Virus record (IMG/VR): IMGVR_UViG_2854078061_000001
Coordinates: 32,001 to 96,000 of that record
Strand: one strand, 5' to 3'
Source of the DNA: a virus
Lineage: Duplodnaviria; Caudoviricetes
Length of the DNA: 64,000 nucleotides
Shown: positions 1 through 64,000 of the stretch, piece by piece
How the letters are laid out: the number at the start of each line of letters is the position of its first letter
Position numbering within the stretch: the first letter of the stretch is position 1
Notes under the pieces: model-generated
The model's input: only the letters and a program-made list of their open reading frames with translations
Database searches by the model: none
What the model was told of the DNA's origin: nothing
Position numbers and translations under genes: made by a program

Positions 1-160
1 ATTCTCGCCGCATCTCGCTTATCGCTCGTCTCGGCTTCGAATCGGTTTGTTTGCCAGCGATTGCGTAATTGAGTTTGAGTTCGAATTAGGAATGAATTAT
101 TGTTGCAAGCGAAAGAATGAATCAGTGATTAAGTTTTCAACATTTTGAACAAGTGAGTTT

Positions 161-427
161 TCAACAATTCGGAATCTCAGTAACGACCTGAATCATCTTG
201 ATTGAAGTCGGAATGAAGATTCGTCCTTGCAGCATGTTCATAAAAGTAAGCGTCTGAAGCAGATCGAACCAGTGCGAACTCTGTTCAGCAGGTGCCGCAT
301 TCAAATCAGCGATCAGGCTCTCCACAACCTTATCGTCAAGGAAATCGAGCTGCGTACATGCTTCGCCGCGCTCATAGCTGGTTCCGATCTTAACTTTTGC
401 ATCGTATGTAATCTGTACTGACTTCAT
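161..427 (-). CDS. hypothetical phage protein (88 aa), paralog of adjacent gene
   Basis: ATG at 427 with AAGGAG RBS; TGA stop; resembles 492..773. Confidence 0.7.
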   Translation of the reverse strand: MKSVQITYDAKVKIGTSYERGEACTQLDFLDDKVVESLIADLNAAPAEQSSHWFDLLQTLTFMNMLQGRIFIPTSIKMIQVVTEIPNC

Positions 428-445
428 ACTGTTACGCTCCTTTTT

Positions 446-474
446 ATTATACAACCGTTTGGGGTTTTGCTCAA
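446..474 (-). promoter_or_regulatory. sigma70/sigmaA-type promoter
   Basis: TTGAGC-17 nt-TATAAT on minus strand just upstream of the 427 start. Confidence 0.55.
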
Positions 475-491
475 CAACTAACAGGCGTTGA

Positions 492-773
492 TTAGTCGCC
501 ATTTTCTTCTGAGTCAACGATCTCAACGCTCTCGATGGAGTTCGGCACGTACATGCGCTTTCTGAATCGCTCCATGGTCTCAAGCGCCGTCTCAAGGTGA
601 ATCATCACACCATGCTGCTCTTTTGATCGCTTCTTATACTCTGTATCAATGGCAGCACACAGCGTATCGACCACATCATTTGGCACAGATTCGAACTGGT
701 AAGTAGCCTTCTTATAATCGAGCCGCGTGCTTGTTGCGATTGCTGCACGATATGTTACTTTGATCGTATACAA
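492..773 (-). CDS. hypothetical phage protein
   Basis: Probable TTG start with AGAGGGG RBS; TAA stop. Confidence 0.65.
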   Translation of the reverse strand: MYTIKVTYRAAIATSTRLDYKKATYQFESVPNDVVDTLCAAIDTEYKKRSKEQHGVMIHLETALETMERFRKRMYVPNSIESVEIVDSEENGD

Positions 774-786
774 ATTAACACCCCTC

Positions 787-1161
787 TTATTGCGCCGCTC
801 GTTCACACAGAATCGCGGCCGCTTCTTTCAAAATACAGACACCGGTTGCACAGCTTGCTGTATTGATTCCATGCTGGCGATACAGGTTCCAGAGTCCGCC
901 GTATGTAGGAATTGCATCGGACCCGAGACGGCGAAATCCAGCCGCATTGTCCCAGGTCGAAATCGGTGTGTTATTGAACAGGCGATCATTTTTGTACTTC
1001 GGAATCAGATAGTCAATCTCGAACGGGATGTACGGTTTGACCGCATCCAGACCGCCCAGATAATCGATGTAGCGAGTGAAGCGCTCACGATGACTGAGTG
1101 TTTTGCCAGTGGCCTTATCGATGTTGCATTGATGGATTCCTGTTGCTTCACTGATGGTCAT
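787..1161 (-). CDS. hypothetical phage protein (124 aa)
   Basis: ORF with AAGGAGG RBS in a tightly packed minus-strand operon. Confidence 0.75.
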   Translation of the reverse strand: MTISEATGIHQCNIDKATGKTLSHRERFTRYIDYLGGLDAVKPYIPFEIDYLIPKYKNDRLFNNTPISTWDNAAGFRRLGSDAIPTYGGLWNLYRQHGINTASCATGVCILKEAAAILCERAAQ

Positions 1162-1183
1162 CGCTGCGTTGCCTCCTTACTTG

Positions 1184-1450
1184 TTACTCTTCGAGTGTGA
1201 TATCATCGTGGCCAGCGTCTTCAAGCGGCTCATCTGTTGCCAGCGCAATGATTTCTTCCATGTTATTTTCGATCAGATATTTCCAATCTTCCAGCCGCTG
1301 ATTGATAATCTGTGTTGCCTGAACAATGACTGCATCTGGTGTGATGCACTCACAGTTGCATTTCAGAGCTAAGATCAGGTCATCAAATGTGACAGGATCG
1401 AGAATCGTATCGCTGGGAATCATGTCCTTACCGAGTTTCCAGTCAGACAT
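1184..1450 (-). CDS. hypothetical acidic phage protein
   Basis: ATG 1450 (MSDWKLG) with GAAAGGAG RBS. Confidence 0.7.
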   Translation of the reverse strand: MSDWKLGKDMIPSDTILDPVTFDDLILALKCNCECITPDAVIVQATQIINQRLEDWKYLIENNMEEIIALATDEPLEDAGHDDITLEE

Positions 1451-1481
1451 CTTGCGGGTCTCCTTTCTGCGCCAACGGCAC

Positions 1482-1709
1482 TTATACCTGTGGCGTATTA
1501 CCACTCATAACGCAGGTATCATTGAATACATCGAATCCGTGCTTATCAATAATACTAAGTAATGCAACAGTATAATCAGTGCCAAAATTTTCAACCAGAC
1601 TCATATCAATGTCTTCTGCTAGATAGTTTTTCTTTGATGTGAACAGCCATTTCCCCTTATTGTTCCAGAGAATATGGTTATTTAATGTCCAACTACATTT
1701 TTGACACAT
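1482..1709 (-). CDS. hypothetical phage protein
   Basis: ATG 1709 (MCQKCSW) with AGGAG RBS. Confidence 0.6.
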   Translation of the reverse strand: MCQKCSWTLNNHILWNNKGKWLFTSKKNYLAEDIDMSLVENFGTDYTVALLSIIDKHGFDVFNDTCVMSGNTPQV

Positions 1710-1710
1710 A

Positions 1711-2025
1711 TCAGAATCTCCTGAACTGTACAAACTTACCGTCAGCGTAGCAAGGAGAGTAACACTGAATTCTTGTACCGTATCGCTCAAGGAATGCGTT
1801 TACAAAAACAGGTTCGCCCTGAAGAATTACAGCTTCCGGTTTCATGGTCATAACTGTATCAGCCGTATCCCATGCAAGAACTCTGACTCGGACAGAGGAA
1901 TCAGTCGGCACGATAATAGGTAGCGCACAATCATGAAGAGTGCCATCTGTACACAGCTTGCGAGCTGCATCGAGCTGGGCATTGGACCATTGGGCGATAG
2001 AAAGTTCAGTCATGTTGAGAACCAT
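1711..2025 (-). CDS. hypothetical phage protein (104 aa)
   Basis: ORF with RBS; operon packing. Confidence 0.7.
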   Translation of the reverse strand: MVLNMTELSIAQWSNAQLDAARKLCTDGTLHDCALPIIVPTDSSVRVRVLAWDTADTVMTMKPEAVILQGEPVFVNAFLERYGTRIQCYSPCYADGKFVQFRRF

Positions 2026-2041
2026 TGCTACGTTTGCCCCC

Positions 2042-2386
2042 TTATTCTTTTACTGATAGTTCTTTTGCCATGATTCTTTCGCGCATTTCGGCTCCAGTTG
2101 AGGAAATGCAATCGCGAGTAAGAACCCATACATCTTCTTCGCCGCAGATTTCGGCAGGCTCTTTGAATAAGCGAATGGATTCGTCTGGCTTTTTACCACC
2201 AAAGATTTCCTTCTTAGCCGCATCTGTGATACAAGGATCATTGTAGATGTTATGCCACCATTTTTCTTGTTTTTTAAGATACTCAAGTGCTCGTTCTTCA
2301 GTAGCAAAAAGATCGTAATGAAACTTGTCGTCGTGAATAGTTTCGTCACGGTCTTCATGGGACATAAAAATTCCCCAAACGAACAT
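2042..2386 (-). CDS. hypothetical phage protein
   Basis: ATG 2386 (MFVWGIF) with GAAAGGAGG RBS. Confidence 0.7.
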   Translation of the reverse strand: MFVWGIFMSHEDRDETIHDDKFHYDLFATEERALEYLKKQEKWWHNIYNDPCITDAAKKEIFGGKKPDESIRLFKEPAEICGEEDVWVLTRDCISSTGAEMRERIMAKELSVKE

Positions 2387-2402
2387 ACTGCGCCGCCTCC
2401 TT

Positions 2403-2594
2403 TCATTCCATTTCGATTGTGACACTGTTATATTCAGGTGTTCGATACATCACATTAGCTTCCCACATCTTGGCACAATCATAGCTGGCGAATGCACGAC
2501 GGACCACTTTGAGCGGGATTTTTCCATTGTTGTCGGCATAGAATGTGATCTTGTAATGCTGGAGCTGATAGCCAGCGTCTGCATAGTCAGTCAT
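2403..2594 (-). CDS. hypothetical phage protein
   Basis: ATG 2594 (MTDYAD) with AAGAGG RBS. Confidence 0.6.
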   Translation of the reverse strand: MTDYADAGYQLQHYKITFYADNNGKIPLKVVRRAFASYDCAKMWEANVMYRTPEYNSVTIEME

Positions 2595-2792
2595 AGTACG
2601 AAACCTCTTTTCATTTTGATACGTTAGTAAATGGATGTGGTTACGTCTGCCTCGGTACCACCAGTCGCCCGACATGGGCTCCGCAGTTTGTTGCTCCGAT
2701 TTTTACCAGAGCGCCACCGCAAAGCATTTATTATAAATCTGATTAAAATTCACTGTTATGTATTGTGCGCCGCTATAAGTAGCGCCGCCGGA

Positions 2793-3239
2793 TTACTCCT
2801 GTGCGCCGCTCGACTGTGCACCACCTGCTTTTGCAGCGCCGACCTGCTTCGGGGTTGGCACCTTGAACCGAACCATAATGGTGGCGGGACGGGCATCGGG
2901 AATCTGATTGGTGCGGGCCTTATAAAGCTCTCGGTCTTTCATCTTCTTCACCAACTCCCGCGTGGCTTCCTTGGACAGCGGCTCGACCAGGGGCTTCTCT
3001 TCCACCTTGGTGATGGTGGCATCGAAATTCGCAACACGGAAACAGCCCTGCTTGTGAGTCTGAAGACGCGGAATTTCAACCGGCTCCAGGTAATCCATGT
3101 TCAGATTCAACCTGCACACTTCTTTCTCAGTGAACAGTTCATCTGCGATATAGATCGACCACTTCTCTTCGCGGTCCCGCCTCTTTCCCATATACATGGG
3201 CTTGTTGTTGGCTTCCTTTTTGGTACGATAGTACAGCAT
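2793..3239 (-). CDS. hypothetical basic phage protein
   Basis: ATG 3239 (MLYYRTKK) with AGAGGT RBS. Confidence 0.7.
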   Translation of the reverse strand: MLYYRTKKEANNKPMYMGKRRDREEKWSIYIADELFTEKEVCRLNLNMDYLEPVEIPRLQTHKQGCFRVANFDATITKVEEKPLVEPLSKEATRELVKKMKDRELYKARTNQIPDARPATIMVRFKVPTPKQVGAAKAGGAQSSGAQE

Positions 3240-3288
3240 TTTTATTACCTCTTTCACTTTTTTGCGTTTATGTATTACTGCGTGCCGC

Positions 3289-3522
3289 TTAGACGACCAC
3301 AGCAATTAACAGAGTCAGAGCGATCGAGATGAGAAAGAAATTGCGAATCGTTTCAGTCATTTCGATCGGATCTACGGTATCAAACCAGCGTGCCAGGGTG
3401 TCGATCACCTGATTGTAGCGGCGGAAACACCCCAGATAATACAGGCCGGTTCCGATTTGCTGGAGTGCGCCAACCAGAAGTAACATGGCGGCGAACACCC
3501 AGACAATAGGATGCTCAGACAA
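3289..3522 (-). CDS. small membrane protein (2 predicted TM segments)
   Basis: Hydrophobic N- and C-terminal stretches; AAGGAGG RBS. Confidence 0.65.
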   Translation of the reverse strand: MSEHPIVWVFAAMLLLVGALQQIGTGLYYLGCFRRYNQVIDTLARWFDTVDPIEMTETIRNFFLISIALTLLIAVVV

Positions 3523-3709
3523 TCAAATCACCCTCCTTTACTGTGAATGGCAGAGTCAGAATGTGAAACTGCAATTCGATTTGAACACGCGGCCGGAGTC
3601 TGCTATAGGGCAGGAAGTACGGGTCAGCCAATTCGATGCGGCGCTTATGACGACGCTCTTGGGACTGCATCCAGGTGGAATCCGTGTCACTAAGGTATGT
3701 TGCGAACAT
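3515..3709 (-). CDS. hypothetical phage protein
   Basis: ORF with GAAAGGAG RBS. Confidence 0.55.
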   Translation of the reverse strand: MFATYLSDTDSTWMQSQERRHKRRIELADPYFLPYSRLRPRVQIELQFHILTLPFTVKEGDLIV

Positions 3710-3768
3710 AATTCATATTGCTCCTTTCGATTGCTACGCTGCGGCGCTTCTTACGGCTGCTGCGGCAC

Positions 3769-3999
3769 TTATACTCTTGTGAATTCGTCCAGATAATAAC
3801 GAGAGCCATGCATAATGAAATACGCATGACCCTTGTTCGTCTGATAGATTTTGTGGCGGCCAGCCTGCTTGCGGCGCTCACCATTGTTGATTGCGACTTC
3901 GACACACGCTTCTTCAATCGCTGTGATCTCAAGCCCGCCCCAGTTGTTGAGCGGATACACGGCGATCGCGTGTTTCTCTGGGGGAAAAACGTCTCTCAT
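3769..3999 (-). CDS. hypothetical phage protein (76 aa)
   Basis: ORF with GAGGT RBS. Confidence 0.65.
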   Translation of the reverse strand: MRDVFPPEKHAIAVYPLNNWGGLEITAIEEACVEVAINNGERRKQAGRHKIYQTNKGHAYFIMHGSRYYLDEFTRV

Positions 4000-4324
4000 A
4001 ATTCAACCTCGCTTTCTTGCTGAATAGAGATTTTGTCAGCGGAATCATATCAGGACTTTCAAACACGATAAATCCACCCAGATTATTGATAGATGCAACC
4101 AGCAGACCATATTTTTCAATGATGAGCCAATTCAGACTGTTCGGATTGTACGGTCGAAATGGTTTCGCATCAGGAAATCCCGCCCTCGCATCACTGAAAA
4201 ACTGCGGGGTCAACTCTTTCGTATCCAAATTTACGACACGAATCGGCGTGAGAGTTTCGCTTTCCGGGTCCAGCACAACGGCGCACAATCTGTCATGCAT
4301 CTGATAGATCTCTGACAAAATCAT
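3929..4324 (-). CDS. hypothetical phage protein
   Basis: GAGGAGG RBS; 3' end overlaps the next gene by 71 nt. Confidence 0.6.
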   Translation of the reverse strand: MILSEIYQMHDRLCAVVLDPESETLTPIRVVNLDTKELTPQFFSDARAGFPDAKPFRPYNPNSLNWLIIEKYGLLVASINNLGGFIVFESPDMIPLTKSLFSKKARLNYERRFSPRETRDRRVSAQQLGRA

Positions 4325-4353
4325 TAGAAAGTGTCCTCCTCTTCCCAGTCGGC

Positions 4354-4842
4354 TTACAGCTTGCTGCTCATAATGCCCATCACAGGGATACGCTGACCTT
4401 CGCTCTGTTCGTACACATGAGCTTCGGTTGCGTGGTGATTGCCAACTTCACGCTTGGCGACCTCAAAGTTCTTCTCAGCCTCGGCGTAACTCTTGAAGGG
4501 GTATTCCATTTCGCCCATAATGGGATTATTCCATTTGATGACGAGAACGTAAGGTGCTTCAGCAATCACCTGCTTGTGGAGAGCCTGCTCATTAGGTTGC
4601 ACGAATCGGTCAGCTGATACTACACGCTTCCGAGCATCTTCCTTAGTATCACGTCCCGTCTGCTTAACTTGTTCTGCTTTAAGATTCATCAAACGAGTGA
4701 GCTCTTTTGCCGTTCCCCATGCGTTATCAACCATCGCCTGAGTCTCTTTAATATTGAGTAGACGGTGCATCACACATGCTTTTTCATAGTCAGCAAGTGC
4801 ACCTTTACGAGCATATTCAAGAATAGTCAGAACATCCAGCAT
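4354..4842 (-). CDS. hypothetical phage protein (162 aa)
   Basis: ORF with GAGAGGT RBS. Confidence 0.7.
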   Translation of the reverse strand: MLDVLTILEYARKGALADYEKACVMHRLLNIKETQAMVDNAWGTAKELTRLMNLKAEQVKQTGRDTKEDARKRVVSADRFVQPNEQALHKQVIAEAPYVLVIKWNNPIMGEMEYPFKSYAEAEKNFEVAKREVGNHHATEAHVYEQSEGQRIPVMGIMSSKL

Positions 4843-4902
4843 TTTTGTTTACCTCTCTTTTTGTTTTATCAATTGGCAGCAAATGCCGCCAGATCATCAT
4901 AT

Positions 4903-5310
4903 TCAATCTTTCTCAGCAGTGCAGTCGCACCACAGAATATCTTCGATGATGTCATCGTCGATATCATCGGGAGTATCATTGCAATTCATAATGAGGGTCA
5001 AGTTTTGATTTACAGGCGGCACTTCACTGCCCAGTTCGTAAGCATAGATCCATGTCTCGCCGCATTCGTCCTCAATCGTACAGTACAACAGGGTGCTTTC
5101 GTTGTCGTGCAAATCAAGACCAGTAATCACATCATATCGAGTAACCATGCCAGTCAGGATGTAATGACCATTCAGACCAGGTTTGAGACCATCGATGCTT
5201 GCAGTGGCGGCACTTGCAGTGGGAACCGGCAGGGCAAAGATTGCGGCCATCAGAAAGACAGCGGCAACTGTCACTGCCATGGACTTCAGCGATTTCAGAA
5301 TGAATTTCAT
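4903..5310 (-). CDS. putative secreted/surface protein
   Basis: Signal-peptide-like N-terminus (basic residues, hydrophobic core, A-S-A motif). Confidence 0.7.
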   Translation of the reverse strand: MKFILKSLKSMAVTVAAVFLMAAIFALPVPTASAATASIDGLKPGLNGHYILTGMVTRYDVITGLDLHDNESTLLYCTIEDECGETWIYAYELGSEVPPVNQNLTLIMNCNDTPDDIDDDIIEDILWCDCTAEKD

Positions 5311-5358
5311 AACGATATACCTCTTTCTTTTTTGTGGTTTATATTCGAACAGCGGCGC

Positions 5359-5475
5359 TTAGTGATGGCGTGCTGCCCGGAGAAAATCATGCCAGATAGA
5401 CTGCGCTACGATTGCCAGAGCGACACCAACGATGATGCCGCAAGCGAAAATGAATTCAGTGCTAAAGTAATCCAT
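5359..5475 (-). CDS. small single-pass membrane protein (38 aa)
   Basis: MDYFSTEFIFACGIIVGVALAIVAQSIWHDFLRAARHH with AAGGAG RBS; below ORF-track cutoff. Confidence 0.55.
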   Translation of the reverse strand: MDYFSTEFIFACGIIVGVALAIVAQSIWHDFLRAARHH

Positions 5476-5500
5476 AATGATTCTCCTTTTCGTTTGATAC

Positions 5501-5689
5501 TCAAATCTGGTTTACGGTTTCGATGACATAATCATCGTAATTATTGCCGAACGTAACGTATGCGTCCGGGCTGCACTTGGACAGAGCTTCCATCAGCTCT
5601 GCAACAGTCATGCTCGTGGTTTTGTGCTCGACGATATCAAGCAGAGCGTAACCGGCGTGGTTTTCGCCGTTGATTCTGACGAATTTCAT
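5501..5689 (-). CDS. hypothetical phage protein (62 aa)
   Basis: GAAAGGAG RBS; MTVxELxxxL motif common in small phage proteins. Confidence 0.65.
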   Translation of the reverse strand: MKFVRINGENHAGYALLDIVEHKTTSMTVAELMEALSKCSPDAYVTFGNNYDDYVIETVNQI

Positions 5690-5853
5690 TTTGTTGAGCT
5701 CCTTTCAATTTTTGTTTTATTGTGGTTACGGTTACGTCTGCCCTGGTACCGTAAATCGCCCAGCATTTTGGACAAGGAAAAGAGGTAAAAAGAAAACGCC
5801 GAACGAATTCGCTCCGATACCGCCAGAGGAATTCATCGACGTTTTGGCATAAG

Positions 5854-5890
5854 AAAAAGCCCCACGAGCTGTGATACTCATAGGGCTTTC
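5854..5890. terminator. intrinsic terminator (probably bidirectional)
   Basis: AAAAAGCCC...GGGCTTT hairpin flanked by A/T runs. Confidence 0.6.
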
Positions 5891-5905
5891 GTTTGGAATC
5901 TGGAT

Positions 5906-6334
5906 TTATTTTACTTCGATATAGAAATTCTCGATAACCATTGTAATAGAAACACCATCGTATTTATTTGCTGAAAACGTTATTCCGTTTATATTTTCAG
6001 AACAAATTTCGTCAAACTTCTTTTGTTCCACTTTTGAAAACGAAATGCCATCTTCATCTGTCGCAATGTAATACGTTTCAAAACCAAACCAAGGACTTGA
6101 TTCGTTTTCCATAGCTAGTTTTATCAAGTATGGTTGACATTCAATTCCTACAGACTTGCATTTTTGAATATGCTCATCTGATTTCGTCTTGAAAAAAGCA
6201 TTCAATTTCATAATGGTTTGTATGGCTTTCGGATTCACCATAAAGGATTTACCATTGGCGCACACTTTTTCGAGCTTTCCTATATCTTGGAGCCATTTAC
6301 AGAAATCATCATTCTGCTTTTCGATCCAATCCAT
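5906..6334 (-). CDS. hypothetical AT-rich moron-like protein
   Basis: ORF with own extended -10 (TGATATAAT) upstream and terminator downstream. Confidence 0.65.
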   Translation of the reverse strand: MDWIEKQNDDFCKWLQDIGKLEKVCANGKSFMVNPKAIQTIMKLNAFFKTKSDEHIQKCKSVGIECQPYLIKLAMENESSPWFGFETYYIATDEDGISFSKVEQKKFDEICSENINGITFSANKYDGVSITMVIENFYIEVK

Positions 6335-6534
6335 AACATAGTACCCCTTTCATTGGACTTGGGTTTCGTTGGGGCTATTATATCATGGATTCATCCTGGA
6401 TTCCAGTTCAGATTTGTTGGTTATCCACCCTCGCCGCGTGGAGGCTCTGATATTGAGGGCAAAGCAGTTTAACGTCATGCTCGGGACATCGGTTATTATT
6501 TTTGATTTCATTGTAGCGCGACTCCCCTTTTCGC

Positions 6535-6852
6535 TTACTCGCGATTCACTCTGACATCGTAAATCGAATTCTGACCGCCCCAATTTTCGGCAATCAAGGT
6601 GTACTTGTGCCTAGAGCGGACGTTCTTAGGACAACCACGAAAAATCATGTGCGGGTCCAGACGATTGATCTCAGCTAACACCGCAGGATGATGGATGGCT
6701 TTCATAGTCTTACCGGAAATGGGCTTACCGGTTTTGACTTCATCGCTGAACGGAATGTGCCACCCGTCTTCAGTGATTTCAAAATCGGTGTTCACGATGG
6801 TCAGAGCACGCCACGATATTGCAACGCGCTTTTTAACAGTCTTCTTTTTCAT
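6535..6852 (-). CDS. hypothetical basic phage protein
   Basis: ORF with GGAG RBS. Confidence 0.65.
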   Translation of the reverse strand: MKKKTVKKRVAISWRALTIVNTDFEITEDGWHIPFSDEVKTGKPISGKTMKAIHHPAVLAEINRLDPHMIFRGCPKNVRSRHKYTLIAENWGGQNSIYDVRVNRE

Positions 6853-6867
6853 TTCTTATACTCCATT

Positions 6868-7263
6868 TCAATCGAACTCAATTTCATCCATACTTGCGAT
6901 AGCTTCCATACGGTCATTGTAAGACCGAATCAATTCTTTCCAGTTAGCGGGCAGACCATCGGTGCACAGATAGCACTTCTCACGCTTCCAGTCGTACCAA
7001 TCGAGTCTGACACCGAACTCTGACAAATCGAGGCAGTCACCAAATAAGCTGGTGGAAATCTTGCCGTCGAAGAAAAGGTTACTCCACGAGTTAACCGCAT
7101 AGGTGCGAGAGCTCTCATGGAAAATTTTCTTCCAGTTGCTTGCATCATACACAATGTAGGCGGTCAAGGGTCTTGCGCTTGAGGTTGCGATGTGATTGTA
7201 CTCACGGAACAGGGCTATTATGTCGCCCCATTCCATCGGAATTGCGTTTTCGATTGCATTCAT
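6868..7263 (-). CDS. hypothetical phage protein
   Basis: Probable start 7263 (MNAIENA) after AGAAAGGA; Trp-rich with no internal TAG. Confidence 0.7.
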   Translation of the reverse strand: MNAIENAIPMEWGDIIALFREYNHIATSSARPLTAYIVYDASNWKKIFHESSRTYAVNSWSNLFFDGKISTSLFGDCLDLSEFGVRLDWYDWKREKCYLCTDGLPANWKELIRSYNDRMEAIASMDEIEFD

Positions 7264-7394
7264 ACTGCTGTGCATCCTTTCTTTCGCACTACTTCCGTTC
7301 ATTTCTGTAATGCGACCGGGACCCCGAAGGGCCCCACGCACTGAGCCTAACGCCTTTTTATAGCCGCTCAGTCGGCTTTTCATAGCGATTGCGA

Positions 7395-8303
7395 TTACTT
7401 GCCAAAGCTGAAGGTGTAGTCGGCATGATAATCATGTTCGCCCTTTTCATCGACATGGCTTGCGATGTTCCACATCATGTTCATAATTGCTTGAGTCATT
7501 TCCGTTCCGCCCATCACATGAGTGTCACGAGCGTTCTTACCAGCTCCGGACTTACGGTTCATAATGAACTTAAGCTCATGGCTGGTTGCCTTGATGGCAT
7601 TAACGGTTTCGCCCTTCTTGTTTTCAACAGGGATCATCAGAATGGCATCGAAAATGCTCTGGATATCAGTGATGAGGTCATTGTTGCTTACAGTTGCGCC
7701 GGCCTTCATCTTTTCAACAGACTTCAGGACGAGCTGCCCGCTTTCCTTCTTTTCAGCATACGCCTCATTAAACTCTTTCTGCTCTTCGGCGCTCATGGTA
7801 TGCTCTGCCATGGTGTCCATGCTGATTACACGGGCAAACTCATTGCAGGCGAAGGGCCAGCTTGCGTTATTGAACTTTGCGGTCGTAAAGCGGGTAAATT
7901 CAATGAGATTCAGAACGTTGCGCTTATCAACGGTTGCATCATTGATTTCAACACCAATCATGCCAGTGTCGCGATCAACGACTTCTTTCACACGCTTACA
8001 CTTGAGATAGCCGTATTCGACAGCCGCTTTCATGGGGTTTTCACTTTCAGCCAGCTCAGCGTAAACGGCCATCTTGTACGAACCATTGTAGCCAGCCAGT
8101 GCCAGGTTGACGCGTCCCAGCTTATCTTTGATTGCGTCGTAGTCTTTCGTGTTGACTACAGCCTTGTACTCATCGACAGCCAGCTCCAGAGCCAGCAGCT
8201 TGCGACTTGCGTCAGCCTTCCACTCTTCAGCGGTCTGAGGAGCTTTCGTTTCGACTTTGGTCTCAGTTTCGGGCGTGGTGTTCATAGTAGTAGTGGTTTC
8301 CAT
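7395..8303 (-). CDS. hypothetical phage protein (302 aa), codon usage of a highly expressed gene
   Basis: Long clean ORF; GAGAGGT RBS. Confidence 0.8.
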   Translation of the reverse strand: METTTTMNTTPETETKVETKAPQTAEEWKADASRKLLALELAVDEYKAVVNTKDYDAIKDKLGRVNLALAGYNGSYKMAVYAELAESENPMKAAVEYGYLKCKRVKEVVDRDTGMIGVEINDATVDKRNVLNLIEFTRFTTAKFNNASWPFACNEFARVISMDTMAEHTMSAEEQKEFNEAYAEKKESGQLVLKSVEKMKAGATVSNNDLITDIQSIFDAILMIPVENKKGETVNAIKATSHELKFIMNRKSGAGKNARDTHVMGGTEMTQAIMNMMWNIASHVDEKGEHDYHADYTFSFGK

Positions 8304-8384
8304 AAGTTTTACCTCTCGTTTGATATGTTTTGCGCCACCTTGCAGAATCGAACTGCAATCATTTGAACCACTTCAGTGACATAT

Positions 8385-8418
8385 AAAAAGCCCTCTGACG
8401 TTGCCGCCGGAGGGCTAT
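8385..8418 (-). terminator. intrinsic terminator
   Basis: AGCCCTC...GAGGGCT hairpin with A run on plus strand (U tail on minus). Confidence 0.55.
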
Positions 8419-8986
8419 ATATCAAACAAGGCCAGCTTGCGCCAGTCTTATGTAATATCGCTAAAATCACCACACAATCAATTTCGATATCGTTTCAATC
8501 ATTGCTTGCGAATACTTTGAATCCATAGTCCCGGAGGGGCCATAGAGCAACGATTTTCATTGACGGAGCCAATTCAATCAATCACTTGCATTGATTTCAA
8601 TTCTATCTCCATTCATTGCGTTTGCAGTACGCTCTCTTGCACCTTTAATACCAGCGCCGACTAAAGCACTATCGGCCGCAGGTGTAGTTAGATGCCCCCA
8701 GTCAGGGCTTGCGTTTAGGCTTGCATTCCTGTTGGAGCTTACGATTATATCCATTGGTAGCCGTTTTTCAGGTCACTTTCATGGTGCCATTTCCTGCATC
8801 ACATAGTCGGTCGCTTTCACATTCTCGCAACTTTTGCGAATGTGTTCATGTGGGCGGCGATTCCCGACACCAACGGCCCATAATTTCTTTTGGGCCAACA
8901 TCGTCCAGCGCATTATAGGATTCACTGGATTTTCCTGTTCTTGGCATCCGTTCCGTTTTGTCCGGTGCTGTTGAACTTGTTGCCGC

Positions 8987-9190
8987 CGCTGTTGTGCGGC
9001 GTTTCTGTTGTTACCCCGTGGGGAACGGCGTTTGTAACAAGTTTTGAAAATTTTCTTTTGGATTTTTTTCGGCGCTTGTTGTTGTGCCGTGTCCCCGTGT
9101 CGCTGTTGTGCGGCGGGGTTTTTGTCGTGCGGCGTTTGTTGTTGTGCCGTGCGGCGTTTATACCCCGTGGGGAAACACGTTTGTAACAAA
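8987..9190. repeat. cluster of direct repeats and short palindromes in non-coding DNA
   Basis: TACCCCGTGGGGAA at 9012 and 9161, each followed by CGTTTGTAACAA; CGCTGTTGTGCGGCG at 8987 and 9101; TTGTTGTTGTGCCGTG at 9076 and 9136. Confidence 0.75.
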
Positions 9191-9384
9191 ATCAGAAAAA
9201 ATTTTTTGAAAAAATTTTCGGCGCTTTATTATAGGTGTATTTTTTGGCGATACCCTGTTGAAAAGTGTGCATTGTAGGGCGGCTGTAAAGCCCTGTAAAG
9301 CGTGTAAAGGCGGCTGGAATGGTAGGATATAGGGCAAAAGAAAAAGCCGCATAAAGCCTCAAAAAGGGCGATATACGGCGGGCA

Positions 9385-9412
9385 AAAGAAAAGCCGCCCA
9401 CGGCGGGCGGCT
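9385..9412 (-). terminator. intrinsic terminator of the 530-aa gene
   Basis: AGCCGCCC-ACGGC-GGGCGGCT hairpin with A run on plus strand. Confidence 0.6.
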
Positions 9413-9420
9413 GGAGATTC

Positions 9421-11013
9421 TTATTTGATACGGGCGGCGATTGCGTCAAGATATGCGGCACACTGTACACTGTCCCTGTATCCATCAGCGGCGGCAATAT
9501 CGGCACGGGCGGCGGCAATGAGACGGGATACACGCATTTTATACCACTTTTCGGCGGGGTACAGCTGAGCAAGGCGGGCGGCTGTTTGTTCCATGGTATA
9601 CCCGTCAATGATACAAGCCACGGCGGCACGGGAACGGGCATCCTGTACAGTGTTTAGGATATCGGCACGGGCGGCGGTATAGTGCTCATCATATACAGCG
9701 GCATTATCCACGGCCTTGTAAAGGGCGGCATTTTCGGCGCTTTGCACGTCTTTTGCACGGCGTGCGGCCCCGTCAATATCGGCGGCATGGACATTGCCGC
9801 CGTGGTCAACACCACCAATATAAGTGCGGGCGGCACTACTCATTACAATTACCAGATTGCGGCGGCGGTATTTTTTCAGCTGTTCTTTTGCATCCCGGTA
9901 CGGCGCAAAATCCATCAAACGGGCATACCCCGCACGGCGGGCGGCATCTTTTGCGGCATCAACAGCGGCACGGGCGGCCTTTAAGTCCTCTTTTTCGGAC
10001 TTGTTGCGGGCAACTAGAGTATTGATTAAGTCGTCACAATCAATATTTTCCGGTGCTTTACCGCCGTTTTTTACAGTCCAGCGGGCAAATTGTGTAAGTA
10101 ACTCATACCCGGCAATATAGGCGGCACTCTTGATATCAGCAAAGTCCGAAATAGTCGTATTGTCGCACTTTTCAGCGGCGGCAATACTGTCCTTTATGGA
10201 CTGCAAAGCGGCCTTTTCGGCGGCGGTATTTTCGGCAATATAGCGTGTTTTGACGTGTCCGGTCAAGCCTAAAATTTTTGCGTCTCTTTTAGCAAGGGTT
10301 TGGGCGGCATCCAGAACGGCGGCGGCATCCTCATATTGTGTAGCAAGGTTTTCCATATTTTGGGCGGCTGTATTCCGCTTTGCATCCCGCACGTTGTCCC
10401 ATTGCAAGGTTAAAAAACGGGGGGCGGCACTATCCTCAAAGCGGCGTTTAACCACGTTGCACGCAACGGCACCCGCCAAACCCATCAAAGGCGATACAGC
10501 ACCAGTGTGCATGGTATGTTGTGCCGCATAGCTGGACTTATACAAGGGTGCGGGGGCCGCTGTTGGGGCGGCGGCTTTGATACCGGGATGATACGATACA
10601 GGCACACTTTCAGCCGTACCGCCCGTATAAGGCACGGCGGGGCGGCGGTATGCGGGGGCATTATCCACGGGGGCAAGGTATGCGGGGCCGTCGGGCTGGA
10701 TATAACGGTATCCCTCAACGGTACGGGTCAAAACGGGGCGGGGGTAGACACGGGCAACAGCAACGGCGGCGGCGTGCCGGGTGAAACGTCCTGTAATATC
10801 ATCAGTAATGAGCATAGCGGCAATACGAACAGCGGGGGCAATGGGGGTAATGAGCACGGCGGCGGGGGCGGTATGAGTGGCGGCAATGCGGGCGGCACGC
10901 TGGACACGGGCGGCGGCACGGCGGGCAATACGGCGATTACGGGCGGCAATACGGGTAGAAGTGGAACGGCGTACAGTTGCGGGGGCGCTGGATTTTTCGG
11001 TCAAGTACAGCAT
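9421..11013 (-). CDS. Ala-rich protein (530 aa) with possible C-terminal sigma-region-4-like HTH
   Basis: ATG 11013 after AGAAATGAGG; C-terminal DGYTMEQTAARL...VSRLIAAAR resembles an HTH. Confidence 0.65.
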   Translation of the reverse strand: MLYLTEKSSAPATVRRSTSTRIAARNRRIARRAAARVQRAARIAATHTAPAAVLITPIAPAVRIAAMLITDDITGRFTRHAAAVAVARVYPRPVLTRTVEGYRYIQPDGPAYLAPVDNAPAYRRPAVPYTGGTAESVPVSYHPGIKAAAPTAAPAPLYKSSYAAQHTMHTGAVSPLMGLAGAVACNVVKRRFEDSAAPRFLTLQWDNVRDAKRNTAAQNMENLATQYEDAAAVLDAAQTLAKRDAKILGLTGHVKTRYIAENTAAEKAALQSIKDSIAAAEKCDNTTISDFADIKSAAYIAGYELLTQFARWTVKNGGKAPENIDCDDLINTLVARNKSEKEDLKAARAAVDAAKDAARRAGYARLMDFAPYRDAKEQLKKYRRRNLVIVMSSAARTYIGGVDHGGNVHAADIDGAARRAKDVQSAENAALYKAVDNAAVYDEHYTAARADILNTVQDARSRAAVACIIDGYTMEQTAARLAQLYPAEKWYKMRVSRLIAAARADIAAADGYRDSVQCAAYLDAIAARIK

Positions 11014-11060
11014 TTTTATAAACCTCATTTCTAAAAGTTTGTAGACGGGCGGCGGCGTGG

Positions 11061-11333
11061 TTATTTCAGTATGATACAGGTGCACGCACAACGAACAGCG
11101 GCGGGGGCGGTAAATTCCGTGTGAATCATCTGTTTAAACGTGTCCAGAATTGTGAACGTTCCCCAAACATTGGGATACAAGAACAGTCCATCAATAGGCA
11201 GATACACGCCCCGCCCCCGCTCAAGTTCAGCGGCAAAAGCGGACAGTTCAGACGGCGTGCACGTCCACAAAGTGCAAAGGTGCATTGACCGGACACGGCG
11301 AAAACGGCGGGGCAATTTGTTGTTGTTTCTCAT
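11061..11333 (-). CDS. hypothetical protein (90 aa)
   Basis: ATG 11333 preceded by the same TTTTAGAAATGAGG leader as the 11013 gene. Confidence 0.5.
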   Translation of the reverse strand: MRNNNKLPRRFRRVRSMHLCTLWTCTPSELSAFAAELERGRGVYLPIDGLFLYPNVWGTFTILDTFKQMIHTEFTAPAAVRCACTCIILK

Positions 11334-12087
11334 TGAATAACCCTCATTTCTAAAAAAGTGTGATGCCAGCCCACCACGGCGGCGGGCCTGTCTATATAGT
11401 ACAGCCACAAAAATACATGGTAACGCAATACAACAAAAAAACAGCAAAGAAATTTTAAGGCACAACAGGCAGTTGTAAAAATCCAGGCAGAATTCCAGAT
11501 TTCCAGCACTCGAATACTACCTAATAACGGAAGGTAGCATTCACCGAAAACCCGCATGAATCCTAGACTTTTCGGGCCATACCGGGGGGATGTTAAAAAT
11601 TGGAAAGGGGGTCGAGTTTGGGTCGTGCGTACCAGTTATTCCATCTCCCCAGCCCGTACCAAATCACCCGGTTTTCGCACATCGCCTGCCCCTCACTCGC
11701 CTCCTATACGCAACAATCATCCATCCGCATTCGCTCCAAATTCGCAGTCACCAGCACCCAAAATCACCTGTTGATCGCCCATAAATCACCAATCATCTCC
11801 CCTATCTGCGCACCCGTAAAACGCCCATATTTAACCCCCGATTTCGTCTCCTGTAAATAACGTATTATCGTTATAAAATGCTCCCAGTCAATAATGATTT
11901 TCATCCCAATTTTCACGCAGTTGTGTCTCGATCACCGTGTAATAGCGTCTCAAAAGCGCCGTAGAAACGCTTAAAATGCATTATTTTTGCTCATTTTTGC
12001 TTAATTTTAATAATTTTCTGCCATTTTTACTATATTTTATTTATTATTACAACAGATTATTTTATTCCGGTATTTTGCACAAAACTA

Positions 12088-12116
12088 TTGCTTTTACCGC
12101 GCCATGGGTGTATAAT
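12088..12116 (+). promoter_or_regulatory. sigmaA-type promoter for the rightward operon
   Basis: TTGCTT-17 nt-TATAAT preceded by an AT-rich UP-like tract. Confidence 0.65.
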
Positions 12117-12221
12117 AAGGTATAAAGAAAAAGCCCGCAGTTCTCTCCACAGCTGCGAGCTTATATTTTCAGTAGTCAATCACACTTTACAATATCATTA
12201 TCAAAGGAGGATCACCCGTTA

Positions 12222-13613
12222 ATGAAGTTTTATGACACCTCCGCGCTTCTTGATTTGGGAGCCGCCGCTTTCGAACCTGCCAGTGCAACAGCCTCTGGTG
12301 CAACAGAGCCGTTTCTGATTGCCGATATGACGCTGCACGAGCTGGAAGAGATCAAGACAAGCGGCAAGAAGAGCGAAGAGATCCGCTATAAGGCCCGTAC
12401 TGTAACCCGCCTGCTGGCCGAGCATCACGACGACAACACCTTTATGGTAGTGGCAGTCCCCATGTCTTCCCTGTTCTATATCCTGGATGGCAAACCGATC
12501 AGCGATAACAACGACGCGACGATCATGGCAACCGCCCGCTGGTATCTGGACGAGATGAAGCGCAATCTGAATGACGCGATTGAAGCCGGACTCCCGGAAG
12601 CACAGCGACAGATCCAGGCCAACATTGATTCTTTCAGGTTCGTCACCAGCGACCTAAGTTGCGCCAATATCGCCAGCGGCATTCTTGATCTGCCGATCGA
12701 GTTCTCCTATCCCGATGCAGCAGCAAGCGCCAATAATAACTACACTGGCTAGACTGAAGTCACTCTTGATGAAGGCGGCGAGGAAGCCATGGCGATGGCA
12801 TATCAAACCCACGATGAAGGCTATACATATCAGAATCTGTTTGACACTCCAGTGAATGGCTATCTGATTGTTCGTGATCCAGACACAGTAGACGATGATA
12901 TGCCGGCAGGCAATGCGGTAGGCTGGCTACGATGGAATGGCAAGAAATATGTACCACTCAAATACAAAAAGATCAGTAATCGCTTCACTGGCGACGTAAA
13001 ACCACTCAATGACCAACAGAAGCTCGCATTTGATATGCTGCAGAACGACGATATTACAGTTAAAATGCTGGCTGGAACATTCGGCAGCGGCAAGACAATG
13101 CTTATGGTGTCCTCTGCCATTGATATGATCGAGAAGCACAAGGTTGAGAAGCTGATCTGGATTCGCAATAACATCGAAGTCAAGAATACCAAGGAGTTGG
13201 GTGCACTACCTGGCACTCTACTAGAGAAGCTCGGCGCTGCTTCTTTTGCTGGACCTCTGGCTGATCACTTGGGCGGCGAAGCTGGTTTGGAATACTGGAT
13301 CAATAATGGGCAGGTAGAAGTAGCTCACCTTGGATTTATTCGTGGCCGCGACTACAAGAACGCAATTATTATGGTTTCAGAGGCTGAGAATCTGACCAAA
13401 GAGCATGTACAGCTGCTACTCGGCCGTGTTGGTGAAGGATCTATGCTGTGGCTTGATGGCGATCTGAAGCAGACTGACGAGGCCGTGTTTGAAAATAACA
13501 GCGGTATGCGTAAGGCAATTCAGTGTCTGGCTGGCAACCCGCACTTTGGATATGTCTACCTGAACAAGACAGAACGCAGCGAGACCGCACAACTGGCTGA
13601 CCTGTTAGACTAA
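12222..13613 (+). CDS. phoH: PIN-PhoH family ATPase (463 aa; internal TAG 12750 read through)
   Basis: N-terminal PIN (FYDTSAL, ELEEIK, NNDATI, TSD) in frame across TAG with PhoH domain (GTFGSGKT, RGRD, SEAENLT, GDLKQTD). Confidence 0.9.
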
Positions 13614-13627
13614 GGGGGCACAGCAGA

Positions 13628-13909
13628 ATGATAGAAGTAAGAATAGACGGATTACGACCAATGGATTACATCTCTCCTACTGGCGACTGGAACTATGAAG
13701 CGATTGACGGTTTAGCGAAAGAGTTGTGTGACCGACTTCGAGAAGTTGAGACAGAACAGATACTGGAGGAATTCAAAAAATATATAGAAAACCAACATTC
13801 TGACAATATGGTTATATTAAACCAATTGCAAGCTCAATTGAATAATATAGCTACACACCGATATCTGATTACACCATTTAACAGAGGCATAGTAGCATGG
13901 GACAGATGA
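13628..13909 (+). CDS. hypothetical protein
   Basis: ORF with AAGGGG RBS. Confidence 0.6.
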   Translation: MIEVRIDGLRPMDYISPTGDWNYEAIDGLAKELCDRLREVETEQILEEFKKYIENQHSDNMVILNQLQAQLNNIATHRYLITPFNRGIVAWDR

Positions 13910-14226
13910 GCAAAGCTAGTGAAGAAATATTTTATACAACCAATGAGTATCTGACCTATAAGATGTCTCGATATTTTGACACTTATGTTCTGTTGCTTGG
14001 TTTAAAAGACAACTCAGGATTCTTCATGGATTTTGTCGGTGGAGCAGGAGTCCATTATCATCTATATAAGCAGACGGGACCTGCTGTATTTGCATTTATC
14101 GATGATAATTATAAGGTACTTCGTGGAGACGACGCAGAATGGATTACTAATCTTGCTTTGAAAATATGCCAACAATATGACGAACAGCTGTTCAACGAAC
14201 AATGTGTCTGTGAGACTTTGCTATAA
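13897..14226 (+). CDS. CxCExLL-tag protein 1
   Basis: Ends EQCVCETLL*. Confidence 0.75.
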   Translation: MGQMSKASEEIFYTTNEYLTYKMSRYFDTYVLLLGLKDNSGFFMDFVGGAGVHYHLYKQTGPAVFAFIDDNYKVLRGDDAEWITNLALKICQQYDEQLFNEQCVCETLL

Positions 14227-14240
14227 CAGGAGAAGAAATC

Positions 14241-14660
14241 ATGCGCGTTTTATTCGTAAGGTCATCGATCTATGACACAGTATGCGACTGGTATGAACGC
14301 ATGGATACTGTGCAAAAGCATCGCAAGGAGACCGCAATCTGTAAATCACCCGAAGATTTTTGGGATATATTCAATAAAGATAAATTCGGTGCACAATATA
14401 CGACATTCTATTTTGACGATAGGTTGGCGCTGACCGATACTTTTGAATTTTTCAAAGAGATCGCGCGGTTGTATGGTGAAGAGGATGCGAAATATATTTC
14501 AGAAAATAAAATGCGGCGGATCACCATGAACTATTTAATGAACAACAATCAGTTTGACTTGTTCCAGCAGTTCTCCATCACACCCGAATGTCTGGACGAT
14601 GTAATCCATGATGCTCTGGCTGATCAACAGTGTGAATGTGTGTGCAGACCGCTATTGTAA
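14241..14660 (+). CDS. CxCExLL-tag protein 2
   Basis: AGGAG RBS; ends CECVCRPLL*. Confidence 0.8.
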   Translation: MRVLFVRSSIYDTVCDWYERMDTVQKHRKETAICKSPEDFWDIFNKDKFGAQYTTFYFDDRLALTDTFEFFKEIARLYGEEDAKYISENKMRRITMNYLMNNNQFDLFQQFSITPECLDDVIHDALADQQCECVCRPLL

Positions 14661-14674
14661 AGGAGAGGCAAAAT

Positions 14675-15139
14675 ATGGAAAGAATACTAACGCCACGAGG
14701 CGGTGGACGTACATATGCGATATGCGAATACGCTGTCAAGAACAATTGCAATATCTTGGTGCCGATGGGCGGGACGGCTATATTATGTGCACAGGACTAT
14801 ATCAAGGAAATCGCAAGGAATCTTGATATTCAATATTAGGGGTATAGGGTTGATCATCAATGCCTTATAGTAGATTTACAAAGCAGAGCTCGCGGAGAAT
14901 ACAGTATTCACGTGATAACAACTACTTGTCCTCCCGATAATTATCGTGGATTGCACTTAGAGGATAAGCCACTTGTTGTTGATGATATTGACCGATGCTT
15001 TAAGTTCATGTGCTTCCCGAATGTGCGAATTGATGCCTGTTCTCTGATGACATATGATCCGAGCGAGGTTGCGTTTACACCGCCAACTGCACCTCAAGAA
15101 GTGCAGCGGGATGAATGCGTGTGTGACAGCTTGGTATAA
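14675..15139 (+). CDS. CxCExLL-tag protein 3, degenerate P-loop ATPase-like (internal TAG 14837)
   Basis: AAGGAG RBS; PRGGGRT and LVVDD motifs; frame open across TAG; ends DECVCDSLV*. Confidence 0.75.
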
Positions 15140-15153
15140 CAGAGGTGCCAACA

Positions 15154-15462
15154 ATGGATAAATTTGATACGCTACATGATGATCGCACGCTGAGATGGTG
15201 TAAGTACAGATATCCCGATGATATCAACAGTGGCGAGTTTACTTTTGACTGGGCGAAAGATGGATTCACATGGACTCTGCCAAGCGATAAACCACTGCGA
15301 ACCACAAACGAAATCGTATCTTACATTGACGCAAATGGTAATCAGCGTGAAGTTCAAGCGGAAGTAAAATACTATGGAATGGGACACGACACGCTGTGGA
15401 CGATTGCAATTCCTAATGTTGTCGAGGCAGAAAACGAGTGTGTCTGCGAATCACTATTATGA
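15154..15462 (+). CDS. CxCExLL-tag protein 4
   Basis: AGAGGT RBS; ends NECVCESLL*. Confidence 0.8.
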   Translation: MDKFDTLHDDRTLRWCKYRYPDDINSGEFTFDWAKDGFTWTLPSDKPLRTTNEIVSYIDANGNQREVQAEVKYYGMGHDTLWTIAIPNVVEAENECVCESLL

Positions 15463-15470
15463 GGCACGAT

Positions 15471-15752
15471 ATGAACAATCAATTATTGATACCCGATGAT
15501 AAGATATACATATATCCATCAGATTGGAAGCAGCCTGTACGAATTCAATTTGAAAATAGATCGACCATAGACACTGTAAATCATGGCAATTCACATCACA
15601 CTATTCAATTCGACAAATGGGTTGATTATAACACCATAGTTACTGATGAAACTTTACAAAAGCTTATCAAAGACTATATATCGAAAAATTTTCCAAAAGA
15701 AGAATACAGTGTATCTATTCACAATGAGTGTTACTGTGAGAGCCTATTATGA
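15471..15752 (+). CDS. CxCExLL-tag protein 5
   Basis: GAGG RBS; ends NECYCESLL*. Confidence 0.75.
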   Translation: MNNQLLIPDDKIYIYPSDWKQPVRIQFENRSTIDTVNHGNSHHTIQFDKWVDYNTIVTDETLQKLIKDYISKNFPKEEYSVSIHNECYCESLL

Positions 15753-16063
15753 AAAAATATATCAGTGAAGAAGTACAACAACAAGCAGCCCTACAATTAC
15801 ATATCGAAATTGAAAATGATTGTAAAATAAAATTTGATAATTTCAGATTTCAAATAGACGAAGACGATATGACGGTTTGCCGCTATGGAGAACCAGATGA
15901 AACGTTTGTAGTTAAAAGGAAAGTAAGACTTTTCTTATTAAATAACGGATTTGAATTCGAAATTGCTGGGCCTTATGCTGAACAGATGTACAGACGATAT
16001 CTTAAACTGATAAATGGAGATATCAATACAAATAGTGAATATTATTGTGAAAGTCTATTGTAA
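15749..16063 (+). CDS. CxCExLL-tag protein 6
   Basis: ATGA overlap with previous gene; ends SEYYCESLL*. Confidence 0.8.
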   Translation: MKKYISEEVQQQAALQLHIEIENDCKIKFDNFRFQIDEDDMTVCRYGEPDETFVVKRKVRLFLLNNGFEFEIAGPYAEQMYRRYLKLINGDINTNSEYYCESLL

Positions 16064-16068
16064 AGAAG

Positions 16069-16338
16069 GTGAAAATATTGGATGAACAAGAGCTAACTGT
16101 AAGAGTTGAAGAAATAGATAATCATTTATTTTCTATGCACGATACAGTGAACCATGCGATTATTAAAGTCGATGAAGCAAATAATCTGTCGCATTTTGCA
16201 GTAGAACGTATAGATACTATAAGAGCAACAACAATTTCGTATCAAACTGCGATTGATCAATTACAAGCTCGAATCGCAGAACTTGAACATAAAATCGATT
16301 TGCTGACAGGGCCATGTATTTGTGAGCCGCTGCTATAA
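16069..16338 (+). CDS. CxCExLL-tag protein 7 (coiled coil)
   Basis: Start GTG 16069 or TTG 16078; heptad pattern; ends GPCICEPLL*. Confidence 0.75.
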   Translation: MKILDEQELTVRVEEIDNHLFSMHDTVNHAIIKVDEANNLSHFAVERIDTIRATTISYQTAIDQLQARIAELEHKIDLLTGPCICEPLL

Positions 16339-16349
16339 GGAGGAACTAT

Positions 16350-16625
16350 ATGAAAGAAAACGACTTTTCAAAACAGGATATTTATAATATTGGATTTGCC
16401 GTAGCTGATGCTGTGCGCGATTATGATGTAACTTACGAGGGTATCCTTGACGCGATTCAGGTATATGCAGAATAGCAGGAACTGATCGGCAATGCATCGC
16501 TTTATGATACGTTGTGGATGGAAGATGGTACGCCCATGTCCCCTTCTTTGACACGATATTTATTTCACGAGATGTACTGCCCAGATGATTATGGTTATGA
16601 TGAGGAGGACGGCGACGATGAGTGA
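16350..16625 (+). CDS. hypothetical acidic protein (91 aa; internal TAG 16473)
   Basis: AAGGAGG RBS; VYAE*QELIG; frame continues to a TGA overlapping the next start; absent from ORF track. Confidence 0.7.
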
Positions 16626-16797
16626 TCGCAAGCGTGATAAGGTGTCTAAGAGCAGCTATATGCGTAACGCCCGCAAACAGCGTATGATTGAGAATCAGTT
16701 TTTGCAGGAAGTTGAGAAGGCTCAGGAAAGCGGCGAACGCCAGCGGCAATCAGAGCGGCGGAAGCGGCGCACAATGTGGGACGACGACGAGGATTAA
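16618..16797 (+). CDS. small highly charged protein (59 aa)
   Basis: GAGGAGG RBS; MSDRKRDK... Confidence 0.65.
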   Translation: MSDRKRDKVSKSSYMRNARKQRMIENQFLQEVEKAQESGERQRQSERRKRRTMWDDDED

Positions 16798-16813
16798 GGA
16801 GGTACACAATAGT

Positions 16814-17173
16814 ATGGACAAAGAGCCTAAGAAGCCGGGCGGAGAGAACGATACAGAGCGAGACGATATTCAGGAGATCCGCGTTAACTCTATTCCGCTG
16901 ATGGTACTTATCGCTGGTGTTTTAAGTTCCGTTGACTTTGTTGATTGGATGTTTACTATCGCAGAAATGCTTGTTGTATTTGTGCTTACATATCAGATCC
17001 TAGGGCGTATGCTTTTTACTGCCCTGGTGGTTACGCCCATTTTGGTTGTGTTTATCAGTAAGTGTCTGGCGGCCTACGATGAGATCATGTATGGCGACGA
17101 TGATATGGGCGGCGATGGCGAAGATGACGGCGATGACCACTTTAATGACCACTGGAATAATTTGATTCATTGA
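16814..17173 (+). CDS. membrane protein with acidic tail
   Basis: AAGGAGGT RBS; about three hydrophobic segments. Confidence 0.7.
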   Translation: MDKEPKKPGGENDTERDDIQEIRVNSIPLMVLIAGVLSSVDFVDWMFTIAEMLVVFVLTYQILGRMLFTALVVTPILVVFISKCLAAYDEIMYGDDDMGGDGEDDGDDHFNDHWNNLIH

Positions 17174-17186
17174 GGAGTGATATTAT

Positions 17187-19730
17187 TTGTTTAGTCCACC
17201 ATTATATAGCGTACTAAAATTTAACTTGAATTATATCGTTTCTCATAACTATAATTTTAAACTGACACCAGAAGAGATGGAGCAGTATGAGGTCTTACAG
17301 GGCGACGATATGTTGTTCAGACAAATTCGGCTCATTTCCGACGACTAGAATAAATTCCAGCGCTTTATTATCTTTGTTGATGCAACAGGTGGCCAGAACC
17401 ACCCTGATGCTATTGATCATTTAGTAGAGCATGGATTCAAATTTAATGGCCAGAAATATCTGTTCTGTGAACGTAGTGCAAGTATGGTCCGTCAGAGCAT
17501 GTTAAGTTTTGTTGAGCGACATATCTACCCTGAACTTGACCGCCGCGTAAGCATGGAACTGGATTTTTCTGAGACACCCACCGTCCTGAGCAAGTATTAT
17601 GCTTATCGTGGTTTGATGCTGAGTAGCTGCCACTGCCTAGAGAACTGGTACCCCAAAATGATTGTTGTTCCAGACTATATGACAACGATCAAGAATCAGT
17701 GGATCGAGTATCTGGTAGACAAGACTGTGACGTTTAATGACCGCAAAACAGGCAAAGAGCGTACCTGGACTCAGAAAGATATCGCCACAAAAACAGTTGA
17801 CATTGATATCAACGCCTTTGATGGCGCTGGAATCTGCCACCCAAGTATCATGCGCGAATTTGAAAAGCGTATCGGCACTTCTGAACGGATGAACAGCTTG
17901 ATTTTGCGTGCTCCATATATCAAGGGTTGCTTACACGAGATTGATTACGAGCGTTTTTTTGAAGAGAACGGCGTTACAAAAATCAAGGACATCTGGGGCA
18001 TGGAATATGATGTAACACCTGGCAGCGAACCAATGATTATTATTACTGCTTCAATGTACAAGGGTCTCAAATATTTCAAGAAAACTGGTACCTATTCTGA
18101 CTGGGAGAGATATTGGGAACTTTTCAAGAAGTACGACAACTGCCTTGGTGTAGCTAAATGGAACTTTACGCTTGAACAAGAACCGCTTTCCACCCGTAGC
18201 AACTATCAGGTCATTCAAGATCTACAGCTCGACAATGAGTCTTTTAAGCATCTAGCTGACGACAGCATTACCTGGTATCAGAATATTGTCAAAGGCGACC
18301 CAATTTATACATACTGCTTCCTTGGTTTACTTGCCGAGAACAACGACCCGATGAATCATTACATGGCTGCTGCCCTGCGTAACCCAGTGATGGTGAAAGA
18401 GCCTGCAATCAAAGATTATATTCACTCGCTGCTTGATAAATATCGCAATGAGATGAAGTGCGGTCGGCTTTGGATGAATGCTACTTTTAAGTTCTGGGCT
18501 CCTGACCTTATTGCACTATTGCAGCACATTGGTGGCCTACCTGTGACTGGCTGCCTTGAAGACGGTGAGTTCTACAGCTTTGATCGTCGTGGTGTGATGG
18601 AGGGAGACCGCTTAATTGAGCGCAATCCCCATATCTCTGTTGCAGAACATGTAAAGGCCAAGGCCGTAGACAACGAATACACCCGCAAATACTGCAGCCA
18701 TCTTCAGAATGTTGCTATGGTAAATATCAAATCCATCGTGGCTTCCAGACTCAATGGTTCGGATTTTGATGGCGACCTGGTTCTAATCATCGATAATCCG
18801 CTGATGATGAGTGGTGTTCCTGATAATATCCCCATTACACTCGATGTTGAAGATAAGATCACTGCGTTGGCAGAATGTGATATTGTGAAGAACAAAGTTG
18901 CCTGCACCATTCGCGGATTGAAGAGTTCTATTGGCGAAATTTCAAACTACGCAACTGCATACCATAATAAGGTTCCGACCATGGAAAAGACCAAGAAGCT
19001 CTATCACGATAATATTTCGCTTTTGAGCATCTGCAACGGAAAAGCTATCGATTATGCTAAAACAGGTGTTCTATATCCGATCCCGCGTAATGTAGCAGCT
19101 TATGGTCGTCCTCTACCCTACTTTATGAAGTATGCAGGCCCTTACTACGCACGTTTACATAATCTCAGCAAGGCACATAGCAACATGAACCTGCTTTGCA
19201 TGAGTCTGGAGCGTTGGGAGCGCGGTGTACGGTGGCGTAAAGAGCCCGCAGGCAGCTTTGATTGGCATATCATGTACGATCCAGAGGTCTCCTATGACCA
19301 GGCAGTCTTTGATGAGATCGAAGCCATTTTCTTGGACTTCAACAAATGCCGCAAGGAACAGCTTGAGTTCGAAAAGAAATGTCGCAACTGGCAATTATAT
19401 CATAAGGACATCGAGTCGCGTATTACCAAAGAAGAGGCTAAGACATATGAGACGAACTGGCAGGCGATCTACAATGTCTACCGTAACAAGTGTAAGCTGG
19501 TGTGTCCTGATGTGAGAGAGCTGGCGAATATTCTTGTAGTGCTTTGCTATGAGAAGTATCCCAATAAATTCAAGAAGTTTTTGTGGCACATGGCCGGCGC
19601 TGGTGTGGTCGAAAATATCAAGCCGGTTCCTGTTCAGCTGCCAGTTCACGATCCGAACGGCGAGTACGAATACCTTGGCCAGCGATATAGTCTGGCTGAA
19701 CCGAAAATTTATGAAGCGAGGGTGAAATAA
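17187..19730 (+). CDS. YonO-like single-subunit (double-psi beta-barrel, RdRP-like) RNA polymerase (847 aa; internal TAG 17346)
   Basis: TTG start with GAGGAG RBS; catalytic NGSDFDGD, ERNPH, DGAG, AIDYAKTG motifs; position upstream of head genes as in SPbeta. Confidence 0.88.
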
Positions 19731-19731
19731 T

Positions 19732-19980
19732 ATGGGTTGGTTTAAGAAGAAAACAAAGAAACCGCAGAAAATAACCAAGTGTCCTACCTGTGGCGGCTTG
19801 TTGACAAAGCAGACTGGACTGGAGCACGAATTTACTTATAAAAATCAGATGGTTCATGTGCCGGATATCACGGCGATGGTATGCGGTGATTGTGGCGAGA
19901 TGTATTTTGATTATACCGAATTCGAGCGTATTTCAAATTATGTTCATGAAGCAGTTGATGGGAAGGATGAAACAGAATGA
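19732..19980 (+). CDS. YgiT/MqsA-type zinc-finger protein
   Basis: CPTCGG...VPDITAMVCGDCGEMYF pattern. Confidence 0.75.
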   Translation: MGWFKKKTKKPQKITKCPTCGGLLTKQTGLEHEFTYKNQMVHVPDITAMVCGDCGEMYFDYTEFERISNYVHEAVDGKDETE

Positions 19981-20261
19981 GTTATCGGTGTTTTAAAATA
20001 ACAATCATTACTTTGATAGCTGTAATATGTTTATGTTTAGGTATTGGAATTTGGGCATCTATTCCGCGCAAAAACAATGTAGGCGATAAATCTATTTATA
20101 ATGGAAGCTCTTTGTACAGTATTTCCAACACGAAACTTATTTACGATGAGAACACAAGAATTATGTATTATTGGCTACATAGTGGATATATGTCTCCATA
20201 CTATAATGCACATGGACAACTTTGCCGCTATATTGATGGCGAAATTATACCAATCGAGTAA
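19977..20261 (+). CDS. membrane-anchored protein (DUF6440-like)
   Basis: N-terminal TM; IYDENTRIMYY...MSPYYNAHG pattern. Confidence 0.65.
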   Translation: MSYRCFKITIITLIAVICLCLGIGIWASIPRKNNVGDKSIYNGSSLYSISNTKLIYDENTRIMYYWLHSGYMSPYYNAHGQLCRYIDGEIIPIE

Positions 20262-20270
20262 GGAGGTTAA

Positions 20271-21083
20271 ATGGCATATACAACTTTCTACTGTAATGAG
20301 AATATACTGCTCGATCATTGGCAGGACTATCACGAGTCAAATCTGATGCTGCGAAATCTGCTGAAGCGAACCTCCCTCTCCCCTATTGAATGCGCCACCA
20401 TTTATTATGAGCGGATGAAAAATCCTGAGTCTGTCAGCTATGACCGTAGCCACTTGATCCAGACGTTCAGCAGAGGCCGTAAAAATAACGCGCCCATACT
20501 TGACGTACATCAAGTTGTGCTTTATCAGAAAGATCTGGACTATATCACAGAGGCGCGCCGAAAGTATCATATCAACTACGCACAATTACGTGTTCTGTTT
20601 GGGGTAATATTCTTCTGCCGGCTGTATGGAAGCGATACCTTTGCCTTGGATACCGAGTTCAAGATGAAACGTTTTGGTGGCTGCTTTGAAGAGCAGACAG
20701 AGATCATGTATTGCGCTGGGAAGAACTAGGACGACGGCTATAATACAGTGCGGGGCATGAAAGAGATTTCTGACGACTATCACCTGCTGAACAGAACCGG
20801 CACTGACGACATTGGATGCTTATACCAGTACCAAAATTTTGCCCTTGATAAGAATGACACGATTGCGTACACGTTCAATGTGACGCTTGAAAACAATCGG
20901 CTGAATTTAAGCGCCATAGTGCGAGAGCTATTTGACCCGAAGGAATGTTATTGCATCGTGTGTGGCGAACAGTATCACTCAGAAAAGCCAAATGCCAGCA
21001 GATATTGCAAAGGATGTGCGGCAAAGAAAGAACAGGCACGTCTAGCGAAAAAGAATGCGAATCGAAACAAACGACCGAAATGA
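20271..21083 (+). CDS. hypothetical protein with C-terminal zinc finger (270 aa; internal TAG 20727)
   Basis: Frame continuous across TAG; CIVCG...YCKGC. Confidence 0.75.
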
Positions 21084-21159
21084 ACTTTAAGTTCTTAATA
21101 TATGAAAGGGTGTTGTATATTTCCCTTTCGATTATAAATTACAAAGGAGATTTATTATA

Positions 21160-21357
21160 ATGGTTGAAATTACTAAGCGTGAGGCAGAGTATCTGCGTAA
21201 GGTTATTCCCGGTGTCCATATCACTCGTACCGTTCATCACTGGTATGCGGAGGAAATCAAGTCTGTGCTGACTCAGCTGCCTGGCAATCCCGAGGCAGAA
21301 GAGGCGCTACGCGAACTGAACCGCACCCAGCGTACCAACACCAATTTTGAGATCTGA
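21160..21357 (+). CDS. hypothetical phage protein (65 aa)
   Basis: AAGGAG RBS; ITKREAEYLR motif. Confidence 0.75.
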   Translation: MVEITKREAEYLRKVIPGVHITRTVHHWYAEEIKSVLTQLPGNPEAEEALRELNRTQRTNTNFEI

Positions 21358-21365
21358 GGTGGCGC

Positions 21366-22550
21366 ATGGACGAATTTAAGAAAGCGGACGGCGAGACCTT
21401 TGATGAATATATGATGCGGATTGGTGAGGCATGCAGCGAACGTAAGCTGACTTAGAATCAGGCAGCAGAACTGCTGAATGAAGCAACCGGCTCAGACTAT
21501 GGCGAATGCAGATATCGCAAGACCTATAAGTCGTGGAAAGATGGTTATGACTACGCTATTGATCACGCCAACGAAGAAACGATCCAGGATGAACTACAGC
21601 GACTGAAGATTGAAAAGATCAAATTACAAGATGAACGCAATGCAGCAAACAAAGTGTATCGCGATGTTGCCCGTGCCGAATCCATCAAGGAATTGATTCT
21701 GAAGAACGTTGCTCCGTATAACCCTGACAATTTTCTGAATGTTGTGCAATACGAAGGCAGCGGCCACGATGTGATTGTGTGCTTGTCTGATTTACATGCT
21801 GGCGCGGGTATTGATTCGGCGTGGAATAAGTTCAACAAGGATATCCTAAAGGCTCGGCTTGAGAGTTATGCTGCACAGGTGTTCAATATCGTAGCGCGAC
21901 ATACAGCCGAAAAGATTCATGTGCTGCTGTTGGGCGACCTGATCAATGGGCATATCCATGTTAATACCCGCGTGCAGAACAATGAAAACAGCATTGAGCA
22001 GGTTATGACGGCTGCAGAGCTGGTAAGTAATTTTGTTGCTACACTGTACGAGGTATGCCAGCATATTGACGTGTATTCTGTGAGTGGCAATCATTCACGA
22101 GTATTCCCCAGCAAAGAGGATCAGGTAGCAGGTGACGAACTTGAAGCACTGATTCCGTTCTATATGAAGGCACGACTGCAAAATCTGGCTGGCATTGATA
22201 TTAAAACAGAGAAGCTCGATCCGACCTTTGGTGGCTTTAAGGCTAGGAATAGTCTTGTGATGTACGCACATGGAGATAAGGACTCCCCTGCTAACGTCGT
22301 TGAGCACCTGACACTGATGGTGAAGCAGCCAATCGACATGGTGTTCCTTGGTCACCGCCACACAAACGGCATGACAACGGTGCATGGTACGAAGGTTATT
22401 GAGAGCGGCTGCGTTTGTGGCAGCGATTCCTATGCAATTGGACTGCGCAAAAATGATGTGCCGCAGCAGGCAGTGGCTGTAATCGATGACAGCGGCCTAG
22501 AATGTCTGTACGATGTCAAGCTGGAGAAGCCAGCAAAGATAGTAATTTAA
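21366..22550 (+). CDS. calcineurin-like metallophosphoesterase with N-terminal helical domain, YonJ-like (394 aa; internal TAG 21453)
   Basis: SDLH, GD, GNH, HGD, GHRH motifs; N-terminal KLT*NQAAELLN matches the LTWxxxAxxLN pattern. Confidence 0.85.
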
Positions 22551-22561
22551 TAGAGATTTTG

Positions 22562-22592
22562 ATGCCCTGGGCTACGGCCTGGGGCATTTTTA
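22562..22592 (+). terminator. intrinsic terminator
   Basis: ATGCCCTGGGC-TACG-GCCTGGGGCAT followed by TTTT. Confidence 0.7.
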
Positions 22593-22597
22593 TATGT

Positions 22598-22674
22598 CGC
22601 AGGTGACAGCGCCGGTGTGCTGACCAGCCTCATAAGCTGTGTTTGGATGCGTTCAACTCGCATACCTGTACCCA
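22598..22674 (+). tRNA. tRNA with CAT anticodon (Met or Ile2), atypical
   Basis: Acceptor CGCAGGT/ACCTGTA; anticodon arm CAGC-CTCATAA-GCTG; T arm ATGCG-TTCAACT-CGCAT; encoded CCA. Confidence 0.7.
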
Positions 22675-22710
22675 CAAAAATAAGTTAAAAAGGAGGGTTC
22701 CAAATTAGAG

Positions 22711-22974
22711 ATGGAAGAAAAATATCACAAAGATTTAGGAGGCGATTACTTCTACTGCTATTCCAGACGGACAGCACTGTTTGTTCGCGCTATGGGAATT
22801 TTTTACGAAGAGATTGGAGAGCACCCGGTAACTGGCTCTGTATATACAAAATTCCGCAAGACGAAAAAACTGAATGAAGTTTTAAAACTATAGGATCAGA
22901 TCAAATATCGCTTCGATGATATGATGGACGATGGAACGGTGGTGATTGGCTATGGCCAGAGTTGCCGCAGATAA
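22711..22974 (+). CDS. small protein, DUF5659-like (87 aa; internal TAG 22891)
   Basis: YFYCYS...HPVTGSVYTKF...LNEVLKL*DQIK; read-through end overlaps next gene. Confidence 0.7.
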
Positions 22975-23950
22975 GAAACCGCCTCGTATCAAGGTTCCGC
23001 CCTCTTGGAGTGGTGGCAAATGTATGTGTTGCGGAAAAATCTATGACGTGCGCAAAGGTAATTTCTCAAAAACGAAGAGTCAATGGTTTATTGGTAACGA
23101 CGGATACCTCCCGTGGTGCAATGAGTGCCGTGAGAAGATGTTTGAGTTTTATGTTAAGAAGTATAACGATGAAGATGAAGCGATTGACCGTCTGGCTATG
23201 ATGTTCGATACCTATGTAAATGATAAATTGCTTGACGCATCAGAACATTCTGTGGCATCTGCTTTAAAAATTAACACCTATATGGGACGGCTTAATATAC
23301 GTCAGTATGCAGATAAATCTTATGACGATGTGATCGACCAGAAGAAAAAAGACGCTTTGGCTGCCGGTGATACAAAGGGGACAAAGGTCACTCTGAAGAT
23401 GAGAAAATTCTGGGGTACTGGTCTGGATGAAAAAGATTATTTATTCCTTGATGAGCACTATCAAAATCTTATCACTAGACATGAATGTAAGACGGCCGCA
23501 CAAGAAATTCTGTTCAAACGCATTGCAAAGGCAGAACTTAATTGCGATAAGGCTGATGCCACTGGCGACACAAAGAAAATAAAAGAAGCAAACGACAACC
23601 TGCAGAACCTGATGGGGTCCGCTCAGATCAAACCGAATCAGACGAACGATAACGCATTGGCTGAAACGAATACTTTTGGCACGCTGATTCAGAAATAGGA
23701 AGAGGAAGAGCCGATTCCAGAACCGTCGCCAGAGTGGCAGGACGTTGATGGTATCGGTAAGTATTTTAGAGTGTGGGTGCTGGGTACGTTGCTTAAGATG
23801 TTCAACTTGAAGAATCCATATCAAGACGAATTTGACGAAGAGTTTGAACGATATACTGCTCATAAACCAGAGACAAATGAGGACGATGACACAGATACTA
23901 GCCTCCGCGAAACTATTTTCGGTATTGGCGAAGGCGGTGGTTCCGCATGA
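22952..23950 (+). CDS. putative terminase small subunit, YonG-like (332 aa; internal TAG 23696)
   Basis: N-terminal CxxC...CxxC; FGTLIQK*EEEEPIPEP; read-through TGA forms an ATGA overlap with the terminase large start. Confidence 0.75.
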
Positions 23951-25704
23951 GTAAAGAGAAATTAACAGATAAGGAAGTAGCGAATACAAAATCAGAAAAA
24001 ATAATGAACGCAGTTGCCATGAGGGCATCATTCTATAGAGCGAATCCTCAGCGGTTTGCAAAAGACTATTTAAACCTGACATTGAAGCCATTCCAAGAGC
24101 TACTATTGTTTTTGATGGTGAGATGCACCGGCTTCTGCTTCATTGCTGCTCGCGGCCTTGGTAAGTCATTTCTAACCGCAGTTTTCTGTGTGATTACATG
24201 TATTCTATGGCCTGGTTCCAAGGTTTGTATCGCCTGTAAAGTAAGAAGCCAATCTATCAGTATTTTGGATGAAAAGATAATGAAGGAGATCTACCCCAAC
24301 AGTCCCCTTCTACGCTCTGAAATCAAAAAGGTCGATATCAACAATCAGAAAGCAGAGATTATATTTAAGAACGGCAGCTATATCAAAGTAGTCACTGCCA
24401 CAGATAGTAGTCGTGGTAGTCGAGCTACACTTCTCATCTGTGATGAATATAGATTGCTTTCTAAAGATGTTATAGATTTGATTTTGAAGAAGTTCCTGAA
24501 TATTGTTCGTCATCCTGGATATTTGGACAAGCCACAATATGCACATCTTGCAGAGCGAAACAAAGAATTCTACCTAAGTTCCGCTTGGTTCCAAAACCAT
24601 TGGAGCTATGAAAAATGTCAGGACTACTTTGTAAATATGATCGACTTTAATAAGAAATATTTCTGCGTATCCTTCCCGTATCAAATGTCAATCAAGAGCG
24701 GCTTGCTGTTGAAAGAAGCTGTAGAGGACGAAATGAGTGAATCAAGTTTTTCTGATTTGACATTTGCAATGGAGAATGAATGTAAGTGGCTTGGTGCTAC
24801 TGAGGGTGGGTTATTCCAATTTGATGACATCAACAAAACGCGCGTCATTGAAAAGGCGTTCTACGCACCGAATCTTTTACTTAATCAAGCTGCTATGGAC
24901 GTGCCGAAAAAGAAAAATGGCGAAGTACGAATTCTCACCGCCGATATTGCATTGATGAGCAGTCGCAAAAACGACAACGATGCAACCAGTATCTTCTTGA
25001 ATTGTATGCTGCCAAATAAATCAGGGCGCTATACTAGCAATTTTGTCTATTCAGAGAACATTGAGGGTATGAGTGCGCAAGATCAGGCACTAAAACTGCG
25101 ACGGTATTTCGATTATTTCAACTGTGATTATATCGGGGTTGACTGTAGAGGTGTTGGATTGCCTCTGGTTGACCTGTTGATGCGCGATATGTATGACCCA
25201 GAAACAGGCGAAACATATCCTGCGATTAGCTGCTGTAACAATCAAGAAATCGCATCTCGCTGTTCTGACAAAAATGCCAAAAAGGTCATCTAGGCAATTA
25301 TGGGCAGCTCTCAGTTTAACAGTGATGTAGCCATTGGATTACGCAGCGGTTTCCAGCAAGGACGTATCCATCTGCTTCAGAGTGAGTACGGATGTGAAGA
25401 CCAGTTGCGCAAAATCTATAAAGGCTATGATAAAATGTCGCCTACTGAACGAGCCGCACTACAGATGCCATATATCAATACCGGGCTTGCTGTAAACGAA
25501 CTTGTAAATCTGGGCTACGAAACCGTAAATAACGTTATCAAAGTCAAGGAGAAATCCGGCTGCCGTAAAGACCGCTACTCTTCCCTGTCTTACAACTATT
25601 ACATTGCGCAGCAAGTTGAACGAAGCATGGAGAAGAAGAATAAAAAGCCAACTTCGCTCACGTTTAACTTTAGAGCGCCTGTATTAAAGAAGGGAGGACT
25701 GTAA
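23947..25704 (+). CDS. terL: terminase large subunit (585 aa; internal TAG 25291)
   Basis: Walker A ARGLGKS, Walker B LICDE, LSSA, nuclease ADIA and C-terminal KDRYSS (after the TAG). Confidence 0.92.
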
Positions 25705-27227
25705 TGGCTGAAGATAAAATGCAGAAAAAGGTCCGCGTAACAAATGCCAAAGATGGCAAGACCTCTTATGTAACATATCAGGATCTTGTCAATGGCGTTT
25801 ATGCGAACCTGTCACATATCGGTATCCGTAATCTGGCATCGAATACCGACACAAATCCGACATATACAAAATATACGAAAGATCAGATCGTCACCTATCT
25901 TGGCAACCCCGCCAACTATGAGAAGCAGCTGCGAAATATGAGTAAATATCTATTCAATATTTCAAACTACTATCGCCGACTGATTCAGTATTTTGCGAAT
26001 ATGTCTACATATTCTTACACGATTTCTCCGTATGGACTTGATCGCTCTAAGACAATTAACGCCAATAAATTTAAGAAGGCGTATTATTCTGCTGTAACAG
26101 CAGTTGAGCTGATGAATATCCCGCACGAAGCCACGAAGATACTGACAATTGCATTCCGCGATGACGTTTACTATGGCTATGCGTGGGAGACAAATGACAG
26201 TTTTGCTTTTCAAAATCTTGATGCAGACTATTGTAAAATAAGCAGCATTGAGGACGGCGTTTATAACTTTGCTTTTGATTTTTCTTATTTTGATTCCAAC
26301 AAAGACAAGCTGCCCAACTATCCGCCAGAGTTTGAGACGATGTATAACCAATATAAGGCTGACTCGCAGAACTACAAGTGGCAGGAGCTGGACAGTTCCA
26401 AGTCCATTTGCATCAAAGTAAACGAGCACGATTATATCCCCATTCCCCCGTTTGTGAGTTTGTTTAGTGCGCTTGCCGATATTGAAGACTACCGTGCCAT
26501 CAGTAAAAACGCAAGTGAGACCAATAACTATAAGGCGCTGGCAATGGAGATCCCAGTGAATGATACTGACGGCTCTTTCCTGATCGACTATGATACAGCA
26601 AAAGAGTTCTATGACATGATGAGTAATGTACTGCCGTCGAATATTGGCGCAATTCTTACTCCCATGAAAATCAGCAGCTAGAACTTTGAAAAGAGCGGCG
26701 TGAACAGTGACTCTAAAGAGGTCGCAAATGCTGAGGCCGCATTCTTTACAAGCGCTGGCGTGAATAAAAATCTGTTCGGCGGTGGCGAAGATCCTTCTGC
26801 TACTACCCTGCAGCTGTGTACTGTGAATGACCAGGAGATCGTGTTTGCAGTGATGCGACAGTTGGAACGCTGGATCAATCGCAAGCTGAAGAGCGTTTCC
26901 AGTTCTTATAGGTTCCGCCTAAACTTTCTACCAGTTACTCATTATAACGTGACTGAGATGCATGAAAGATATCTCAAGGATGCCACCTATGGTATGCCGA
27001 CTCGAACCGCAGCTCTTGCAACTACTGGTTATGCGGGTAGCGATTATGAGAACATGACTTATCTTGAAAATGAAATCTTGAGACTTAGTGCTGGTGAAAC
27101 ACCGCTCAAGAGCTCCAATACTCAGTCCGGTTCCGCCGGGGATGAAGGTGGCCGCCCAACAAATGCAAGTAAGGGCGAGGGCCTGTCTGATGCTGGCAAT
27201 GTAAGCGCCGATAGACAGGAGGCATAA
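25704..27227 (+). CDS. portal protein, YonE-like (507 aa; internal TAG 26679)
   Basis: Directly after terminase; NYYRRLIQYFA motif; frame open across TAG; portal-typical size. Confidence 0.85.
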
Positions 27228-27228
27228 G

Positions 27229-27444
27229 ATGAGTCAGGAGATTTATGAAGTTATCGTACACGGAGCACACTCCGCCGGGATGGCAAAGTTCCTGACCGAC
27301 CGTGGCGCTCTGATGCTACGAATAGACCCAACAAACAAGTATGTTTTTGTATACGATTCTGTGTTTGAAAATGCTCTGGCTGAGTTGCAGGTTGCGATTC
27401 GCCAGGGCTTTTATTTTGCTGACGAGGAGGTGAAAACAGAATGA
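27229..27444 (+). CDS. small hypothetical protein
   Basis: AGGAGG RBS; operon packing. Confidence 0.65.
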   Translation: MSQEIYEVIVHGAHSAGMAKFLTDRGALMLRIDPTNKYVFVYDSVFENALAELQVAIRQGFYFADEEVKTE

Positions 27445-29084
27445 ATCAACGATATCCGGTTTCTTTTATTAAGAAGGGCGAATACGAATCTTCTGATTTT
27501 CGCTTCATTGATGTCAGCATTGATGTAATGCACACTGGAGCAAACCTCAATAAGACAAGTTTCACAAAAGACGCGATCAACAAAGCAGTACCGACAATCC
27601 GTAATACGCCGATCCTGGGCTACGTTGTAGATGAACTTGACGAGGAAGACAAGGACTTTAAAGGACATGAACATGAACTGCGGATCACCGACAAAGACGT
27701 GAAGTACGTCTATGCTGGTCAAGCTTATGGTGTTATCCCTGAATCTTGTAATCCTCGCTGGATCGTTAAGGATGACGGCACCGGTATTGAACGGGAGTAT
27801 TTGCGTGTTGATGGTTTGATTTGGACAAAATTTAGCGATCCTGTAGATATTTTTACCCGCGATGGTACGAAGAATCACAGTGTTGAGCTGACCGATATGG
27901 CTTGTGGCCCCGCAGATAAGAACGGCAACGTTCCTGTGGGGTCTTTTAAATTTGACGGTTGCTGCATTCTGTCTACGACTGATCCGAGTATCAAGCCCGC
28001 TATGACAGGCAGCTGCGTTACTGCCAATTTTTCTGTTGAAGATATTACTGCTCAGATCCGCGATCGGCTCTATGAGTATCAAGCAATTCAGCAGAACTAT
28101 ACTGCGCAAAATGATAATCCATCCGATGAGGAGAAAGGAGATACAACGCCAATGAATGAAAATGAAATTAAGACTCCTGGCGTCGAGGAGAATCAGGTTC
28201 CTGCTGAGAACACGGTAGCCCCTACCGAACCAGCCGGGAATGAGGCTACTCCTCCCAATGAAAACACTGTGACTGAGCCTGCAGCGGCCCCCGCTGAGGA
28301 GAATGCCGCACCTACTACGGAACCCGAGCCTGCTCCTGCCGAGCCCGCCGGAACTGAGAATACTGCTCCTACCGAGAATGAGCCCGCTGCTGGTGCTGAG
28401 TTTACTCTAAGCGCCAATCAGCTTCGAGACGAAATTTATAATGCGTTGCTAAAAGTTCAGGTTCCTTCTCGATGGGATTCTGACTGTATGATTCCTAAGT
28501 ATTGGCTCACCGATATTCTGGACAGCGAGGTAATTGTGACCGATTCTGGCACGTATCAGCTAATGGGTATTCCCTACTCTATGAATGGCGACAATGTTGT
28601 TCTGGATTACGCGAATATTAAGCGTAAGAAAGTCACTTATGAGGATTGGGACGAGGGCGACGTGATGCCTGGCCTAATCACTATGTTCTCTACTTTGACT
28701 GATAAGCTTGTTGAACTGTCTGATAGCTTTACTAAGGCAGCCAATGAAGTTAGCGAAATCAAACCCAAGCTGGAGGCTTACCAGAAGGCTGAGGAAGATG
28801 CAGTCGTCGCAGCAGAAAAAGCTAAGCGTGATGAGCTGTTTTCTGTTATGGACGAGAAGCTTGGTGCAGATGCTGAGTATATCGCATTGAAGGAGAACAA
28901 GGAGATCAGCTACTCCGATCTGGAGACCAAGTGCTATGCGCTGGTTGGCCGCAAGAGTGCCGAGTTTTCTTATGTTCCCAATAAAAACAACAAAGGAACT
29001 GTCCGCTTTGGCGTGGGTGGCACCCAGAACGGTTCAGATGTCGCGTATGGTGGTCTGATCGAACACTATCTCGGCAATAAGTAA
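27441..29084 (+). CDS. prohead protease/scaffold fusion, YonD-like
   Basis: HTGANLN, PILGY, HSVEL motifs; Pro/Glu/Ala-rich linker; coiled-coil C-terminus. Confidence 0.8.
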   Translation: MNQRYPVSFIKKGEYESSDFRFIDVSIDVMHTGANLNKTSFTKDAINKAVPTIRNTPILGYVVDELDEEDKDFKGHEHELRITDKDVKYVYAGQAYGVIPESCNPRWIVKDDGTGIEREYLRVDGLIWTKFSDPVDIFTRDGTKNHSVELTDMACGPADKNGNVPVGSFKFDGCCILSTTDPSIKPAMTGSCVTANFSVEDITAQIRDRLYEYQAIQQNYTAQNDNPSDEEKGDTTPMNENEIKTPGVEENQVPAENTVAPTEPAGNEATPPNENTVTEPAAAPAEENAAPTTEPEPAPAEPAGTENTAPTENEPAAGAEFTLSANQLRDEIYNALLKVQVPSRWDSDCMIPKYWLTDILDSEVIVTDSGTYQLMGIPYSMNGDNVVLDYANIKRKKVTYEDWDEGDVMPGLITMFSTLTDKLVELSDSFTKAANEVSEIKPKLEAYQKAEEDAVVAAEKAKRDELFSVMDEKLGADAEYIALKENKEISYSDLETKCYALVGRKSAEFSYVPNKNNKGTVRFGVGGTQNGSDVAYGGLIEHYLGNK

Positions 29085-29112
29085 TTTACCAAAAATTAGG
29101 AGGTACATAATT

Positions 29113-29625
29113 ATGGCTAATAATAAGCATGCTGTTGTGCGCATTGACAAGCTGGGTGGCACCCTGGATGGTGCTCAGCTGGAGAGTGCTATTTTCTACA
29201 AGGATTCCGATGCCGCTGAGATCGATAACGCTCAGCTGGTTGTTCTGGGCGAAAAGCTGGGTCGCGAGGTCTACAAGGCTACCGCTCCCACCGCAACTTC
29301 CACCGTTGCTGACCTGTATCTGACCGCTGGCGTCGAGCTGTTCTATGATCAGACCGTGGCACATTATCTGCCCGAGTGGGTCAATGAGGCTGGCAAGCCC
29401 GTGCGCGTTTACGCTCTGAATGTTTCTAAGGGTGGCTTCTCTGCTACTGCCGAGGCATTTAACGGCACCCCTGCAAAGGGCAAGTATGTCGGTTTTGCTG
29501 CCGATGACACCAAGATCCAGATTCAGGAGACTGCTGATGACAAGACCTTTGGCTGCATCGACTTTGTTGAGACTGTTGGTTTTGGCGATGGTCGCTATAC
29601 CTACTACATGATCACCCTGAAGTGA
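29113..29625 (+). CDS. putative capsid decoration protein
   Basis: Between protease and capsid; strongly biased codon usage. Confidence 0.7.
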   Translation: MANNKHAVVRIDKLGGTLDGAQLESAIFYKDSDAAEIDNAQLVVLGEKLGREVYKATAPTATSTVADLYLTAGVELFYDQTVAHYLPEWVNEAGKPVRVYALNVSKGGFSATAEAFNGTPAKGKYVGFAADDTKIQIQETADDKTFGCIDFVETVGFGDGRYTYYMITLK

Positions 29626-29651
29626 TTCCGAAGTTTTAAGAAATCAACATA

Positions 29652-29685
29652 AAGCCGTCCGTTTAAAGCGGGCGGCCATTTTTAT
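29652..29685 (+). terminator. intrinsic terminator/attenuator
   Basis: GCCGTCCG...CGGGCGGC hairpin followed by T run. Confidence 0.55.
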
Positions 29686-29702
29686 TATAGGAGGTTTATA
29701 CC

Positions 29703-30698
29703 ATGGCTATTGATTCTAATCTGGTCAAGCTGGCTCTCGATGGCTACAAGGGCCACGTTGCTGGTGATTATTCTGTGAACGACACCCAGGAGGCTCTGCG
29801 CAAGGCTCTGGTTGAGGCAAATGGCGGTTCCACCAAGCTGGACATTAAGGCTCTGCGTGATGGCAGCTGCTCCAAGGTGTTCGCTATTGTTGAGGAGCTG
29901 GTCAATGTTATTTCTGAGGAAGGTCTGAAGGGCGACGAGTTCTTTATGAACATGGTCGAGGACCGCAACCTGGCTCTGGGCGACACTCCCAAGTTCCACA
30001 TCGAGCGCGAGTGCCTGTTTGCTGTTGCCGATATCGCCGAGGGTACTCAGGGCGTGCGCCGTCAGCGTCTGGAAGCTGGTACTGACATCACCGTCAATAC
30101 TCAGCTGCACGCTATTAAGATCTACGAGGAGCTGAACCGTGTTCTGGCTGGCCGTATCGACTTTAACAAGTTTGTTGATATCGTTTCCAAGTCCTTCACC
30201 AAGGATGAGCTGGATTCTGCATATGCTGCATTCGTTGGCATGTTCAGCAAGCTGAATGCTCCCTACATTGAGACCGGCTCTTTTGACGAGGACAAGCTGC
30301 TGGACCTGATCGAGCATGTTGAGGCTTCTACTGGCGAGACCGCTGTGATTGTTGGCACCCGTAAGGCTCTGCGTCAGATCAAGACCGCCGTTGTGTCTGA
30401 TTCCGCCAAGGAAGATATGTACGCAATGGGTCACTTTGGCCGCTTCAATGGTACTGAGCTGATTGCTGTGAAGCAGCGTCACGCTACCGGTACCACCGAT
30501 TTCATCCTGGATGACAAGACCCTGTACGTTTTTGCTGGCGACACCAAGCCCATTAAGCGCGTTACCGAGGGTGATGTCACTATGCTGATGGGCACCCCGA
30601 TGAACAACGCCGATATGAGCCAGGAGTTCCTGATGATGAAGCGCACTGGCATTGCCATTGTGTTTGATCGTGACTTCGGCGCATACAAGATGGCCTAA
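29703..30698 (+). CDS. major capsid protein (SPbeta YonB-like)
   Basis: 331 aa; position; IAEGTQGVRRQRL and IKIYEEL motifs; high-expression codons. Confidence 0.85.
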   Translation: MAIDSNLVKLALDGYKGHVAGDYSVNDTQEALRKALVEANGGSTKLDIKALRDGSCSKVFAIVEELVNVISEEGLKGDEFFMNMVEDRNLALGDTPKFHIERECLFAVADIAEGTQGVRRQRLEAGTDITVNTQLHAIKIYEELNRVLAGRIDFNKFVDIVSKSFTKDELDSAYAAFVGMFSKLNAPYIETGSFDEDKLLDLIEHVEASTGETAVIVGTRKALRQIKTAVVSDSAKEDMYAMGHFGRFNGTELIAVKQRHATGTTDFILDDKTLYVFAGDTKPIKRVTEGDVTMLMGTPMNNADMSQEFLMMKRTGIAIVFDRDFGAYKMA

Positions 30699-30717
30699 TC
30701 GATAATTTGAGTTGAAT

Positions 30718-30750
30718 GGCGGTGGGGCAACAGCCCTGCCGCTTCTTTTA
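30718..30750 (+). terminator. intrinsic terminator
   Basis: GCGGTGGGGC...GCCCTGCCGC followed by TTCTTTT. Confidence 0.6.
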
Positions 30751-30767
30751 TTAAATAGGAGGAACGA

Positions 30768-31283
30768 ATGGCAAGACGTACAACTAAGACTACCGCCGCG
30801 AAAGCCGCTGCTCCCGTGGTGACTGAGCCTGTAGTCGAAATTACAAATGAGACCATGGTGGAGTGCCGCAATGGCACAGCTGGTAATCTGATTTATAAAT
30901 CCACCTTGAATCCCGGCTATACCGTTGAGTGGGAGGCTTTTGGCGATGTTCAGGAAATGGAGTATCGCGAGCTGGTTTCTATGCGCGGTAATCAGCGCCG
31001 GTTCTTTGAGGAAAATTGGATTTTGATCGATGATCCCGCCATTATCAAGAAGCTTGGCGTTGAGCGCTATTACAAAAATAGTCTGACCACCGACAACTTC
31101 AATGACGTGTTTACAATGCCCGCCGATGAGATTAAGAAGATCGTCCCGACACTGCCGGGCGGCACCAAGGATGCGATTGCATCTGAGGCTAAGAAAAAGA
31201 TCGAAACCGGTGAGCTGGACAGCCGCAGTGCGATTAAGGCGCTGGAGGACTCCCTGTCTGTTGAGTTGGAAGACACAATTTGA
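30768..31283 (+). CDS. head-associated hypothetical protein
   Basis: AGGAGG RBS; conserved position after capsid. Confidence 0.75.
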   Translation: MARRTTKTTAAKAAAPVVTEPVVEITNETMVECRNGTAGNLIYKSTLNPGYTVEWEAFGDVQEMEYRELVSMRGNQRRFFEENWILIDDPAIIKKLGVERYYKNSLTTDNFNDVFTMPADEIKKIVPTLPGGTKDAIASEAKKKIETGELDSRSAIKALEDSLSVELEDTI

Positions 31284-31300
31284 TGTAAAGGAGGCGGGTC

Positions 31301-31735
31301 ATGGCAACCACTTTTGAAAGTATCTATGCCCGCTGTCGTGGGCGCATTCGAGATTATGATAAGGAAGGATATACTGACGAGATGTTTGCAGATGCAGAGA
31401 GCGACCTGCTTCAGGCCGCCATTGATGATTTTGCTGACATTTGCGTGCAAGACCTGACTGACTATGATGATGAGTTGCAGCAGTTCAATGTTACTCTGAC
31501 CCGCAAGGAACAGAGTATTCTGGCGTTGAGCATGATTGTACATTGGCTTGAGCCGTATGTTTACAACTCTGACGCTTTGAAGAACGCTATGAGCACTAAG
31601 GACTTTTCTTTCTTCTCCCCTGCTAAGCTACTTGAGCAGATGAAAGACCTTTTGACGCAGTCGCAGCGTAAATTGACTGCTGAGATGAACTTGTATTCCT
31701 TTAAGTCAAACAGTGTTTCTGAATGGACACAGTAA
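31301..31735 (+). CDS. putative head-tail adaptor
   Basis: Position and size; TTFESIY...KDFSFFSPAKLL pattern. Confidence 0.65.
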   Translation: MATTFESIYARCRGRIRDYDKEGYTDEMFADAESDLLQAAIDDFADICVQDLTDYDDELQQFNVTLTRKEQSILALSMIVHWLEPYVYNSDALKNAMSTKDFSFFSPAKLLEQMKDLLTQSQRKLTAEMNLYSFKSNSVSEWTQ

Positions 31736-31746
31736 GGCGGTGGGAT

Positions 31747-32763
31747 ATGACAAGATCTCAATATAGAGCCATGCTGAAACAGGATGGAGAGACGCAGCGC
31801 GACAGGGTGGTCAATAAGGCACTCCATGATACGCGCTTTTTAGCGCCAGTCAATCCTTCTTATAAAGAAGTAACGATAGATGACGTACCCCGCTGGGTAA
31901 ATATTATATCATCTACTGTTACAAACCAGAAAATATTCCGCACAAGACCTGGTGAGGATTTTGAGATCGGCAGCATTATGTACTGGGGTAAGAGCCACTG
32001 GCTGATTACAGAACGTGATGCAGACGATGAGATTACCGTGCGCGGCCGCATTCAGATCTGCCAGAAACAAATCGTGTGGCAGGATGACCAGACAAAAAAG
32101 ATCGTATCTCTATGGGCAACTGTGGAAAAGCCGTATTACTCCAACCTGAGTGAGAATAAGGTAATGAGTTATTCAACCCGTGAATTCCGCATTCAAACCC
32201 CGTTCGACGAGTATTCTGCCCGTCTGAACATTGGAAAACGGCTGATGTTGGAGATCGTCAATGGAGAACCAAAGACCTATCGAATCACGTCGATTGACCA
32301 GATGACTGGCCGAATTGACTATGATAATGACCAGATCGGGTTCCTTTCGTTTAACGTTGAACAGGATCTTTACAACGCAGAAACAGACAATGTAGAGAAA
32401 ATGATCTGCAATTATGTGCCGGAAGATGCTTCCGATAACGTGGAAATCACCTATCCTGACGACAACACAGTAGACGACAGAGTGCTTTCGATAGAGTTTA
32501 CGGGCGAACCGTCCATCCCAACGGGCGGATTTGGCAAGCTGTTTACTGCAAAAATCGATGGCGAAGTGTACGACGGCGCAGAATAGACGCTTACCGGCGA
32601 TTGTACTCCTGCTGGAGTATGTTTCAAAGGCGGTAATACGACTACGACAGGTGCAAAGTGTAAGATCACTTGTGTGGATGATTCTAAGCTGATTGGACAA
32701 GTCGTGGTACTGACGGTTAAAGCAGCCGGCCTTACCGAAAAGATCGAATTGGAGGTGATCTGA
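31747..32763 (+). CDS. putative head closure protein with C-terminal Ig-like domain (338 aa; internal TAG 32584)
   Basis: DGAE*TLTG; read-through ends 1 nt before the next ATG and contains its GGAGGT RBS. Confidence 0.7.
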
Positions 32764-32764
32764 T

Positions 32765-33262
32765 ATGAATCTCGATGAGATCGGGGTATTCAAAAATCGG
32801 GTCGTTTCCAAGTTGATCAATGACGAAAATGTCCTTGATGTCCTATTGGGCAATACAGATAATATCGACGATCCCGAAACTCTTCTGCTTGGTAAGAATG
32901 GGTCGGGTGAAGGTGGATGCGTGTTTAAGTATGAGTATGTTCCAGATACGCAGGAAAACTCAAAAACGTTTTTGTGTGTTGAGGTCGTGCCAGAACAAAC
33001 CAGCGGTGATTCTATTACGATGATGACCATTTACGTATTTGCATATTGCAGTAAAAACCTTATGCAGACATATCATCGGAAAGGACAGGCTGGGACACGC
33101 ATTGATATTTTGGCCAGTGATATTGATAAGCTTCTGAATGGAAACAAAGAATTTGGAATTGGACCGCTTGAATAGGCTGGAAGCAGCATCTATAAGCCAG
33201 CGCAGTGCTATTACGGACGAATGCTTGTTTATCAGGTCGGCTCTTTTAGGAGGGCTCGCTGA
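32765..33262 (+). CDS. putative tail terminator/completion protein (165 aa; internal TAG 33173)
   Basis: FGIGPLE*AGSSIY; read-through TGA overlaps the next ATG (TGATG). Confidence 0.7.
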
Positions 33263-34062
33263 TGAGAAAAATTTCGTACCTTGATCATCTAAGTCCATAT
33301 GGTGTGCAGCTAAAAGACGTTGGGCGAATCCACTCCCCTTTTCTGAAAGATATTTTGAAGATTGGCTATACCCAGTATCAATACGCACTGACCTTATTTT
33401 TATATACCCCAGAAAAATACTACCATGATGCGGCAACTATGATGAAGATGCCAGATATCTGGGAGCAAATGACAAGTGAGCAAAAAGCAAATATTGCAAT
33501 GTTCGATATTCTTACATCGACAGATGAATCCAGGGCTGAACTAATTTCGGCTCTGGGTCTTTTTGTTTCTGGGAAATTGGAGTGGGACGAGCAGCATCGA
33601 GCAATTTTTATCGACAAAGAAAATAGCGGTAAAAAAGGATTTTCTATCGGTGGTTATATCGACAGAAACAACTATTCGACCGTAACAAAGCTTTGCCTGC
33701 AGATGGTTGATATCGACGAAAGTGACATCCCGGAAGAAGCTCCAAAATTCAAGACTGAAAAAGATCGCTTGTTTTATGAGAAGTTCCAAAAGAAGAAGAA
33801 AAAGTTCAAACAAACAAAAAAGGCAGACCCGAATTTCGAGCTGCCGAACATGATTTCTCTCTTATGCACTTTTCATCCAAGTTTGAATTATTCAAACATC
33901 TTTGAGCTGACAGTTGGACAGATACGAGATACGTTCTCCCAACTATTACGCGCAAAACAACTAAATATCGCTGAAATGAATTACTCCGTTTGGGGCGGTA
34001 AATATGACCCCTCGAAATGGATAGAGCGAATTGACAAAGAAAACGAAACTATAGGAGGATAA
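33262..34062 (+). CDS. tail morphogenesis protein (chaperone-like)
   Basis: ORF in tail module; IFELTVGQ motif. Confidence 0.65.
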   Translation: MRKISYLDHLSPYGVQLKDVGRIHSPFLKDILKIGYTQYQYALTLFLYTPEKYYHDAATMMKMPDIWEQMTSEQKANIAMFDILTSTDESRAELISALGLFVSGKLEWDEQHRAIFIDKENSGKKGFSIGGYIDRNNYSTVTKLCLQMVDIDESDIPEEAPKFKTEKDRLFYEKFQKKKKKFKQTKKADPNFELPNMISLLCTFHPSLNYSNIFELTVGQIRDTFSQLLRAKQLNIAEMNYSVWGGKYDPSKWIERIDKENETIGG

Positions 34063-34067
34063 CAATT

Positions 34068-34805
34068 ATGGCTAACAAGAATGCAAATTTCGCCAACCGC
34101 GAGGTCGCCGATCTGATGCTGGTCGACTACTCCACCAAGAAGCTGTTCCTGAATGTTGACTGGGCTAACGTCACTTCTACCTCTTTTGAGGGTGACCGCG
34201 TGTTCGCAACCGGCGGCCAGGGCGCACCTAACCGCGTGCAGTTTGACGGCTCTCGTACCGGCACTCTGACCATCGAGGCACAGGTTTACCCCGTCAAGGT
34301 CTTCCAGATGCTGTCTGGCAACGACCTGGGCACCACCGCAAACTTCCTGAAGCGCGAGAAGGTCACCTGCACCGAGGCTGGTAAGCTGACCATTTCTACT
34401 GCTGCTGGCACCACCGCCATTCAGGTCTTTAAGGCTGATGACGATCTAGGCACCGAGGTCACCGCTACTGTTACTGAGGGCGGCACTGAGGTTACCGTTG
34501 CTGAAGCAACTGAGAATACTGCTTACATTGTTTATTACTACGCAAAGCAGGCAGCCGCTCAGGTTGTGCACCTGGATAGCCGTCACTTCCCCAAGGCTTA
34601 TCGTGTCGAGGGTTCCATTCCCTACAAGACCGAGAGCGACGACATCATCGAGGCACATCCCATCTGGTACAAGGCTGCTCCTCAGGCCGGCTTCGAGCTG
34701 TCTTGGCAGAACACTGGCGACCCCGTTTCTCTGACCATGACCTTCGACGTTCTGGCCGACGAGAATGGCGACATGTTCTCTCTCATCTTCCCTAACGAGG
34801 GCTGA
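34068..34805 (+). CDS. major tail tube protein
   Basis: 245 aa; high-expression codons; GDPVSLTMTFDVL C-terminal motif; terminator follows. Confidence 0.75.
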   Translation: MANKNANFANREVADLMLVDYSTKKLFLNVDWANVTSTSFEGDRVFATGGQGAPNRVQFDGSRTGTLTIEAQVYPVKVFQMLSGNDLGTTANFLKREKVTCTEAGKLTISTAAGTTAIQVFKADDDLGTEVTATVTEGGTEVTVAEATENTAYIVYYYAKQAAAQVVHLDSRHFPKAYRVEGSIPYKTESDDIIEAHPIWYKAAPQAGFELSWQNTGDPVSLTMTFDVLADENGDMFSLIFPNEG

Positions 34806-34822
34806 TACATAGCATTTACACG

Positions 34823-34854
34823 AGGCAGAGTCTTTCGGGGCTCTGCCCCTTTTA
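34823..34854 (+). terminator. intrinsic terminator
   Basis: GGCAGAGTCT-TTCG-GGGCTCTGCC followed by CCTTTT. Confidence 0.7.
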
Positions 34855-34984
34855 TGAGCGCACAATTATTGCAATTGCGCGTTGATATGAGGAAACTCAC
34901 AAATAAGAAGAACACCCACGTGGCGACTTTCCGCTCTCTAATTTGCATAGGAGCTTCAGTGAATAATCGGATAATTGGCCCCGC

Positions 34985-35086
34985 TTATGCCCGGGGCTGG
35001 CTTACTTCCATAACAAACTTGGCGATAGTCACCAAAGCAGCTACGAATTGAACGAACTTAGACATGGTGTCGAAGTCAATCATCAT
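34985..35086 (-). CDS. small hydrophobic peptide (33 aa), probable type I toxin
   Basis: MMIDFDTMSKFVQFVAALVTIAKFVMEVSQPRA; AGAAAGGAGG RBS; own promoter; complementary transcript ends. Confidence 0.6.
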   Translation of the reverse strand: MMIDFDTMSKFVQFVAALVTIAKFVMEVSQPRA

Positions 35087-35197
35087 ACGGGCCTCCTTTC
35101 TGCCAGCAGTCTCTCTACTGGACTTCGGGAAGCCCCTACTAATTCTCGCCGTTTTAATAATTCCCAAAAGGGATACGCAGGTGTTCTTCAAATTTGA

Positions 35198-35226
35198 ATT
35201 GTACCACATCCAGAAAGAAAAAGGAA
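35198..35226 (-). promoter_or_regulatory. extended -10 promoter for the small peptide transcript
   Basis: TTCCTT-17 nt-TACAAT with TG extension; predicted start falls at the 5' strand of the long-range stem. Confidence 0.55.
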
Positions 35227-35721
35227 GTGTTTATTATAAAAATCATTGCTTTTGACCAGGCTCTCGGCAAGACGGGTGTCTGTACTATTGATGGTGACAC
35301 TGTTTACCACTCGCTGATCGACCTGAGCAAAATCAAGGACACCTTGGAACGCTCGACAATGATGCGCCAGATGATCCAGAGCCGCATCAAGAACAATCGT
35401 CCAGACCTTGTAGTGATCGAAGATGTTGCACTGCAAAGCTCGCCAAAAACATTGATCCAGCTGGCGCAACTGCAAGGAGCGATTATGGGGGTATGCGAGC
35501 TAAACAATATTCCCTATGAGATCATTAAGCCATCCGAGTGGCGAAAAATATTAGGATTTAAACAGGGTCGAGTAAAGCGTGCAGAATTAAAGCAGCAGGC
35601 CATAGACTATGTGAAAACCTATTATGGAGAAGATGTTTCGTCTGATGAAGCTGACGCGATGTGCATTGCGACAGCTGTAAAGTTGGAACTTGAAAATAAT
35701 AAATTAAATCAGGAGGACTAA
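35227..35721 (+). CDS. RuvC-like Holliday junction resolvase
   Basis: IIAFDQ..KTG, VVIED, PSEWRK, DEADA catalytic motifs; start codon uncertain. Confidence 0.85.
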   Translation: MFIIKIIAFDQALGKTGVCTIDGDTVYHSLIDLSKIKDTLERSTMMRQMIQSRIKNNRPDLVVIEDVALQSSPKTLIQLAQLQGAIMGVCELNNIPYEIIKPSEWRKILGFKQGRVKRAELKQQAIDYVKTYYGEDVSSDEADAMCIATAVKLELENNKLNQED

Positions 35722-35726
35722 TACTT

Positions 35727-36275
35727 ATGGATGCAAAGAATAATCTGACTTTGGCTGAACGAATTTTGTTTGTTGACAGCGTGGTAAGCCTGTCTGAGCG
35801 CGATGGCCGTTACGAGCCGGCGCTGTATGACTACGCTTTCAGAATTACAACACTGATCATGTTTACTGGTCTGGAAACCAGTGAGATGGACCAGGACCAG
35901 ATGAGTGAACTGGCTTTCTCTGATGAAACGACCAAGTTGATGAACGAGGCCCCGCGCAAGTATATTCTGACTACACTGAACAAGGCTTGCCGCGAAAAAA
36001 TCGAGATTGCCCGCCAGCAGTATATGGCCGCATTTGAAGCCGCAGCAAAGAATCAGCCGTTTGAGCAGTTGATGCAGTTGGCCGCCGAGGTACTGAGCGG
36101 CATTGGTGATCAGTTCGACATGAACAAAATGATTGAAAAAATCGCTGAAGAAAATCTGAAGAAACCGGTAGAAAAAGATAACTATAGCGTCAAAACTCCT
36201 GAAGGAATGCTCGATGGTGCTCCTTCAATTGATACGACAGAGCTTATTTCTGCAGTCGCTGAAAGCAAGGAGTAA
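35727..36275 (+). CDS. hypothetical protein (possible tail assembly chaperone)
   Basis: AGGAGG RBS; position before tape measure. Confidence 0.7.
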   Translation: MDAKNNLTLAERILFVDSVVSLSERDGRYEPALYDYAFRITTLIMFTGLETSEMDQDQMSELAFSDETTKLMNEAPRKYILTTLNKACREKIEIARQQYMAAFEAAAKNQPFEQLMQLAAEVLSGIGDQFDMNKMIEKIAEENLKKPVEKDNYSVKTPEGMLDGAPSIDTTELISAVAESKE

Positions 36276-36278
36276 ACT

Positions 36279-36752
36279 ATGGGGAAGAAATCATTCAATA
36301 CCGTTGAGGGGCTTCAGCGAGAAATTATGAAACGGGCAAATAAAGCTCTGAAAAATGAGGTTAAAGATTATGTGGAAGATAAGATGAAATCTCATGTAGA
36401 GCAAGATGTTTATGCAACCTATTCCCCTGTTGAATATGAACGTCGTGAAACCAATGGCGGATTATTGGATGATTCAAATATCAGAGATGTTGTACATGGT
36501 CGCGTTTTGACCGTGTATAATGAAACTCAAGTTGAAGGTCCTCGCCTTGCAAACCATAAAGAATATCATAATCCAGATGGACTCCCCCGCTTGCTTGAAA
36601 GTGACAACATACGAAATCCATGGACACACAAGCGCTATAGGTGGATGAAACCGCGTCCGTTTATGACGAATACTCAAAAAGATATCAATAAACACAATAA
36701 AGATATCGTAGATATGGTCGAGCAGCGGATCAATCACGACAATACAAAATAA
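36279..36752 (+). CDS. putative tail completion protein (HK97 gp10-like)
   Basis: VYATYSPVEYERR and C-terminal PRPFM motif. Confidence 0.7.
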   Translation: MGKKSFNTVEGLQREIMKRANKALKNEVKDYVEDKMKSHVEQDVYATYSPVEYERRETNGGLLDDSNIRDVVHGRVLTVYNETQVEGPRLANHKEYHNPDGLPRLLESDNIRNPWTHKRYRWMKPRPFMTNTQKDINKHNKDIVDMVEQRINHDNTK

Positions 36753-36763
36753 TCAAAAAGATG

Positions 36764-36793
36764 AGCAGACTTATTAAAAGCCTGCTTTTTTTA
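36764..36793 (+). terminator. intrinsic terminator
   Basis: AGCAGAC...GCCTGCT followed by T run. Confidence 0.55.
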
Positions 36794-36831
36794 GATTCGG
36801 AGATTGGTTGCTCCAGAAGGAGGAATAAAAC

Positions 36832-39800
36832 ATGGCGAGAGAACCAGAATTGAGCATCAAAGTTAAGGTTGACCCGCAAATTGATGCCGCCAAATTACAA
36901 GAAGATATCAATAAAAAAATTCCAAAAGACGGCGTTGAGATCAAGGGCAAACTGGACGTAGACAGTCTTCTAAAGAGTGTTTCTAAATACCAAGAGGGCG
37001 ATCAACATCTTGTGCCTATTATGGCAAAAATCTCGAATGTTGATAAGGCATTGGATGTTTTCAAAGAAAAAGAGACAGAAACAAAAGTCAACTTGAAAGC
37101 GACCCAGGCCAGCCTCGATACGATCAGAGACCAACTGCAAGGTGTAATTGATGGTCTTGATTATTCAAAGCTGGAAGGCGCATCTGCTTCGACCTCTACT
37201 ACTTCTACAAAGCATACAAAAAAGGGCAAAAAGACCACTGCCGTTGATGCAAGTACGGCTGCTAAACAAGAGATTCCTGTTGATGTAGTAGGAACGATTA
37301 GCGACGATAGTGTCACCGCGCTGAAAACTAAGATTGAAGCAGGGCTTAATGACATTGCTATCGTGGCAAATATTGCTCCAGATCAGCTGTCTAAAATACG
37401 GAAAGATGTTGAGGCTGCTTTCAACGGTATTGCGATCACCCCAACTATAAAAGGTGTTAATGGAGCTGCAGCTCAGACCGGCGCAAAGAAAAAGGTCAAT
37501 ATTCCGTCTGATGACAAAATCATGGAGCAGATGGCCAATGCGCAATATACTGCCACAAAGAATGAAAACGCAGAAGCGGCCGCCGTAAAACAAAAGGATA
37601 TTATTTATCAGAATCTGGCCGATCATCAGGCAAAGGCTTCTGAAAATGCTAGTGCTGCCACTGCAAAGACCGCTCAGGGATTGTCTGATGCGAATAAAGC
37701 TATGGGCGATCTGAATGCGTCGGCCGTTGATTTTGAGCAGGACTGGCGGCGAGTCGTTACACTGATTGCTAGTGCGACAAAGAATCTAGCAAATTTAATG
37801 AAGGACAATTATGGAAAGTCTTCTGGTCTTGATATTTTTAGTTCTTTTCAGGAATTTCAAGATGAACTTCCAGACCTTGATACTGAACATGTAAAGCCAT
37901 ATTTAAAAAGTATAAAAGATTGGTCAGATTCTCTACTTGGAAACGCAAGTGGTGATTTTGATTCAAATACTATGATTCAGGCCATCCATATGCTCTCTGG
38001 CCTTGCAGATGCCTGGAATAATATTGATGTATCAAAATTGACAGATAATCAGACAAAAGATAAATTGCTCAAAGAAATGTCTGAGTTGAACAGCATTTTC
38101 CCATCCTCTGGAGACAAACAACCGTTCCTTGGAGAAAAGGATGCCGCTATCAATTATCTGACTGATCTATTGGCAAAAGCAGCAAAGTACTATGCAGAGG
38201 TCGGTAATGCAGCAAAGCAAACAGCTGACAGTATCGCGGTTGCCAATGAGGGTTTTGCGAACCAGACAGCAGAACTGGAAAAGAACAACGCAGAACTTGA
38301 AAAACTGAAGCAAAACGGAGTTACTCCTGTCAAGGAAAGTGCAGTTGATACGCCTTCGATTGCTGAAAAGGTTACATTGAAGCCGGAAGATATTACCCCG
38401 CCAGAGACACCAGTTGAGATTCCCGGGCATGTTACACTGACTGAGAATGATATTACAGTGCCCAAGAGTCCAATTGAGCTAAAATGTAATATTGCCATTG
38501 AGAATAGTGAAACATCTAATGATGAGACTTCGGCAACTAAAACAAAGAAAAAATCTCGTCTTCGTCCTGTTGATTCGAATGATTTAAAGATTCAGCAAGA
38601 GGCTAATAAACTGCTGCAACAGGAAGAGCAGGAGCAGCAAAAAATTGCGATAGCCGCTCAAAAAAAGGCAGATGCTGAAAACAAAGCATTTAATAGAGAA
38701 GTCGCAGCAGAGCAAAAGAAATATAACCAGGCCGAACTTGATAATCTGAAGGAAATCGAATCCATTTATCGAGAGTTAACCAGTCTTGAGAAGCAGCGTG
38801 GCAAATATACAAACCCAGATAAAGCTTTCGACTTAAATCAAGTTGAAGAAGACATTCGCATGGTTGAAGCAGAACTTAGTGAAAAAATGCGTTCAGCAAG
38901 CGAAACTGGTTATAATCCTTTAAAAGTCAAAAGTATTCGAAAACAAGCTCTAAGATATTATCGTGCTCAAGCTAGTTCTGACAATAAGTTTGATATTGCA
39001 AAACAAAATGCAGATACCAAGGCTCAGGAGGAAGCAAAAAAAGCTCTTGATGAAGAAGCTGCAGAACGTGATAAAGTGGCACAAGCTGCGCAGAAGCAAG
39101 CTATTGCAATTCAGAAAGCGAATGAAGCCGCCGCCAAATCTCAACAAAAACAGGATGAGAAGAATGTTGGTAGTGTTATAGATGACATTGTTTCCGAATC
39201 AAATAAGCTGATTCGACTTTATCAGCAGCGTTCAAGTCTAGTTAAACCTGAAGATGTTGCTACTTTAACCGAGGTCGATAATAAAATAAGTGATATTGTT
39301 GACAAGATTAAAATTCTTAAGGACAATTCAATCGCCTCGGGTATTCCCATCAATAATTTCACAGAGGTTGCAAATGCTAACACGCTTGTTGAAAAAGCTA
39401 GAGTAAATAGTTCCACAAATTTTGATAAGAATCAGCAAGCTTATAATCTCACTCAGGCAACTAATGCGATTGAAACCGCTAAAGCAAAATATATCAATGC
39501 GTTTGCCGAAATTCAAAAGAAACGTGAAGAATTAGCGAAAACAGATGACTTGGCGACACAGCAAATGATTCGGAATGCTATTGCTACTCAAAAGGCAATT
39601 ATGAAAGCTTCTGGACACGAAATCAATTCTTATAGCCAACAATATGGCGGATTGGTTGATTCCGCATGGGCTGATGTCGATGTTGTGCGAAACAACAAAC
39701 AGATTCAAGATCAAATTGCATACGAGGCAAAGGTATCAAAGGAAGCTGCTGCAACAAAGAAAGAGAATATTGATTTATTAAACAAATACAATCAAGCTCT

Positions 39801-42372
39801 TAATGAAGAAGTAAAATTATATAAAGATCTTCGTAATGCTGCCCCAGTGGATCAGACAACTAAACAAAATCTTCTGGAAAATCAAAAAGAAAAAGTTGGT
39901 GCTCTTAGAAAAGAGATCCATGACAAAGGGTTAAATTCTTCTCCAGAGTATAAAAAATACACTTCTCAATATCACAATAATATTTCCGGAATAGATTCTG
40001 CAATTTCAAATAGTTCAGATGCCGCTCGTATAAAAGCGAACAACGAAGCAGACGCTGAGGTTCTCAAAAAAATTATCAGTCTATATCAGGAATTAAATAA
40101 GGAATCAACTCATCGTGTAGCGTTATTTAAAGACGAAGATGTCGAAAAATTAAAAGAAACAGATGAGGAAATTCAGCGGCTAACTGACGATATTGAAAAA
40201 TTAGAAGAGGCTGCCAAATACAGTGGGATTGATCTTGCTGGAAATGATGCTTATATGAAAGCATTTGAGAACTCTGACAAAATCCGAGCAGCTAATTCTA
40301 AGCAGTTTAATTCAAATCGTTCCAATTATGTCGAACAACAGACTGATGCCTTGATGGCCGAATATCGTACCCAAGTTAGCCGCATGCAAAATGCCGGTGA
40401 AAAAAGAGAACGTGCTACTGCTGCAAATCTTCCTTGGAAGGCAGAACAGTATAATACTCAGTACGAAGAAGCAGAAACAGCTTTGAAAGCACTCGATGAT
40501 GAATTACAAAATCGTGGCTTACAACTTGAGCAATCTTATTTGGACTTGTTGCATGAAAAAGCTCAGGCAGAAAATGTTGTTAATGAGGCAAAAAGAAAAA
40601 CGTATAAAACAGATGAAGAATCTACCCAAGTCACCAATAAAGAAATTGCAACGCTTGAAAATTACAAGACACAGCTTAGCGGAGTTCTTGGTCGATTGGA
40701 AAAGGCGGGTGCTGGCGATAGTTCTACGTATAAAACAGTAAAGGATTCTTCAAGGGTTCTTGATGATTTTTATGATAGAATGCATTCTCAACTAAACGTT
40801 GACGGAAGCAATAAAGATCAGGTCGCTGTTGAATAGGCCAATGCAAATGGGATTGAATATGTAAAAGATTATAATAGTGCGATCCTTGCTTTGACGGTTT
40901 CATTAAAAGAGTATAAGAGACTAGCTGAGGACCTCTCAACAAGAAACACACTTGAAAATTCTTTCATCAGAGCATCAACGAGAATTTCAAATTTAAAGAG
41001 TGAATTACACGATTACCTGGAAAAATATCCAAAAATCATGCAGAGTGAACTTGCCGGAGATGTTGAAAAGCTTCAGAGTGATTTGGATTCTTCAACGGCA
41101 TGGATGCGTGATAATGAACTCGGTAAGGATCTTGCAAAAATTAAACAAAGGGCAAAAGATCTTGGTCTTGAGGCGCAGAATTTACTTGATATTTTTGAAA
41201 AGCTTTTTGGCCAGCATTTGAGCACTATGATCACTATGGCTGCGTTGCACAAAATGCAAGAAGCTGCACAGAAAATTTATCAAAACGTCGTTGACATCGA
41301 CACTGCAATGACAGAACTACGCAAAGTCACAAGTCTAACTGCAAGCGAATATGAGTCGTTTATGGATCGAGCTGCAGATAATGCTACACAACTAGGCATT
41401 AGTATTAGTGACTTTATCAATAGCACAGCCGATTGGGCGCGTCTTGGTTACACAGAACAGGAAGCTGAGGAACTTGCTCGTGTCAGTAGTCTGATGAAGA
41501 ATGTTGGTGACGGTATTGAATCTGCGAGTGATGCTTCTTCTTACTTAATCTCTGCGATGCAAGGCTTTGGATTGGCTGCCGATCAGGCAAGTGAATTTCT
41601 GGATGTTATGAACCAGATTGCAAACACTGAACCTGTCACTGCAAACGACCTTGGTGTTATTATGCAGAAGTCGGCCGCCGCAATGAATGCTGCTGGTAAT
41701 ACGTATCAGGAGACAATGGCTATGGCAGCCGCTGTTAACGGTGTCCTTCAGGATAACGATACTAGTGGTACATATCTGAAAACTCTGAGTATGTATCTGC
41801 GTGCTGCTAAGACTGATGCTGAATCGGCTGGCATTGAAATTGATGGCATGGCTAATTCTGTATCTGAACTTCGTAGTAAATTAAAATCCCTAACCGGCGT
41901 TGATATTATGTCTGATGCAGCTGGTAAAAACTTTAAGTCTACATATCAGATTATGAAGGAGCTGTCTCAGGTTTGGGGTAATCTTTCTGATGTTACTCAA
42001 GCAAATGTCACTGAACTGATTTCTGGTAAACGCGGAGGTCAAGCAACTTCTGCCCTGCTTAACAACTTTAGTGTCGCAGAAGATGCTATGAAACAAGCAG
42101 CAAATGCTACCGGAAGTGCGCTGGCGGAAAACGCAAAATACCTTGATTCTATTCAAGGTCGTCTTGCACAGTTGGACGCTTCTTTCCAATCTTTGTCTAC
42201 TCATGTTCTCGATTCTGGTATTGTAAAATATACAGTTTCGTTCTTAACAGCCATCGTAAAAATCACAGACAATATCACTAAGCTTTCAGGGGCATTGCCT
42301 CCGATTGCTGCTGCCGTTTCTGGTATTCTGTCTATTATGCAAGCAAACGGCAAACTCCAAAATGGTGCAGGT
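36832..42372 (+). CDS. tail tape measure protein, exon 1 (1847 codons; internal TAG 40834)
   Basis: Long coiled coil, then TP901-type core (IDTAMTELRKV, ADWARLG, GTYLKTLSM, FKSTYQI). Confidence 0.85.
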
Positions 42373-42858
42373 AAAGTTAATATGCCCGTTTATGTTCGTT
42401 GCGTTTAAAGAACATAGGATGCAACACCATATAAAACTAAACACCCCCTAGAGTGCTGGGAAACCCTAAGAGCCATATCGCCTATTGTTATACTTGTATA
42501 ATGTAGGAATCGAAAAATAGAAACAAGGATATGGATGCTATATGCTGAGATAAAAGCTCGGTTTTACCGTATTGTTAAAATGTTGTAACAGTCGAGTGCT
42601 AAGTAGCGTTTACAATGGGCGGTCAGCAGCCGATCCACTCCCCTATTATATAATGTAGGATGGTGGAAGGTTCATCGACTAAAAAGGGTCAGTGAGCAAC
42701 CACTGGAAGGATAGTCAGTTCTGGACGAAAGTTCAGAAGTCCACCTCAGACGTAACCAGACGACTTAAAGAAGTAGGTGGAAACGAGGAGACGCGCCATT
42801 CTCTGGCGCGATATAAGTAGAAGAAAATATTCAAAATTGTAATTCGACATGATTCATA

Positions 42859-42887
42859 TTGACAGCTGACGCACTGGTGGTTATAAT
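42859..42887 (+). promoter_or_regulatory. consensus sigmaA promoter inside the intron
   Basis: TTGACA-17 nt-TATAAT. Confidence 0.85.
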
Positions 42888-42929
42888 GAAAATACAATCG
42901 TATAAACTCATTTTACGGAGGTATTTATC

Positions 42930-43268
42930 ATGCCGAGACCTAAAGGAAGCAAAAACAAGGTTACTATGATTGCAGCGGCTCCTGTCGATTATGCCGCACT
43001 GATTGATGAAAAGCAATCCGCAAAAGATTCGTTGAATGCAGATGTTGCTTCTATCGCGGCTAATATCGATTCTTTGAAGGCTGATCTGAAATCCAAGAAA
43101 GCTGAAATCAAAAAGTTGGATAAAGAGTTGGCTCATCTTGCTAAAAAGAAGGATGAAGCTGACAAGAAAGCTGCCGAGGCCGCTGCTGAAAAGGAAGCCG
43201 TCGATCTTGTAAAGAAGGCGCTGGCAAATGGAACTACTGTTGATGATATTCTTGAGCTTCTGAAATAA
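42930..43268 (+). CDS. AT-hook-like plus coiled-coil protein (intron cargo)
   Basis: MPRPKGSKNK N-terminus; heptad repeats; GGAGGT RBS. Confidence 0.85.
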   Translation: MPRPKGSKNKVTMIAAAPVDYAALIDEKQSAKDSLNADVASIAANIDSLKADLKSKKAEIKKLDKELAHLAKKKDEADKKAAEAAAEKEAVDLVKKALANGTTVDDILELLK

Positions 43269-43295
43269 CTGCTGTACAGCCATCATAATGAACAA

Positions 43296-43331
43296 GCCCG
43301 ACTTCCCTACTACTGGGAGGCCGGGCGTTTT
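43296..43331 (+). terminator. intrinsic terminator inside the intron
   Basis: GCCCGACTTCCC...GGGAGGCCGGGC followed by GTTTT. Confidence 0.65.
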
Positions 43332-43358
43332 GCATTGCTTTTTACGACGGTCTATGAT
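43330..43358 (+). promoter_or_regulatory. sigmaA-type promoter inside the intron
   Basis: TTGCAT-17 nt-TATGAT. Confidence 0.6.
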
Positions 43359-43385
43359 ACACTCTTGTAAAAGGAGTGTTAAATC

Positions 43386-43529
43386 ATGGAAAACAAAAGC
43401 AAAACTTCTGTAAAACATCCAGAAACAAAAAGCAATCAAGAGCATATTCAAAAACGTAATGGAACTTACACATATTCTCCAAAGAATCAAAATCCAGGAA
43501 AGCCTAAAGAAAAAGTCAAACAGAGGTGA
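43386..43529 (+). CDS. small basic protein (47 aa; intron cargo)
   Basis: AAGGAG RBS; MENKSKTSVKHPE... Confidence 0.55.
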   Translation: MENKSKTSVKHPETKSNQEHIQKRNGTYTYSPKNQNPGKPKEKVKQR

Positions 43530-43538
43530 TTAAATGAC

Positions 43539-44120
43539 ATGAAAGAAATTATAGAATTCTTACCAGAACTTTTCGCATATTTTATTCCAGGTGCAATTAC
43601 ATTAACTATTTATAATTTTATATTTCTTAAAAAGCAAGACCACTCTGCTTTTATTTTCTGGGCAATTATAATTAGTTATATTGTAAAGATAGTAGTAGAC
43701 GCTTGTGCCATAACACGATTCAATGGGGCTATTTATGTCGTTATTTGTACGATGCTGCCATTTATTTTGTATGGACTACAGAGAATCGGATTGATTGATC
43801 GACTGTTTTCATATCTCAGACTATCTGATATTCAAAATATTTGGCTTTCAACATTAGATCTTGATGGTTGCAATTACGTCATCGTTTATTTATCTGATGG
43901 TCGTGCGTATTGTGGACTTATCCATCAAGCTGACGATGATTGGCTAATCCTTACTAATTACAATAGTGTCCTAGCAAAAAAAACAGACGAAAACTCAAAA
44001 TCTAAAGATGACGAGCCATGCGACCAGATTCTCTGTATTCCAATGTCAAATATTGAGTGTTTTGAAATGGCTTACGACGATGGCTCTCCAAAAATCAAAG
44101 AATTTTATCCATTTGACTGA
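43539..44120 (+). CDS. membrane protein, DUF6338-like (intron cargo)
   Basis: YFIPG motif; three TM segments; C-terminal Sm-like beta domain (VIVYLSDGRAYCGLI). Confidence 0.75.
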   Translation: MKEIIEFLPELFAYFIPGAITLTIYNFIFLKKQDHSAFIFWAIIISYIVKIVVDACAITRFNGAIYVVICTMLPFILYGLQRIGLIDRLFSYLRLSDIQNIWLSTLDLDGCNYVIVYLSDGRAYCGLIHQADDDWLILTNYNSVLAKKTDENSKSKDDEPCDQILCIPMSNIECFEMAYDDGSPKIKEFYPFD

Positions 44121-44123
44121 ATG

Positions 44124-44164
44124 AAAAACACCTAGAACTGACGAGGTTCCGGGTGTTTTATTTA
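44124..44164. terminator. bidirectional terminator between convergent cargo genes
   Basis: AAAAACACC...GGTGTTTTATTT hairpin. Confidence 0.65.
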
Positions 44165-44186
44165 TGCCATACGAGTTAGACACGTC

Positions 44187-44630
44187 TTACCATTCATACC
44201 CACAATTCTTACACTTGAACTGATGACGCACTTTACTAGAGAAGACACCGAACAGAGCGAACGACACTGCTTTGGATGTACCGGAAATTTTTTCGATATC
44301 AGGTGATCCACAAGTCGGGCACTTTGGAACGTACTTCGGGGTCGGCTTCTTTTCTGGCGGCTTACTCCCCTGCTCTGCGAGATATTTACGAATCTGGGCA
44401 TCTTCTTTGTCAAATTCATCAATCCATTCAGGATGATTCCCTGGTCCATACATTGGTTTATATTCTTTTGGCTGTTTCATTTTCGATAAAATTTCAGCTT
44501 TCCCCTCATCATTCGCTTTTATCCATTTTTTATAATCAGTCAACAAACATCCACAATGGTAACATACAAACTTCGGCCAGTATGCCAATCTTCCGCAATG
44601 CGGACAGACTTCAATTGTTTTGTCATCCAT
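44187..44630 (-). CDS. zinc-ribbon protein (147 aa; intron cargo, antisense)
   Basis: Four CxxC motifs; PKCPTCGS...FKCKNCGYEW; GAGGAG RBS. Confidence 0.8.
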   Translation of the reverse strand: MDDKTIEVCPHCGRLAYWPKFVCYHCGCLLTDYKKWIKANDEGKAEILSKMKQPKEYKPMYGPGNHPEWIDEFDKEDAQIRKYLAEQGSKPPEKKPTPKYVPKCPTCGSPDIEKISGTSKAVSFALFGVFSSKVRHQFKCKNCGYEW

Positions 44631-44656
44631 AAATTCTTTTCTCCTCAAGAAAACCG

Positions 44657-47600
44657 ATATTATCTTTCCTGACAGCTTATTCCGTTGATAAAGACGGCAA
44701 TACTGTTGGTGGATTAAAACAGTTGACATCTTCCGCTAAAAATCTTGTAACACAACTAAAGAAAACTTTCACTACTGTATCTGTTGGCTATAAGAATTTT
44801 AAAGATATGGACGAAGCTGTTCGTGGCAGTGGTTCTTCTTTCTCTGATTATATCAGATGGGCATCAGAAAGTGAAGAGGCAACTGAAGCTTTTGGTCTTG
44901 CAACCTTGTACGCTAAAGCTCGTGTTATTGCACTCAATATGGCCGTAGGTGCTGGCATTGGTTTAGTAGTTTCTTATTTCTCAAAGAAAATTATCGAAGC
45001 AGCGCAACGTACAGATAAACTCGCAGAATCTTCCAAAGAAGCAGCAGATGCTGCAACCAACACAAAAACTTCTTTGAAAGAACTCGCAGATGAATATGAA
45101 AATCTTGGAGATAAATCGACCTAGGACACTGATAGTTATGACAAAGCGAAAGGCATTCAGGAACAAATTCTTCAACTCGCTAAAGATCAGGGTACATTAG
45201 ACGAAGATAAAGTCAACAAAATTGATCTTCAAAATGGTAAATACGAAAATCAACTTGCTGTTTTGAAAAAAATTCGTGAAGAGCAAGTTCGTGCTTCTAC
45301 TGATGACTATGAAGATGATAAGAGAAGGCAAGGCCAGAAATTAGTTAGCGATGCAAAAAGCGCTGTTGACGGTGGCTATGTTTTAACTTCGTCTTTTGAT
45401 CACGATATGGCTGAAGATTTACAGGCTCAAGGTTTCAACCTCTTTAAAGGTATTAGTAATAACTCACTAGTCATCGGTCCCGAAGATCCAAATGATCCTC
45501 AGTCGGTTCTTGACTGGTATGACGATCTTACCGAAGCCTTAAAAGTATTGAGAAAGCAATATTCTGATGCTGACCTTGAAGAGAAAGGTATCTATGAAGG
45601 CTTGTACAATATTCTTTCCGCTCAAAAAGAAGCGTTGGATGATCAGGTTGCTGCTTACAGAAATTCCGCTGATGTTCTGAAGAAGAATAAAGAAGAAGTT
45701 GGTAAATACGATCTTTCTAATGATCTTTCTGCAAGTAAAAACTTCCGTGACAATCCGCAGCCTCTGTCCGATTCTGAAGAAGCCAAAATTGATTCAAAAA
45801 TCCAAAAGACGAAAGAGTATAAGGACGCAGTCGAAGAAGCCCAGGAAACAGAAGCCAAGTGGGAATCTGGCGGTTTCAATAAGTATGGCAACGTTGATAA
45901 TTTCAACCGTGATAAGATTGACTGGACCAAAGAGAATCTCGAAAAGTATAAAGATTTTGTTGCTGAGCAAAACAAATTCAACCCTGGCGAAATAGAAGAA
46001 GGTGGATACTCCACTGTTCTCGGCGTATACGACAATCTTTATAGAGAAAGCCCCGAAATGCCGCTCATGGCTTACACTCCGATGCTTCAGACTGAAGATG
46101 GCCTTGTTCCGCTTACCGAAGATCAGGTGCGCAGCTATATTGAGACTATTGCAGAGAAGTGCTGGACAGAAGATGACACCATTGACCTCGACAAGTTAAT
46201 GAAGCTTGATGCTACCGGACTTGAGCGAGACATCAATGGTGAGATGATTCGTGTCAAAGGCATGATTGCAGGTGTTGAGGGCGGCACTGGTTCTGATGGT
46301 AAAAAGCTCACAAAAGCGGATATCATGGCTATCTCTGGTTCAAGCAATGACGAAATTGCTCAAGAACTGTATGGTGGGGAAATGGGCGATTATTCTGGCA
46401 TGGGCTGGTTGAGTAAATATATTGGTCGTTCTATGCATGACGCTCAGGCTGTTGCCCAAGAAGGTAAGGATAATATTGAATCGATATATGACAGTCTATA
46501 TGATAACCTTGCATATGGGAACGATATTACCACTAAGAATCAACTCTCAAATGATTTACAAGGTGCTTTTGATGATATTGCCGAATCTCTTGGTAAAGAC
46601 TCTCGTGCAATGACAGTATCTGATGTTGTTGGTCTTACTGCCGATGATGTAGAATTAACTGACGAACAGGCCGCAGCTATCAATACTCTTACAGAGGCAG
46701 CCACGAAATACAAGACTTCTATTCAGGGTGTGGCTGAAGCTGGCGAAGAAAATGGTATGTTTGGTGGTATCGAAAATGCCGTAAATGGCGTATCGTCTGC
46801 TATTCAACAGATGGAAACCATCTCTCAGAATATAGACAACATCCAATCTGCATATAAGGCTTGCACAACCGCTATGGACGAATATAACAAGTATGGTTAT
46901 ATGAGTGCAGACGCTTTGCAGGGTCTCTTGAGCATGAATGACGAGTATCTTGCATGTCTGGATGTTGTAGATGGAAAGTTAAAGATCAACAACGAACGTT
47001 ATGCTGATCTAATTGTTGCGCAGTATACCGAAGCTGAGGCAACCGCAATCGATCAAGCCATGAACGAACTCAATGCGCTTCAAAAGGAAGATGCTAAGAA
47101 GAAAACCGAGGATTTAACGACCGCCACCGAAGAGCAGCAGACCGCCCTTGAAAATGCCGTACCCGCTATCCAAAATGCAACAACCGCTACCGGTGACTTA
47201 GCTATCGCTCTGGCGACCGCACAAGGAGCAGCCGAAGGCGATGACGCAATGCAGGCGAAAATTGACACAATAACAGCCGCATTGAATACTCGTCTGACCG
47301 CTATTCATAGTAATATGCAGACTGCTATTAAAGGCGGAAAAGAGCTTAAAAACCAACTTAATGGATTTAACAAAACAAATAAAGGATCAAGCTCCAAGTC
47401 TGTAACAGATGCTGCATCCGCATTCGATACACTGACAAAAGCCATGAAGGAATATAACCAGTATGGCTATATCACTGTCGAAACCATGAAGTCTCTTATG
47501 ACTTTGGAAGATAAATTTACGTCTTGCTTAGTAAAAAATGGAGACCATTTAGAAATCAATGCAAATGCGTTTAGAAAGTTAGTAGAAAATCAATTAAAGG

Positions 47601-50600
47601 AAGAAGAGGCGAACGGGAAAGCGTCTAAGAAGGCAACCGAATTGTCTCGAATCCTTTCGTATTTGGATAAAAATGTTCACTCTTCTACAATTACATTTGA
47701 ACAGCTTACGGATGCGATTAAAGGATATGGTTCTGCTCTTTCTGATGCTAAAGCTGTAACAGATGACTTTAAGGGTGTTTGGGACAACGGAAAAGTAGTC
47801 AAGGAAAAGACAAAAAAGAGCCGTACTGGTGCTCTGGATTATGAAGGCACTGAAGCTCAAAGTGCCGCGCTGCAATCCATTAAAAAGTATAGTGAATATG
47901 ATCCGGATCTGATCAATAAAGCCTACAATAAAGATACTGGTAAAATCGACCTAAGTGGTGATGTGTTAAAGGATGCAGTCGTTAAATCTTTGGAACAACA
48001 GGCAAAAGCCGCCAGAGATGAGAACAACGCGGCTGCCAATGCAATTGCTGATAGTTATGAAACTGCTGCCAATAATATCAAGAACAACGTTATTTCTGTT
48101 CAAGACTACTTCGACGGACTGGGTTCTACGGTTGAAGAGTTTAGCTCCAAGATCGACGATATGCAGAACGCATGGACCGATTTGAGCGATGTCACAAACG
48201 AGTATAACACTTACGGCGGTTTGAGCATTGACAGTATTCAGAAACTGCTTACAATGTCTCCCGAGTATCTGCAGTTCCTCAAATTGGAGGGCAACCAGCT
48301 CGTCTTTAATAAAGAAGCGATGCTGGCAAAAACCAAGGCCGACATTCTGGCAAAGGCTGCAGAGCTCGAACTAAAAGATGAGACCAAAGATCAAGCAGAG
48401 ATTCTACGTGCGTTGGCGGATTCTCTTGATAAGGGCGCAGATTCGATGGAGGGCATGGGCAAATCGGCTGACAAGCTGAAGACCCTGATGTCCCAACTGA
48501 ACACTGTTTTGAATTCTTTTATCGGTGTTTTTGATGACTTGAACGACAAACAGTCCAACGACCTCAAGATTCAGGGTGAAGCTTGGATCGATGTTATTGA
48601 CAAGCGTATTGACGCACTCAATGAAGAAAACGATGCACAGGAGCGATCAATCGAACTGGCAAAACTTCAGGATGAATACGAGCGTGCAAAGGCCAATAAG
48701 ACTGTTCATGTATATGGCGGCAGAGGTCAAGGTTTTGTATGGAAAGCAGATGAAAATGCCGTTCGTGAAGCTGGGAAAAACCTATCTGACAAGCAGCGTG
48801 AATATAAGAAGAAAGATGAAATTGACAAGCTGGAAAAGCTCAAAGATAAAGTTCAGGAAACCAATAATCTTATTGGCACCAGCTGGGATGATTATCAGAA
48901 GAAGCTGAAATACACAGCCGAGTTCGAGGCTATGACATTTGAGCAGATGGAAGGTCACTATGACGGTTTCAAGAGTAGTGTCCTTAACAATATGCAGGCC
49001 ATTCAGGGCGCGACAAACGTCAAGAATGTTATCACTGATATTTCCAATTTGATCTCTACTTTGGAGACACTGGCGAATATTTTGAACATTCTTAATGGCG
49101 GAAGTGGTGACGGCGGCGGAGTCTTTGGCTTCATCAACCAAATCAAGAACATGTTCACTGGCGAAAACGGTGATTTTGATCTGGGTGGTGGCTTTAAGAA
49201 GATGTTCGATGGAGCTGCTAAGGTGGTTTCTGACGGTTGGAACTGGATCACTGGTAAGAACAGGGCTGGTTCTGCCGCACTAAAATCAGACACCACTGCG
49301 ACATTGGATATCCTTGGCAACACAATAAAGGTGAATACCGGCGATATTCAGCGTGTATCTGGTGGATTCTTTGAGAGACTAGTTGGTGCTGCGAAAGACA
49401 ATCTTGGCAGTATCGGTAAGTTCTTCTCAGGTGCATAGACATCTATCTCTGAGAAAACCGGATTGATGTTTACTGATATTGGCTCGTTCTTCACAGAAGG
49501 ATTTGGCCTGTTGAACAGTCAGACAGGACTTGGTCTTGGTGGCATTGTTGAGACCGTCGGAAGTATGTTTGGCCCAATTGCGGCTGGAGCACAGTCTATC
49601 GGTAGTGCCATCTCGTCTGGCGTTGTAAGCTTCTTCCCTTCTATCTTCGCCGGACTTGGTACTCTGGTGACTAGCGTTGGCAGTGCAATGGCCGCTATGA
49701 TGCAAGCGATTGCTGCTGCTCTTTCTTCCATTCCTATCGCTGGTTGGATTGCTGCCGCCGCAGCTGTTGCAGGTGCAGTTGCTCTAATTGCTACGATTGC
49801 TTCGATTGCAAGTAATGTTTCCAATACACAGGTTGATGAACCTACTCCCGCATTCCAAGCAAAGAAATATGCAAAGGGTACTCGTGGCGTTAAGAAGAGC
49901 CAGATTGCAAACGTTGATGAAAAGGGCGAAGAGCTGATTGTTCGTAACCCAGACCAGGGACGCATGACCTACCTTGAAAAGGGCGACGGTGTTATTCCTG
50001 CAAAGGAAACCGACAACCTGATGGCGATTGGCGCTGACCCCGAGGGCTGGCTGGCAAAGGGCTTGGCCGAAGTGACTGGTAGTGCCGCAGCCGGTGCCGG
50101 TATGAGTGCCCAAGGTCCGAGCGCTCAGTTGAGTGGTGCTGCAGCTGCCGCAGCCGCTGGCGTTGGTTCGATTTTCAAGAGCGAGTATGACGAGATCCTT
50201 GGCGATACAACTGAGTTTATGTCTGGACTCTCTGACATCTTCAAGAAGAGTGATAATCCGATTATTGCCGCCGTTCAAAGCATGATTTATATGGCCACTA
50301 AGACTGTATATCGTATGTCTACGGTCGGTAAGATTAACTCTTCTAAGACAGTGACAGAATCCACCAGCAACACAAAGAAGGCGACCCAGAGCCAAATTTC
50401 GTCTATGACGAGCAACTTTGAGTCTAGCTGGAAATCTGTGGCTGGCGAGCTCGGTCTGGACACAAAGGATATTGAAGAAACCAGCAAAAAGATGTCTGAG
50501 AAGATGAATGAGCTGGTGAACAACACCTTTGATGCGCTGAACGAAAACACCGGCCTTAGCGCCGAGCAGGTTGAAGATGTCACCAACACGATGTTCGATT

Positions 50601-51751
50601 CGCTGCAAAAGATTTATACCAGCGGATGGAACAGCCTTGCTTCCACTTCCGGCGACATGTCTAAAGAGATTGCGGATAAGCTGAATGCGTCTTATAAGTC
50701 TTCTGTTGATAGCACAAATAAGGCCATGAACGAGATCTCCAAGGCATTCGGTCACAGCTGGAGTAAGGTTGGTGGCGGTGTAAAAACCCTGAGCACCAAT
50801 GTTCAAAAGACAATGGAGCAGGCATGGGCTGACACCAGCCAAGACACCCAGAAGCTGATGTACGATATGCGTGCGTGCTTTGACAATAGTTGGAGCATGA
50901 ATGAGGCTGGTGTAACTCATCTGGCAGACATGACTGAGCAGACCATTGGCGGTGCTTATGACGAGATCACCTCTGATGCCGCAAATACGTTTGGTAATGG
51001 CGGTTCTCTGTCCACTGAGACAGACAACGCATGGGCGAATGTTGAGCCTGGCGCAAAGGACATTAACACCAATCTGACATGGATGATGGACCAGTCTTAC
51101 AACGCCATCAAGGCTGGATGCGAAGCTGCCGTTACATCGATTAAAAACGATTTGGCGACCACAGGCGATGCATTTGAAGCTGTTGGTAAGAAGGCTGCTG
51201 ATACTTCTGCCGCAATCAGTGAAGCAAGTCAGAAAGCACAACAGAGCACACAGCAGAATACCGGTCCAAGCAAGGGCGTGACTGCCGCTGCTGGTGCGGG
51301 CATCGGCGCTGCCGTTGGTTCATTCCTTGGGCCTCTGGGTGCAATTGGCGGTGCTGCAATTGGCGGTTTCTTTGGCAGTCTGTTTGGCCATGCAAATGGT
51401 CTGAAGTCTGCTAAGTTCCCTCACATGGCTAATGTTGATGAGCAGGGTCCTGAGATGTTGGTTCGTAAGCCGGATTCCGGTCGGTATACTTATCTTGAGA
51501 CTGGCGATGGTGTTGTCCCTGCCGATATCACCTCTCGCCTATTCGAGATGGGCGGCAACCCGGATGCATGGTTCCAGAAGCAGATGACAAAGTACGGTTC
51601 TCAGCCGATTGTTCAGGGCGGCGGTGGAGATGTTACAACTTCGATTGGCGATATTATTATCACAAATCCCGTTGGCAGCTCTGATGCTCTGGCAAATGAA
51701 ATCAAACAGAAGTTACCGACTAAGGTTGCTCAAATGCAAAGTAAGCGGTAA
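44657..51751 (+). CDS. tail tape measure protein, exon 2 (2364 aa; internal TAG 45122 and 49436)
   Basis: One frame from 44657 to TAA 51751 apart from two TAGs; EYNxYG repeats, hydrophobic segments, AxG...NVDExGxE C-terminal motifs. Confidence 0.85.
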
Positions 51752-51765
51752 GTAATAGTTTTTAC

Positions 51766-51810
51766 AGCCGATACCACTAGGATAGCCTAGCAGGTCGGCT
51801 TTTATTTTTG
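51766..51810 (+). terminator. intrinsic terminator
   Basis: AGCCGA...TCGGCT hairpin followed by TTTATTTTT. Confidence 0.6.
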
Positions 51811-51825
51811 ATTAGGAGGAATAGG

Positions 51826-53046
51826 ATGGCAGATAAATCAGTAACTGATGTGCTGGCCGAAGTGGTGACTTCTGCCGCCGAACACGCCGTAAAGAACGCA
51901 AAATTTGACGTGTCCGCCTATGGAGTGATTACAGAAAAAGAAGACCAGCACTATAAAATCGCTGTATTCGGTGGCGAGTACGGCATTGTAACAAATCACG
52001 ACTACATTGTGGGCCAGAAGGTTGTTGTGACTGCATTGCAGGGCAACTTCCGTAACCTGATCGTATCGGAGAGTAATACCAGCGTTGAGATTTTGACAGT
52101 GAAATCTCTGGTGACCGGTGTTGATAGCTTGAACGCCGAGTTTGAGTCGATGAAAGACAAATCCCAGCAGACAGAAGATACTGTTCAGGATCAGCTGAAA
52201 AATACCATCAATACTTGGTACAGAAATGGTCATCCGCATACATACAACTATCCTGCTTCAGATTGGAAGACAGATGAAGAGAAACAAGCACACGTCAACG
52301 ACATCTACTATGATAAAAGGACTGGCATTTGCTATCGCTGGGTATATGATCAGGATAAGCGGCAGTATTTCTGGATGGAAATTGTGGATGCCGGTGTTAT
52401 CAATGCACTGTCGATGGCAACATCCGCACGAGATCTTGCGACAGAAAAAGTTCGTGTTTTTACTGACACACCGACTGCTCCATACGATGTGAATGATCTA
52501 TGGATTTATGGCGGTGTTGGTGGTGCATTGTATATCTGTATTACTGCGAGAGGTGAAACTGAAAAATGGACATTCAGCGACTGGGCTGTTGCGACAAAAT
52601 ACACGGATGACACTACTGCAAACGCAGCGGTTGAACGTGTTGGCGCTCTTGAGACAAAAGAAGCCGACGATGTAGCTAGTCTGTGGCGCTCGATGAATGG
52701 CTTTAATGATAATATTGGTGGTTTCACAAACAAAGATTATACCGCCACAAAGAAACAAGTATACGACAATAAAAGCAACATTGAGAAAAATGCTTCTGAT
52801 ATTACTTCGTTAAGGACAGACCTTGATGACGCAAAAACGGCTGAATCCAATCACTATCAAGATATGACACGCAAGATCTCGGCTGCAAATACCAACATCT
52901 CGACCCTGAAAACGAACGTATCAGATATCAATAAAACGATTTCAGAAATCACTGTTGACAATTTTCTGGCCGCACTGAATCTGGCTGTGAATACCAATGG
53001 TGAGCTTTGCTATATATCGAAGGATAATTCGGAGGTGATAACTTGA
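51826..53046 (+). CDS. tail/baseplate protein with C-terminal coiled coil
   Basis: AGGAGG RBS; RVFTDTPTAPYDVNDLW motif seen in Firmicutes phage tail proteins. Confidence 0.7.
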   Translation: MADKSVTDVLAEVVTSAAEHAVKNAKFDVSAYGVITEKEDQHYKIAVFGGEYGIVTNHDYIVGQKVVVTALQGNFRNLIVSESNTSVEILTVKSLVTGVDSLNAEFESMKDKSQQTEDTVQDQLKNTINTWYRNGHPHTYNYPASDWKTDEEKQAHVNDIYYDKRTGICYRWVYDQDKRQYFWMEIVDAGVINALSMATSARDLATEKVRVFTDTPTAPYDVNDLWIYGGVGGALYICITARGETEKWTFSDWAVATKYTDDTTANAAVERVGALETKEADDVASLWRSMNGFNDNIGGFTNKDYTATKKQVYDNKSNIEKNASDITSLRTDLDDAKTAESNHYQDMTRKISAANTNISTLKTNVSDINKTISEITVDNFLAALNLAVNTNGELCYISKDNSEVIT

Positions 53047-54815
53047 AACCAATTCTATCTAAAATCGGCGCATTTGATGCCACAAAGGATCATACATTTC
53101 AGTTTGCCGCATACGCAGACATTGATATCATTGCTCTTATCGTCTTCGATACTCCGACGGGCAGTATTTTGCAGGGTGATACGCTTTCAAAAGGCGTGTA
53201 TAAGTTTGGTACATTCCCTGCCGGTGGCACTGGTCTGGCACGATATTTTACAATTCCGGCAGGCACGTTTGAGAACCGCAAAGATCCGTATTATATGATC
53301 ATTCGCTGCCGACTGAAAGGCACGAATCTGTTTTCAGAATACTCTGACAAACTGTTGTTTTATTGTCACGAGGAACCAACAATCAAACTGAACGACCTGA
53401 GTTCCTCTGGCGTGACTACTATCCCCTACCCTTCTTATTCCTTTGAGTTCTCTTACAAGTATAAGGTATCGGAGGGTGAATCAGTCAATCGTTATGAATT
53501 TTGGCTCTATGATGCGAACCGCGAGCTGCTGAAAAAGTCAGTGAGCTACTATTATCGCGACTCATTGAAGGGGTTTCAGATCGATGGACTGGATAACCAT
53601 ACCCTGTACTATCTGAGAGCGACGGCAGAATCTGTTGGCGGCTATCAGCTGGACACTGGCTTACAGGCGTTCCGAACTGACTATCCAGAGTATGTGGATG
53701 ACGTAGAATTCACCGTGCAGAATAATTATCGTATGGCTAATATCAGTATGCACGCACAGTATTTCCTAACAAGAAGCAGTGGTGCAAATGCCCTGCGAAT
53801 CAAGCGGCGCAAGAAAGGCGCAGCAATCTGGACTTCGCTTTATCAGGAAGAGATCGACTTGAACCATGTCATTATGAAGATGGGCTGGTCGAACCTTCAC
53901 ATCAATAAAACGACTGGTCAGCCGATGGGTAACTATAAGGCAGTTACCTCGGATTATATCGACAAGAATCGAGTTCTTTCTTTCCAGTTCAAATCTGAGG
54001 ACAAAGCGTTCTGTCTGATTGCATATACCGCTGACCGCAAGTTCATCAAGGCATCAAGTGATTTTGCATCGACCGACGAATTCAGAAGTTCCAGCGAGTA
54101 CAAGGAGTGGTTCTCTGAGACCTTCTTGAACAACATGAAATACTATCGTGTTGAGGTATCGGCAACAAAGAATCAGGATTTGGAGCCAAAAGACTTCAAT
54201 GACTTTTATATGTACAGCGCTGACGATGGTTATGTGATGATTGACTACACCGACCTGTACGCCATTGGCCGCAAGACCGACTATGAGTACGCCGTAGCTC
54301 CAGTTGCAAATGGCATTGAGCTTGGTTATGCAAAGGCCAGCGTTGTAAGTGACTTTGATGGTGCTGTAATCACTGACGGCAATAAGACCTACCATATCTT
54401 CCTTGAACCAAAAGTTGACAGTGTTGAGAAGGTGCGTTCTGCTACAGTTGTTGAGACGATGGGAAGCAAATACCCGTATCTGTTTGCTGGCAGTGAAGCC
54501 AATTATTACAGCGGCCACTTCTCTGGTGTTGGCATCCGTTTTGATAACACAATGAAAGACTTTGATATCAATGGCGGCAATGCATTCCGTGATGAACTGA
54601 GCGAGTGGCTGACCAACGGCAGTGCGAAGCTACTGAAGATGTTTGATGGCCGCAGATGGCTAATGGGTGTCAATGGCAATGTGTCTATCTCCTGCTCTGA
54701 TCATTACGACAAGGGCGTATTGGAGTTCGACTTTGTGGAGCTCGGTGACGCAGAGAGTGAGAGCGACATGTATAACAATGGGCTGAGTGATTATCAGCCG
54801 GGAGGCAGCGTATGA
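53043..54815 (+). CDS. distal tail/baseplate protein with FN3-like domains
   Basis: Beta-rich; GLDNHTLYYL and YEYAVAPV FN3-like strands; C-terminal Dit-like region. Confidence 0.65.
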   Translation: MKPILSKIGAFDATKDHTFQFAAYADIDIIALIVFDTPTGSILQGDTLSKGVYKFGTFPAGGTGLARYFTIPAGTFENRKDPYYMIIRCRLKGTNLFSEYSDKLLFYCHEEPTIKLNDLSSSGVTTIPYPSYSFEFSYKYKVSEGESVNRYEFWLYDANRELLKKSVSYYYRDSLKGFQIDGLDNHTLYYLRATAESVGGYQLDTGLQAFRTDYPEYVDDVEFTVQNNYRMANISMHAQYFLTRSSGANALRIKRRKKGAAIWTSLYQEEIDLNHVIMKMGWSNLHINKTTGQPMGNYKAVTSDYIDKNRVLSFQFKSEDKAFCLIAYTADRKFIKASSDFASTDEFRSSSEYKEWFSETFLNNMKYYRVEVSATKNQDLEPKDFNDFYMYSADDGYVMIDYTDLYAIGRKTDYEYAVAPVANGIELGYAKASVVSDFDGAVITDGNKTYHIFLEPKVDSVEKVRSATVVETMGSKYPYLFAGSEANYYSGHFSGVGIRFDNTMKDFDINGGNAFRDELSEWLTNGSAKLLKMFDGRRWLMGVNGNVSISCSDHYDKGVLEFDFVELGDAESESDMYNNGLSDYQPGGSV

Positions 54816-57292
54816 CATATCTTCCGACTGACGCAGACCTGGCGCTATTGAACAATCATTCGTCTAATATTTACTGCCGCATTGATATGCTGAACAAAGA
54901 TTTTATTACAATTGATAGTTTGGAAGGTCTTGTGATCGATGGTTCTATTTCTATCGACTCAGAATCTGACGTGCGGCGAACCTTTAATGTGACCTTGTAT
55001 CTGGGTAAGAAGAGCGGCATTTCAAGCCTGACGGAAGAGGATTGGATCAGTAAAAATGTGCGTGTATTCATTGGTCTGTCAGGAAGAGGAATGTCGAAAA
55101 TCAGTGCTTCAAAGAGTATTGACGAGATGATCAGGGAAAATGCGGATTATCAGCTCGCTGCGACGAATTATGATGATTTGATTCAGGACATCACAAATAG
55201 AGGCTATGCAAAATACGGCAATATCGACAATCTGAATCGAGATGTGCTAGTGTGGACACGAGCCAATATCTCAAAGTATCATACGTTCTTTGACCAGATC
55301 AATGACGGCACGCCACCGGATGACCCAGCTGAAGCAGAAGAATGGTACACCAAACTTGGTGATTACTCTACAGTTTTGGGAAGTGATGACCCAATTTGTC
55401 AAGATGGCCCTTATATCGCATTTACACCGATGCTGCAGACCAAAGACGGACTTGTGCCGCTTGTGAAGGATGATATCTGGGCTTATCTGGATGCTGTGGC
55501 AACAAAAGCGAAGTCAATGAGCGGCGGTCTCTCCCCTGCCAATATCTTTGAGGTAGATAAATCAGGCATCGATAGTTTCGTGTATGGTAACAAAATGCAT
55601 GTCCATGGGATGATTGCTGCTGTTGAAGGTATGGTTCTGAACGGAGTTACGCTTGGTAAGGTGGATGTTTCTGCTATTGCCGGTTAGAGTGAGGACGAAT
55701 TAAGGGAGACCTACGGAAAAACCAGTGTGTTTGCAGGACATTCCATGCACGACATTCAAGCAGAAGTGATTGACACAAAGACCGCGTTGAATGAGTTGTA
55801 TAACGACCTGTTCCTTAGCTATTCCAATTCAGCTGATAATTCTTATGTTAATGGTGTAAAAATCTATTGGTACAACGAGAGGTGCTATACATTTACATCC
55901 AATGGCTTTACATATAGCGCAACAGAAAACACTGTGCAGGCCAGCTGTGTTGACTTGGTTTCTCGTACCAACGGAGACTTGGGTGGACAGCTGGTTGGTG
56001 GTACACATCGCATTGAGAAAGGCACTCGTATCGGTGATGCCATCTGGACGGTGATGAGAGATGAGACGGAGTTTAAGAAATATTCTATCGACTATTGGAG
56101 CCGCACTGTTCCACATGACTTGGATTATGATACTGGCTCGACTGTTTGGGATATTCTCTCAGAATTGCGTGACCTGTATTATCCGTTTGAGATGTATTTT
56201 GACGATGATGTGTTTGTATGCAAGGAAATCCCCAGTGGATTTGACGACCCGCCTGTACTTGACCCGGAAGTATTCGAGAAGCTTGTGACAAACGATGGCG
56301 AATCGGCCACGGTGGATTATTCCGCTGTTCGAAACTGTGTCGAAGTGTTTGGTGCGACGATTGAAGCGGATGGAGCTGCAACTGTAAAAGGATGGTCTGG
56401 AACAAATAAAACAATCAACCTTGTATTGAACGCAACCGAATCAACATGGAAAAGTGAAACGAAAGTATCTTTTGTGGCTCCTGCAAATGTTGAAGCTGCC
56501 AAGACGGACAAAAATGGCAACGTAACAAGTGGCGCTATGACAGTTGTGTTGACATTTACATGGAAGTACAAGGATAAAGACGGCAATGAACAAGTTGGCT
56601 CTGAGACAAAGACCAGCACGCTGTATCGTTCTTTGACTGATGCCAATGGTTCAGATGTCATTCAAGACCCCGGATGTATTAAGGCTACAAAGTATTATGT
56701 TCTTCAGTGGAATCCGAATACTGGCCGCATCTACTTTTTGGGCCAACAGCAGAGTCACGCTATGGCAAAACTGGTGGACGAAATCCCAGCTACCAAAGAG
56801 ATCGAAGCTCAAAAGGCAGAAGATAACTGCGACAATATGGCTTTTATCTGTGTGAATGACCCGAACAATATTGACGACCTGTACAATGCACGGTTATCCA
56901 TTGAAAAGATCGGTCGTAGAACTGAGATTCTATCGGGTGGAGACTACGAGAATTACACCACGGATGACGCAGCCATGGAAGTTTGTCAATACGAACTGTG
57001 GAAGCGTGCCCGCCTGACGGACGGCCTGAGTGTGACCACGCGACTGGTTCCGTGGCTCGACGTGAATGAAAAGATTCAGTATGCTGCCAAATATCTGGGC
57101 GGTAAGACCCCCGTGGATTGGATCATCAAGAGCATCTCTATGAATCTTGGCGAAGGCACAATGTCACTTTCTTTGAGCCGCTATTACCCCTATTACACTT
57201 ATATCGTAAACAACAAATATACGTTCTATCAGGACAATTTGTTTGATAAATATTTTCCCGAATTAACTGCCACTACGGCAGATGAACAATAA
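54812..57292 (+). CDS. baseplate hub/tail protein, DUF5048-like, with inserted domain (826 aa; internal TAG 55685)
   Basis: GSISIDSESDVRRT N-terminus and VPWLDVNEKI C-terminus joined in frame across TAG. Confidence 0.75.
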
Positions 57293-57307
57293 GAGAGGAG
57301 TGAGCAA

Positions 57308-60300
57308 ATGGCACTATCTTTTGGAGAATCTAAGCGGTTGGCTGCGAAAAAAGCTGCAAGCCCCGCAAATGTTTCTGTTGATGATATAGATGTCGCAACT
57401 CTGGAATTAAATGACGAAGACCAAATTGCCGTGTATGATGATAACGGAGAAGAGACATTTGAGCGTAGTGGCAATTACACCTGGTTTGCTGATTACTCTG
57501 ATGACCAGTGGTCTTACATCGACAAAAACAAAGATATTCAGCTGGATGCAAATCAGATCAATATTACACAGGAATCCAACTCGCAAGTTATTCCGTTTGA
57601 AATGCCGCGTTACTACGATGGTATTGACCTGCTTCAGATGACGATTCAGATCCACTACCTGAACGCAGACAGAGAGGAAAATTACGCTTCCCCTATCAAC
57701 GTGAGCTACAGCAATACCAAGATCCGCTTCTACTGGCTGGTAGCAAATGATGCTACTGCAAAAGATGGCGAGCTGCAGTTTGAGATCATGGCATCCGGCG
57801 CTGTGAATGTCCCGAATACAAGCACCACCAAGAGCTATCTGTGGCGCACCCGCCCGAATGGCCGATTGAATGTGCTGAAATCACTGACCGGCAAGCAGAT
57901 GGTCGATCCGAGTGGCAATGACTGGTATACCCAGTTCCTGGCAACAATGAGTCAGAAGGTTGGCGAAGCACAGGTTGCCGCATCCGCTGCTGAGAAGAGC
58001 GCACAGGACGCAAAGAATGCAGTTGCAAGTGTGGATGAAAAGCTGGCGCAGTTCTATAAGAAGGACGAGGTTGATGGCTTTGTTACGATGCTGCGTGGTG
58101 AGATTGCTGCCGTTGATGGTCTGGCAAATTTCAATGTGCAGTATGACAACGATACTCGCACCCTGACGTTCCTGAATGGCGCTGAAGAGATCACAAAGAT
58201 CAAGTTGAACACTGACCCTTCTGCTGAGTGGGTGAGCATGTATAATGGTATTGTGGACAATAAGATCAGCACTGCTGTGACCCCTGTTCAGACTGAGCTG
58301 ACTGAATACAAGACCGCAAATGATGCCGCTGTACAGGAGCTGAAGAATAGTGTTGGTGACCTGCCTGAGACCCTGAAGTCTTCCTATTATAATAAGAAAG
58401 CTACTGACGCATTGCTCGATAAGAAAGCAGACAAGACAACCGTTGACGTGCTATCCAGTGATGTGAGCGGCCTGAAGAATACGGTTGGCGGCATTCAGAC
58501 CTCTGTTGACCTGGCCAATGCGGATATCGCTAAGATTCAGGAAACCTTGAAAGACTTTAAGCCCGATGAGAATTCTGGCCGCGAATACGATATCACTTAC
58601 GAAGATTCCAAGCTGAACCTGTTGGAGAACGGTACGGTCAAGACCACTGTTATCATTGAAGGTGGCGGCGGTGGCGGTGGCAGCACTTCTACGATCACCA
58701 TTGAGCGTATTGGTGAATCTTCTATCGCTGTTGTTAAGGGTGACACCGCAACTGTCGAGTTTAACTTTACTTCTGTGGACAACTCTGGCGAAGACACTGG
58801 CGATGCTACTGGCGTATGGTACGTTGGAAATACAAAGGTCGCCACTTCGACTGTCTACCAGGGCAAGAACAGCTTTGATATCACCCAGTATTTGCACAAT
58901 GGCGACAACAAGATCAAATTACAGGTCACTGATTCCGTTGGCAGCATGGGTTCAAAGACTTGGAATATCAATATTGTCGAGTTTTATCTGGAGAGTATCT
59001 TCGATGATTCTCTGGTTTATAGTGGTGAAGTTACTTTCCGCTTTACTCCATACGGAAATATCAATAAGGACGTTTCCTTTACTCTGGATGGCAAAAAGCT
59101 TGGTAGTGTTACAACTGCGGTTACCGGCAGACAGATGACCTATGCGATTCCGGCACAGAGACACGGCGCTCACCTGCTGGAAGTGACCATGACTGCAAAT
59201 ATCAATGGCAAAGCTGTGACCAGTAATACCATTTATAAAGATATCATGTGGGCAGAGGAAGGCAATAACACACCGATCATCAGTTGCGCCACAAAGGAGT
59301 TCACCGCAAAACAGTACAGTACCACTGGCATTGTTTACACTGTCTATAACCCGGCCTCTTCTACTGCAAGCATTACGCTGGAAGTTGACGGCATTAAGAC
59401 TTCTACACTGACTGTTGGTCGTACTGCTCAGACTTGGAGCTTTAAATCTTCTGATATTGGCACCCACACACTGACCATTACTTGCGGCGCTACTATTAAG
59501 AGCATCACCGCAAAGATCGAAGACCTGGGTATCACCATTGAGCCAGTTAAAACCGGTCTGATGTTGGACTTTAACCCAGCTGGCCGCAGCAACGCAGACG
59601 TGAACCGCCTGTGGAGTTCCGGCAGCAATAAGATGACTGTCAGCGATAACTTTGACTGGGTGAACGGTGGCTACCAGATCGACGAAGATGGCGACACTTA
59701 CTTCTGTGTCAAGGCCGGTACGACTGCCACCATCAGCTATAAGCTTTTCGCAGACGATGCAAAGAAGAGCGGCAAGAATTTCAAGCTGGTGTTTAAAACC
59801 ACGAACGTCCGCAACTATGATGCTACTGCCGTGACTTGCTTGAATGGCGGTGTTGGTCTGAACATTCAGGCTCAGAAGGTTACGCTAACCAGCCACCAGA
59901 ACAGTATTGATCTGCCCATCTGTGAGGACGATTTCCTCGAGTTCGAGTTCAATATTCTGCCGGACAAACAGTTCCGCGAGATGGTTCTGTGGTGTGACGG
60001 TATCCCTTGCCGTGTTGAACTGTACGATACCAGCGACAGCTTTACTCAGGCTGCTCCCGTTGGCATTACTATTGGCTCTGACGATTGTGACGTTATCGTG
60101 TACCGCATGAAGAGCTACGGTATGAACCTGACGGATGATGAGATTCTGGACAACTTTATTGCCGATGCGAAGAACGCCGAAGAGATGGTCTCTCGCTATA
60201 TGCGCAACGACATTACGGATGCGAGCGGCGAACTGACCCCTGACTTGCTGGCAGAGAAATGCCCCGATCTGCGTATCATCAAGATCTCCGCACCTACTTT

Positions 60301-63300
60301 CACAACTGGCAAGAAGAACGAGGTCGCCAACACTACGATCCAGCAGATCTATAAGAATGGTCGTGCTAAGGAGGATAACTGGACTGCTACCGGCTCCCAC
60401 AAGGGTCAAGGCACCAGCTCCGACCACTATGGCGCATCTGCTCGAAATATTGATATTAACTGCAAGGGCGGCTTTACGTTTGGTGATGACACTACCGGTG
60501 ACACCTATGCACTGACCGAAAATAGCGTTCCTGAGAAGTATTTTAACATCAAAGTCAATGTTGCTTCCTCTGAGAATGCAAACAACTCCCTGTTGGCGGA
60601 TGATTTCAATGAATTTAACCCCTATGTGCGTCAGGCTAAGAAGGATAATCCCAAAGTGCGTGATACCATGGCGTTCTATCCCTGTGTTGTGTTTATTCAG
60701 GAGACCGATACCACCAATGCGACCGTATTTAACGATGGTCAGTGGCACTTCTATGCCTGCGGCGACATTGGCAACTCCAAAAAGAACAATGATACGATGG
60801 GTATGGACCCCGAGAATCACAAGGAATTTATCGTTGAGATTGACAACAACGCCGATGAGCAAACCCGCTTCCTGAGCGGCGATTTCTCACAGGAAACTTG
60901 GGATGGCGACCACTCCTTTGAGTTCCGTTACAGCAACCCTGCCTGCACTGAGGAAGAAATCGAGGCTGGCAAACAGGCGTGGATCACAGCTCAGAACTGG
61001 GTGGTGAATGCGGATGACGAGGAATTCAAGGCACATTTCAAGGATCACTTTGATCTGGATTCTGCTATTTTCCATTATCTGTTTACTGAGCGTCACACCA
61101 TGGTTGATAACCGTGCAAAGAACGTGTTCCCGCACACCAGCGATCTGGTTCACTGGGACTTCTGCTTTGACTACGATAACGATACCGCCATGGGCAATGA
61201 TAACGAGGGTGGTCTGACTCTGACTTATGGCTATGAGGACACTGATACTATCGGCACAAAGAATGTGTTTAACGCTGCGGATTCCAAGCTGTGGTGCAAG
61301 CTGCGTGACCTGTTCCCCGATGAGATAGCAGCGATGTTCCGCAACCGTGAGAATGCGCTGGCATGGAGTGCGACTCGTATTTTGAAAAAGTTCGAGGAAT
61401 ATCAGGATGTGAAGCCTGAAAAGCTTTGGATTATGGATATGCGGCGCAAATATTTCCGCACCTACGAAGATCCCACCATCAATACCACCAGCTATCTGCC
61501 TATGATGCATGGTAACAAGCGGCATCAGCGTCGGCAGTTCCAGCGTTATCAGGAAAAGTACATGACATCTAAGTATTCCGGTTCTGCTGCAACCAGTGAT
61601 GATATGACCATTCGTGGCTATACTCCAACCAACTGGACTGGCGTGAAACCGGACGGCACATTCCATATCACACCATACGCTGATACCTACGTCTCTGTTC
61701 TGTACGGCTCCAACCCTGTGAAGGTGCGTGGCAAGCGCGGACAGACCTACACGATTGAATGCCCCATCACCGCAATGAATGATACTGAAGTTTATATCTA
61801 TAACGCTTCTATCATTCAGAGCATTGGTGATATCTCTGGCTTCTATCCTGGCTATGTTGACTTCAGCCACGGTGTTAAGCTGACAGAGCTGAAAGTAGGT
61901 TCCGGTGTGAGCGGCTATAAGAATACGAACATGACCGATTTCGCTGTCGGTAATAACACTCTGCTGGAACATTTGAACTTGCAGAACGTGCCGAACTTGA
62001 AGAAATCTATTGGTCTGACCGGATGCACCAGCCTGACTGAGTTCTATGCTGACGGCTCTGGTATTACCGGTGTCTCTTTTGCAAGCGGCGGCAAGATCAA
62101 AATCGCCCACCTGCCTGCAATTGCCAGCTTGACCGCAAAGAACCTGAACTATCTGACTGACCTGACGATTGAGGATTACACCAATATCACTACGTTGACC
62201 GTTGAGAAGTGTGCAACCATCGATCTGAAAGATATGCTGGGCAAGTGCACCAACCTGAACCGTGTGCGTATTACCGGTATTGATTGGGAACTGGCTGATA
62301 CTTCCCTGCTGAATCGCCTGTACGCAATGAGCGGTCTGGATGAAAATGGCTACAACACTGACAATTCTGTCGTGGAAGGCAAAGTTCATGTACCCATCAT
62401 CCGTGAGCGTGAGAAGCTGTTGTACACAGAGCGCTGGCCTGATTTGGAGATCACCTACAACACCATGATCAACCAGTATGCTTGGAAGTTCGTGAATAAG
62501 GATGGCGCTGTTCTGGATATCCAGTATATTGACAAGGGCGAGCGTGCAGTTGACCCTGTGACCCGCTCTGACAATCCTATCCCGACACCTACCTTCCCGA
62601 GTACCATCAGTACGGTATTTACATTCAGTGGCTGGGACACCGAGTTCACTCCTGTTTTTGAAAATCAGACTGTTACTGCTGTATACGATGAATCTGTGCG
62701 TCAGTATCGTGTACGCTATATGAATCGCGGCGCTGTTCTACAGCAGACAACTGCTCCGTATGGCTCTATGGTTCTGTATGATGGCGACACTCCGACCTAT
62801 ACAAGCGAAGAGACTGCTTATAAGTATTATCTATTCAGTGGCTGGGACAAAGGCGGCTATGTCAATGGCGACAAGGATATCAATGCTGTTTACGACATAT
62901 GCGAATACGTCAGCGGCTACTTCAGAGACAAGCAGCTGAGTGACCTACGCCCTGTTGAGATTTATGCCATGACCAAGGTGAATCTGGAGCAGAGTGTTGT
63001 TTCTGACAAAGACGCTATCACCATCAAGATGGGCAACGACTTCACCTTTAGCGACGTGGAAGAGAAAGTTTTGTTCAACGAGCCGAAGATCTTTACTGGC
63101 AAGAATTATGTCGATACCGGCGTATCTCTGTTGGCTGAAGACCGCAGCTGGGTTATGGCGCTGGACTATCGAATCGACGAAGATTCTGCCGCAAACTCTG
63201 TGATTGCTCAGTGCTTCCAGACCAATGGCATGAATGGTTTCCGCTTCTGGGTCAACAACGGCTCCAAGGTTGCATGGGGTACTGAATCCACCACCGGCGC

Positions 63301-64000
63301 ACATCTTGGTTCTCGTGATATGATCGTTCTGCGCCATACCAAGGGCGAAAATGGTATTCACGTTTATGCGGCGAATACCACTGCTGCTGAAATCGGCTAT
63401 ATTCAGTTGAATCGTACTCGCACCACACAGACAAATGCCACTTTGGTGTTTGGTTGTGCTAAGGCAGACGACGGCGCTTACGAGCGTTACGCAAAAGGCA
63501 CAATCTACTGGGGCAAGCTCTGGTATACCGATCTGGGTGACGCTGCCTGCCGGAAGTTGGCCGCATGGACACATGAGGACTTCACTTTCGAGGCTTGTGG
63601 CTTCAAACAGTATTACCTGAGCGATAATTCCAACAAGCGTTGTTCTATCAGCTTTATTCAGGCCGGACTGCTTGGTCAGAAGATGGCTCTGAATACTGGT
63701 TCCACTAACACTGGCGGCTGGGCAGATGCGAATATCCGTACATTCCTTGACGGTCGTATTCTGAATGCTCTCCCGATTGGTTGGCAACAGATCATCAAGC
63801 AGGTCAAGGTTGGCAGTACCATTGGCGATAAGAGCAGCGAAGTTGTGACTGCGGACAGTTATTTCTATCTGCCATCTGTGGCCGAATTGTTCCCCTCTCA
63901 GAATGTTGAGCCTTATATTTACGAAGGTACGGCAATCAGCTTTATGACTGATAATACCAGCCGCATCTGCAATGACGAGAATGGCAATCCCGCTGCATAT
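57308..64000 (+). CDS. giant tail fibre/baseplate protein (over 2200 aa, runs off window): BppU-like, CotH-kinase-like, LRR, InlB B-repeats, DUF6273-like
   Basis: ATG 57308 with GAGGAG RBS; no stop seen to window end (hence absent from ORF track); motifs FEMPRYYDGIDL, QGTSS, DNRAKN, DYDNDT, FSGWD twice, NTGGW. Confidence 0.85.
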   Translation, partial: MALSFGESKRLAAKKAASPANVSVDDIDVATLELNDEDQIAVYDDNGEETFERSGNYTWFADYSDDQWSYIDKNKDIQLDANQINITQESNSQVIPFEMPRYYDGIDLLQMTIQIHYLNADREENYASPINVSYSNTKIRFYWLVANDATAKDGELQFEIMASGAVNVPNTSTTKSYLWRTRPNGRLNVLKSLTGKQMVDPSGNDWYTQFLATMSQKVGEAQVAASAAEKSAQDAKNAVASVDEKLAQFYKKDEVDGFVTMLRGEIAAVDGLANFNVQYDNDTRTLTFLNGAEEITKIKLNTDPSAEWVSMYNGIVDNKISTAVTPVQTELTEYKTANDAAVQELKNSVGDLPETLKSSYYNKKATDALLDKKADKTTVDVLSSDVSGLKNTVGGIQTSVDLANADIAKIQETLKDFKPDENSGREYDITYEDSKLNLLENGTVKTTVIIEGGGGGGGSTSTITIERIGESSIAVVKGDTATVEFNFTSVDNSGEDTGDATGVWYVGNTKVATSTVYQGKNSFDITQYLHNGDNKIKLQVTDSVGSMGSKTWNINIVEFYLESIFDDSLVYSGEVTFRFTPYGNINKDVSFTLDGKKLGSVTTAVTGRQMTYAIPAQRHGAHLLEVTMTANINGKAVTSNTIYKDIMWAEEGNNTPIISCATKEFTAKQYSTTGIVYTVYNPASSTASITLEVDGIKTSTLTVGRTAQTWSFKSSDIGTHTLTITCGATIKSITAKIEDLGITIEPVKTGLMLDFNPAGRSNADVNRLWSSGSNKMTVSDNFDWVNGGYQIDEDGDTYFCVKAGTTATISYKLFADDAKKSGKNFKLVFKTTNVRNYDATAVTCLNGGVGLNIQAQKVTLTSHQNSIDLPICEDDFLEFEFNILPDKQFREMVLWCDGIPCRVELYDTSDSFTQAAPVGITIGSDDCDVIVYRMKSYGMNLTDDEILDNFIADAKNAEEMVSRYMRNDITDASGELTPDLLAEKCPDLRIIKISAPTFTTGKKNEVANTTIQQIYKNGRAKEDNWTATGSHKGQGTSSDHYGASARNIDINCKGGFTFGDDTTGDTYALTENSVPEKYFNIKVNVASSENANNSLLADDFNEFNPYVRQAKKDNPKVRDTMAFYPCVVFIQETDTTNATVFNDGQWHFYACGDIGNSKKNNDTMGMDPENHKEFIVEIDNNADEQTRFLSGDFSQETWDGDHSFEFRYSNPACTEEEIEAGKQAWITAQNWVVNADDEEFKAHFKDHFDLDSAIFHYLFTERHTMVDNRAKNVFPHTSDLVHWDFCFDYDNDTAMGNDNEGGLTLTYGYEDTDTIGTKNVFNAADSKLWCKLRDLFPDEIAAMFRNRENALAWSATRILKKFEEYQDVKPEKLWIMDMRRKYFRTYEDPTINTTSYLPMMHGNKRHQRRQFQRYQEKYMTSKYSGSAATSDDMTIRGYTPTNWTGVKPDGTFHITPYADTYVSVLYGSNPVKVRGKRGQTYTIECPITAMNDTEVYIYNASIIQSIGDISGFYPGYVDFSHGVKLTELKVGSGVSGYKNTNMTDFAVGNNTLLEHLNLQNVPNLKKSIGLTGCTSLTEFYADGSGITGVSFASGGKIKIAHLPAIASLTAKNLNYLTDLTIEDYTNITTLTVEKCATIDLKDMLGKCTNLNRVRITGIDWELADTSLLNRLYAMSGLDENGYNTDNSVVEGKVHVPIIREREKLLYTERWPDLEITYNTMINQYAWKFVNKDGAVLDIQYIDKGERAVDPVTRSDNPIPTPTFPSTISTVFTFSGWDTEFTPVFENQTVTAVYDESVRQYRVRYMNRGAVLQQTTAPYGSMVLYDGDTPTYTSEETAYKYYLFSGWDKGGYVNGDKDINAVYDICEYVSGYFRDKQLSDLRPVEIYAMTKVNLEQSVVSDKDAITIKMGNDFTFSDVEEKVLFNEPKIFTGKNYVDTGVSLLAEDRSWVMALDYRIDEDSAANSVIAQCFQTNGMNGFRFWVNNGSKVAWGTESTTGAHLGSRDMIVLRHTKGENGIHVYAANTTAAEIGYIQLNRTRTTQTNATLVFGCAKADDGAYERYAKGTIYWGKLWYTDLGDAACRKLAAWTHEDFTFEACGFKQYYLSDNSNKRCSISFIQAGLLGQKMALNTGSTNTGGWADANIRTFLDGRILNALPIGWQQIIKQVKVGSTIGDKSSEVVTADSYFYLPSVAELFPSQNVEPYIYEGTAISFMTDNTSRICNDENGNPAAY

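Follow-up and report, generated by a model that had tools for sequence, protein, structure and literature searches.

In the phage lineage described here, TAG is very probably a sense codon for tryptophan, decoded by a tRNA(CUA) of the phage's own. The stretch of DNA that we analysed (the window; 64,000 nucleotides of IMG/VR record IMGVR_UViG_2854078061_000001) is the late arm of an approximately 150-kb SPbeta/Sundance-like siphophage of gut Firmicutes, and the hosts of this lineage are probably Clostridia. The source record is a 108-kb, 73% fragment which lacks the approximately 38 kb where relatives bear the CUA tRNA. A first scan of bacterial genomes for relatives of the phage gave no match, and a second one gave a single match, L161, a 142-kb contig at 66% identity. 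This contig was binned with a Lachnospiraceae MAG, which is a weak hint at the host; apparent stops in L161 turned out to be ordinary gene ends.

Sixteen in-frame TAG codons lie within intact late genes

A preliminary description of this DNA had listed 16 in-frame TAGs splitting 14 genes. All 16 are present at the positions given there, and they do split genes, but we count 15 frames rather than 14. When TAG is read as sense, every site falls inside one open frame on the + strand, and one of the frames (44723-51751) contains two TAGs. The sites are listed below with the codons found in the same alignment column in relatives.

12750..12752, + strand: in-frame TAG, residue 177 of the PhoH-like ATPase gene 12222-13613, spanned by a phrog_2765 match (28-461); relatives TAG 40, TGG 19, with TGG in the TAG-free genomes G004 and G005
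14837..14839, + strand: in-frame TAG, residue 68 of ORF 14636-15139 (no family); relatives TAG 26, TAT 14, CGA 2, a tyrosine and not a tryptophan column
16473..16475, + strand: in-frame TAG, residue 42 of the small ORF 16350-16625; relatives TAG 36, TGG 23 (in an earlier set TGG 22, TAG 17)
17346..17348, + strand: in-frame TAG, residue 54 of gene 17187-19730 (phrog_8308), spanned by the match (11-813); column variable in relatives, with TAG, GAC/GAT, TAC/TAT and AAC
20727..20729, + strand: in-frame TAG, residue 153 of ORF 20271-21083; relatives TAG 42, TGG 27, and W in the 66%-identity relative L161
21453..21455, + strand: in-frame TAG, residue 30 of the exonuclease gene 21366-22550, spanned by a phrog_284 match (25-387); relatives TAG 42, TGG 27
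22891..22893, + strand: in-frame TAG, residue 61 of the small ORF 22711-22974; relatives TAG 41, TGG 30, and W in L161
23696..23698, + strand: in-frame TAG, residue 251 of the YonG-like gene 22946-23950 (phrog_3314), spanned by the match (25-300); relatives TAG 40, TGG 31, GTG 1
25291..25293, + strand: in-frame TAG, residue 449 of the terminase large subunit gene 23947-25704, spanned by a phrog_26582 match (236-566); relatives TGG 40, TAG 34, TTC 1
26679..26681, + strand: in-frame TAG, residue 326 of the portal gene 25704-27227, spanned by a phrog_2739 match (29-499); relatives TGG 65, TAG 8, GTC 1, and W, W, F, I, V in more distant ones
32584..32586, + strand: in-frame TAG, residue 288 of gene 31723-32763; relatives TGG 59, TAG 6, and W in L161
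33173..33175, + strand: in-frame TAG, residue 137 of gene 32765-33262; relatives TGG 48, TAG 16
40834..40836, + strand: in-frame TAG, residue 1335 of the tape-measure-like gene 36832-42408, with tape-measure PHROG matches at 1206-1848; well-aligned relatives TAG 11, TGG 1, poorly aligned ones TGG 6, with TGG in G004 and G005
45122..45124, + strand: in-frame TAG, residue 134 of the tape-measure/tail gene 44723-51751; relatives TGG 17 (plus 4 poorly aligned), TAG 6
49436..49438, + strand: in-frame TAG, residue 1572 of the same gene 44723-51751; TAG in 52 of 52 well-aligned relatives, with no informative alternative codon, and the frame stays open for 770 codons further
55685..55687, + strand: in-frame TAG, residue 292 of the tail protein gene 54812-57292; TAG in 65 relatives, TGG in G003 and G005, TGT in G004

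The TAG-bearing genes are conserved members of the rightward late arm, including those for PhoH, exonuclease, terminase, portal, tape measure and tail proteins. Single PHROG profile matches cross the TAG in the PhoH, phrog_8308, exonuclease, phrog_3314, terminase and portal genes, and we are therefore dealing with split genes and not with neighbouring ones. The genes are intact under translation table 11 with TAG as sense, contain no other stops and no frameshifts, as had been claimed, and their conservation at the protein level continues downstream of each TAG. The start overlaps pointed out earlier (ATGA at 23947 and TGATG at 33260) fit the ORF coordinates as well.

TAG does not serve as a terminator either, in line with the preliminary description. 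In a gene model of the whole 108-kb record, 61 of the 112 genes end in TAA and 51 in TGA, and the in-frame TAG nearest to any stop is at least 26 codons away from it; TAG thus terminates none of them. One more in-frame TAG, the 17th, is found at 11962 in a low-complexity ORF of the divergent intergenic region, where it is aligned to CAG in relatives; we consider it non-coding. Coding density (82% under table 11, 86% with TAG as sense and 87% with TGA as sense) does not tell the codes apart, since each half of a split gene begins anew at an alternative start codon.

These TAGs turn up again in dozens of other, independent assemblies in IMG/VR, which come from many samples, and in GenBank entry MT836002. 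At 20727-20729, the one site compared, the Logan contigs of three other studies agree with the window. The TAGs are therefore not consensus errors.

Codons aligned with TAG point to tryptophan

The preference for tryptophan over glutamine had originally been based on protein motifs, and the alignments support it. Of the 16 TAG columns, 13 have TGG in relatives; the other three comprise one tyrosine column (14837), one variable column (17346) and one that is uninformative (49436). CAG or CAA occurs in relatives at none of the 16 coding sites. When genome G000 was compared with the TAG-free G004, 12 of 13 aligned TAGs fell on tryptophan columns (binomial P 2.9e-22), against a background of 205 tryptophan columns in 15,828 (1.3%), and TAG fell on 0 of 492 glutamine columns (Fisher P 3e-7). 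The census gave the same picture against G005, and with G001 and G003 as queries: depending on the genome pair, TAG occupied 12 or 13 tryptophan columns and none of approximately 500 to 950 glutamine columns. No TAG was found on lysine columns either (approximately 1,200). TAG is thus not aligned with glutamine, as it would be under NCBI table 15, but with tryptophan, all other codons being standard, as in table 32, with which this phage shares the codon meaning only and not a lineage.

Alignment to homologues, proposed earlier as a check, gave tryptophan at the two columns that were tested deeply. At the terminase column, W was found in 110 and Y in 4 of 114 homologue clusters of 51-92% identity. 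Among 100 full-length homologues of the exonuclease, W occurs in 79, Y in 1 and Q in 20; we take the Q entries as code-15 translations of TAG, and one of them was confirmed as TAG by an exact-match test against its locus. Without the Q entries, W occupies this column in 79 of 80 homologues. The tryptophan residues at the TAG sites of both proteins are conserved down to 38-51% identity. Between near-identical genomes, TAG and TGG swap freely, as synonyms do.

A tRNA(CUA) resembling tRNA-Trp accompanies the use of TAG

ARAGORN found no suppressor tRNA in the window or in the 108-kb record, which is accounted for by the record being a fragment; an odd 91-nt tRNA(UAU) in this record is not a CUA tRNA. 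With the anticodon-arm pattern widened to take in a third anticodon-stem variant, a CUA arm was present in 21 of 31 TAG-using records and in none of 19 TAG-free ones. When only records of 90% completeness or more are counted, it is present in 13 of 14 TAG-using and 0 of 10 TAG-free ones (P 6e-6), and the sole near-complete TAG-using relative without a CUA tRNA, G016, is a chimeric contig.

The CUA tRNA gene resides in a leftward tRNA cluster, between tRNA-Ser(UGA) and tRNA-Lys(UUU), and in TAG-free relatives the same slot is taken by tRNA-Trp(CCA). Sister genomes have either tRNA-Trp(CCA) and no TAG, or tRNA(CUA) and approximately 20-30 TAGs. The closest relative of the CUA tRNAs is the tRNA-Trp(CCA) in this very slot of the TAG-free G004. 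Their anticodon loop reads CU-CUA-AA and that of the phage tRNA-Trp CU-CCA-AA, so that the anticodon is C34-U35-A36 and not the C34-C35-A36 of tRNA-Trp, the rest of the loop being identical and C35U the sole difference. The CUA tRNAs have G73 and an encoded CCA end (8 of 8 end in G-CCA), and likewise the phage tRNA-Trp(CCA) genes; the role of G73 in bacterial tRNA-Trp has been described (PMC12135181). Mean best identity of the CUA tRNAs is 0.73 to tRNA-Trp and 0.69 to other isotypes, a modest margin. From the phage's own tRNA-Gln they differ in the 1-72 pair, the discriminator base and the anticodon loop. Although ARAGORN labels any CUA tRNA 'Pyl', this one folds into an ordinary Trp-like cloverleaf, and the TAG columns are tryptophan columns. 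Judging by its sequence, it would work like a tRNA-Trp derivative devoid of one determinant, C35.

No phage tryptophanyl-tRNA synthetase (TrpRS; PF00579) or release factor (PF00472) was matched in G000, G001, G003, G004 or G005, while both were detected in control genomes. The genes neighbouring the CUA tRNA are unrelated and include no translation genes, and no HDV-like or theta ribozyme (Rfam) was found beside it.

TAG is concentrated in the rightward late genes

Rightward late genes contain 22 TAG and 222 TGG codons, and the genes elsewhere contain 1 TAG and 178 TGG (P 5e-5). TAG thus makes up approximately 9%, or about one in eleven, of late-gene tryptophan codons. Its sites vary between near-identical genomes, and several late genes lack TAG altogether, among them the putative capsid gene and that of a 2,271-aa protein. 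The pattern is that expected of recoding in phages: TAG is used mainly in late genes and never as a terminator, in-frame stops occur in intact conserved genes, and a matching phage tRNA is present, here in the relatives.

Alternative readings of TAG

Could the TAGs be assembly errors or nonsense mutations of a decaying prophage? On one hand, nonsense codons arise most often by a TGG-to-TAG change, and it is on record that pseudogenes can imitate a stop-to-Trp signal (PMC8629427). On the other hand, the recurrence of the same TAGs in independent assemblies from many samples, the conserved protein downstream, the fact that essential genes are hit without any other stops or frameshifts, and the co-occurrence of a matching tRNA leave this explanation with hardly any probability. 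A glutamine meaning (table 15), known from crAss-like, Lak and phAss-1 phages, has in its favour that it is the sole TAG reassignment reported in phages infecting standard-code hosts, that public protein catalogues already write Q at TAG in these genes, and that CUA tRNAs are good GlnRS substrates in E. coli, where 28 of 29 phage CUA tRNAs inserted glutamine in a cell extract (10.1101/2025.10.30.685624). Nevertheless, we find it very improbable: no glutamine column is occupied by TAG in any genome pair, no glutamine codon stands at the coding sites, distant homologues have W and not Q, and the CUA tRNA is unlike the phage tRNA-Gln.

It is more plausible, though still unlikely, that a suppressor derived from tRNA-Trp is charged wholly or partly with another amino acid (glutamine or lysine, by way of U35) and that the substitutions are tolerated; TAG would then stand at tryptophan codons only since TGG-to-TAG is one transition. 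Bacterial TrpRS recognises C35 by three hydrogen bonds (PMC12135181), the lineage has no TrpRS of its own, and E. coli tRNA-Trp(CUA) turns into a glutamine tRNA charged by GlnRS, as cited in PMC2965240. However, CAG-to-TAG and AAG-to-TAG are single changes too and would be neutral if TAG meant glutamine or lysine, while the glutamine and lysine columns hold none. Such tolerance also fits poorly with TAG at strongly conserved tryptophan residues of the terminase and exonuclease, and with the free interchange of TAG and TGG. A further alternative accepts that TAG means tryptophan, but regards it as a neutral synonym, which would spread by drift as soon as the tRNA is present and would influence neither timing nor the choice between lysis and lysogeny. 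The low share of TAG, its shifting sites and the late genes devoid of it agree with this, and we regard it as a possibility of some weight, if the less likely one; drift alone does not predict that leftward and early tryptophan codons are TAG in 1 of 179 cases and late ones in 22 of 244.

Possible mode of TAG decoding

The tryptophan reading may be put together as follows. The tRNA(CUA) would have arisen from the phage's own tRNA-Trp by the C35-to-U change and would be charged with tryptophan by the host TrpRS, which we infer because neither a phage TrpRS nor a phage release factor is present in the lineage. It would compete with host RF1, so that full-length late proteins might appear only after the tRNA has accumulated, and TAG, besides being a synonym of TGG, could thereby act as a translational gate on lytic genes.

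It seems more likely than not that a natural tRNA-Trp(CUA) is charged with tryptophan by the ordinary TrpRS of a gut-Clostridia host despite the C35 determinant. If so, either the host TrpRS tolerates U35, or the tRNA body has compensating features together with ones that act against GlnRS and LysRS. A third stop-codon code would then lie within one point mutation of tRNAs that phages already own, and it would have been gained and lost repeatedly among near-identical genomes.

Comparison with known recoding systems

The earlier claim that a TAG-to-Trp code is undescribed for phages agrees with the phage literature searched, which reports TAG-to-Gln and TGA-to-Trp only. Surveys of recoded phages report just these two where the phage code differs from that of the host, and explain them by which host synthetases can be co-opted. 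A TAG-to-Trp lineage without its own synthetase would be a third reassignment and would contradict this rule, and it poses the biochemical question of how the CUA tRNA keeps its tryptophan identity. The sister genomes offer a natural before-and-after series, with the code change at an early, sparse stage. Annotation pipelines that consider codes 4, 11 and 15 only will split such genes or write glutamine for tryptophan, as we saw for one public catalogue protein. For genetic-code engineering, the CUA tRNA might also supply a natural amber-Trp part.

Like the code-15 gut phages (crAss-like, Lak, Garnet and phAss-1; 10.1101/2021.08.26.457843; PMC10607447; PMC9523058), this lineage has its own CUA suppressor tRNA, TAG concentrated in late and structural genes, no dedicated synthetase and presumably a standard-code host; it differs from them in the amino acid, which here appears to be tryptophan and not glutamine, in the Trp-type body of the tRNA and in the sparseness of TAG (around one in each gene). 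In code-4 phages, Jade and Agate among them, TGA means tryptophan, and a tRNA(UCA), TrpRS and RF1 are present (10.1101/2021.08.26.457843). There too a stop is turned into tryptophan by a phage tRNA stemming from tRNA-Trp, but reading TGA requires a change at position 34 only, which TrpRS tolerates, whereas TAG requires C35U, at a TrpRS determinant, and the phages studied here lack the TrpRS and release factor of the code-4 module. NCBI table 32 has the same meaning (TAG as tryptophan, TAA and TGA as stops), yet it belongs to the plastid of Balanophoraceae, parasitic plants with no evolutionary link to this phage, in which the meaning of TAG would be conditional on a phage tRNA in a standard-code cell. 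The closest parallel in the tRNA itself is the E. coli tRNA-Trp amber suppressor, with the same CCA-to-CUA change in a G73 tRNA-Trp body; as cited in PMC2965240, that tRNA is charged by GlnRS and inserts glutamine, while the genomic record of this lineage speaks for tryptophan.

The record, its relatives and its probable host

The full IMG/VR virus record (G000) is 108,149 bp long, the window being its bases 32001-96000, and its completeness is 73% (CheckV). The portal, the terminase and their neighbours are 30-42% identical to proteins of Brevibacillus phage Sundance, Tsamsa-like Bacillus phages and SPbeta-like phages; MT836002, a contig from human faeces, is 88% identical. Dozens of IMG/VR relatives have portals that are 82-99% identical, and those that are complete measure 140-150 kb. 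Among bacterial genome bins, a Lachnospiraceae MAG gave the best match (66%, on a contig of 142 kb), and thus the host is probably a member of the gut Clostridia, which we treat as a hint only.

In-frame TAG codons lie inside intact genes

TAG is indeed present at all 16 window positions named in the preliminary description. Read as sense, these TAGs fall inside + strand open frames, as had been proposed, and only the number of split genes needs correcting, from 14 to 15. Single PHROG profile matches span a TAG in six genes (PhoH-like ATPase, phrog_8308, exonuclease, YonG-like protein, large terminase and portal), and tape-measure and tail genes are also recognised among the TAG-bearing ones. 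The claim that no gene is terminated by TAG holds for the gene model of the record, where 61 genes end in TAA and 51 in TGA, and where every in-frame TAG is more than 25 codons away from a stop. Comparison of coding density, suggested earlier as a check, did not separate the codes; under table 11, the standard bacterial code, 15 genes are cut into two or three pieces.

An Rfam search of window positions 41800-45200 (E up to 0.01) gave no match. This interval covers a gap within the tape-measure-like region:

36832-42408: tape-measure-like frame
42409-44722: 2.3-kb gap with small ORFs on both strands
44723-51751: tape-measure-like frame

TAG occupies tryptophan positions in relatives and homologues

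Loci of relatives were fetched for three anchors (portal, 73; tail gene, 71; PhoH, 59), and the codon aligned to each TAG was read off.

Codons of fetched relatives at the in-frame TAGs (window positions, + strand)
12750, 16473, 20727, 21453, 22891, 23696, 25291, 26679, 32584, 33173, 40834, 45122, 55685: TAG alternating with TGG only, rare exceptions aside
14837: TAT (Tyr) as the alternative to TAG
17346: variable (Asp, Tyr, Asn)
49436: TAG in all well-aligned relatives

Individual sites swap TAG and TGG between genomes that are 97-99% identical, which is the behaviour of synonymous codons and also fits a recent, ongoing spread. We give very little weight to the idea that the TAGs are an artefact.

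In a whole-genome census of the record against two complete TAG-free relatives (G004 and G005), 12 of 13 TAGs fall in the 1.3% of columns that are Trp (P 2.9e-22), and the TAG-using genomes G001 and G003 give the same pattern. More distant homologues agree. For the terminase, 110 of 114 homologue clusters, some as distant as 51% identity, have W at the TAG column, and the remaining 4 have Y; for the exonuclease, W stands there in 79 homologues, some as distant as 38% identity, against a single Y. The proposal that TAG stands for Trp is thus borne out by alignment, both in close relatives and in distant proteins. A reading as Gln, in turn, retains very little probability, as TAG was found at 0/492 and 0/547 Gln columns in the two comparisons, and neither CAG nor CAA was seen at any of the 16 columns in the fetched relatives.

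The exonuclease column is nevertheless Q in 20 close homologues (public protein clusters P0121-P0151). We rejected these entries as evidence for Gln: one of them, P0133, is identical letter for letter to locus L067 translated with TAG as Q, and they are therefore products of gene calling under code 15 (TAG read as Gln). Public catalogues render this Trp codon as Gln.

A second set of IMG/VR contigs (131-136 kb; loci L185-L200 and others) was missed by the portal query and shares the tail gene at about 90% identity. As these contigs also carry TAG at columns 49436 and 55685, either TAG use extends past the clade defined by the portal or tail modules have been swapped between clades.

A CUA tRNA derived from tRNA-Trp travels with TAG use

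No CUA tRNA is found in the window or in its 108,149-bp record, whose first base corresponds to a point about 38 kb in from the left end of complete relatives. The latter have 15-19 tRNAs, arranged as two leftward clusters, and they fall cleanly into TAG-users and TAG-free genomes. In TAG-users, a CUA tRNA sits between tRNA-Ser(UGA) and tRNA-Lys(UUU), exactly the slot which in TAG-free G004 is held by tRNA-Trp(CCA); G005 likewise has tRNA-Trp(CCA) without a CUA tRNA. Two pattern searches detected a CUA anticodon arm in 21/31 TAG-using versus 0/19 TAG-free records, and, among records at least 90% complete, in 13/14 versus 0/10. The sole exception in the latter group, G016 (IMGVR_UViG_3300045988_117474; loci L144-L150), is a 123-kb contig rated 100% complete, in which about 63 kb of unrelated DNA (52% GC) is fused to the phage's late arm (44% GC) and no tRNA clusters are present; we regard it as a probable chimera or mosaic.

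The CUA tRNAs have discriminator G73, an encoded CCA end and a first pair G1-U72, and their anticodon loop is CU-CUA-AA, where the phage tRNA-Trp genes have CU-CCA-AA. Compared with 127 further phage tRNAs, they come closest to G004 tRNA-Trp(CCA), mostly at 0.71-0.77 identity, with a modest margin over other isotypes. In bacterial tRNA-Trp, identity depends mainly on G73 and the anticodon (PMC12135181).

Other observations in the record and its relatives:

G004 42042-42626 (-), L124: 194-aa leftward gene with one in-frame TAG at residue 43, TGG in other genomes
G001 L107:14168-14240 (-), G003 32216-32289 (-), G004 34147-34221 (-): left-cluster tRNA-like gene starting UUU, without an encoded CCA end
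Record 28024-28114 (-), about 3.9 kb ahead of the window start: 91-nt tRNA annotated as Ile(UAU), its anticodon stem weak (3 bp) and its extra arm long
G001 L107:7897-9163 (-) and L109:18381-18433 (-): Rfam group I intron and RAGATH-5 ribozyme match

The L124 TAG belongs to a genome classed as TAG-free and lacking a CUA tRNA; it could be a genuine nonsense mutation or a leftover from loss of the suppressor. The left-cluster slot seems to be occupied by a tRNA whose anticodon changes fast, the loop varying among close relatives (a 6-nt loop, CUAUAA, or else the anticodon AUA, GUA, GAA or GCC). In relatives, tRNA-Met(CAU) genes 76-92 nt long occupy the slot neighbouring the Ile(UAU) position. 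The group I intron adjoins a gene for a GIY-YIG endonuclease, close to the tRNA cluster.

Possible gating of late genes and charging of the CUA tRNA

The rightward late arm contains 22 TAG versus 222 TGG (about 9% of Trp codons), and elsewhere the counts are 1 versus 178 (0.6%; P 5e-5 for the difference). That TAG occupies Trp positions and that a Trp-derived CUA tRNA accompanies its use is demonstrated by the comparisons described here. We propose that transcription of the leftward arm would yield this tRNA, that the host TrpRS would charge it with Trp, and that it would compete with host RF1, so that full-length late proteins would appear only once the tRNA is abundant. The same gating has been proposed in the literature for code-15 and code-4 (TGA read as Trp) phages.

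It is also conceivable, if improbable, that the CUA tRNA is mis-loaded with another residue. Bacterial TrpRS reads C35 directly (PMC12135181), GlnRS charges the amber derivative of E. coli tRNA-Trp (as cited in PMC2965240), and in E. coli extract almost every phage CUA tRNA assayed inserts Gln (10.1101/2025.10.30.685624). We found no TrpRS or release factor encoded by the phage lineage, and nothing resembling translation machinery among the genes near the CUA tRNA. However, if Gln or Lys were loaded, mutation of CAG or AAG to TAG would be neutral, but the census contains no such case, and the genomic record thus speaks strongly against insertion of either residue. Judged from these genomes, TAG very probably means tryptophan here, by way of the Trp-derived CUA tRNA.

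Comparison with known recoding

A phage suppressor tRNA combined with in-frame stops in late genes is a well-known class of mechanism, to which this case belongs; unlike the class, the Trp assignment of TAG is not known from the phage papers searched. The main survey of recoded phages observed only TAG->Gln and TGA->Trp, and where 213 phage suppressor tRNAs were screened, CUA was assigned to Gln, with one Ala and a Tyr pair (10.1101/2025.10.30.685624). Literature searches on TAG/UAG and tryptophan in phages found nothing further, in line with the earlier suspicion that this code was undescribed for phages. In phAss-1 TAG is read as Gln, whereas here it lies at Trp columns; zeta crAss-like phages suppress opal or amber stops, but Trp was shown there only for TGA. 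The present lineage appears to achieve TAG->Trp without a phage synthetase, and it shares this assignment with a plastid code, NCBI table 32.

Follow-up and report, generated by a model that had tools for sequence, protein, structure and literature searches.

In-frame TAG codons in this phage are sparse, evenly spread over genes and confined to the rightward late arm, their use goes together with the type of a phage tRNA, and their counterparts in relatives indicate that UAG is read as tryptophan in this lineage. The best overall explanation, which we hold with moderate confidence, is that of an SPbeta-type temperate siphophage of ~145 kb from the gut, in whose lineage a tryptophan-type phage tRNA became an amber suppressor.

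The window, that is, the whole 64,000-nucleotide stretch analyzed, belongs to a 108-kb record that ends before the leftward tRNA cluster. TAG sites were compared across ~70 related genomes, including five complete relatives, of which four are recoded (G001, G002, G004 and G005) and one is TAG-free and non-recoded (G003); the relatives from which the tRNA of the window’s record is deduced share 95–98% nucleotide identity with it over ~80 kb. A YonO-type RNA polymerase (RNAP) and a YonG/YonF/portal module in conserved order point to the SPbeta type, at a distant kinship (33–42% identity for the portal protein). A portal search for prophage copies among species-representative bacterial genomes gave no match.

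The original prediction, made from the sequence of positions 12222–57292, counted a single in-frame TAG in each of 13 genes and three in the tape measure, which is split over two ORFs, and we reproduced these counts exactly (Table 1). An additional TAG lies just beyond this region at 11962, and there are further ones outside the window, such as in an M15 lysin. TGG remains the dominant tryptophan codon, as had been stated: the 44 ORFs of the rightward (+) arm, small ORFs included, hold 184 TGG and 17 in-frame TAG codons (17 in 49 kb). TAG makes up 8–11% of the Trp positions in late genes, or about 1 tryptophan in 10, for a total of ~17–36 per genome, all in the late arm. The TAG at 33247 was rejected as non-coding, because the true start codon (ATG at 33262) comes after it. 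It was borne out that the RNAP, the small and large terminase subunits, the portal, the tape measure and the tail protein (“hub”) contain TAG, and HMM matches run through the TAGs of PhoH, RNAP, the exonuclease, the large terminase (TerL) and the portal; as in recoded phages, in-frame stops thus interrupt conserved genes whose homology extends on both sides of the stop. PHROG and Pfam assigned no function to many of the small TAG-bearing genes. Recoding TAG raised the coding density from 0.909 to 0.930, and gene prediction under code 11 or 15 will split or mistranslate the TAG-bearing genes.

Table 1 Features of the window and state of their TAG sites in related genomes.
Feature	Coordinates	Strand	In-frame TAG	Support	Related genomes
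Leftward arm, part within window	1..11540	-	none supported		
Small ORF	11878..12222	+	11962	weakly supported as coding	CAA in G005; TAG in G001, G002
PIN + PhoH-like ATPase	12222..13613	+	12750 (aa 177)	PHROG match, aa 28–461	complete relatives: TAG in the 4 recoded, TGG in 1/5 (can only be G003)
167-aa gene	14636..15139	+	14837		TAT (Tyr) in G002, G004; TAG in G001, G005
91-aa ORF	16350..16625	+	16473 (sole TAG with C next)		TGG in 23, TAG in 20; next base C in all
YonO-type single-chain RNAP	17187..19730	+	17346 (aa 54)	PF05183, phrog_8308, aa 11–813	alleles of recoded relatives: TAG at aa 20, 54, 306 or 325
270-aa gene	20271..21083	+	20727 (aa 153)		TGG in TAG-free clade
Metallophosphatase/exonuclease	21366..22550	+	21453 (aa 30)		TAG in 12/13 allele clusters; TGG in TAG-free clade
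87-aa gene	22711..22974	+	22891 (sole Trp position)		TAG in 45 related sequences, TGG in 30
YonG-like small terminase	22946..23950	+	23696 (aa 251)	synteny with Sundance, PJN02	TAG in 15/18 allele clusters
Large terminase (YonF-like)	23947..25704	+	25291 (aa 449)		TAG in 37, TGG in 41; others have TAG at aa 25, 65, 88 or 281
Portal	25704..27227	+	26679 (aa 326)	phrog_2739, aa 29–499	TAG in 9/77, remainder TGG
Major capsid protein homolog	29703..30698	+	none (no Trp codons)	position matches PJN02 major capsid protein	
Head–tail region gene	31723..32763	+	32584 (aa 288)		TAG in 7, TGG in 63; G004 has TAG at aa 88, not aa 288
165-aa gene	32765..33262	+	33173 (aa 137, sole Trp position)		TAG in 17, TGG in 52
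Tape measure, first long ORF	36832..42408	+	40834	tape-measure PHROGs	homologous position (query G001): TAG in 4 complete relatives, TGG in 1
Tape measure, second long ORF	44723..51751	+	45122, 49436	tape-measure PHROGs	49436: TAG in G001, G002, G005; 45122: no counterpart found in relatives
Tail protein (“hub”)	54812..57292	+	55685 (aa 292)		G004: TGG at aa 292, TAG at ~aa 633 instead
Giant 2271-aa tail-end protein	57308..64000 (ends 64123)	+	none (38 TGG)		no TAG in 5 relatives

We then considered which amino acid TAG encodes. TGG was found opposite 33 of the 40 TAG sites and CAR opposite 3, a large excess of TGG given that it makes up only 6.6% of one-step neighbor codons (P ~1e-32; P ~8e-14 for TGG versus CAG as the counterpart), which argues for tryptophan and not glutamine. 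Genetic code 15 (TAG = Gln) likewise does not fit these counterparts or the Trp-type body of the tRNA described below. Three sites do not derive from tryptophan codons: 14837 and 17346 have Tyr or Asp counterparts and 11962 has a Gln counterpart. The conserved late genes from the RNAP through the portal showed no other stops within aligned matches in ~70 genomes, in a count limited to stop interruptions, and identical TAGs recur across assemblies of many independent metagenomes. Our case for tryptophan insertion is one of codon substitution patterns, and the tRNA would be charged with tryptophan by a host enzyme; no phage release factor, tryptophanyl-tRNA synthetase or PylS was found in the five complete relatives. 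Pyrrolysine decoding was rejected, as PylS (TIGR02367) was absent from these five genomes and the counterparts of TAG are TGG. A second family with a related tRNA(CUA) (G006 and G010) was dropped as an independent test because its TAG counterparts are mixed (TGG, CAG, TTC and others) and its gene calls uncertain. Whether persistent TAG sites avoid conserved tryptophans could not be judged from distant homologs, where most Trp positions are variable and the comparison is powerless. A reassignment of TAG to tryptophan was not found in the phage literature that we searched.

The requirement for a phage factor, also part of the original prediction, gained a candidate in the relatives. Between tRNA-Ser and tRNA-Lys in the leftward tRNA cluster, the four recoded complete relatives carry a Trp-like tRNA(CUA), and in the TAG-free relative this slot is occupied by tRNA-Trp(CCA). 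Across genomes, TAG use matches the type of tRNA: all 19 genomes with CUA have 4–9 TAGs within 10 kb on each side of the portal, and all 5 genomes with CCA have none. Like bacterial tRNA-Trp, the CUA tRNAs have G73, a Trp-like D arm and a Trp-like anticodon loop and sit in the tRNA-Trp slot, with the anticodon CUA in place of CCA; their nearest sequences outside their own group are tRNA-Trp(CCA), at 70–78% identity. They fall into several sequence types, so the recoding is not very recent. What the prediction lacks is the factor in the window’s own record: ARAGORN found no suppressor tRNA in the window or the 108-kb record, even with lowered thresholds, and its intron mode gave only noise. Given the relatives at 95–98% identity, the missing part of this record (~37 kb) likely holds a tRNA(CUA). 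A pattern scan of species-representative bacterial genomes for Trp-like CUA tRNAs yielded unrelated organisms only.

Confinement of TAG to the rightward late arm, as originally claimed, was evident from the complete relatives, in which none of the 307–323 Trp codons of the left arm (323 TGG in G002) is a site of TAG with a TGG counterpart, compared to 17–36 TAGs in the late arm. As in recoded phages, TAG is enriched in late genes, and the left arm has none. The left arm and the intron cargo had been described as TAG-free, and we found no supported in-frame TAG in the left-arm ORFs of the window or in the ORFs of the tape-measure gap (Rfam detected no intron in this gap at the gathering score). 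The gene at 57308 also lacks TAG as described, for which the probability by chance in a single genome is P = 0.028.

Within the late arm, TAGs are spread over more genes than expected from random sampling of Trp codons (16 window ORFs with TAG versus 11.1 expected), with P = 0.0024 if the tape measure is counted as split, 0.008 if merged and 0.034 for 12222–57292 only; this modestly significant over-spreading was also seen in G001, G002 and G004. The claim of one amber per gene holds as a tendency but not as a rule, as genes of relatives have 0–3 and 28 of the 44 late ORFs have none. Similarly, amber positions in relatives were proposed to reveal selection for one per gene, and alternative sites do occur in the RNAP, TerL, the hub and the gene at 31723, but many late genes have no TAG at all. 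The claimed purine bias 3' of TAG held within the window at modest significance. Of the 16 TAGs of 12222–57292, all but 16473 have a purine next and none has T, and with 11962 included the count is 16/17, versus 66% after TGG (P = 0.009). Among TAG sites present in at least 3 genomes, 20/23 precede a purine, but when every distinct TAG site is counted the bias is weak and not significant (74% versus 68%). A 3' purine favors amber suppression.

We consider it somewhat probable that these patterns reflect partial, tRNA-dependent suppression that selection keeps sparse and that in effect locks late proteins. The lineage would have turned a phage tRNA of the tryptophan type into an amber suppressor with the anticodon CUA, and while this tRNA is expressed from the leftward arm, at a time we can only suppose, UAG would be read as Trp. 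A change from TGG to TAG would then be tolerable only in the rightward late genes, which would be translated while the tRNA is present. Host RF1 would compete at UAG, so decoding is probably incomplete and selection would keep TAG rare, usually with no second one in a gene and in most cases with a purine next, and would keep it out of the left arm. Both the partial efficiency and the switchability of suppression are conditional on this scheme. Without the tRNA, there would be no full-length YonO-type RNAP, PhoH, exonuclease, terminase subunits, portal, tape measure, tail protein or lysin, so TAGs inside key late genes could amount to a de facto lock that the tRNA opens. The near one-per-gene pattern would follow as a side effect of TAG being scarce and a second TAG being selected against, which is the most economical reading and does not need a selected gate design. 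The cost of a TAG does not seem to be uniform, as 32765:137 and 31723:288 toggle freely (10 and 6 changes on the tree). Two observations are left unexplained by a pure cost model, namely the five old, high-frequency TAGs that occur one each in five neighboring packaging-module genes (post hoc P ~0.001) and the diverged RNAP alleles with one TAG each at different sites.

The latter kind of observation could instead mean that every hazardous late gene (RNAP, nucleases, terminase and lysin) has a single amber that is positively maintained as a safety catch, such that, before the phage produces its tRNA, leaky late transcription in a lysogen would give only truncated products; we regard this as possible but rather doubtful. 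In line with it, all 20 allele clusters of the gene at 20271 in the recoded clade have a TAG, and in two genomes of one cluster the loss at aa 153 is matched by a gain at aa 186; 9 of the 13 RNAP clusters have a TAG, almost never more than one, with four alternative positions in use; and the hub, 31723 and TerL have TAGs at different sites in diverged lineages, although a second TAG that is simply harmful would also lead to such site turnover. The packaging and nuclease module is where the old TAGs cluster, the lysin has one too, and both the non-random distribution of TAGs among genes and the model proposed by Borges et al. (10.1101/2021.08.26.457843) agree with a maintained gate. On the other hand, most late ORFs are TAG-free, the portal, 31723 and 32765 have a TAG in only 8–17 of 44 recoded genomes, and some far-right genes of relatives have 2–3 TAGs each. 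The tape measure and tail protein carry TAGs though they are not hazardous, and reversion of TAG-majority sites is about as frequent as change at synonymous sites (1.8 versus 1.45 changes on the tree), with no extra conservation of these sites by parsimony.

That same reversion rate, together with the few sites that toggle like synonymous ones, is what would be expected if TAG and TGG were fully synonymous in late genes and drifting in a young code change, which we consider improbable. Variation between TGG and TAG affects only 18 of 55 Trp positions (33%) in the recoded clade, whose twofold synonymous sites are variable in 493 of 670 cases (74%), and 37 of the 55 Trp positions are never TAG. 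The mean TAG frequency is ~11%, compared to 42% for A-ending K/E/Q codons, gains of TAG from TGG occur at about half the synonymous rate (0.76 versus 1.64 changes on the tree), the spread over genes is non-random, and the diversified CUA tRNAs speak against a very recent change. That TAG is not decoded as Trp at all (code 15, nonsense mutations of a decaying prophage or sequencing artifacts) is very improbable: despite the negative ARAGORN result for the window’s own record, the three sites with Gln or Tyr counterparts and the glutaminylation of tRNA-Trp(CUA) in E. coli (PMC2965240), it conflicts with the overwhelming TGG counterparts, the lack of other stops, the same TAGs in many separate datasets and the perfect tracking of TAG use with the tRNA anticodon. 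Partial suppression kept sparse by selection is our preferred reading.

Recoding in gut phages is widely held to time the lytic program, and we know of no direct test. One reason that this role is hard to test is that recoded genomes usually have hundreds of recoded codons. Here, each genome has only ~17–36 TAGs and one identifiable tRNA, and there is a sister clade without TAGs or the CUA anticodon, so the question of a regulatory lock versus tolerated drift can be addressed directly. Reading UAG as Trp would also be neither of the two reassignments that phages are reported to have (TAG to Gln, TGA to Trp), and it would run contrary to the expectation from E. coli that tRNA-Trp(CUA) becomes a glutamine tRNA. 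Tentatively, and with less confidence than we place in the by-product reading, this meaning of UAG could be combined with tRNA-Trp(CUA) as a key and with single-amber locks maintained in each hazardous late gene. If true, this key and lock would stop the lytic program from being started by leaky transcription in a lysogen.

Conditional-lethal amber mutants of T4 and lambda are grown on suppressor hosts. As in these mutants, essential late genes are here broken by one UAG and growth would need a suppressor tRNA, but the ambers are natural and clade-conserved and the suppressor is phage-borne. With the SPbeta-type Bacillus and Brevibacillus phages SPbeta, Sundance, PJN02 and Sophrita, which have the YonO RNAP (PMC5467207), the phage shares the gene order PhoH, YonK-like, metallophosphatase, YonG (TerS), YonF (TerL), portal and capsid, as well as a single-chain RNAP of the YonO type as the driver of late genes; unlike here, the aligned genes of those phages have no in-frame TAG, and Ile, Val, Phe or His is found at the persistent TAG positions. 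E. coli Su7, a tRNA-Trp changed from CCA to CUA and charged with Gln by GlnRS (Yaniv 1974, cited in PMC2965240), is similar in its Trp-type body, CUA anticodon and reading of UAG; it is a laboratory chromosomal mutant with no dependent gene set, whereas here the gene belongs to the phage (in relatives) and the substitution pattern is that of Trp. The closest parallels are recoded gut phages (Borges et al., 10.1101/2021.08.26.457843; crAss-like and Lak phages; phAss-1, PMC10607447), which share in-frame stops in conserved genes, a suppressor tRNA of the phage’s own whose anticodon fits the recoded stop (here in relatives), enrichment of recoded codons in late, structural and lysis genes, integration and early genes that remain compatible with the standard code, and prior depletion of the recoded stop codon (true TAG stops end only 4 of 169 ORFs in the non-recoded sister). 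The proposed timing of the lytic program and lysogeny switch is also alike. They differ in the meaning of the codon, as only TAG to Gln and TGA to Trp have been seen among alternatively coded phages with a code unlike their host’s (10.1101/2021.08.26.457843) and TAG would be Trp here, in their many fragmented genes as opposed to the very sparse TAGs of this phage, and in that here a TAG-free sister clade carries tRNA-Trp(CCA) in the same slot.

The window covers bases 32001-96000 of a 108-kb IMG/VR 'provirus' record with an estimated completeness of 73%. In window coordinates, genes point leftward as far as ~11.5 kb and, from ~11.6 kb to past the window's end, rightward. The original prediction described almost exactly one in-frame TAG per gene, in the rightward lytic arm only, and took this to be a translational gate. 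Its list of sites was reproduced exactly (13 single-TAG genes and three TAGs in the tape measure), as was the purine directly 3' of TAG in 15 of these 16 cases, the exception being 16473, which is followed by C. Over the entire rightward arm (44 ORFs) we counted 184 TGG and 17 in-frame TAG codons, the 17th being at 11962, just ahead of the range first described. Reading through TAG joins adjacent ORFs into full-length proteins, and the TAGs are spanned by HMM matches. The giant gene at 57308, with 38 TGG codons, has no TAG, as stated originally; it is TAG-free in five relatives too. A further TAG, at 33247, was rejected as coding because it lies upstream of the true ATG.

Features of the window and associated records (window coordinates unless a record is named; G000:C1 is the window's own record; gene start:residue for TAG-majority sites)
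Feature	Coordinates	Remarks
PIN+PhoH protein		rightward arm
YonO-type single-chain RNA polymerase (RNAP)		rightward arm; PF05183, phrog_8308
Metallophosphatase/exonuclease		rightward arm
Small and large terminase subunits, portal		rightward arm
Capsid and tail genes		rightward arm
Tape measure, two long ORFs		rightward arm
Tail proteins and 2271-aa giant protein		rightward arm
TAGs of single-TAG genes (n=13)	12750, 14837, 16473, 17346, 20727, 21453, 22891, 23696, 25291, 26679, 32584, 33173, 55685
Tape-measure TAGs (n=3)	40834, 45122, 49436
Five TAG-majority sites	20271:153, 21366:30, 22711:61, 22946:251, TerL:449
M15 peptidase with peptidoglycan-binding domain, probable endolysin	L216:9982-10629 = G000:C1 105982-106629	beyond the window
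Pistol ribozyme RF02679	7311-7377 (-)	66.5 bits (gathering score 34.5); leftward arm, 5' end of ORF 6868-7383
Three adjacent small proteins	15438-16338 (+)	bodies unrelated; translations have C-x-C-E-[SP]-L-L right before the stop
Gap between tape-measure ORFs	42408-44723	2.3 kb; small ORFs on both strands
Odd ARAGORN tRNA calls	G000:C1 c[28024-28114]; G001/G002 c[31900-31972], c[32490-32562]	first call ~3.9 kb before the window
Start of the record (L217)	G000:C1 1-3000	ahead of the window; without counterpart in complete relatives

A portal scan of IMG/VR gave 73 related loci at 82–99% identity, and five complete relatives (138–151 kb) were fetched, four of them recoded (G001, G002, G004 and G005) and one free of in-frame TAG (G003). 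At most window TAG positions, relatives have either TAG or TGG. A TGG counterpart exists for 33 of the 40 distinct TAG sites in the family, although TGG makes up only 6.6% of the one-step neighbours of TAG (P ~1e-32); against CAG, the other transition neighbour, P is ~8e-14. Counterparts other than Trp are Tyr at 14837, Tyr or Asp at 17346 and Gln at 11962. The substitution pattern thus indicates that TAG in the late genes is a tryptophan codon. Decay and sequencing artefact were ruled out, since the aligned matches of conserved late genes (RNAP through portal) contain no other stop codon and identical TAGs were found again in assemblies of many separate metagenome datasets.

The phage factor that had been predicted to permit decoding was identified in the relatives as a tRNA(CUA). 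Anticodon CUA is absent among the six tRNAs of the window and its record, but this record begins ~35 kb into the map of the complete relatives and therefore lacks their first tRNA cluster. There, tRNA(CUA) is flanked by tRNA-Ser(UGA) and tRNA-Lys(UUU) in all four recoded relatives, and the same slot in G003 is occupied by tRNA-Trp(CCA). A tRNA pattern scan assigned 24 relatives to a tRNA type, and TAG use matched the anticodon: in the 10 kb on each side of the portal, 19/19 CUA genomes have 4–9 in-frame TAGs, versus 0/5 CCA genomes with any. The tRNA(CUA) has a G73 discriminator, a Trp-like D arm and a Trp-like anticodon loop (CUCUAAA vs CUCCAAA), and its nearest sequence outside its own group is tRNA-Trp(CCA) (70–78% identity). 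It comes in several diverged sequence types, so a point mutation of very recent date does not account for it. None of the five complete relatives encodes a release factor, TrpRS or PylS, so charging would fall to a host enzyme. Because tRNA-Trp(CUA) is charged with Gln in E. coli (PMC2965240), we infer Trp insertion from the substitution pattern.

A second, unrelated phage family (TerL ~30% identical) is represented by the IMG/VR contigs G006 and G010 (132 and 137 kb; L219-L232); it has a related Trp-like tRNA(CUA) directly upstream of TerL, 79% identical to that of G001. In-frame TAG is very sparse there; at TerL aa 63, for example, G010 has TAG where G006 has TGG (99% identity), and counterparts of the other TAGs are mixed. 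The odd ARAGORN calls comprise a 91-nt 'tRNA-Ile(UAU)' whose variable arm is long and whose anticodon stem is weak, in place of which in the cluster G001 has a long tRNA-Met(CAU), and a tRNA with a two-base anticodon call that reads 'tRNA-Tyr(AUA)' in G004 and G005.

The restriction of TAG to the late arm held up well. All in-frame TAGs with TGG counterparts in the complete relatives are in rightward genes, from at or just upstream of PhoH to the far right end, bar one in a small + strand ORF within 300 bases of the start of the linear G002 record. This range includes the M15 peptidase lysin, codon 12 of which is TAG in the window's genome and G002 and TGG in G001, G003, G004 and G005. Early genes do not use TAG equally: the leftward arm of G002 (116 ORFs, 323 TGG) has no such site, versus ~35 expected at the late-arm frequency, and two of its ORFs terminate with TAG. 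True TAG stops are already rare (4/169 ORFs) in G003, the non-recoded sister from the TAG-free clade (L032-L070 and others). This is consistent with TAG stops having been depleted before recoding, and agrees with the path that Borges et al. (10.1101/2021.08.26.457843) propose, in which depletion comes first.

Random sampling of Trp codons was rejected. With 17 TAGs placed randomly over 201 Trp positions, a mean of 11.1 ORFs would carry one, and 16 do (P=0.0024; a gene-length null gives similar values); P is 0.008 with the tape measure merged and 0.034 within the originally described range alone. The spread is also even in G001 (P=0.002), G002 (P=0.002) and the diverged G004 (P<1e-4). TAG is therefore not freely sampled from Trp codons, being in excess in small Trp-poor genes and in deficit in large Trp-rich ones. 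One TAG per gene is nevertheless not a rule, as 28 of the 44 late ORFs of the window are TAG-free; far-right genes of relatives have 2–3 each.

Within the recoded clade, twofold synonymous sites with A or G (in K, E and Q codons) are 74% polymorphic and 42% A-ending; Trp positions are 33% polymorphic with a TAG frequency of ~11%, and 37 of 55 are never TAG. Counted on a terminase-portal tree, TGG-majority sites show 0.76 changes vs 1.64 at G-majority synonymous sites, so TAG gains are selected against. The five TAG-majority sites show 1.8 changes vs 1.45 at A-majority synonymous sites; established TAG is neither purged nor protected, and two sites toggle freely (10 and 6 changes). The 3' purine bias is significant in the window (16/17 vs 66%, P=0.009) but not over all distinct sites (74% vs 68%). 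Where TAG is found in at least three genomes, a purine is next at 20/23 sites, and the pattern fits weak selection for a suppression-favouring context.

The observation is thus confirmed, and the mechanism with the best support is a phage tRNA, expressed from the leftward arm, that suppresses UAG as Trp. TAG would be tolerated in late genes only, costly incomplete decoding would keep it sparse, and key late proteins would be completed only in dependence on the tRNA. Positive selection for one amber per gene as a gate is less likely than not and is not needed to account for the data, though several patterns lean towards it. Gene 20271 has a TAG in 20/20 allele clusters, and the two genomes lacking it at aa 153 have one at aa 186, which is Gln in all others. 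Diverged RNAP alleles mostly have exactly one, at aa 20, 54, 306 or 325 (9/13 clusters), and the site also differs between lineages in the tail hub gene, the gene at 31723 and TerL. The five old TAGs are distributed one each over five adjoining packaging-module genes (post hoc P ~0.001), and the TAG-bearing genes as a whole are rich in proteins harmful if mistimed (RNAP, PIN/PhoH protein, exonuclease, terminase, lysin). However, such turnover is also expected where a second TAG simply does harm, by chance gain followed by loss of either copy, and TAGs also occur in harmless proteins (tape measure, tail protein). Some of the TAGs, moreover, are in the minority: among 44 recoded genomes, the portal TAG occurs in 8, that of gene 31723 in 7 and that of gene 32765 in 17.

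Considering the gene layout, the tape measure of relatives is likewise split; in the window's gap, the small ORFs had no PHROG matches and no Rfam intron was found at the gathering score. The start of the record encodes a 560-aa ORF resembling, by eye, a large serine recombinase, and complete relatives have a weak tyrosine-integrase-like ORF at this map point; the segment may be a different integration module or a prophage end. In the phage literature searched, the only reassignments reported are TAG to Gln and TGA to Trp. A common gene order and distant similarity (portal 33–42% identical) link the window to SPbeta-type phages of Bacillus and Brevibacillus, and the late genes of SPbeta are transcribed by YonO (PMC5467207).

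Follow-up and report, generated by a model that had tools for sequence, protein, structure and literature searches.

A C-terminal peptide shared by unrelated small phage proteins is a likely address label, so far undescribed, for a common partner

Several described systems place one short peptide on otherwise unrelated proteins. The capsid targeting sequence of T4 gives unrelated small proteins a common destination; it is N-terminal, about 10 residues long and cut by the prohead protease at L/I-x-E. Encapsulin cargo-loading peptides are C-terminal and S-L rich and bind an HK97-type shell, and the cargo genes adjoin the shell gene. T4 gp43, gp33 and gp55 share C-terminal clamp-binding tails, an instance of unrelated phage proteins gathered on one hub by a hydrophobic C-terminal tail. 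The ssrA tag acts on any body and is added by tmRNA during translation. The locus described here lies in a 64,000-nucleotide stretch of phage DNA (the window). Its tag stands at the C-terminus, whereas that of T4 is N-terminal, and it is encoded in each gene, whereas ssrA is not. Seven consecutive + strand genes (13897-16338) all end in C-x-C-[EDR]-x-L-[LV]-stop, with the exception of a Tyr for the first Cys in g6. The genes and their flanks are as follows.

12222-13613, + strand: left flank, PIN-PhoH fusion (PF02562, PF13638), untagged; a TAG at 12750-12752 is read through
13628-13909, + strand: gene for 93 aa directly before the array, untagged
13897-14226, + strand: g1, 109 aa, orphan body; tail EQCVCETLL (..NEQCVCETLL) at 14200-14223; stop TAA
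14241-14660, + strand: g2, 139 aa, alpha/beta receiver-like body; tail CECVCRPLL, with ECVCRPLL at 14634-14657
14675-15139, + strand: g3, 154 codons, among them a single in-frame TAG at 14837-14839; tail DECVCDSLV, with ECVCDSLV at 15113-15136
15154 (likely start)-15462, + strand: g4, 102 aa; tail NECVCESLL, with ECVCESLL at 15436-15459; stop TGA
15471 (likely start)-15752, + strand: g5, 93 aa; tail NECYCESLL, with ECYCESLL at 15726-15749
15749-16063, + strand: g6, 104 aa; tail SEYYCESLL, with EYYCESLL at 16037-16060; Tyr replaces the first Cys
16069-16338, + strand: g7, 89 aa, probable coiled coil; tail GPCICEPLL, with PCICEPLL at 16312-16335
17277-19730, + strand: right flank, YonO/RdRP-like single-subunit RNA polymerase (PF05183, 9e-17)

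The seven ORFs end exactly as the initial annotation had read them. They lie, as it also stated, just upstream of the RNA polymerase and head genes, with the terminase further downstream of the polymerase, and their DNA is more AT-rich than the PhoH region (GC 0.385-0.41 vs 0.45-0.47). A six-frame reading of the window gives 5595 stop-to-stop segments, and none of them except these seven matches [CY].C[EDR].L[LVI]-stop; by our own rough estimate chance would supply about 0.1. The stop of g5 overlaps the start of g6 (ATGA). Where the TAG stands in the PIN-PhoH fusion, its homologue in locus L002 has Trp. The TAG of g3 recurs in the orthologues of 26 loci and is TAT (Tyr) in those of 12, and frame and tag are retained. 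The seven proteins belong to no Pfam or PHROG family, and profile and literature searches found neither a description of the tag nor a described family matching it or the proteins, in agreement with the annotation. Public sequencing runs containing the stretch come from mouse, pig and bovine gut metagenomes.

The array does not stand alone as a self-contained local system; it and a second cluster together make up a genome-wide set. Twelve further tagged genes lie on the - strand in the leftward arm (G000:C1:11936-25098, in the 108-kb virus record and outside the window), 11 of them paralogues of a single SH3-like family with 29-44% identity. The total of 19 amounts to about a tenth of the genes of a gut phage of roughly 140 kb. 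In all 19 the tag stands at the extreme C-terminus, and of 64 occurrences of the motif in five genomes, 63 are terminal. In 71/71 untruncated relatives, 4-8 tagged ORFs lie within 6 kb upstream of the RNA polymerase gene, with gene content reshuffled from one relative to another; P0144 had no relative in IMG/VR. BLAST sorts the 374 tagged ORFs of the IMG/VR loci into 12 clusters, of which hhalign leaves about 9 independent, and the tagged bodies are unrelated, comprising at least 9 families that include SH3-like, receiver-like and coiled-coil proteins. Of the modular system with a common terminal handle that had been proposed for the array, the portable tail on unrelated bodies stands.

As codon use shows, selection acts on the peptide rather than on the DNA. 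Across the 19 tags the first and second codon positions are fixed while the entropy of the third is near its maximum; Cys is encoded about equally by TGT and TGC, Ser by both TCN and AGY, and Leu by five codons, so there is no 24-nt consensus. This extends to the whole set the synonymous variation that the annotation had reported for the array. The tag also outlasts much change in the bodies. It is kept in homologues of g2 (54-87% identity; B-dialect orthologues, described below, end ..FVCKSLL or ..LSCKSLL), g3 (36-89%, in the dialect of the resident genome), g5 (55-61%), g6 (38-41%, with tails ..VCICESLL) and g7 (40-49%), whereas the single homologue found for g1 (locus L020, 6256-6576, 66% identity) ends before it. 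The sole profile link of g4, a weak one (56%), is to another tagged family from the relatives. Retention in homologues, on which the annotation had staked its reading, thus holds across 35-89% body identity and fails in the one g1 homologue. In both proteins modelled with AlphaFold2 the tail is predicted as a low-confidence, unstructured end. The g2 model has a pLDDT of 86 that falls below 50 over tail residues 132-139, and the tail of the left-arm SH3-like family has a pLDDT of about 60; neither tail has secondary structure.

A comparison of related phages reveals two forms of the tag. The arrays of 72 RNA polymerase-linked loci carry either E-C-x-C-[ED]-S-L-L or [PSNQA]-[FL]-x-C-[KRH]-S-L-L. 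The first, acidic form (dialect A) is that of the present phage, and the second, basic form (dialect B, in short [PS]-[FL]-x-C-[KRH]-S-L-L) is that of sister phages. A genome uses the same dialect throughout, in both arms, and the orthologous bodies of g2, g3 and the SH3-like family carry that of the genome in which they reside. Acidic residues outnumber basic ones 16:2 at position -4 in two A genomes, whereas two B genomes give 0:24 (Fisher p = 9e-10). The dialects are not sharply separate, because hybrid tails such as ECxCKSLL exist. Common to both is S-L-L-COOH, the sole nearly invariant part of the tag. The SH3-like family, represented by 68 clusters, retains S in 59 of them and each L in 67; at position -5, 60 clusters have Cys and 7 have Phe, and at position -7, 45 have Cys and the others Phe, Leu, Val or Tyr. 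In the window, position -3 is S, T or P, and position -1 is L or V.

Two accounts of this pattern may be weighed. Since the A and B phages also form separate sub-lineages, with differences in most of their genes, the dialects could reflect common descent and drift within each lineage rather than co-evolution. Against drift alone, the charge reversal spans unrelated proteins and both genome arms, a pattern that fits co-evolution with one reader. This concerted change suggests that one reader probably exists, and the genome-wide switch lends strong support to a single common reader. Attempts to recognize the reader by its own variation gave little: in a two-by-two set of complete genomes, sorting genes by dialect told nothing, as 100 of the 140 shared genes follow it, and a comparison of net charge between A and B orthologues brought out no clear candidate.

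The genes of the phage that might encode the reader were followed through tag-bearing genomes. A ThiF-family E1-like gene (G000:C1:20462-21142; PF00899, 6e-19) lies between two left-arm tag clusters and is present in 42/49 tag-bearing contigs, but protein and Pfam searches found no homologue in tagged phages G049, G030 and G047. An AAA ATPase (phrog_2376) is absent from G049 and G030, and its alleles do not sort by dialect, that of B2 being 94% identical to A. A 691-aa phrog_1735 protein was rejected since its gene is missing from the complete genome G027. The last two form a trio with a 127-aa phrog_2018 protein; the trio also occurs in Bacillus phage BCP78, with no tags nearby, and relatives of the 691-aa protein by itself occur in about 550 phage records, among them those of Salmonella, Klebsiella and Escherichia phages. 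No PDZ_2 domain (PF13180) was found in G000 (the present phage), G027 or G049, and no DnaN-type domain in three of the phages. G049 measures 141 kb, is scored 100% complete, and bears A-dialect tags with four tagged genes in one cassette. That cassette looks horizontally acquired, which makes the absence of ThiF and AAA genes from G049 weaker evidence. Because no tested phage gene is always present, a reader encoded by the host seems to us more likely than one encoded by the phage.

The tag on other mobile elements supports a host reader as well. A NikA-like/CopG RHH protein beside an integrase, on a Faecalibacterium MAG contig that also has housekeeping-type genes, ends ..NECVCESLL. Its homologues form 57 clusters, 45 of which have SLL at the end, in both dialects, and the bacterial contigs with integrative elements that bear such tagged RHH proteins reach 260 kb. 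This distribution suggests one host hub common to different mobile elements. A search of 400 genomes from the class to which the Faecalibacterium MAG belongs, with the profile of the tagged SH3-like family, gave no match.

Taken together, these observations lead us to favor, with moderate confidence, a portable short linear motif: the eight C-terminal residues would serve as an address tag, probably read by one common partner. The free end S-L-L-COOH would dock in a conserved pocket of the reader, while residues -4, -5, -7, -8 and -9 would make lineage-specific contacts that are acidic here and basic in the sister phages. The variable bodies would provide function or target specificity, and the tail would give all of them one fate or location.

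As to the class of reader, a host AAA+ protease or unfoldase system that recognizes the tag in the manner of ssrA is our leading, though tentative, suggestion. In ssrA, ClpX reads the last residues and the adaptor SspB the upstream part. Under this reading tagged proteins might be short-lived by design, or act as tethers that deliver bound partners to the machine. Outright mimicry of an ssrA tag found no support: the linked Faecalibacterium MAG has DNNNYQLLAA as its tmRNA tag, which ends in ..LAA and has no S-L-L. A further and rather doubtful extension makes the tagged proteins bacterial-virus counterparts of F-box or PROTAC-like adaptors, whose tail plugs bound targets into one host machine. 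Dozens of fast-evolving small domains (eleven SH3-like ones and unrelated folds) would each hold on to a different host or defence protein, and the machine, for example an AAA+ protease, would destroy or relocate what they hold. The dialects would then track alleles of the host machine, and that plug would also serve the integrative elements that share these hosts.

If instead the tail were a virion or capsid packaging signal, it would bind the procapsid interior, the scaffold or the portal, and the proteins would be loaded and injected with the DNA. The tagged proteins are small, many lie among genes resembling counter-defence genes, and the array sits in the rightward arm beside the RNA polymerase and head genes, with g3 sharing the in-frame TAG of that arm. 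The encapsulin precedent favors such a signal, and a phage-encoded reader would also account for lineage-specific dialects. This packaging role, which the initial annotation had listed first among its candidates, is weakened by the range of the tag. G049 carries A-dialect tags, yet tblastn (E 1e-5) detected in it no homologue of the terminase, portal or capsid of G000, and the same peptide ends the RHH proteins of integrative elements in bacteria, a distribution unlike that of T4 or encapsulin signals. Moreover, the leftward arm, remote from the head genes, holds 12 of the 19. The tagged genes of the two arms stand away from the capsid gene, unlike encapsulin cargo genes, and no structural protein or scaffold candidate bears a related tail. 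We therefore judge packaging unlikely.

A tail that tethers proteins of mobile elements to the host beta clamp is improbable. S-L-L resembles the end of the bacterial clamp consensus Q-L-[SD]-L-F and of E. coli MutS (QMSLL), an S-L-[LF] ending shared with clamp-binding tails, and transposases and phage proteins are known to use the clamp. The failure to find a DnaN-type domain in the phage would make the host clamp the target, and a tagged relaxosome accessory protein fits a hub linked to DNA. However, the first two positions of the consensus (Gln, Leu) are here Cys or Phe and a charged residue (E/D/K/R), a poor fit for the clamp-like SLL that had been suggested. The clamp pocket is highly conserved, so a dialect switch that reverses charge is unexpected, and we know of no precedent for nineteen different clamp binders in one phage.

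Slightly less probable again is that the cysteines or the carboxylate make the tail a substrate of covalent chemistry, whether adenylation by the ThiF-like E1 followed by conjugation, a five-residue thiolactone like that of AIP, or an intermolecular CxC Zn clasp. The position of the E1 gene between tag clusters, and its frequency among tagged contigs, speak for conjugation. Cys at -5 is invariant in this lineage, the ring of staphylococcal AIP comprises Cys plus four residues, and E-C-x-C-E offers metal ligands. Relatives nevertheless replace Cys-5 by Phe, Ala or Thr and Cys-7 by Phe, Leu, Val or Tyr while keeping S-L-L, and the B dialect has a single Cys with basic neighbors and an unchanged S-L-L. 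Since Cys can be replaced by Phe, Leu or Ala, metal or thioester chemistry is unlikely as the general role, and an AgrD/AIP-type thiolactone needs a Cys five residues from the ring-closing carboxylate, which these relatives lack; the Cys-dependent docking or conjugation that had been proposed recedes accordingly. Conjugation fares no better, for the E1 is absent from a complete tag-bearing phage, contrary to the obligate co-occurrence expected of an E1 enzyme (ThiF/MoeB/MccB/Cap2) and its substrate. Known E1 substrates end in small residues (Gly-Gly, Ala, Asn), not in Leu-Leu. The divergence of ThiF within the A dialect (75-77% identity between two sublineages) is comparable to that between A and B (70%), which also counts against this chemistry.

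It is very improbable that the seven proteins are far-diverged paralogues whose tail is the last conserved trace of common ancestry. Eleven of the left-arm proteins are truly paralogous and small phage proteins diverge fast, but the seven bodies share no similarity by BLASTP, and profile-profile comparisons all stay below 7% probability, as the annotation's report of dissimilar bodies implied. The predicted folds of tagged proteins also differ, two of them modelled: an SH3-like beta-barrel, an alpha/beta receiver-like fold and a probable coiled coil. The g2 model gives weak CheY/REC-like matches, with cREC_REC as atlas lead at 0.86, and the SH3-like model has YorP and MIB1 REP as its top fold matches, at weak E-values. 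A W-T-D-x-M-F segment of the SH3-like tagged family aligns to MIB1, and multi-repeat relatives of the domain match PF18346 but never carry the tag; the left-arm tagged family, the one to which this comparison applies, resembles the Mind-bomb-type SH3-like repeat (PF18346-like; Mib repeat/SH3_15). The presence of the tail on an RHH DNA-binding protein and its absence from the g1 homologue also tell against common ancestry. Least credible of all is a conserved 24-nt DNA or RNA element (recombination linker, promoter or translational coupling signal) with the peptide incidental: each tag directly precedes the next ribosome-binding site, TGA stops often overlap GAGGTG and array content is shuffled among relatives, but the codon variation described above leaves no 24-nt consensus, the spacing to the next start and ribosome-binding site varies, and on bacterial elements unrelated sequence follows the tagged genes.

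The preferred reading, an address tag with a common reader, carries some weight beyond this locus. If one short peptide sets the fate of about one tenth of a phage's proteins, it would be a new organising principle for phage accessory genes. The tail could be used as bait for the reader and would mark orphan genes that share a functional programme. Gut Firmicutes are difficult organisms to work with, and in them it might find use as a portable tag. The genome-wide dialect switch is a natural experiment for mapping the interface between peptide and reader.

Among known terminal signals, C-terminal degrons offer one comparison. Like the ssrA tag read by ClpX and SspB, and like other degrons of bacterial AAA+ proteases, the tag is a short, predictedly unstructured extreme C-terminus with a non-polar end and a free carboxylate, and like ssrA it would have a two-part logic, a conserved end and a separately read upstream part; we know of no phage that encodes one degron on about 10% of its proteins. 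The prenylation-type CaaX box requires Cys exactly four residues from the C-terminus, whereas the tag has Cys at -5 and -7. A class I PDZ ligand (X-[ST]-X-hydrophobic-COOH) shares S at -3, L at the C-terminus and strictly terminal position, and an added beta strand would present the alternating conserved positions -7, -5, -3 and -1 on a single face; known bacterial PDZ proteins lie mostly outside the cytoplasm, and inspection by eye found no signal peptide on the tagged proteins. A purely functional analogy comes from the poxvirus ankyrin/PRANC proteins. These belong to the eukaryotic ubiquitin system, end in a folded F-box-like domain of about 40 residues and have no sequence or structural relation to the tagged proteins, yet they comprise many paralogues per genome in which a variable binding domain is joined to a short constant C-terminal module that recruits one host machine.

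Seven consecutive + strand genes of the window (g1 to g7, 13897-16338) end in a shared C-terminal tail. The initial annotation had listed these ORFs and their tails, and all seven are present with the endings it described. Among 5595 stop-to-stop segments in the six frames of the window, [CY].C[EDR].L[LVI]-stop occurs in g1 to g7 only. The surroundings had also been read correctly: the GC content of the block is below that of PhoH, in line with the AT-richness claimed, and the array has a PIN-PhoH gene on one side and, on the other, a YonO/RdRP-like RNA polymerase (RNAP), followed by the terminase.

The tag is retained on orthologues of g2, g3, g5, g6 and g7 at 35-89% body identity, while one g1 homologue lacks it. 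With this, the two refuting outcomes named in the initial annotation are answered: paralogy among the seven is not detectable, and the motif is kept by homologues. The extent of g3 was corrected to 14675-15139, a frame with one in-frame TAG at 14837-14839. This codon is TAG in 26 orthologous loci and TAT (Tyr) in 12, and the orthologues keep both frame and tag across the site, so g3 is not a dead gene. It belongs to a feature typical of many rightward genes of this phage, which have in-frame TAG codons, usually one per gene; the leftward arm has few. Further examples are:
Window 12750-12752, + strand, in-frame TAG in the PhoH gene; homologues have Trp.
Window 16473-16475, in-frame TAG in a rightward gene; homologues have Trp.
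There is no suppressor tRNA among the six tRNA genes of the 108-kb record. At the g1 position of the array, some relatives have an inserted gene (261-286 aa) that looks antirepressor-like by eye:
Locus L002, 4639-5499, antirepressor-like insert that replaces g1.
Locus L020, 6573-7391, antirepressor-like insert directly after a tagless g1 homologue.
These insertions show that the tagged array is a hotspot of gene gain and loss.

The whole IMG/VR record of which the window is bases 32001-96000 (G000, 108 kb, estimated 73% complete) holds 19 tagged ORFs, the seven of the window and 12 on the - strand at 11936-25098. Eleven of those 12 left-arm proteins are paralogues of ~90 aa, 29-44% identical; their body, an SH3-like barrel, is a relative of the Mind-bomb repeat domain. 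Complete relatives, with genomes of 140-150 kb, carry 13-19 tagged genes each. A search with a strict DNA pattern for the tag gave 89 stretches, spread over ~49 large IMG/VR contigs; by our estimate, chance would yield almost none. The 374 tagged ORFs at those loci form 12 BLAST clusters, ~9 of them independent by profile comparison.

AlphaFold2 models cover two tagged bodies, the left-arm family, a confident SH3-like barrel, and g2, a confident alpha/beta receiver-like fold with which an Atlas lead to cREC_REC is consistent. In both models the tail is low-confidence and without secondary structure. Of 64 occurrences of the motif in five genomes, 63 are at the C-terminal end, and multi-repeat relatives of the SH3-like domain do not have it. 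The tail is a portable terminal peptide, unstructured as judged from the two models.

For the single-domain SH3-like family, a tail logo built from 68 representative clusters (at most 50% identity) and numbered back from the stop defines the residues that matter. Position −9 is N or D, and −8 is E in 43 clusters. Position −7 is C in 45 and otherwise F, L, V or Y; position −5 is C in 60 and F in seven, and in the RHH family Cys-5 may be Ala or Thr as well. Position −3 is S in 59, and −2 and −1 are L in 67 each. Since other residues occur at both cysteine positions, the tail cysteines behave like replaceable hydrophobic contacts, and the constant part is, on sequence conservation, S-L-L with a free carboxylate.

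The tail has two dialects. In 71/71 untruncated loci, 4-8 tagged ORFs lie directly upstream of a relative of the RNAP (66-100% identity). In these RNAP-linked loci, type A tails read E-C-x-C-[ED]-S-L-L and type B tails [PSNQA]-[FL]-x-C-[KRH]-S-L-L, often with K or R ahead; type B genomes have basic tails in both arms. The dialect of orthologous bodies changes with the resident genome. A genomes have ..ECVCRPLL at the end of g2, where B genomes have ..FVCKSLL or ..LSCKSLL; the g3 tail is ..ECVCDSLV in A and ..QLTCRSLL in B, and the SH3-like paralogues make the same switch. The ratio of acidic to basic residues at −4 is 16:2 in two A genomes versus 0:24 in two B genomes (Fisher p = 9e-10). Co-evolution with a single shared reader would predict such a concerted charge reversal over unrelated proteins. 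As a caveat, most genes differ between A and B, which are also separate sub-lineages, and tails of mixed type such as ECxCKSLL turn up elsewhere.

G451, a complete B genome, has an RNAP identical to that of the window, which makes A and B genomes mosaics. This enzyme (17277-19730) is a single-subunit RNA polymerase of YonO/RdRP-like type (PF05183). Its 100% identity in G451 stands beside values of mostly 40-85% for the other genes of that phage, so an exchange of the RNAP region took place between the sub-lineages.

We favour, with some reserve, the reading of the tail as a docking tag at the C-terminus for a single partner, onto which the free S-L-L end would dock the tagged proteins. The leading guess for this partner, a tentative one, is a host AAA+ protease or unfoldase, by analogy to the two-part logic of ssrA; moreover, typical substrates of proteases include RHH regulators and early phage proteins. 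The tmRNA tag of the linked genome, a Faecalibacterium MAG, differs from the S-L-L tail.

Reader candidates suggested by position were rejected, since each fails a presence test. Of 49 tag contigs, 42 have a ThiF-like E1; it is missing from tag-bearing G049 (scored complete), G030 and G047. G049 and G030 also lack an AAA ATPase, whose alleles do not track dialect. The phrog_1735 protein is missing from the complete G027. Three of the phages were found to encode no PDZ_2 or DnaN-type domain.

The tag is also found outside the phages. A NikA-like/CopG RHH protein ending ..NECVCESLL adjoins a tyrosine integrase on a Faecalibacterium MAG contig with housekeeping-type genes, and 45 of 57 clusters of homologues of this RHH protein have the SLL ending, in both dialects and on contigs up to 260 kb. 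The Faecalibacterium protein lies in this element:
Locus L109 (Faecalibacterium MAG contig), 8379-11765, small integrative element with a tyrosine integrase, SprT-like protein, putative resolvase and tagged NikA-like RHH protein, flanked by genes read by eye as housekeeping.
G049 and G000 have tail-gene homologues in common, and homologues of the G000 terminase, portal and capsid genes were not found in G049 by tblastn. The failed phage candidates, the tag on RHH proteins and G049 without those head-gene homologues favour a reader not encoded by the phage, probably a protein of the host. This case falls short of proof, since the cassette with the tagged genes of G049 has a recently acquired look, and the tagged integrative elements could be satellites of the tag-bearing phages.

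The initial annotation had offered packaging, cysteine, degron and clamp roles for the tail. A packaging signal is unlikely, weakened by the tagged RHH proteins of integrative elements and by the head-gene result in G049. A clamp-binding peptide is less likely still. Covalent or metal chemistry is slightly more doubtful again, undercut by the replaceable cysteines and by the three named tag-bearing phages that lack the E1. It is very improbable that the seven proteins are diverged paralogues; their bodies, described as dissimilar from the start, are mutually unrelated by BLASTP and hhalign. A DNA-level element is the least probable reading, with codon choice varying across the 19 tags (TGT 10-11 times and TGC eight at each Cys position; TCT, TCA, TCG, AGT and AGC for Ser; five codons for Leu), TAA or TGA but never TAG as the stop, and an inconstant distance to the next start. 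Selection on the tail acts at the peptide, as had been proposed, and not at the DNA.

Other modules seen in G000 and G049 are:
G000:C1:20462-24596, - strand, operon of 143-aa, 76-aa, 376-aa and 321-aa orphan proteins, then a ThiF-family E1-like enzyme.
G000:C1:10411-15488, - strand, trio of a 691-aa phrog_1735 protein, a 127-aa phrog_2018 protein and an AAA ATPase (phrog_2376).
G049:C1:94883-98538, copy of the 691-aa gene, 93% identical and apparently split, with four tagged genes.
G000:C1:3038-10399, - strand, cluster of NAD-related and repair-type genes: RlaP-like nucleotidyltransferase, HD-domain protein, NAD synthase, Macro domain protein, NAMPT/NAPRTase-like enzyme and phosphoribosyltransferase-like protein.
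G000:C1:27058-27729, - strand, radical-SAM-like 223-aa protein with CX3CX2C near its N-terminus (by eye).
The ThiF operon, conserved in A and B lineages with a reverse transcriptase (18924-20156) next to it and tagged genes on its flanks, may be a separate conjugation-like or counter-defence system. The trio also occurs in Bacillus phage BCP78, with no tags nearby. Relatives of the 691-aa protein by itself are spread over ~550 phage records, among them phages of Salmonella, Klebsiella and Escherichia. In G000, tagged SH3-like genes are inserted inside the trio. Since G049 is otherwise distant, its copy suggests that the 691-aa gene and tagged genes moved between phages as a cassette. The NAD cluster looks like an NAD-salvage counter-defence module. 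The 223-aa protein matches phrog_17662, and its match to NrdG-type activases is weak.

Neither the tail nor the window bodies fall within a Pfam, NCBIfam or PHROG family of known function, and we found no description of the tag in the literature. Nor did we find an earlier account of a gene-encoded tag that marks ~10% of a phage's genes and at least nine body families, comes in genome-wide dialects and serves other mobile elements too. Shared terminal tags as such are already known, with precedents in the T4 capsid targeting sequence, encapsulin cargo peptides, degrons and clamp-binding tails.

Follow-up and report, generated by a model that had tools for sequence, protein, structure and literature searches.

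In a large gut phage, the tape-measure gene is most probably interrupted by a 2284-nt group I intron (42373..44656, plus strand) that splices in cis and carries several cargo genes without a homing endonuclease. From the sequence features described here, we put the probability of this reading at about 85%. Coordinates are positions within the window, the whole 64,000-nt stretch of DNA that was analysed, with 1 as its first letter (Table 1). The window is part of a 108-kb record classed as a provirus, with an estimated completeness of 73%. Group I introns are usually viewed as selfish elements that are equipped with a homing endonuclease, associated with a transposon (IStrons), or in decay. Here, the ribozyme is apparently under strong constraint across a clade of abundant gut phages and hosts independently transcribed accessory genes in an essential structural gene. 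The sequence observation made in a preliminary description of this element is confirmed and its interpretation of the intron as a cargo vehicle is supported; splicing, read-through of two internal terminators, and the route by which the cargo recombines are what we infer from the sequence.

Table 1 Features of the putative intron and its exons (positions in the 64,000-nt window)
Feature	Position	Strand	Description
Tape-measure exon 1	36832..42372	+	frame continuous with TAG read through
PhageMin_Tail domain	~41380-42012		in exon 1; PF10145, E 2.9e-25
P1	42367..42389		GCAGGU/GCCCGU
Putative group I intron	42373..44656	+	2284 nt
Ribozyme core	42373..42810	+	P1-P9.2, ~440 nt
P2	42391-97/42410-16
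In-frame TAA	42406..42408	+	P2 loop, intron codon 12
P3	42446-49/42685-88
P4	42454-59/42623-28
P5	42464-66/42617-19
Large P5 extension	42473-42607	+
P6/P6a	42630-38/42663-70
P7	42675, 42677-81/42712-17		C42676 bulged
P8	42690-94/42701-05
P9	42719-26/42731-38		GAAA loop
P9.1	42741-46/42775-80
P9.2	42792-98/42804-10
Purine tracts	42785..42827	+	GAGGAGA (42785-91) and AGAAGAAAA (42819-27), flanking P9.2
Sigma-70-type promoter for AT-hook gene	42859..42887	+	TTGACA, 17 nt, TATAAT; 12/12 consensus
AT-hook-like coiled-coil protein	42930..43268	+	112 aa; in 64/64 distinct introns
Terminator-like hairpin	43296..43343	+	hairpin 43296-43326, then U-rich tail; -23.5 kcal/mol, z -3.7
Small basic peptide	43386..43529	+	47 aa; frequent in relatives
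Membrane protein	43539..44120	+	193 aa; in 49/64 introns
Bidirectional terminator-like hairpin	44128..44157	.	between convergent genes; z -4.2, both strands
Antisense double zinc-ribbon protein	44187..44630	-	147 aa; in 64/64 distinct introns
Intron 3' end	44637..44656	+	pyrimidine tract UUUUCUCCUC, spacer, terminal G44656
P10 target	44657..44667	+	first 11 nt of exon 2
Tape-measure exon 2	44657..51751	+	in-frame TAG at 45122 and 49436
Promoter-like site for antisense gene	44875-44847	-	TTCACT, 17 nt, TG-TATAAT; 10/12; consensus match only

The Rfam group I model RF00028 aligns end to end (model positions 1-253, its full length) with positions 42388-42737, at 24.5 bits and E 3.1e-4 when the 470-nt core was searched alone, though this score falls short of the curated gathering cut-off of 50 bits. 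The same match was recovered at E 1.7e-5 in a search of the 108-kb record. It was absent from a whole-window Rfam scan at the gathering threshold and from a scan of 3.2 kb that admitted E-values up to 10. The core that had been placed within 42440-42760 is real, and only its extent was drawn too narrowly (Table 1). Relative to the model, the P5 extension of about 150 nt is an insertion. The structure from P1 to P9.2 was built by hand, guided by the RF00028 alignment, and evaluated on an alignment of close relatives, in which 94.8% of cells are paired and 14 pairs show compensatory changes; none of 500 shuffles was as good, and slid controls reached 36-43% paired. The compensatory changes are located in P2, the P5 extension, P6a, and P8. 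P3, P4, P5, and P7 never vary and therefore carry no covariation evidence.

The fold of the core has a z-score of -3.1. GUUCA-xCGACUA and GGAUAGUC are canonical motifs of its sequence, P7 is canonical too, with one nucleotide bulged, and the J8/7 and J6/7 motifs and a GAAA L9 loop are found as well. The hallmarks of group I introns are present, namely the P4-P6 and P3-P9 domains, the P3/P7 pseudoknot, and the P7 bulge with the G-binding pair. Since only AAA (42682-42684) lies between P7 and P3', there is no room for P7.1 and P7.2. Searches for a group II intron detected neither an Rfam match (E up to 10) nor a reverse transcriptase domain, and an Rfam search with a 400-nt P6 insert was without a match. 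The full-length alignment, the P7, J8/7, and J6/7 motifs, the compensatory changes, and the conservation of the core above that of the exons uphold the identification as a group I intron made in the preliminary description.

The borders of the element carry the pairings expected at both splice sites, largely as they had been described before. Exon 1 terminates in GCAGGT (42367-42372), which can form P1 with the guide GCCCGT (42384-42389) through five of six pairs, including U42372.G42384 at the splice site and a single A.C mismatch. Among 15 sequences, the U.G, G-C, and G-C pairs of P1 are invariant, with lineage-specific compensation in the outer pairs: exon GCGGGU goes with guide GCCCUC and exon GC[A/U]GGU with guide GCCCG[U/C], so that at least five of six P1 pairs are preserved in each lineage. 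The 11-nt loop of P1 is the P10 guide. This sequence, AAAGTTAATAT (42373-42383), has 10 of its 11 positions complementary to ATATTATCTTT, with which exon 2 begins, and in relatives the complementarity amounts to 9.5-11 of 11 across 16/16 distinct junction combinations, all of which also keep the terminal G (G44656) that precedes the 3' exon. At least 90% conservation extends over the first 11-14 nt of exon 2, beyond which it drops to 30-70%. Both P10 arms are invariant, and P10 therefore has no covariation evidence. Position 42372 closes a codon and 44657 opens the next, and the joined exons would read in frame as ...QNGAG/ILSFLTAYSVDK, in agreement with the exon joining first proposed. At the in-frame TAA in the P2 loop, a stop is conserved in all relatives.

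Close to the 3' end of the intron, the pyrimidine tract UUUUCUCCUC is the Shine-Dalgarno sequence of the antisense gene, read on the opposite strand, and is possibly also the 3' arm of a stem that closes the cargo loop. The purine tracts beside P9.2 (GAGGAGA and AGAAGAAAA) are complementary to 44637-44646 and are candidate 5' arms of this long-range stem. Covariation was looked for in the stem and none was found, with cognate duplexes (-9.3 kcal/mol) being no better than non-cognate ones (-8.9 kcal/mol).

The reading frames on the two sides of the element appear to belong to one gene rather than two, a conclusion supported by comparison with relatives. One in-frame TAG (40834-40836) occurs in exon 1 and three over the whole tape-measure gene; in the relative L001, exon 1 is a single ORF. 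The exon-2 proteins of relatives are 1573-1796 aa long and begin at the start of exon 2, and a ribosome-binding site with an in-frame start codon for exon 2 was found at 0 of 39 distinct junctions. Two separately translated proteins, each with its own start and stop, had been named, along with a lack of junction reads, as observations that would speak against an intron; no relative has the signals to start the second. In Enterocloster phage PMBT24, the tape measure is uninterrupted and collinear with exon 1, exon 2, and the following reading frame. A search of exon 2 against longer proteins, aimed at an intron-less close relative, gave only proteins starting at exon 2; with no empty site found in a close relative, no intron-less allele is available to fix the exon junction. 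The gene, which comprises both exons in Table 1, is far larger than the preliminary description had assumed. In these phages, the intron and the in-frame TAG codons lead to its being called as four or five separate ORFs, which is relevant to their annotation.

An insert at the same site was found in IMG/VR relatives, with 75 type-1 introns among 80 exon-1 loci and a further 72 of 72 loci with enough flank. More than 70 related phage genomes share the arrangement at this tape-measure site, it is present in over 100 contigs with lengths of 70-150 kb, and the junction motifs recur there in all the relatives examined. The site is without an insert in the distant PMBT24 group only; every other relative examined has one. 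The element is single-copy and invariably at one site. Nucleotide identity of the ribozyme is 87-97%, compared with 56-69% for the flanking exons. The length of the insert varies from 1880 to 6114 nt, and the content of cargo genes is mosaic, with a distribution out of step with exon relatedness. The comparison of cargo at this site that had been proposed as a check thus revealed variable size and content, which, together with the lack of any endonuclease family, agrees with the proposed cargo vehicle. Three relatives have tandem antisense cassettes together with additional, inner copies of the 3' junction motif; these copies could be competing splice sites. The insert of L001 starts after the homologous GGT codon and has the P1 GCUGGGU/GCCCAGC. 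L001 had been taken as uninterrupted across the junction (GAG-IATF...), which was ruled out by a re-alignment that shows its own insert. For a second insert type, an Rfam search was without a match, and a candidate 3' splice site was rejected, as its long complementarities all lie within coding sequence and are chance matches.

All four genes previously noted in the intron are present, three on the plus strand and one on the minus strand (Table 1). Family searches with the AT-hook gene returned coiled-coil noise only; its alleles form a mosaic with respect to the exons, and its promoter region is almost identical in L001. The small basic peptide had no family match. The membrane protein is possibly related to DUF6338, based on Atlas feature scores of 0.93-0.94 to clusters with 26-31% DUF6338-carrying members and on a match of a relative's protein to PF19865 at E 0.1; the earlier label "DUF6338-like" comes down to these weak leads. 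The zinc-ribbon protein has many divergent alleles with eight invariant Cys. Its AlphaFold model (mean pLDDT 77) matched generic zinc ribbons only in a fold search, at E above 0.5, and no nuclease, and its score against PF07282 (18.7-18.9 bits) is under the cut-off of 26.3. The statement that the cargo has its own promoters and terminators holds for the perfect consensus promoter and the two hairpins; the promoter-like site of the antisense gene sits inside exon 2, outside the intron.

Neither homing endonucleases nor transposases were detected, as the first reading of the sequence had indicated. Searches of Pfam, PHROGs, PADLOC, and NCBIfam with the four cargo proteins of the window and 12 from relatives identified no HNH, GIY-YIG, LAGLIDADG, His-Cys box, or PD-(D/E)XK family, and the cargo is free of Y1 transposases, serine recombinases, and RuvC-bearing TnpB; the sub-threshold zinc-ribbon match to PF07282 was the sole signal. 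Variable cargo in relatives includes Panacea antitoxin-like genes, DUF3800 (PDC-M04A), and an aspartic protease. The kinds of genes found there (Panacea, DUF3800/PDC-M04A) suggest an accessory or defence role for the cargo.

In the mechanism that we propose, the whole catalytic core would act from the 5' end of the intron, with about 1.85 kb of cargo downstream of P9.2, where IStrons place their IS element. Late transcription would pass through the cargo, and the in-frame stop at intron codon 12 would halt ribosomes short of the core and so exclude them from it. An exogenous G would attack 3' of U42372, and the distant 3' splice site would be selected by P10, which at 11 nt is unusually long, together with the terminal G44656, with a single in-frame tape-measure mRNA of about 4,200 codons as the product. 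The intron, lacking a homing endonuclease, would be apparently fixed at one site in the phage clade, its conserved ribozyme and 3' junction motif bracketing mosaic, independently transcribed accessory genes that may be swapped between phages by recombination. Against this reading stand the two terminator-like hairpins and the antisense gene, all of which late transcription has to traverse on its way from the core to the 3' splice site. Contigs from two public oligo-dT "root metagenome" runs cover only cargo (43257-44222) and neither splice site, and are uninformative on splicing, expression, and habitat.

More tentatively, the intron may be a dedicated gene-cassette platform, an extension of the mechanism that we regard as possible and no better than speculative. 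The conserved ribozyme on the left and a likewise conserved "ribosome-binding site, G, P10-target" leader on the right would serve as fixed recombination arms between which accessory, toxin-antitoxin, and zinc-ribbon cassettes are swapped and stacked among co-infecting phages. The cargo would be expressed in the prophage from its own promoters, and splicing would restore the tape measure only in lytic growth. Antisense transcription over the 3' splice site may add a splicing switch.

Some of the same features would fit a split intron that splices in trans. Exon 1 and the ribozyme would then end at an internal terminator, and a second RNA, consisting of the intron tail and exon 2, would be joined to them via P10 and the purine and pyrimidine tracts. 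The cargo indeed follows the entire core, and the stretch from there to the 3' splice site includes a strong internal promoter as well as two terminator-like hairpins. In addition, P10 has an unusual length of 11 nt, and the two tracts are able to pair. However, we know of no natural trans-splicing group I intron in bacteria or phages, which counts against this arrangement, and we consider it unlikely. There is also no convincing plus-strand promoter shortly upstream of the 3' splice site, the long-range tracts are without covariation, and IStrons, which have cargo in the same position, splice in cis (PMC4227781).

Loss of splicing by decay, which would leave the tape measure as two polypeptides or the prophage defective, is very unlikely. 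Although the RF00028 score is below the cut-off, the homing endonuclease is absent, and the record is a provirus of 73% estimated completeness, the ribozyme is conserved far above the exons and compensatory changes maintain its helices. Moreover, no relative has lost the terminal G, the reading frame, or the P10 target, exon 2 has no translation start, and over 100 contigs (70-150 kb) show the arrangement. We give hardly any weight to a DNA insertion with 11-bp inverted repeats at its ends (AAAGTTAATAT ... ATATTAACTTT), transposon-like or a cassette, and unrelated to RNA splicing. At the DNA level, the two arms are inverted repeats, their invariance leaves RNA pairing unproven, and the inner copies of the right-hand motif occur with tandem antisense cassettes. 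Yet the element has neither a transposase nor a recombinase, its right arm belongs to the coding sequence of exon 2, and the insert encloses a full group I core with U.G at its left border and a terminal G at its right. The single copy, always at one site, also argues against an insertion of this kind.

For the cis-splicing intron, the closest known layout is that of the IStrons, CdISt1 of Clostridioides difficile and BcISt1 of Bacillus cereus, in which inverted-repeat motifs close the cargo loop (Tourasse et al. 2014, PMC4227781). Like the present element, they have a ribozyme at the 5' end, a coding cargo of about 1.5-2 kb after P9.2, and a remote 3' splice site (PMC4227781), and they sit inside protein-coding genes of Firmicutes. 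As cargo, they carry a forward-strand transposase pair of IS200/IS605 or IS607, whereas the element described here has no transposase; its genes, among them an antisense one, are equipped with promoters and terminators of their own. Further, IStron ribozymes are IA2-like with P7.1 and P7.2, in contrast to the AAA that alone separates P7 from P3 in this core. IStrons are multi-copy and mobile, unlike this single-copy element at one site, whose candidate closing stem is without covariation support.

The phage T4 nrdD (sunY) intron, said to have been treated by Michel et al. in Genes Dev in 1992, reportedly also has its core at the 5' end, separated from the 3' splice junction by a long coding insert, so that short pairings must serve to recognise the distant 3' end. 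Its insert is said to be a single endonuclease-type ORF on the sense strand, as opposed to at least four unrelated genes here, one of them antisense, with promoters and terminators. Group I introns in late essential virion genes of tailed phages have been described in the capsid and tail genes of Cluster J mycobacteriophages (PMC3706429) and in the terminase genes of LL-H and Moonbeam (PMC4299906); those introns are ORF-less or carry a homing endonuclease, and no multi-gene accessory island has been reported for them. The patchy presence among close relatives that marks mobile group I introns with a homing endonuclease is not seen here. A literature search found no description of a group I intron with accessory-gene cargo, or of one in a tape-measure gene. 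In its mosaic genes bounded by promoters and terminators, the island resembles the moron and defence hotspots of temperate phages, a likeness extended by the toxin-antitoxin-type Panacea genes and the candidate defence genes DUF3800/PDC-M04A in relatives. To our knowledge, such hotspots all lie between genes, whereas this island is inside an essential gene and would be harmless only through the putative RNA splicing.

If the element does splice, it provides a niche for moron- or defence-type cargo where ordinary gene callers see a broken tape-measure gene, and a natural design for a several-kilobase insertion in an open reading frame without disruption. It would also offer a testable connection of RNA splicing, lysogeny, and cassette exchange. 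A search of 185,579 species genomes with the ribozyme motif gave seven exact matches, about four being expected by chance according to calculation. Six of these are without the junction motif, and the single real match is in a Faecalibacterium MAG.

The five open reading frames of the tape-measure region probably belong to a single gene of ~4,200 codons that is interrupted at 42373 to 44656, since they fall into two reading frames, each broken only by single TAG codons, and are collinear with the tape measure of Enterocloster phage PMBT24. The PMBT24 protein is contiguous (1508 aa); its residues 36 to 444 align with exon 1 and residues 789 to 1315 with the ORF beyond exon 2, and a local alignment crosses the proposed junction and continues through exon 2. 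The 108-kb record containing the window is classed in IMG/VR as a provirus and estimated to be ~73% complete.

A whole-window Rfam scan returned no group I match, and a scan of 3.2 kb at E values up to 10 returned no match. When the 470-nt 5′ part was searched alone, the group I intron model RF00028 aligned over its whole length at 42388 to 42737 (24.5 bits, E = 3.1e-4, below the cut-off of 50 bits), and searching the whole record with this model gave the same single match (E = 1.7e-5). The low score is attributable to a P5 extension of ~150 nt. A P1 to P9.2 structure was written by hand and its pairs were counted on 15 relatives: 94.8% of cells pair, compared with only 36% to 43% when partners are shifted by 1 to 3 columns. 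Two-sided changes occur at 14 pairs, a number matched by none of 500 shuffles, a statistic that overstates independence because the aligned sequences are akin to each other. These compensatory changes are located in P2, P6a, P8, and three P5-extension helices; P3, P4, P5, and P7 are invariant in the aligned relatives and thus uninformative either way, and P6b was mis-registered in the drawing and is to be disregarded. Support for P10 and the central helices comes from conservation, not covariation. Save for the curated Rfam score, the element qualifies structurally as a group I intron. The sole match in the whole-window scan was a full-length Pistol ribozyme elsewhere (7311 to 7377, minus strand; 66.5 bits, cut-off 34.5).

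Location of features in the window, in related phage loci (L numbers), and in the RF00028 alignment
Feature	Location	Strand	Detail
Tape-measure ORF	36832-40836	+	two reading frames among the five ORFs; single TAG codons are the sole breaks
Tape-measure ORF	40891-42408	+	PhageMin_Tail domain (PF10145, E 2.9e-25)
Tape-measure ORF	44657-45124	+	
Tape-measure ORF	45263-49438	+	
Tape-measure ORF	49463-51751	+	
P4	RF00028 alignment		UGCUGG/UCAGCA, then GCC
J6/7	RF00028 alignment		GUUCA
P7	RF00028 alignment		GACUA/UAGUC, bulged C
J8/7	RF00028 alignment		GAAGGA
P8	RF00028 alignment		
P9	RF00028 alignment		GAAA loop
Sigma-70-type promoter	42859-42887	+	perfect; after ribozyme
Inner 3′-junction motif copies	L036:14352, 14845		
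Inner 3′-junction motif copies	L052:13684, 14151, 14631		
Inner 3′-junction motif copies	L056:7008, 7501		

The splice-site features proposed in the preliminary description hold on checking the sequence: GCAGGT closes the 5′ exon at 42372, the guide GCCCGT occupies 42384 to 42389, 10 of the first 11 intron nucleotides are complementary to the beginning of exon 2 (P10), G44656 is the last intron base, and the exons join in frame. When IMG/VR was scanned with the exon 1 end, 196 relatives were confirmed and 80 retained; 75 of the 80 are interrupted in the same way, directly after the same GGT codon, and their intron start is almost invariant. An exact 20-nt ribozyme motif was found in at least 115 further stretches, one per contig, and the 5′ junction was the same in all 72 with enough flank. 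Exon 2 begins with ATATTA[A/T]CTTT or a wobble-compatible variant in all relatives, always preceded by G, and P10 complementarity is 9.5 to 11 of 11 across 16 distinct junction combinations. Conservation is at least 90% over the first 11 to 14 nt of exon 2 and falls to 30% to 70% in the remainder. P1 is compensated by lineage, exon GCGGGU occurring with guide GCCCUC and exon GC[A/U]GGU with guide GCCCG[U/C]. Identity to the window is 64% to 69% for exon 1 and 56% to 66% for exon 2; in the ribozyme, by comparison, it is 87% to 92% over the first 260 nt and 95% to 97% over the P7 to P9.2 part.

Separate translation of exon 2 finds no ribosome-binding site with an in-frame start at any of 39 distinct junctions. 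In every relative, the exon 1 frame meets a stop 12 codons into the intron, and the apparent amino-acid changes in that stretch track P2 pairing, not protein conservation. No intron-less allele that would fix the exon junction was found among close relatives. Judged from sequence, the same-site distribution, 3′ junction, conservation, P1 compensation, missing exon 2 start, and conserved stop together strongly favour a live ribozyme over a relic. Exon AUGGUG just upstream of P1 (42362 to 42367) is complementary to intron CACCAU (42425 to 42430); this helix of 6 to 7 bp is invariant in 15 relatives, is predicted by RNAalifold, and may be an alternative that competes with P1 or extends it.

A long precursor would be spliced in cis, assuming that late transcription reads through the internal terminators. 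The core would fold first, after which the long P10 and the terminal G would dock the distant 3′ splice site. Purine tracts beside P9.2 could pair with a pyrimidine tract just upstream of that site, which is also the Shine-Dalgarno sequence of the antisense gene. Such a closing stem, like the inverted-repeat stem of IStrons, stays a guess, since cognate tracts pair no better than non-cognate ones. IStrons splice in vivo and place their IS element after P9.2 (PMC4227781), as the window element does its cargo. The window element is not an IStron, since it lacks a transposase, P7.1, and P7.2 and occurs as a single copy at one site. Nor is it a homing-endonuclease intron: searches of the Pfam, PHROGs, PADLOC, and NCBIfam libraries with the cargo of the window and its relatives gave no scoring homing endonuclease or transposase family. 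Group I introns are already known in phage structural genes (PMC3706429, PMC4299906), and our literature search turned up none described in a tape-measure gene, and none with a multi-gene island having promoters, terminators, and an antisense gene.

Introns of relatives range from 1880 to 6114 nt. Among 64 distinct introns, the AT-hook/coiled-coil gene and the antisense double zinc-ribbon gene are universal, the membrane protein gene is present in 49, and the small basic peptide in a similar number. Relatives carry further genes: some encode a SocA/Panacea antitoxin domain, and one of these has a small partner downstream; others encode a retropepsin-like protease or a DUF3800 protein, the latter also matching the PADLOC candidate PDC-M04A; and several are of no known kind. 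Eight cysteines, arranged in two ribbons, are invariant in the zinc-ribbon protein, whose many alleles are 32% to 55% identical; its model (mean pLDDT 77) matched generic ribbons only among solved folds. The best promoter-like site of the antisense gene falls within exon 2, and two hairpins with U tracts are terminator-like. The AT-hook gene (42930 to 43268, compared with phage loci L004, L011, L024, L036, L062, and L001) has at least two alleles, 339 and 333 nt long and ~63% identical. The AT-hook allele is 63% identical in a phage whose exon 1 is 98.5% identical, and alleles are 93% to 94% identical in phages with 67% identical exons; this independence from exon relatedness suggests that cargo is reshuffled by recombination. 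In 3 of the 64 introns, the antisense zinc-ribbon gene is repeated in tandem as two or three differing alleles, and every such gene has its own copy of CTCCTC, spacer, G, ATATTAACTTT, elsewhere the mark of the 3′ splice site. The inner copies could act as decoy splice sites or be left over from cassette stacking.

In other loci (L001:5061-5500, L078:8718-9110, L076, L080, L081, and L082), the tape-measure gene has, after the homologous GGT codon, a structured insert of a second type, ~400 nt long and seemingly unrelated to the first. Its P1 is group-I-like (GCUGGGU/GCCCAGC, with U.G); the insert has no Rfam match, and its 3′ splice site was sought and not located. Downstream lies the same kind of cargo, namely a promoter, an AT-hook gene, a Panacea pair, and an antisense zinc-ribbon gene; the AT-hook alleles, at least two, are found in both insert types, their spread unrelated to exon similarity. 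In L035 (9005-9408), L027, L059, L060, L064, L065, L068, and L069, the P6a/b hairpin is replaced by a 404-nt insert with no Rfam match, after which the core resumes. Its minus strand has a putative hydrophobic peptide of ~32 aa, resembling a type I toxin, behind a strong GGAGG site.

Among 185,579 species-representative genomes, the ribozyme with its tape-measure junction is present in one, a Faecalibacterium sp. MAG (L206, contig CAAHET010000214.1); this one MAG points to Faecalibacterium as a candidate host, on binning evidence only. In-frame TAG codons are present at 40834, 45122, and 49436 and in ~13 other plus-strand late genes, many with exactly one. The 108-kb record has six tRNAs, none with a CUA anticodon. 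In agreement with a reading of TAG as tryptophan, the codon aligned to TAG 45122 among relatives is TGG in 54 of 64 matches and that aligned to TAG 40834 in 2 of 10, with tryptophan in their proteins at the TAG-aligned position.
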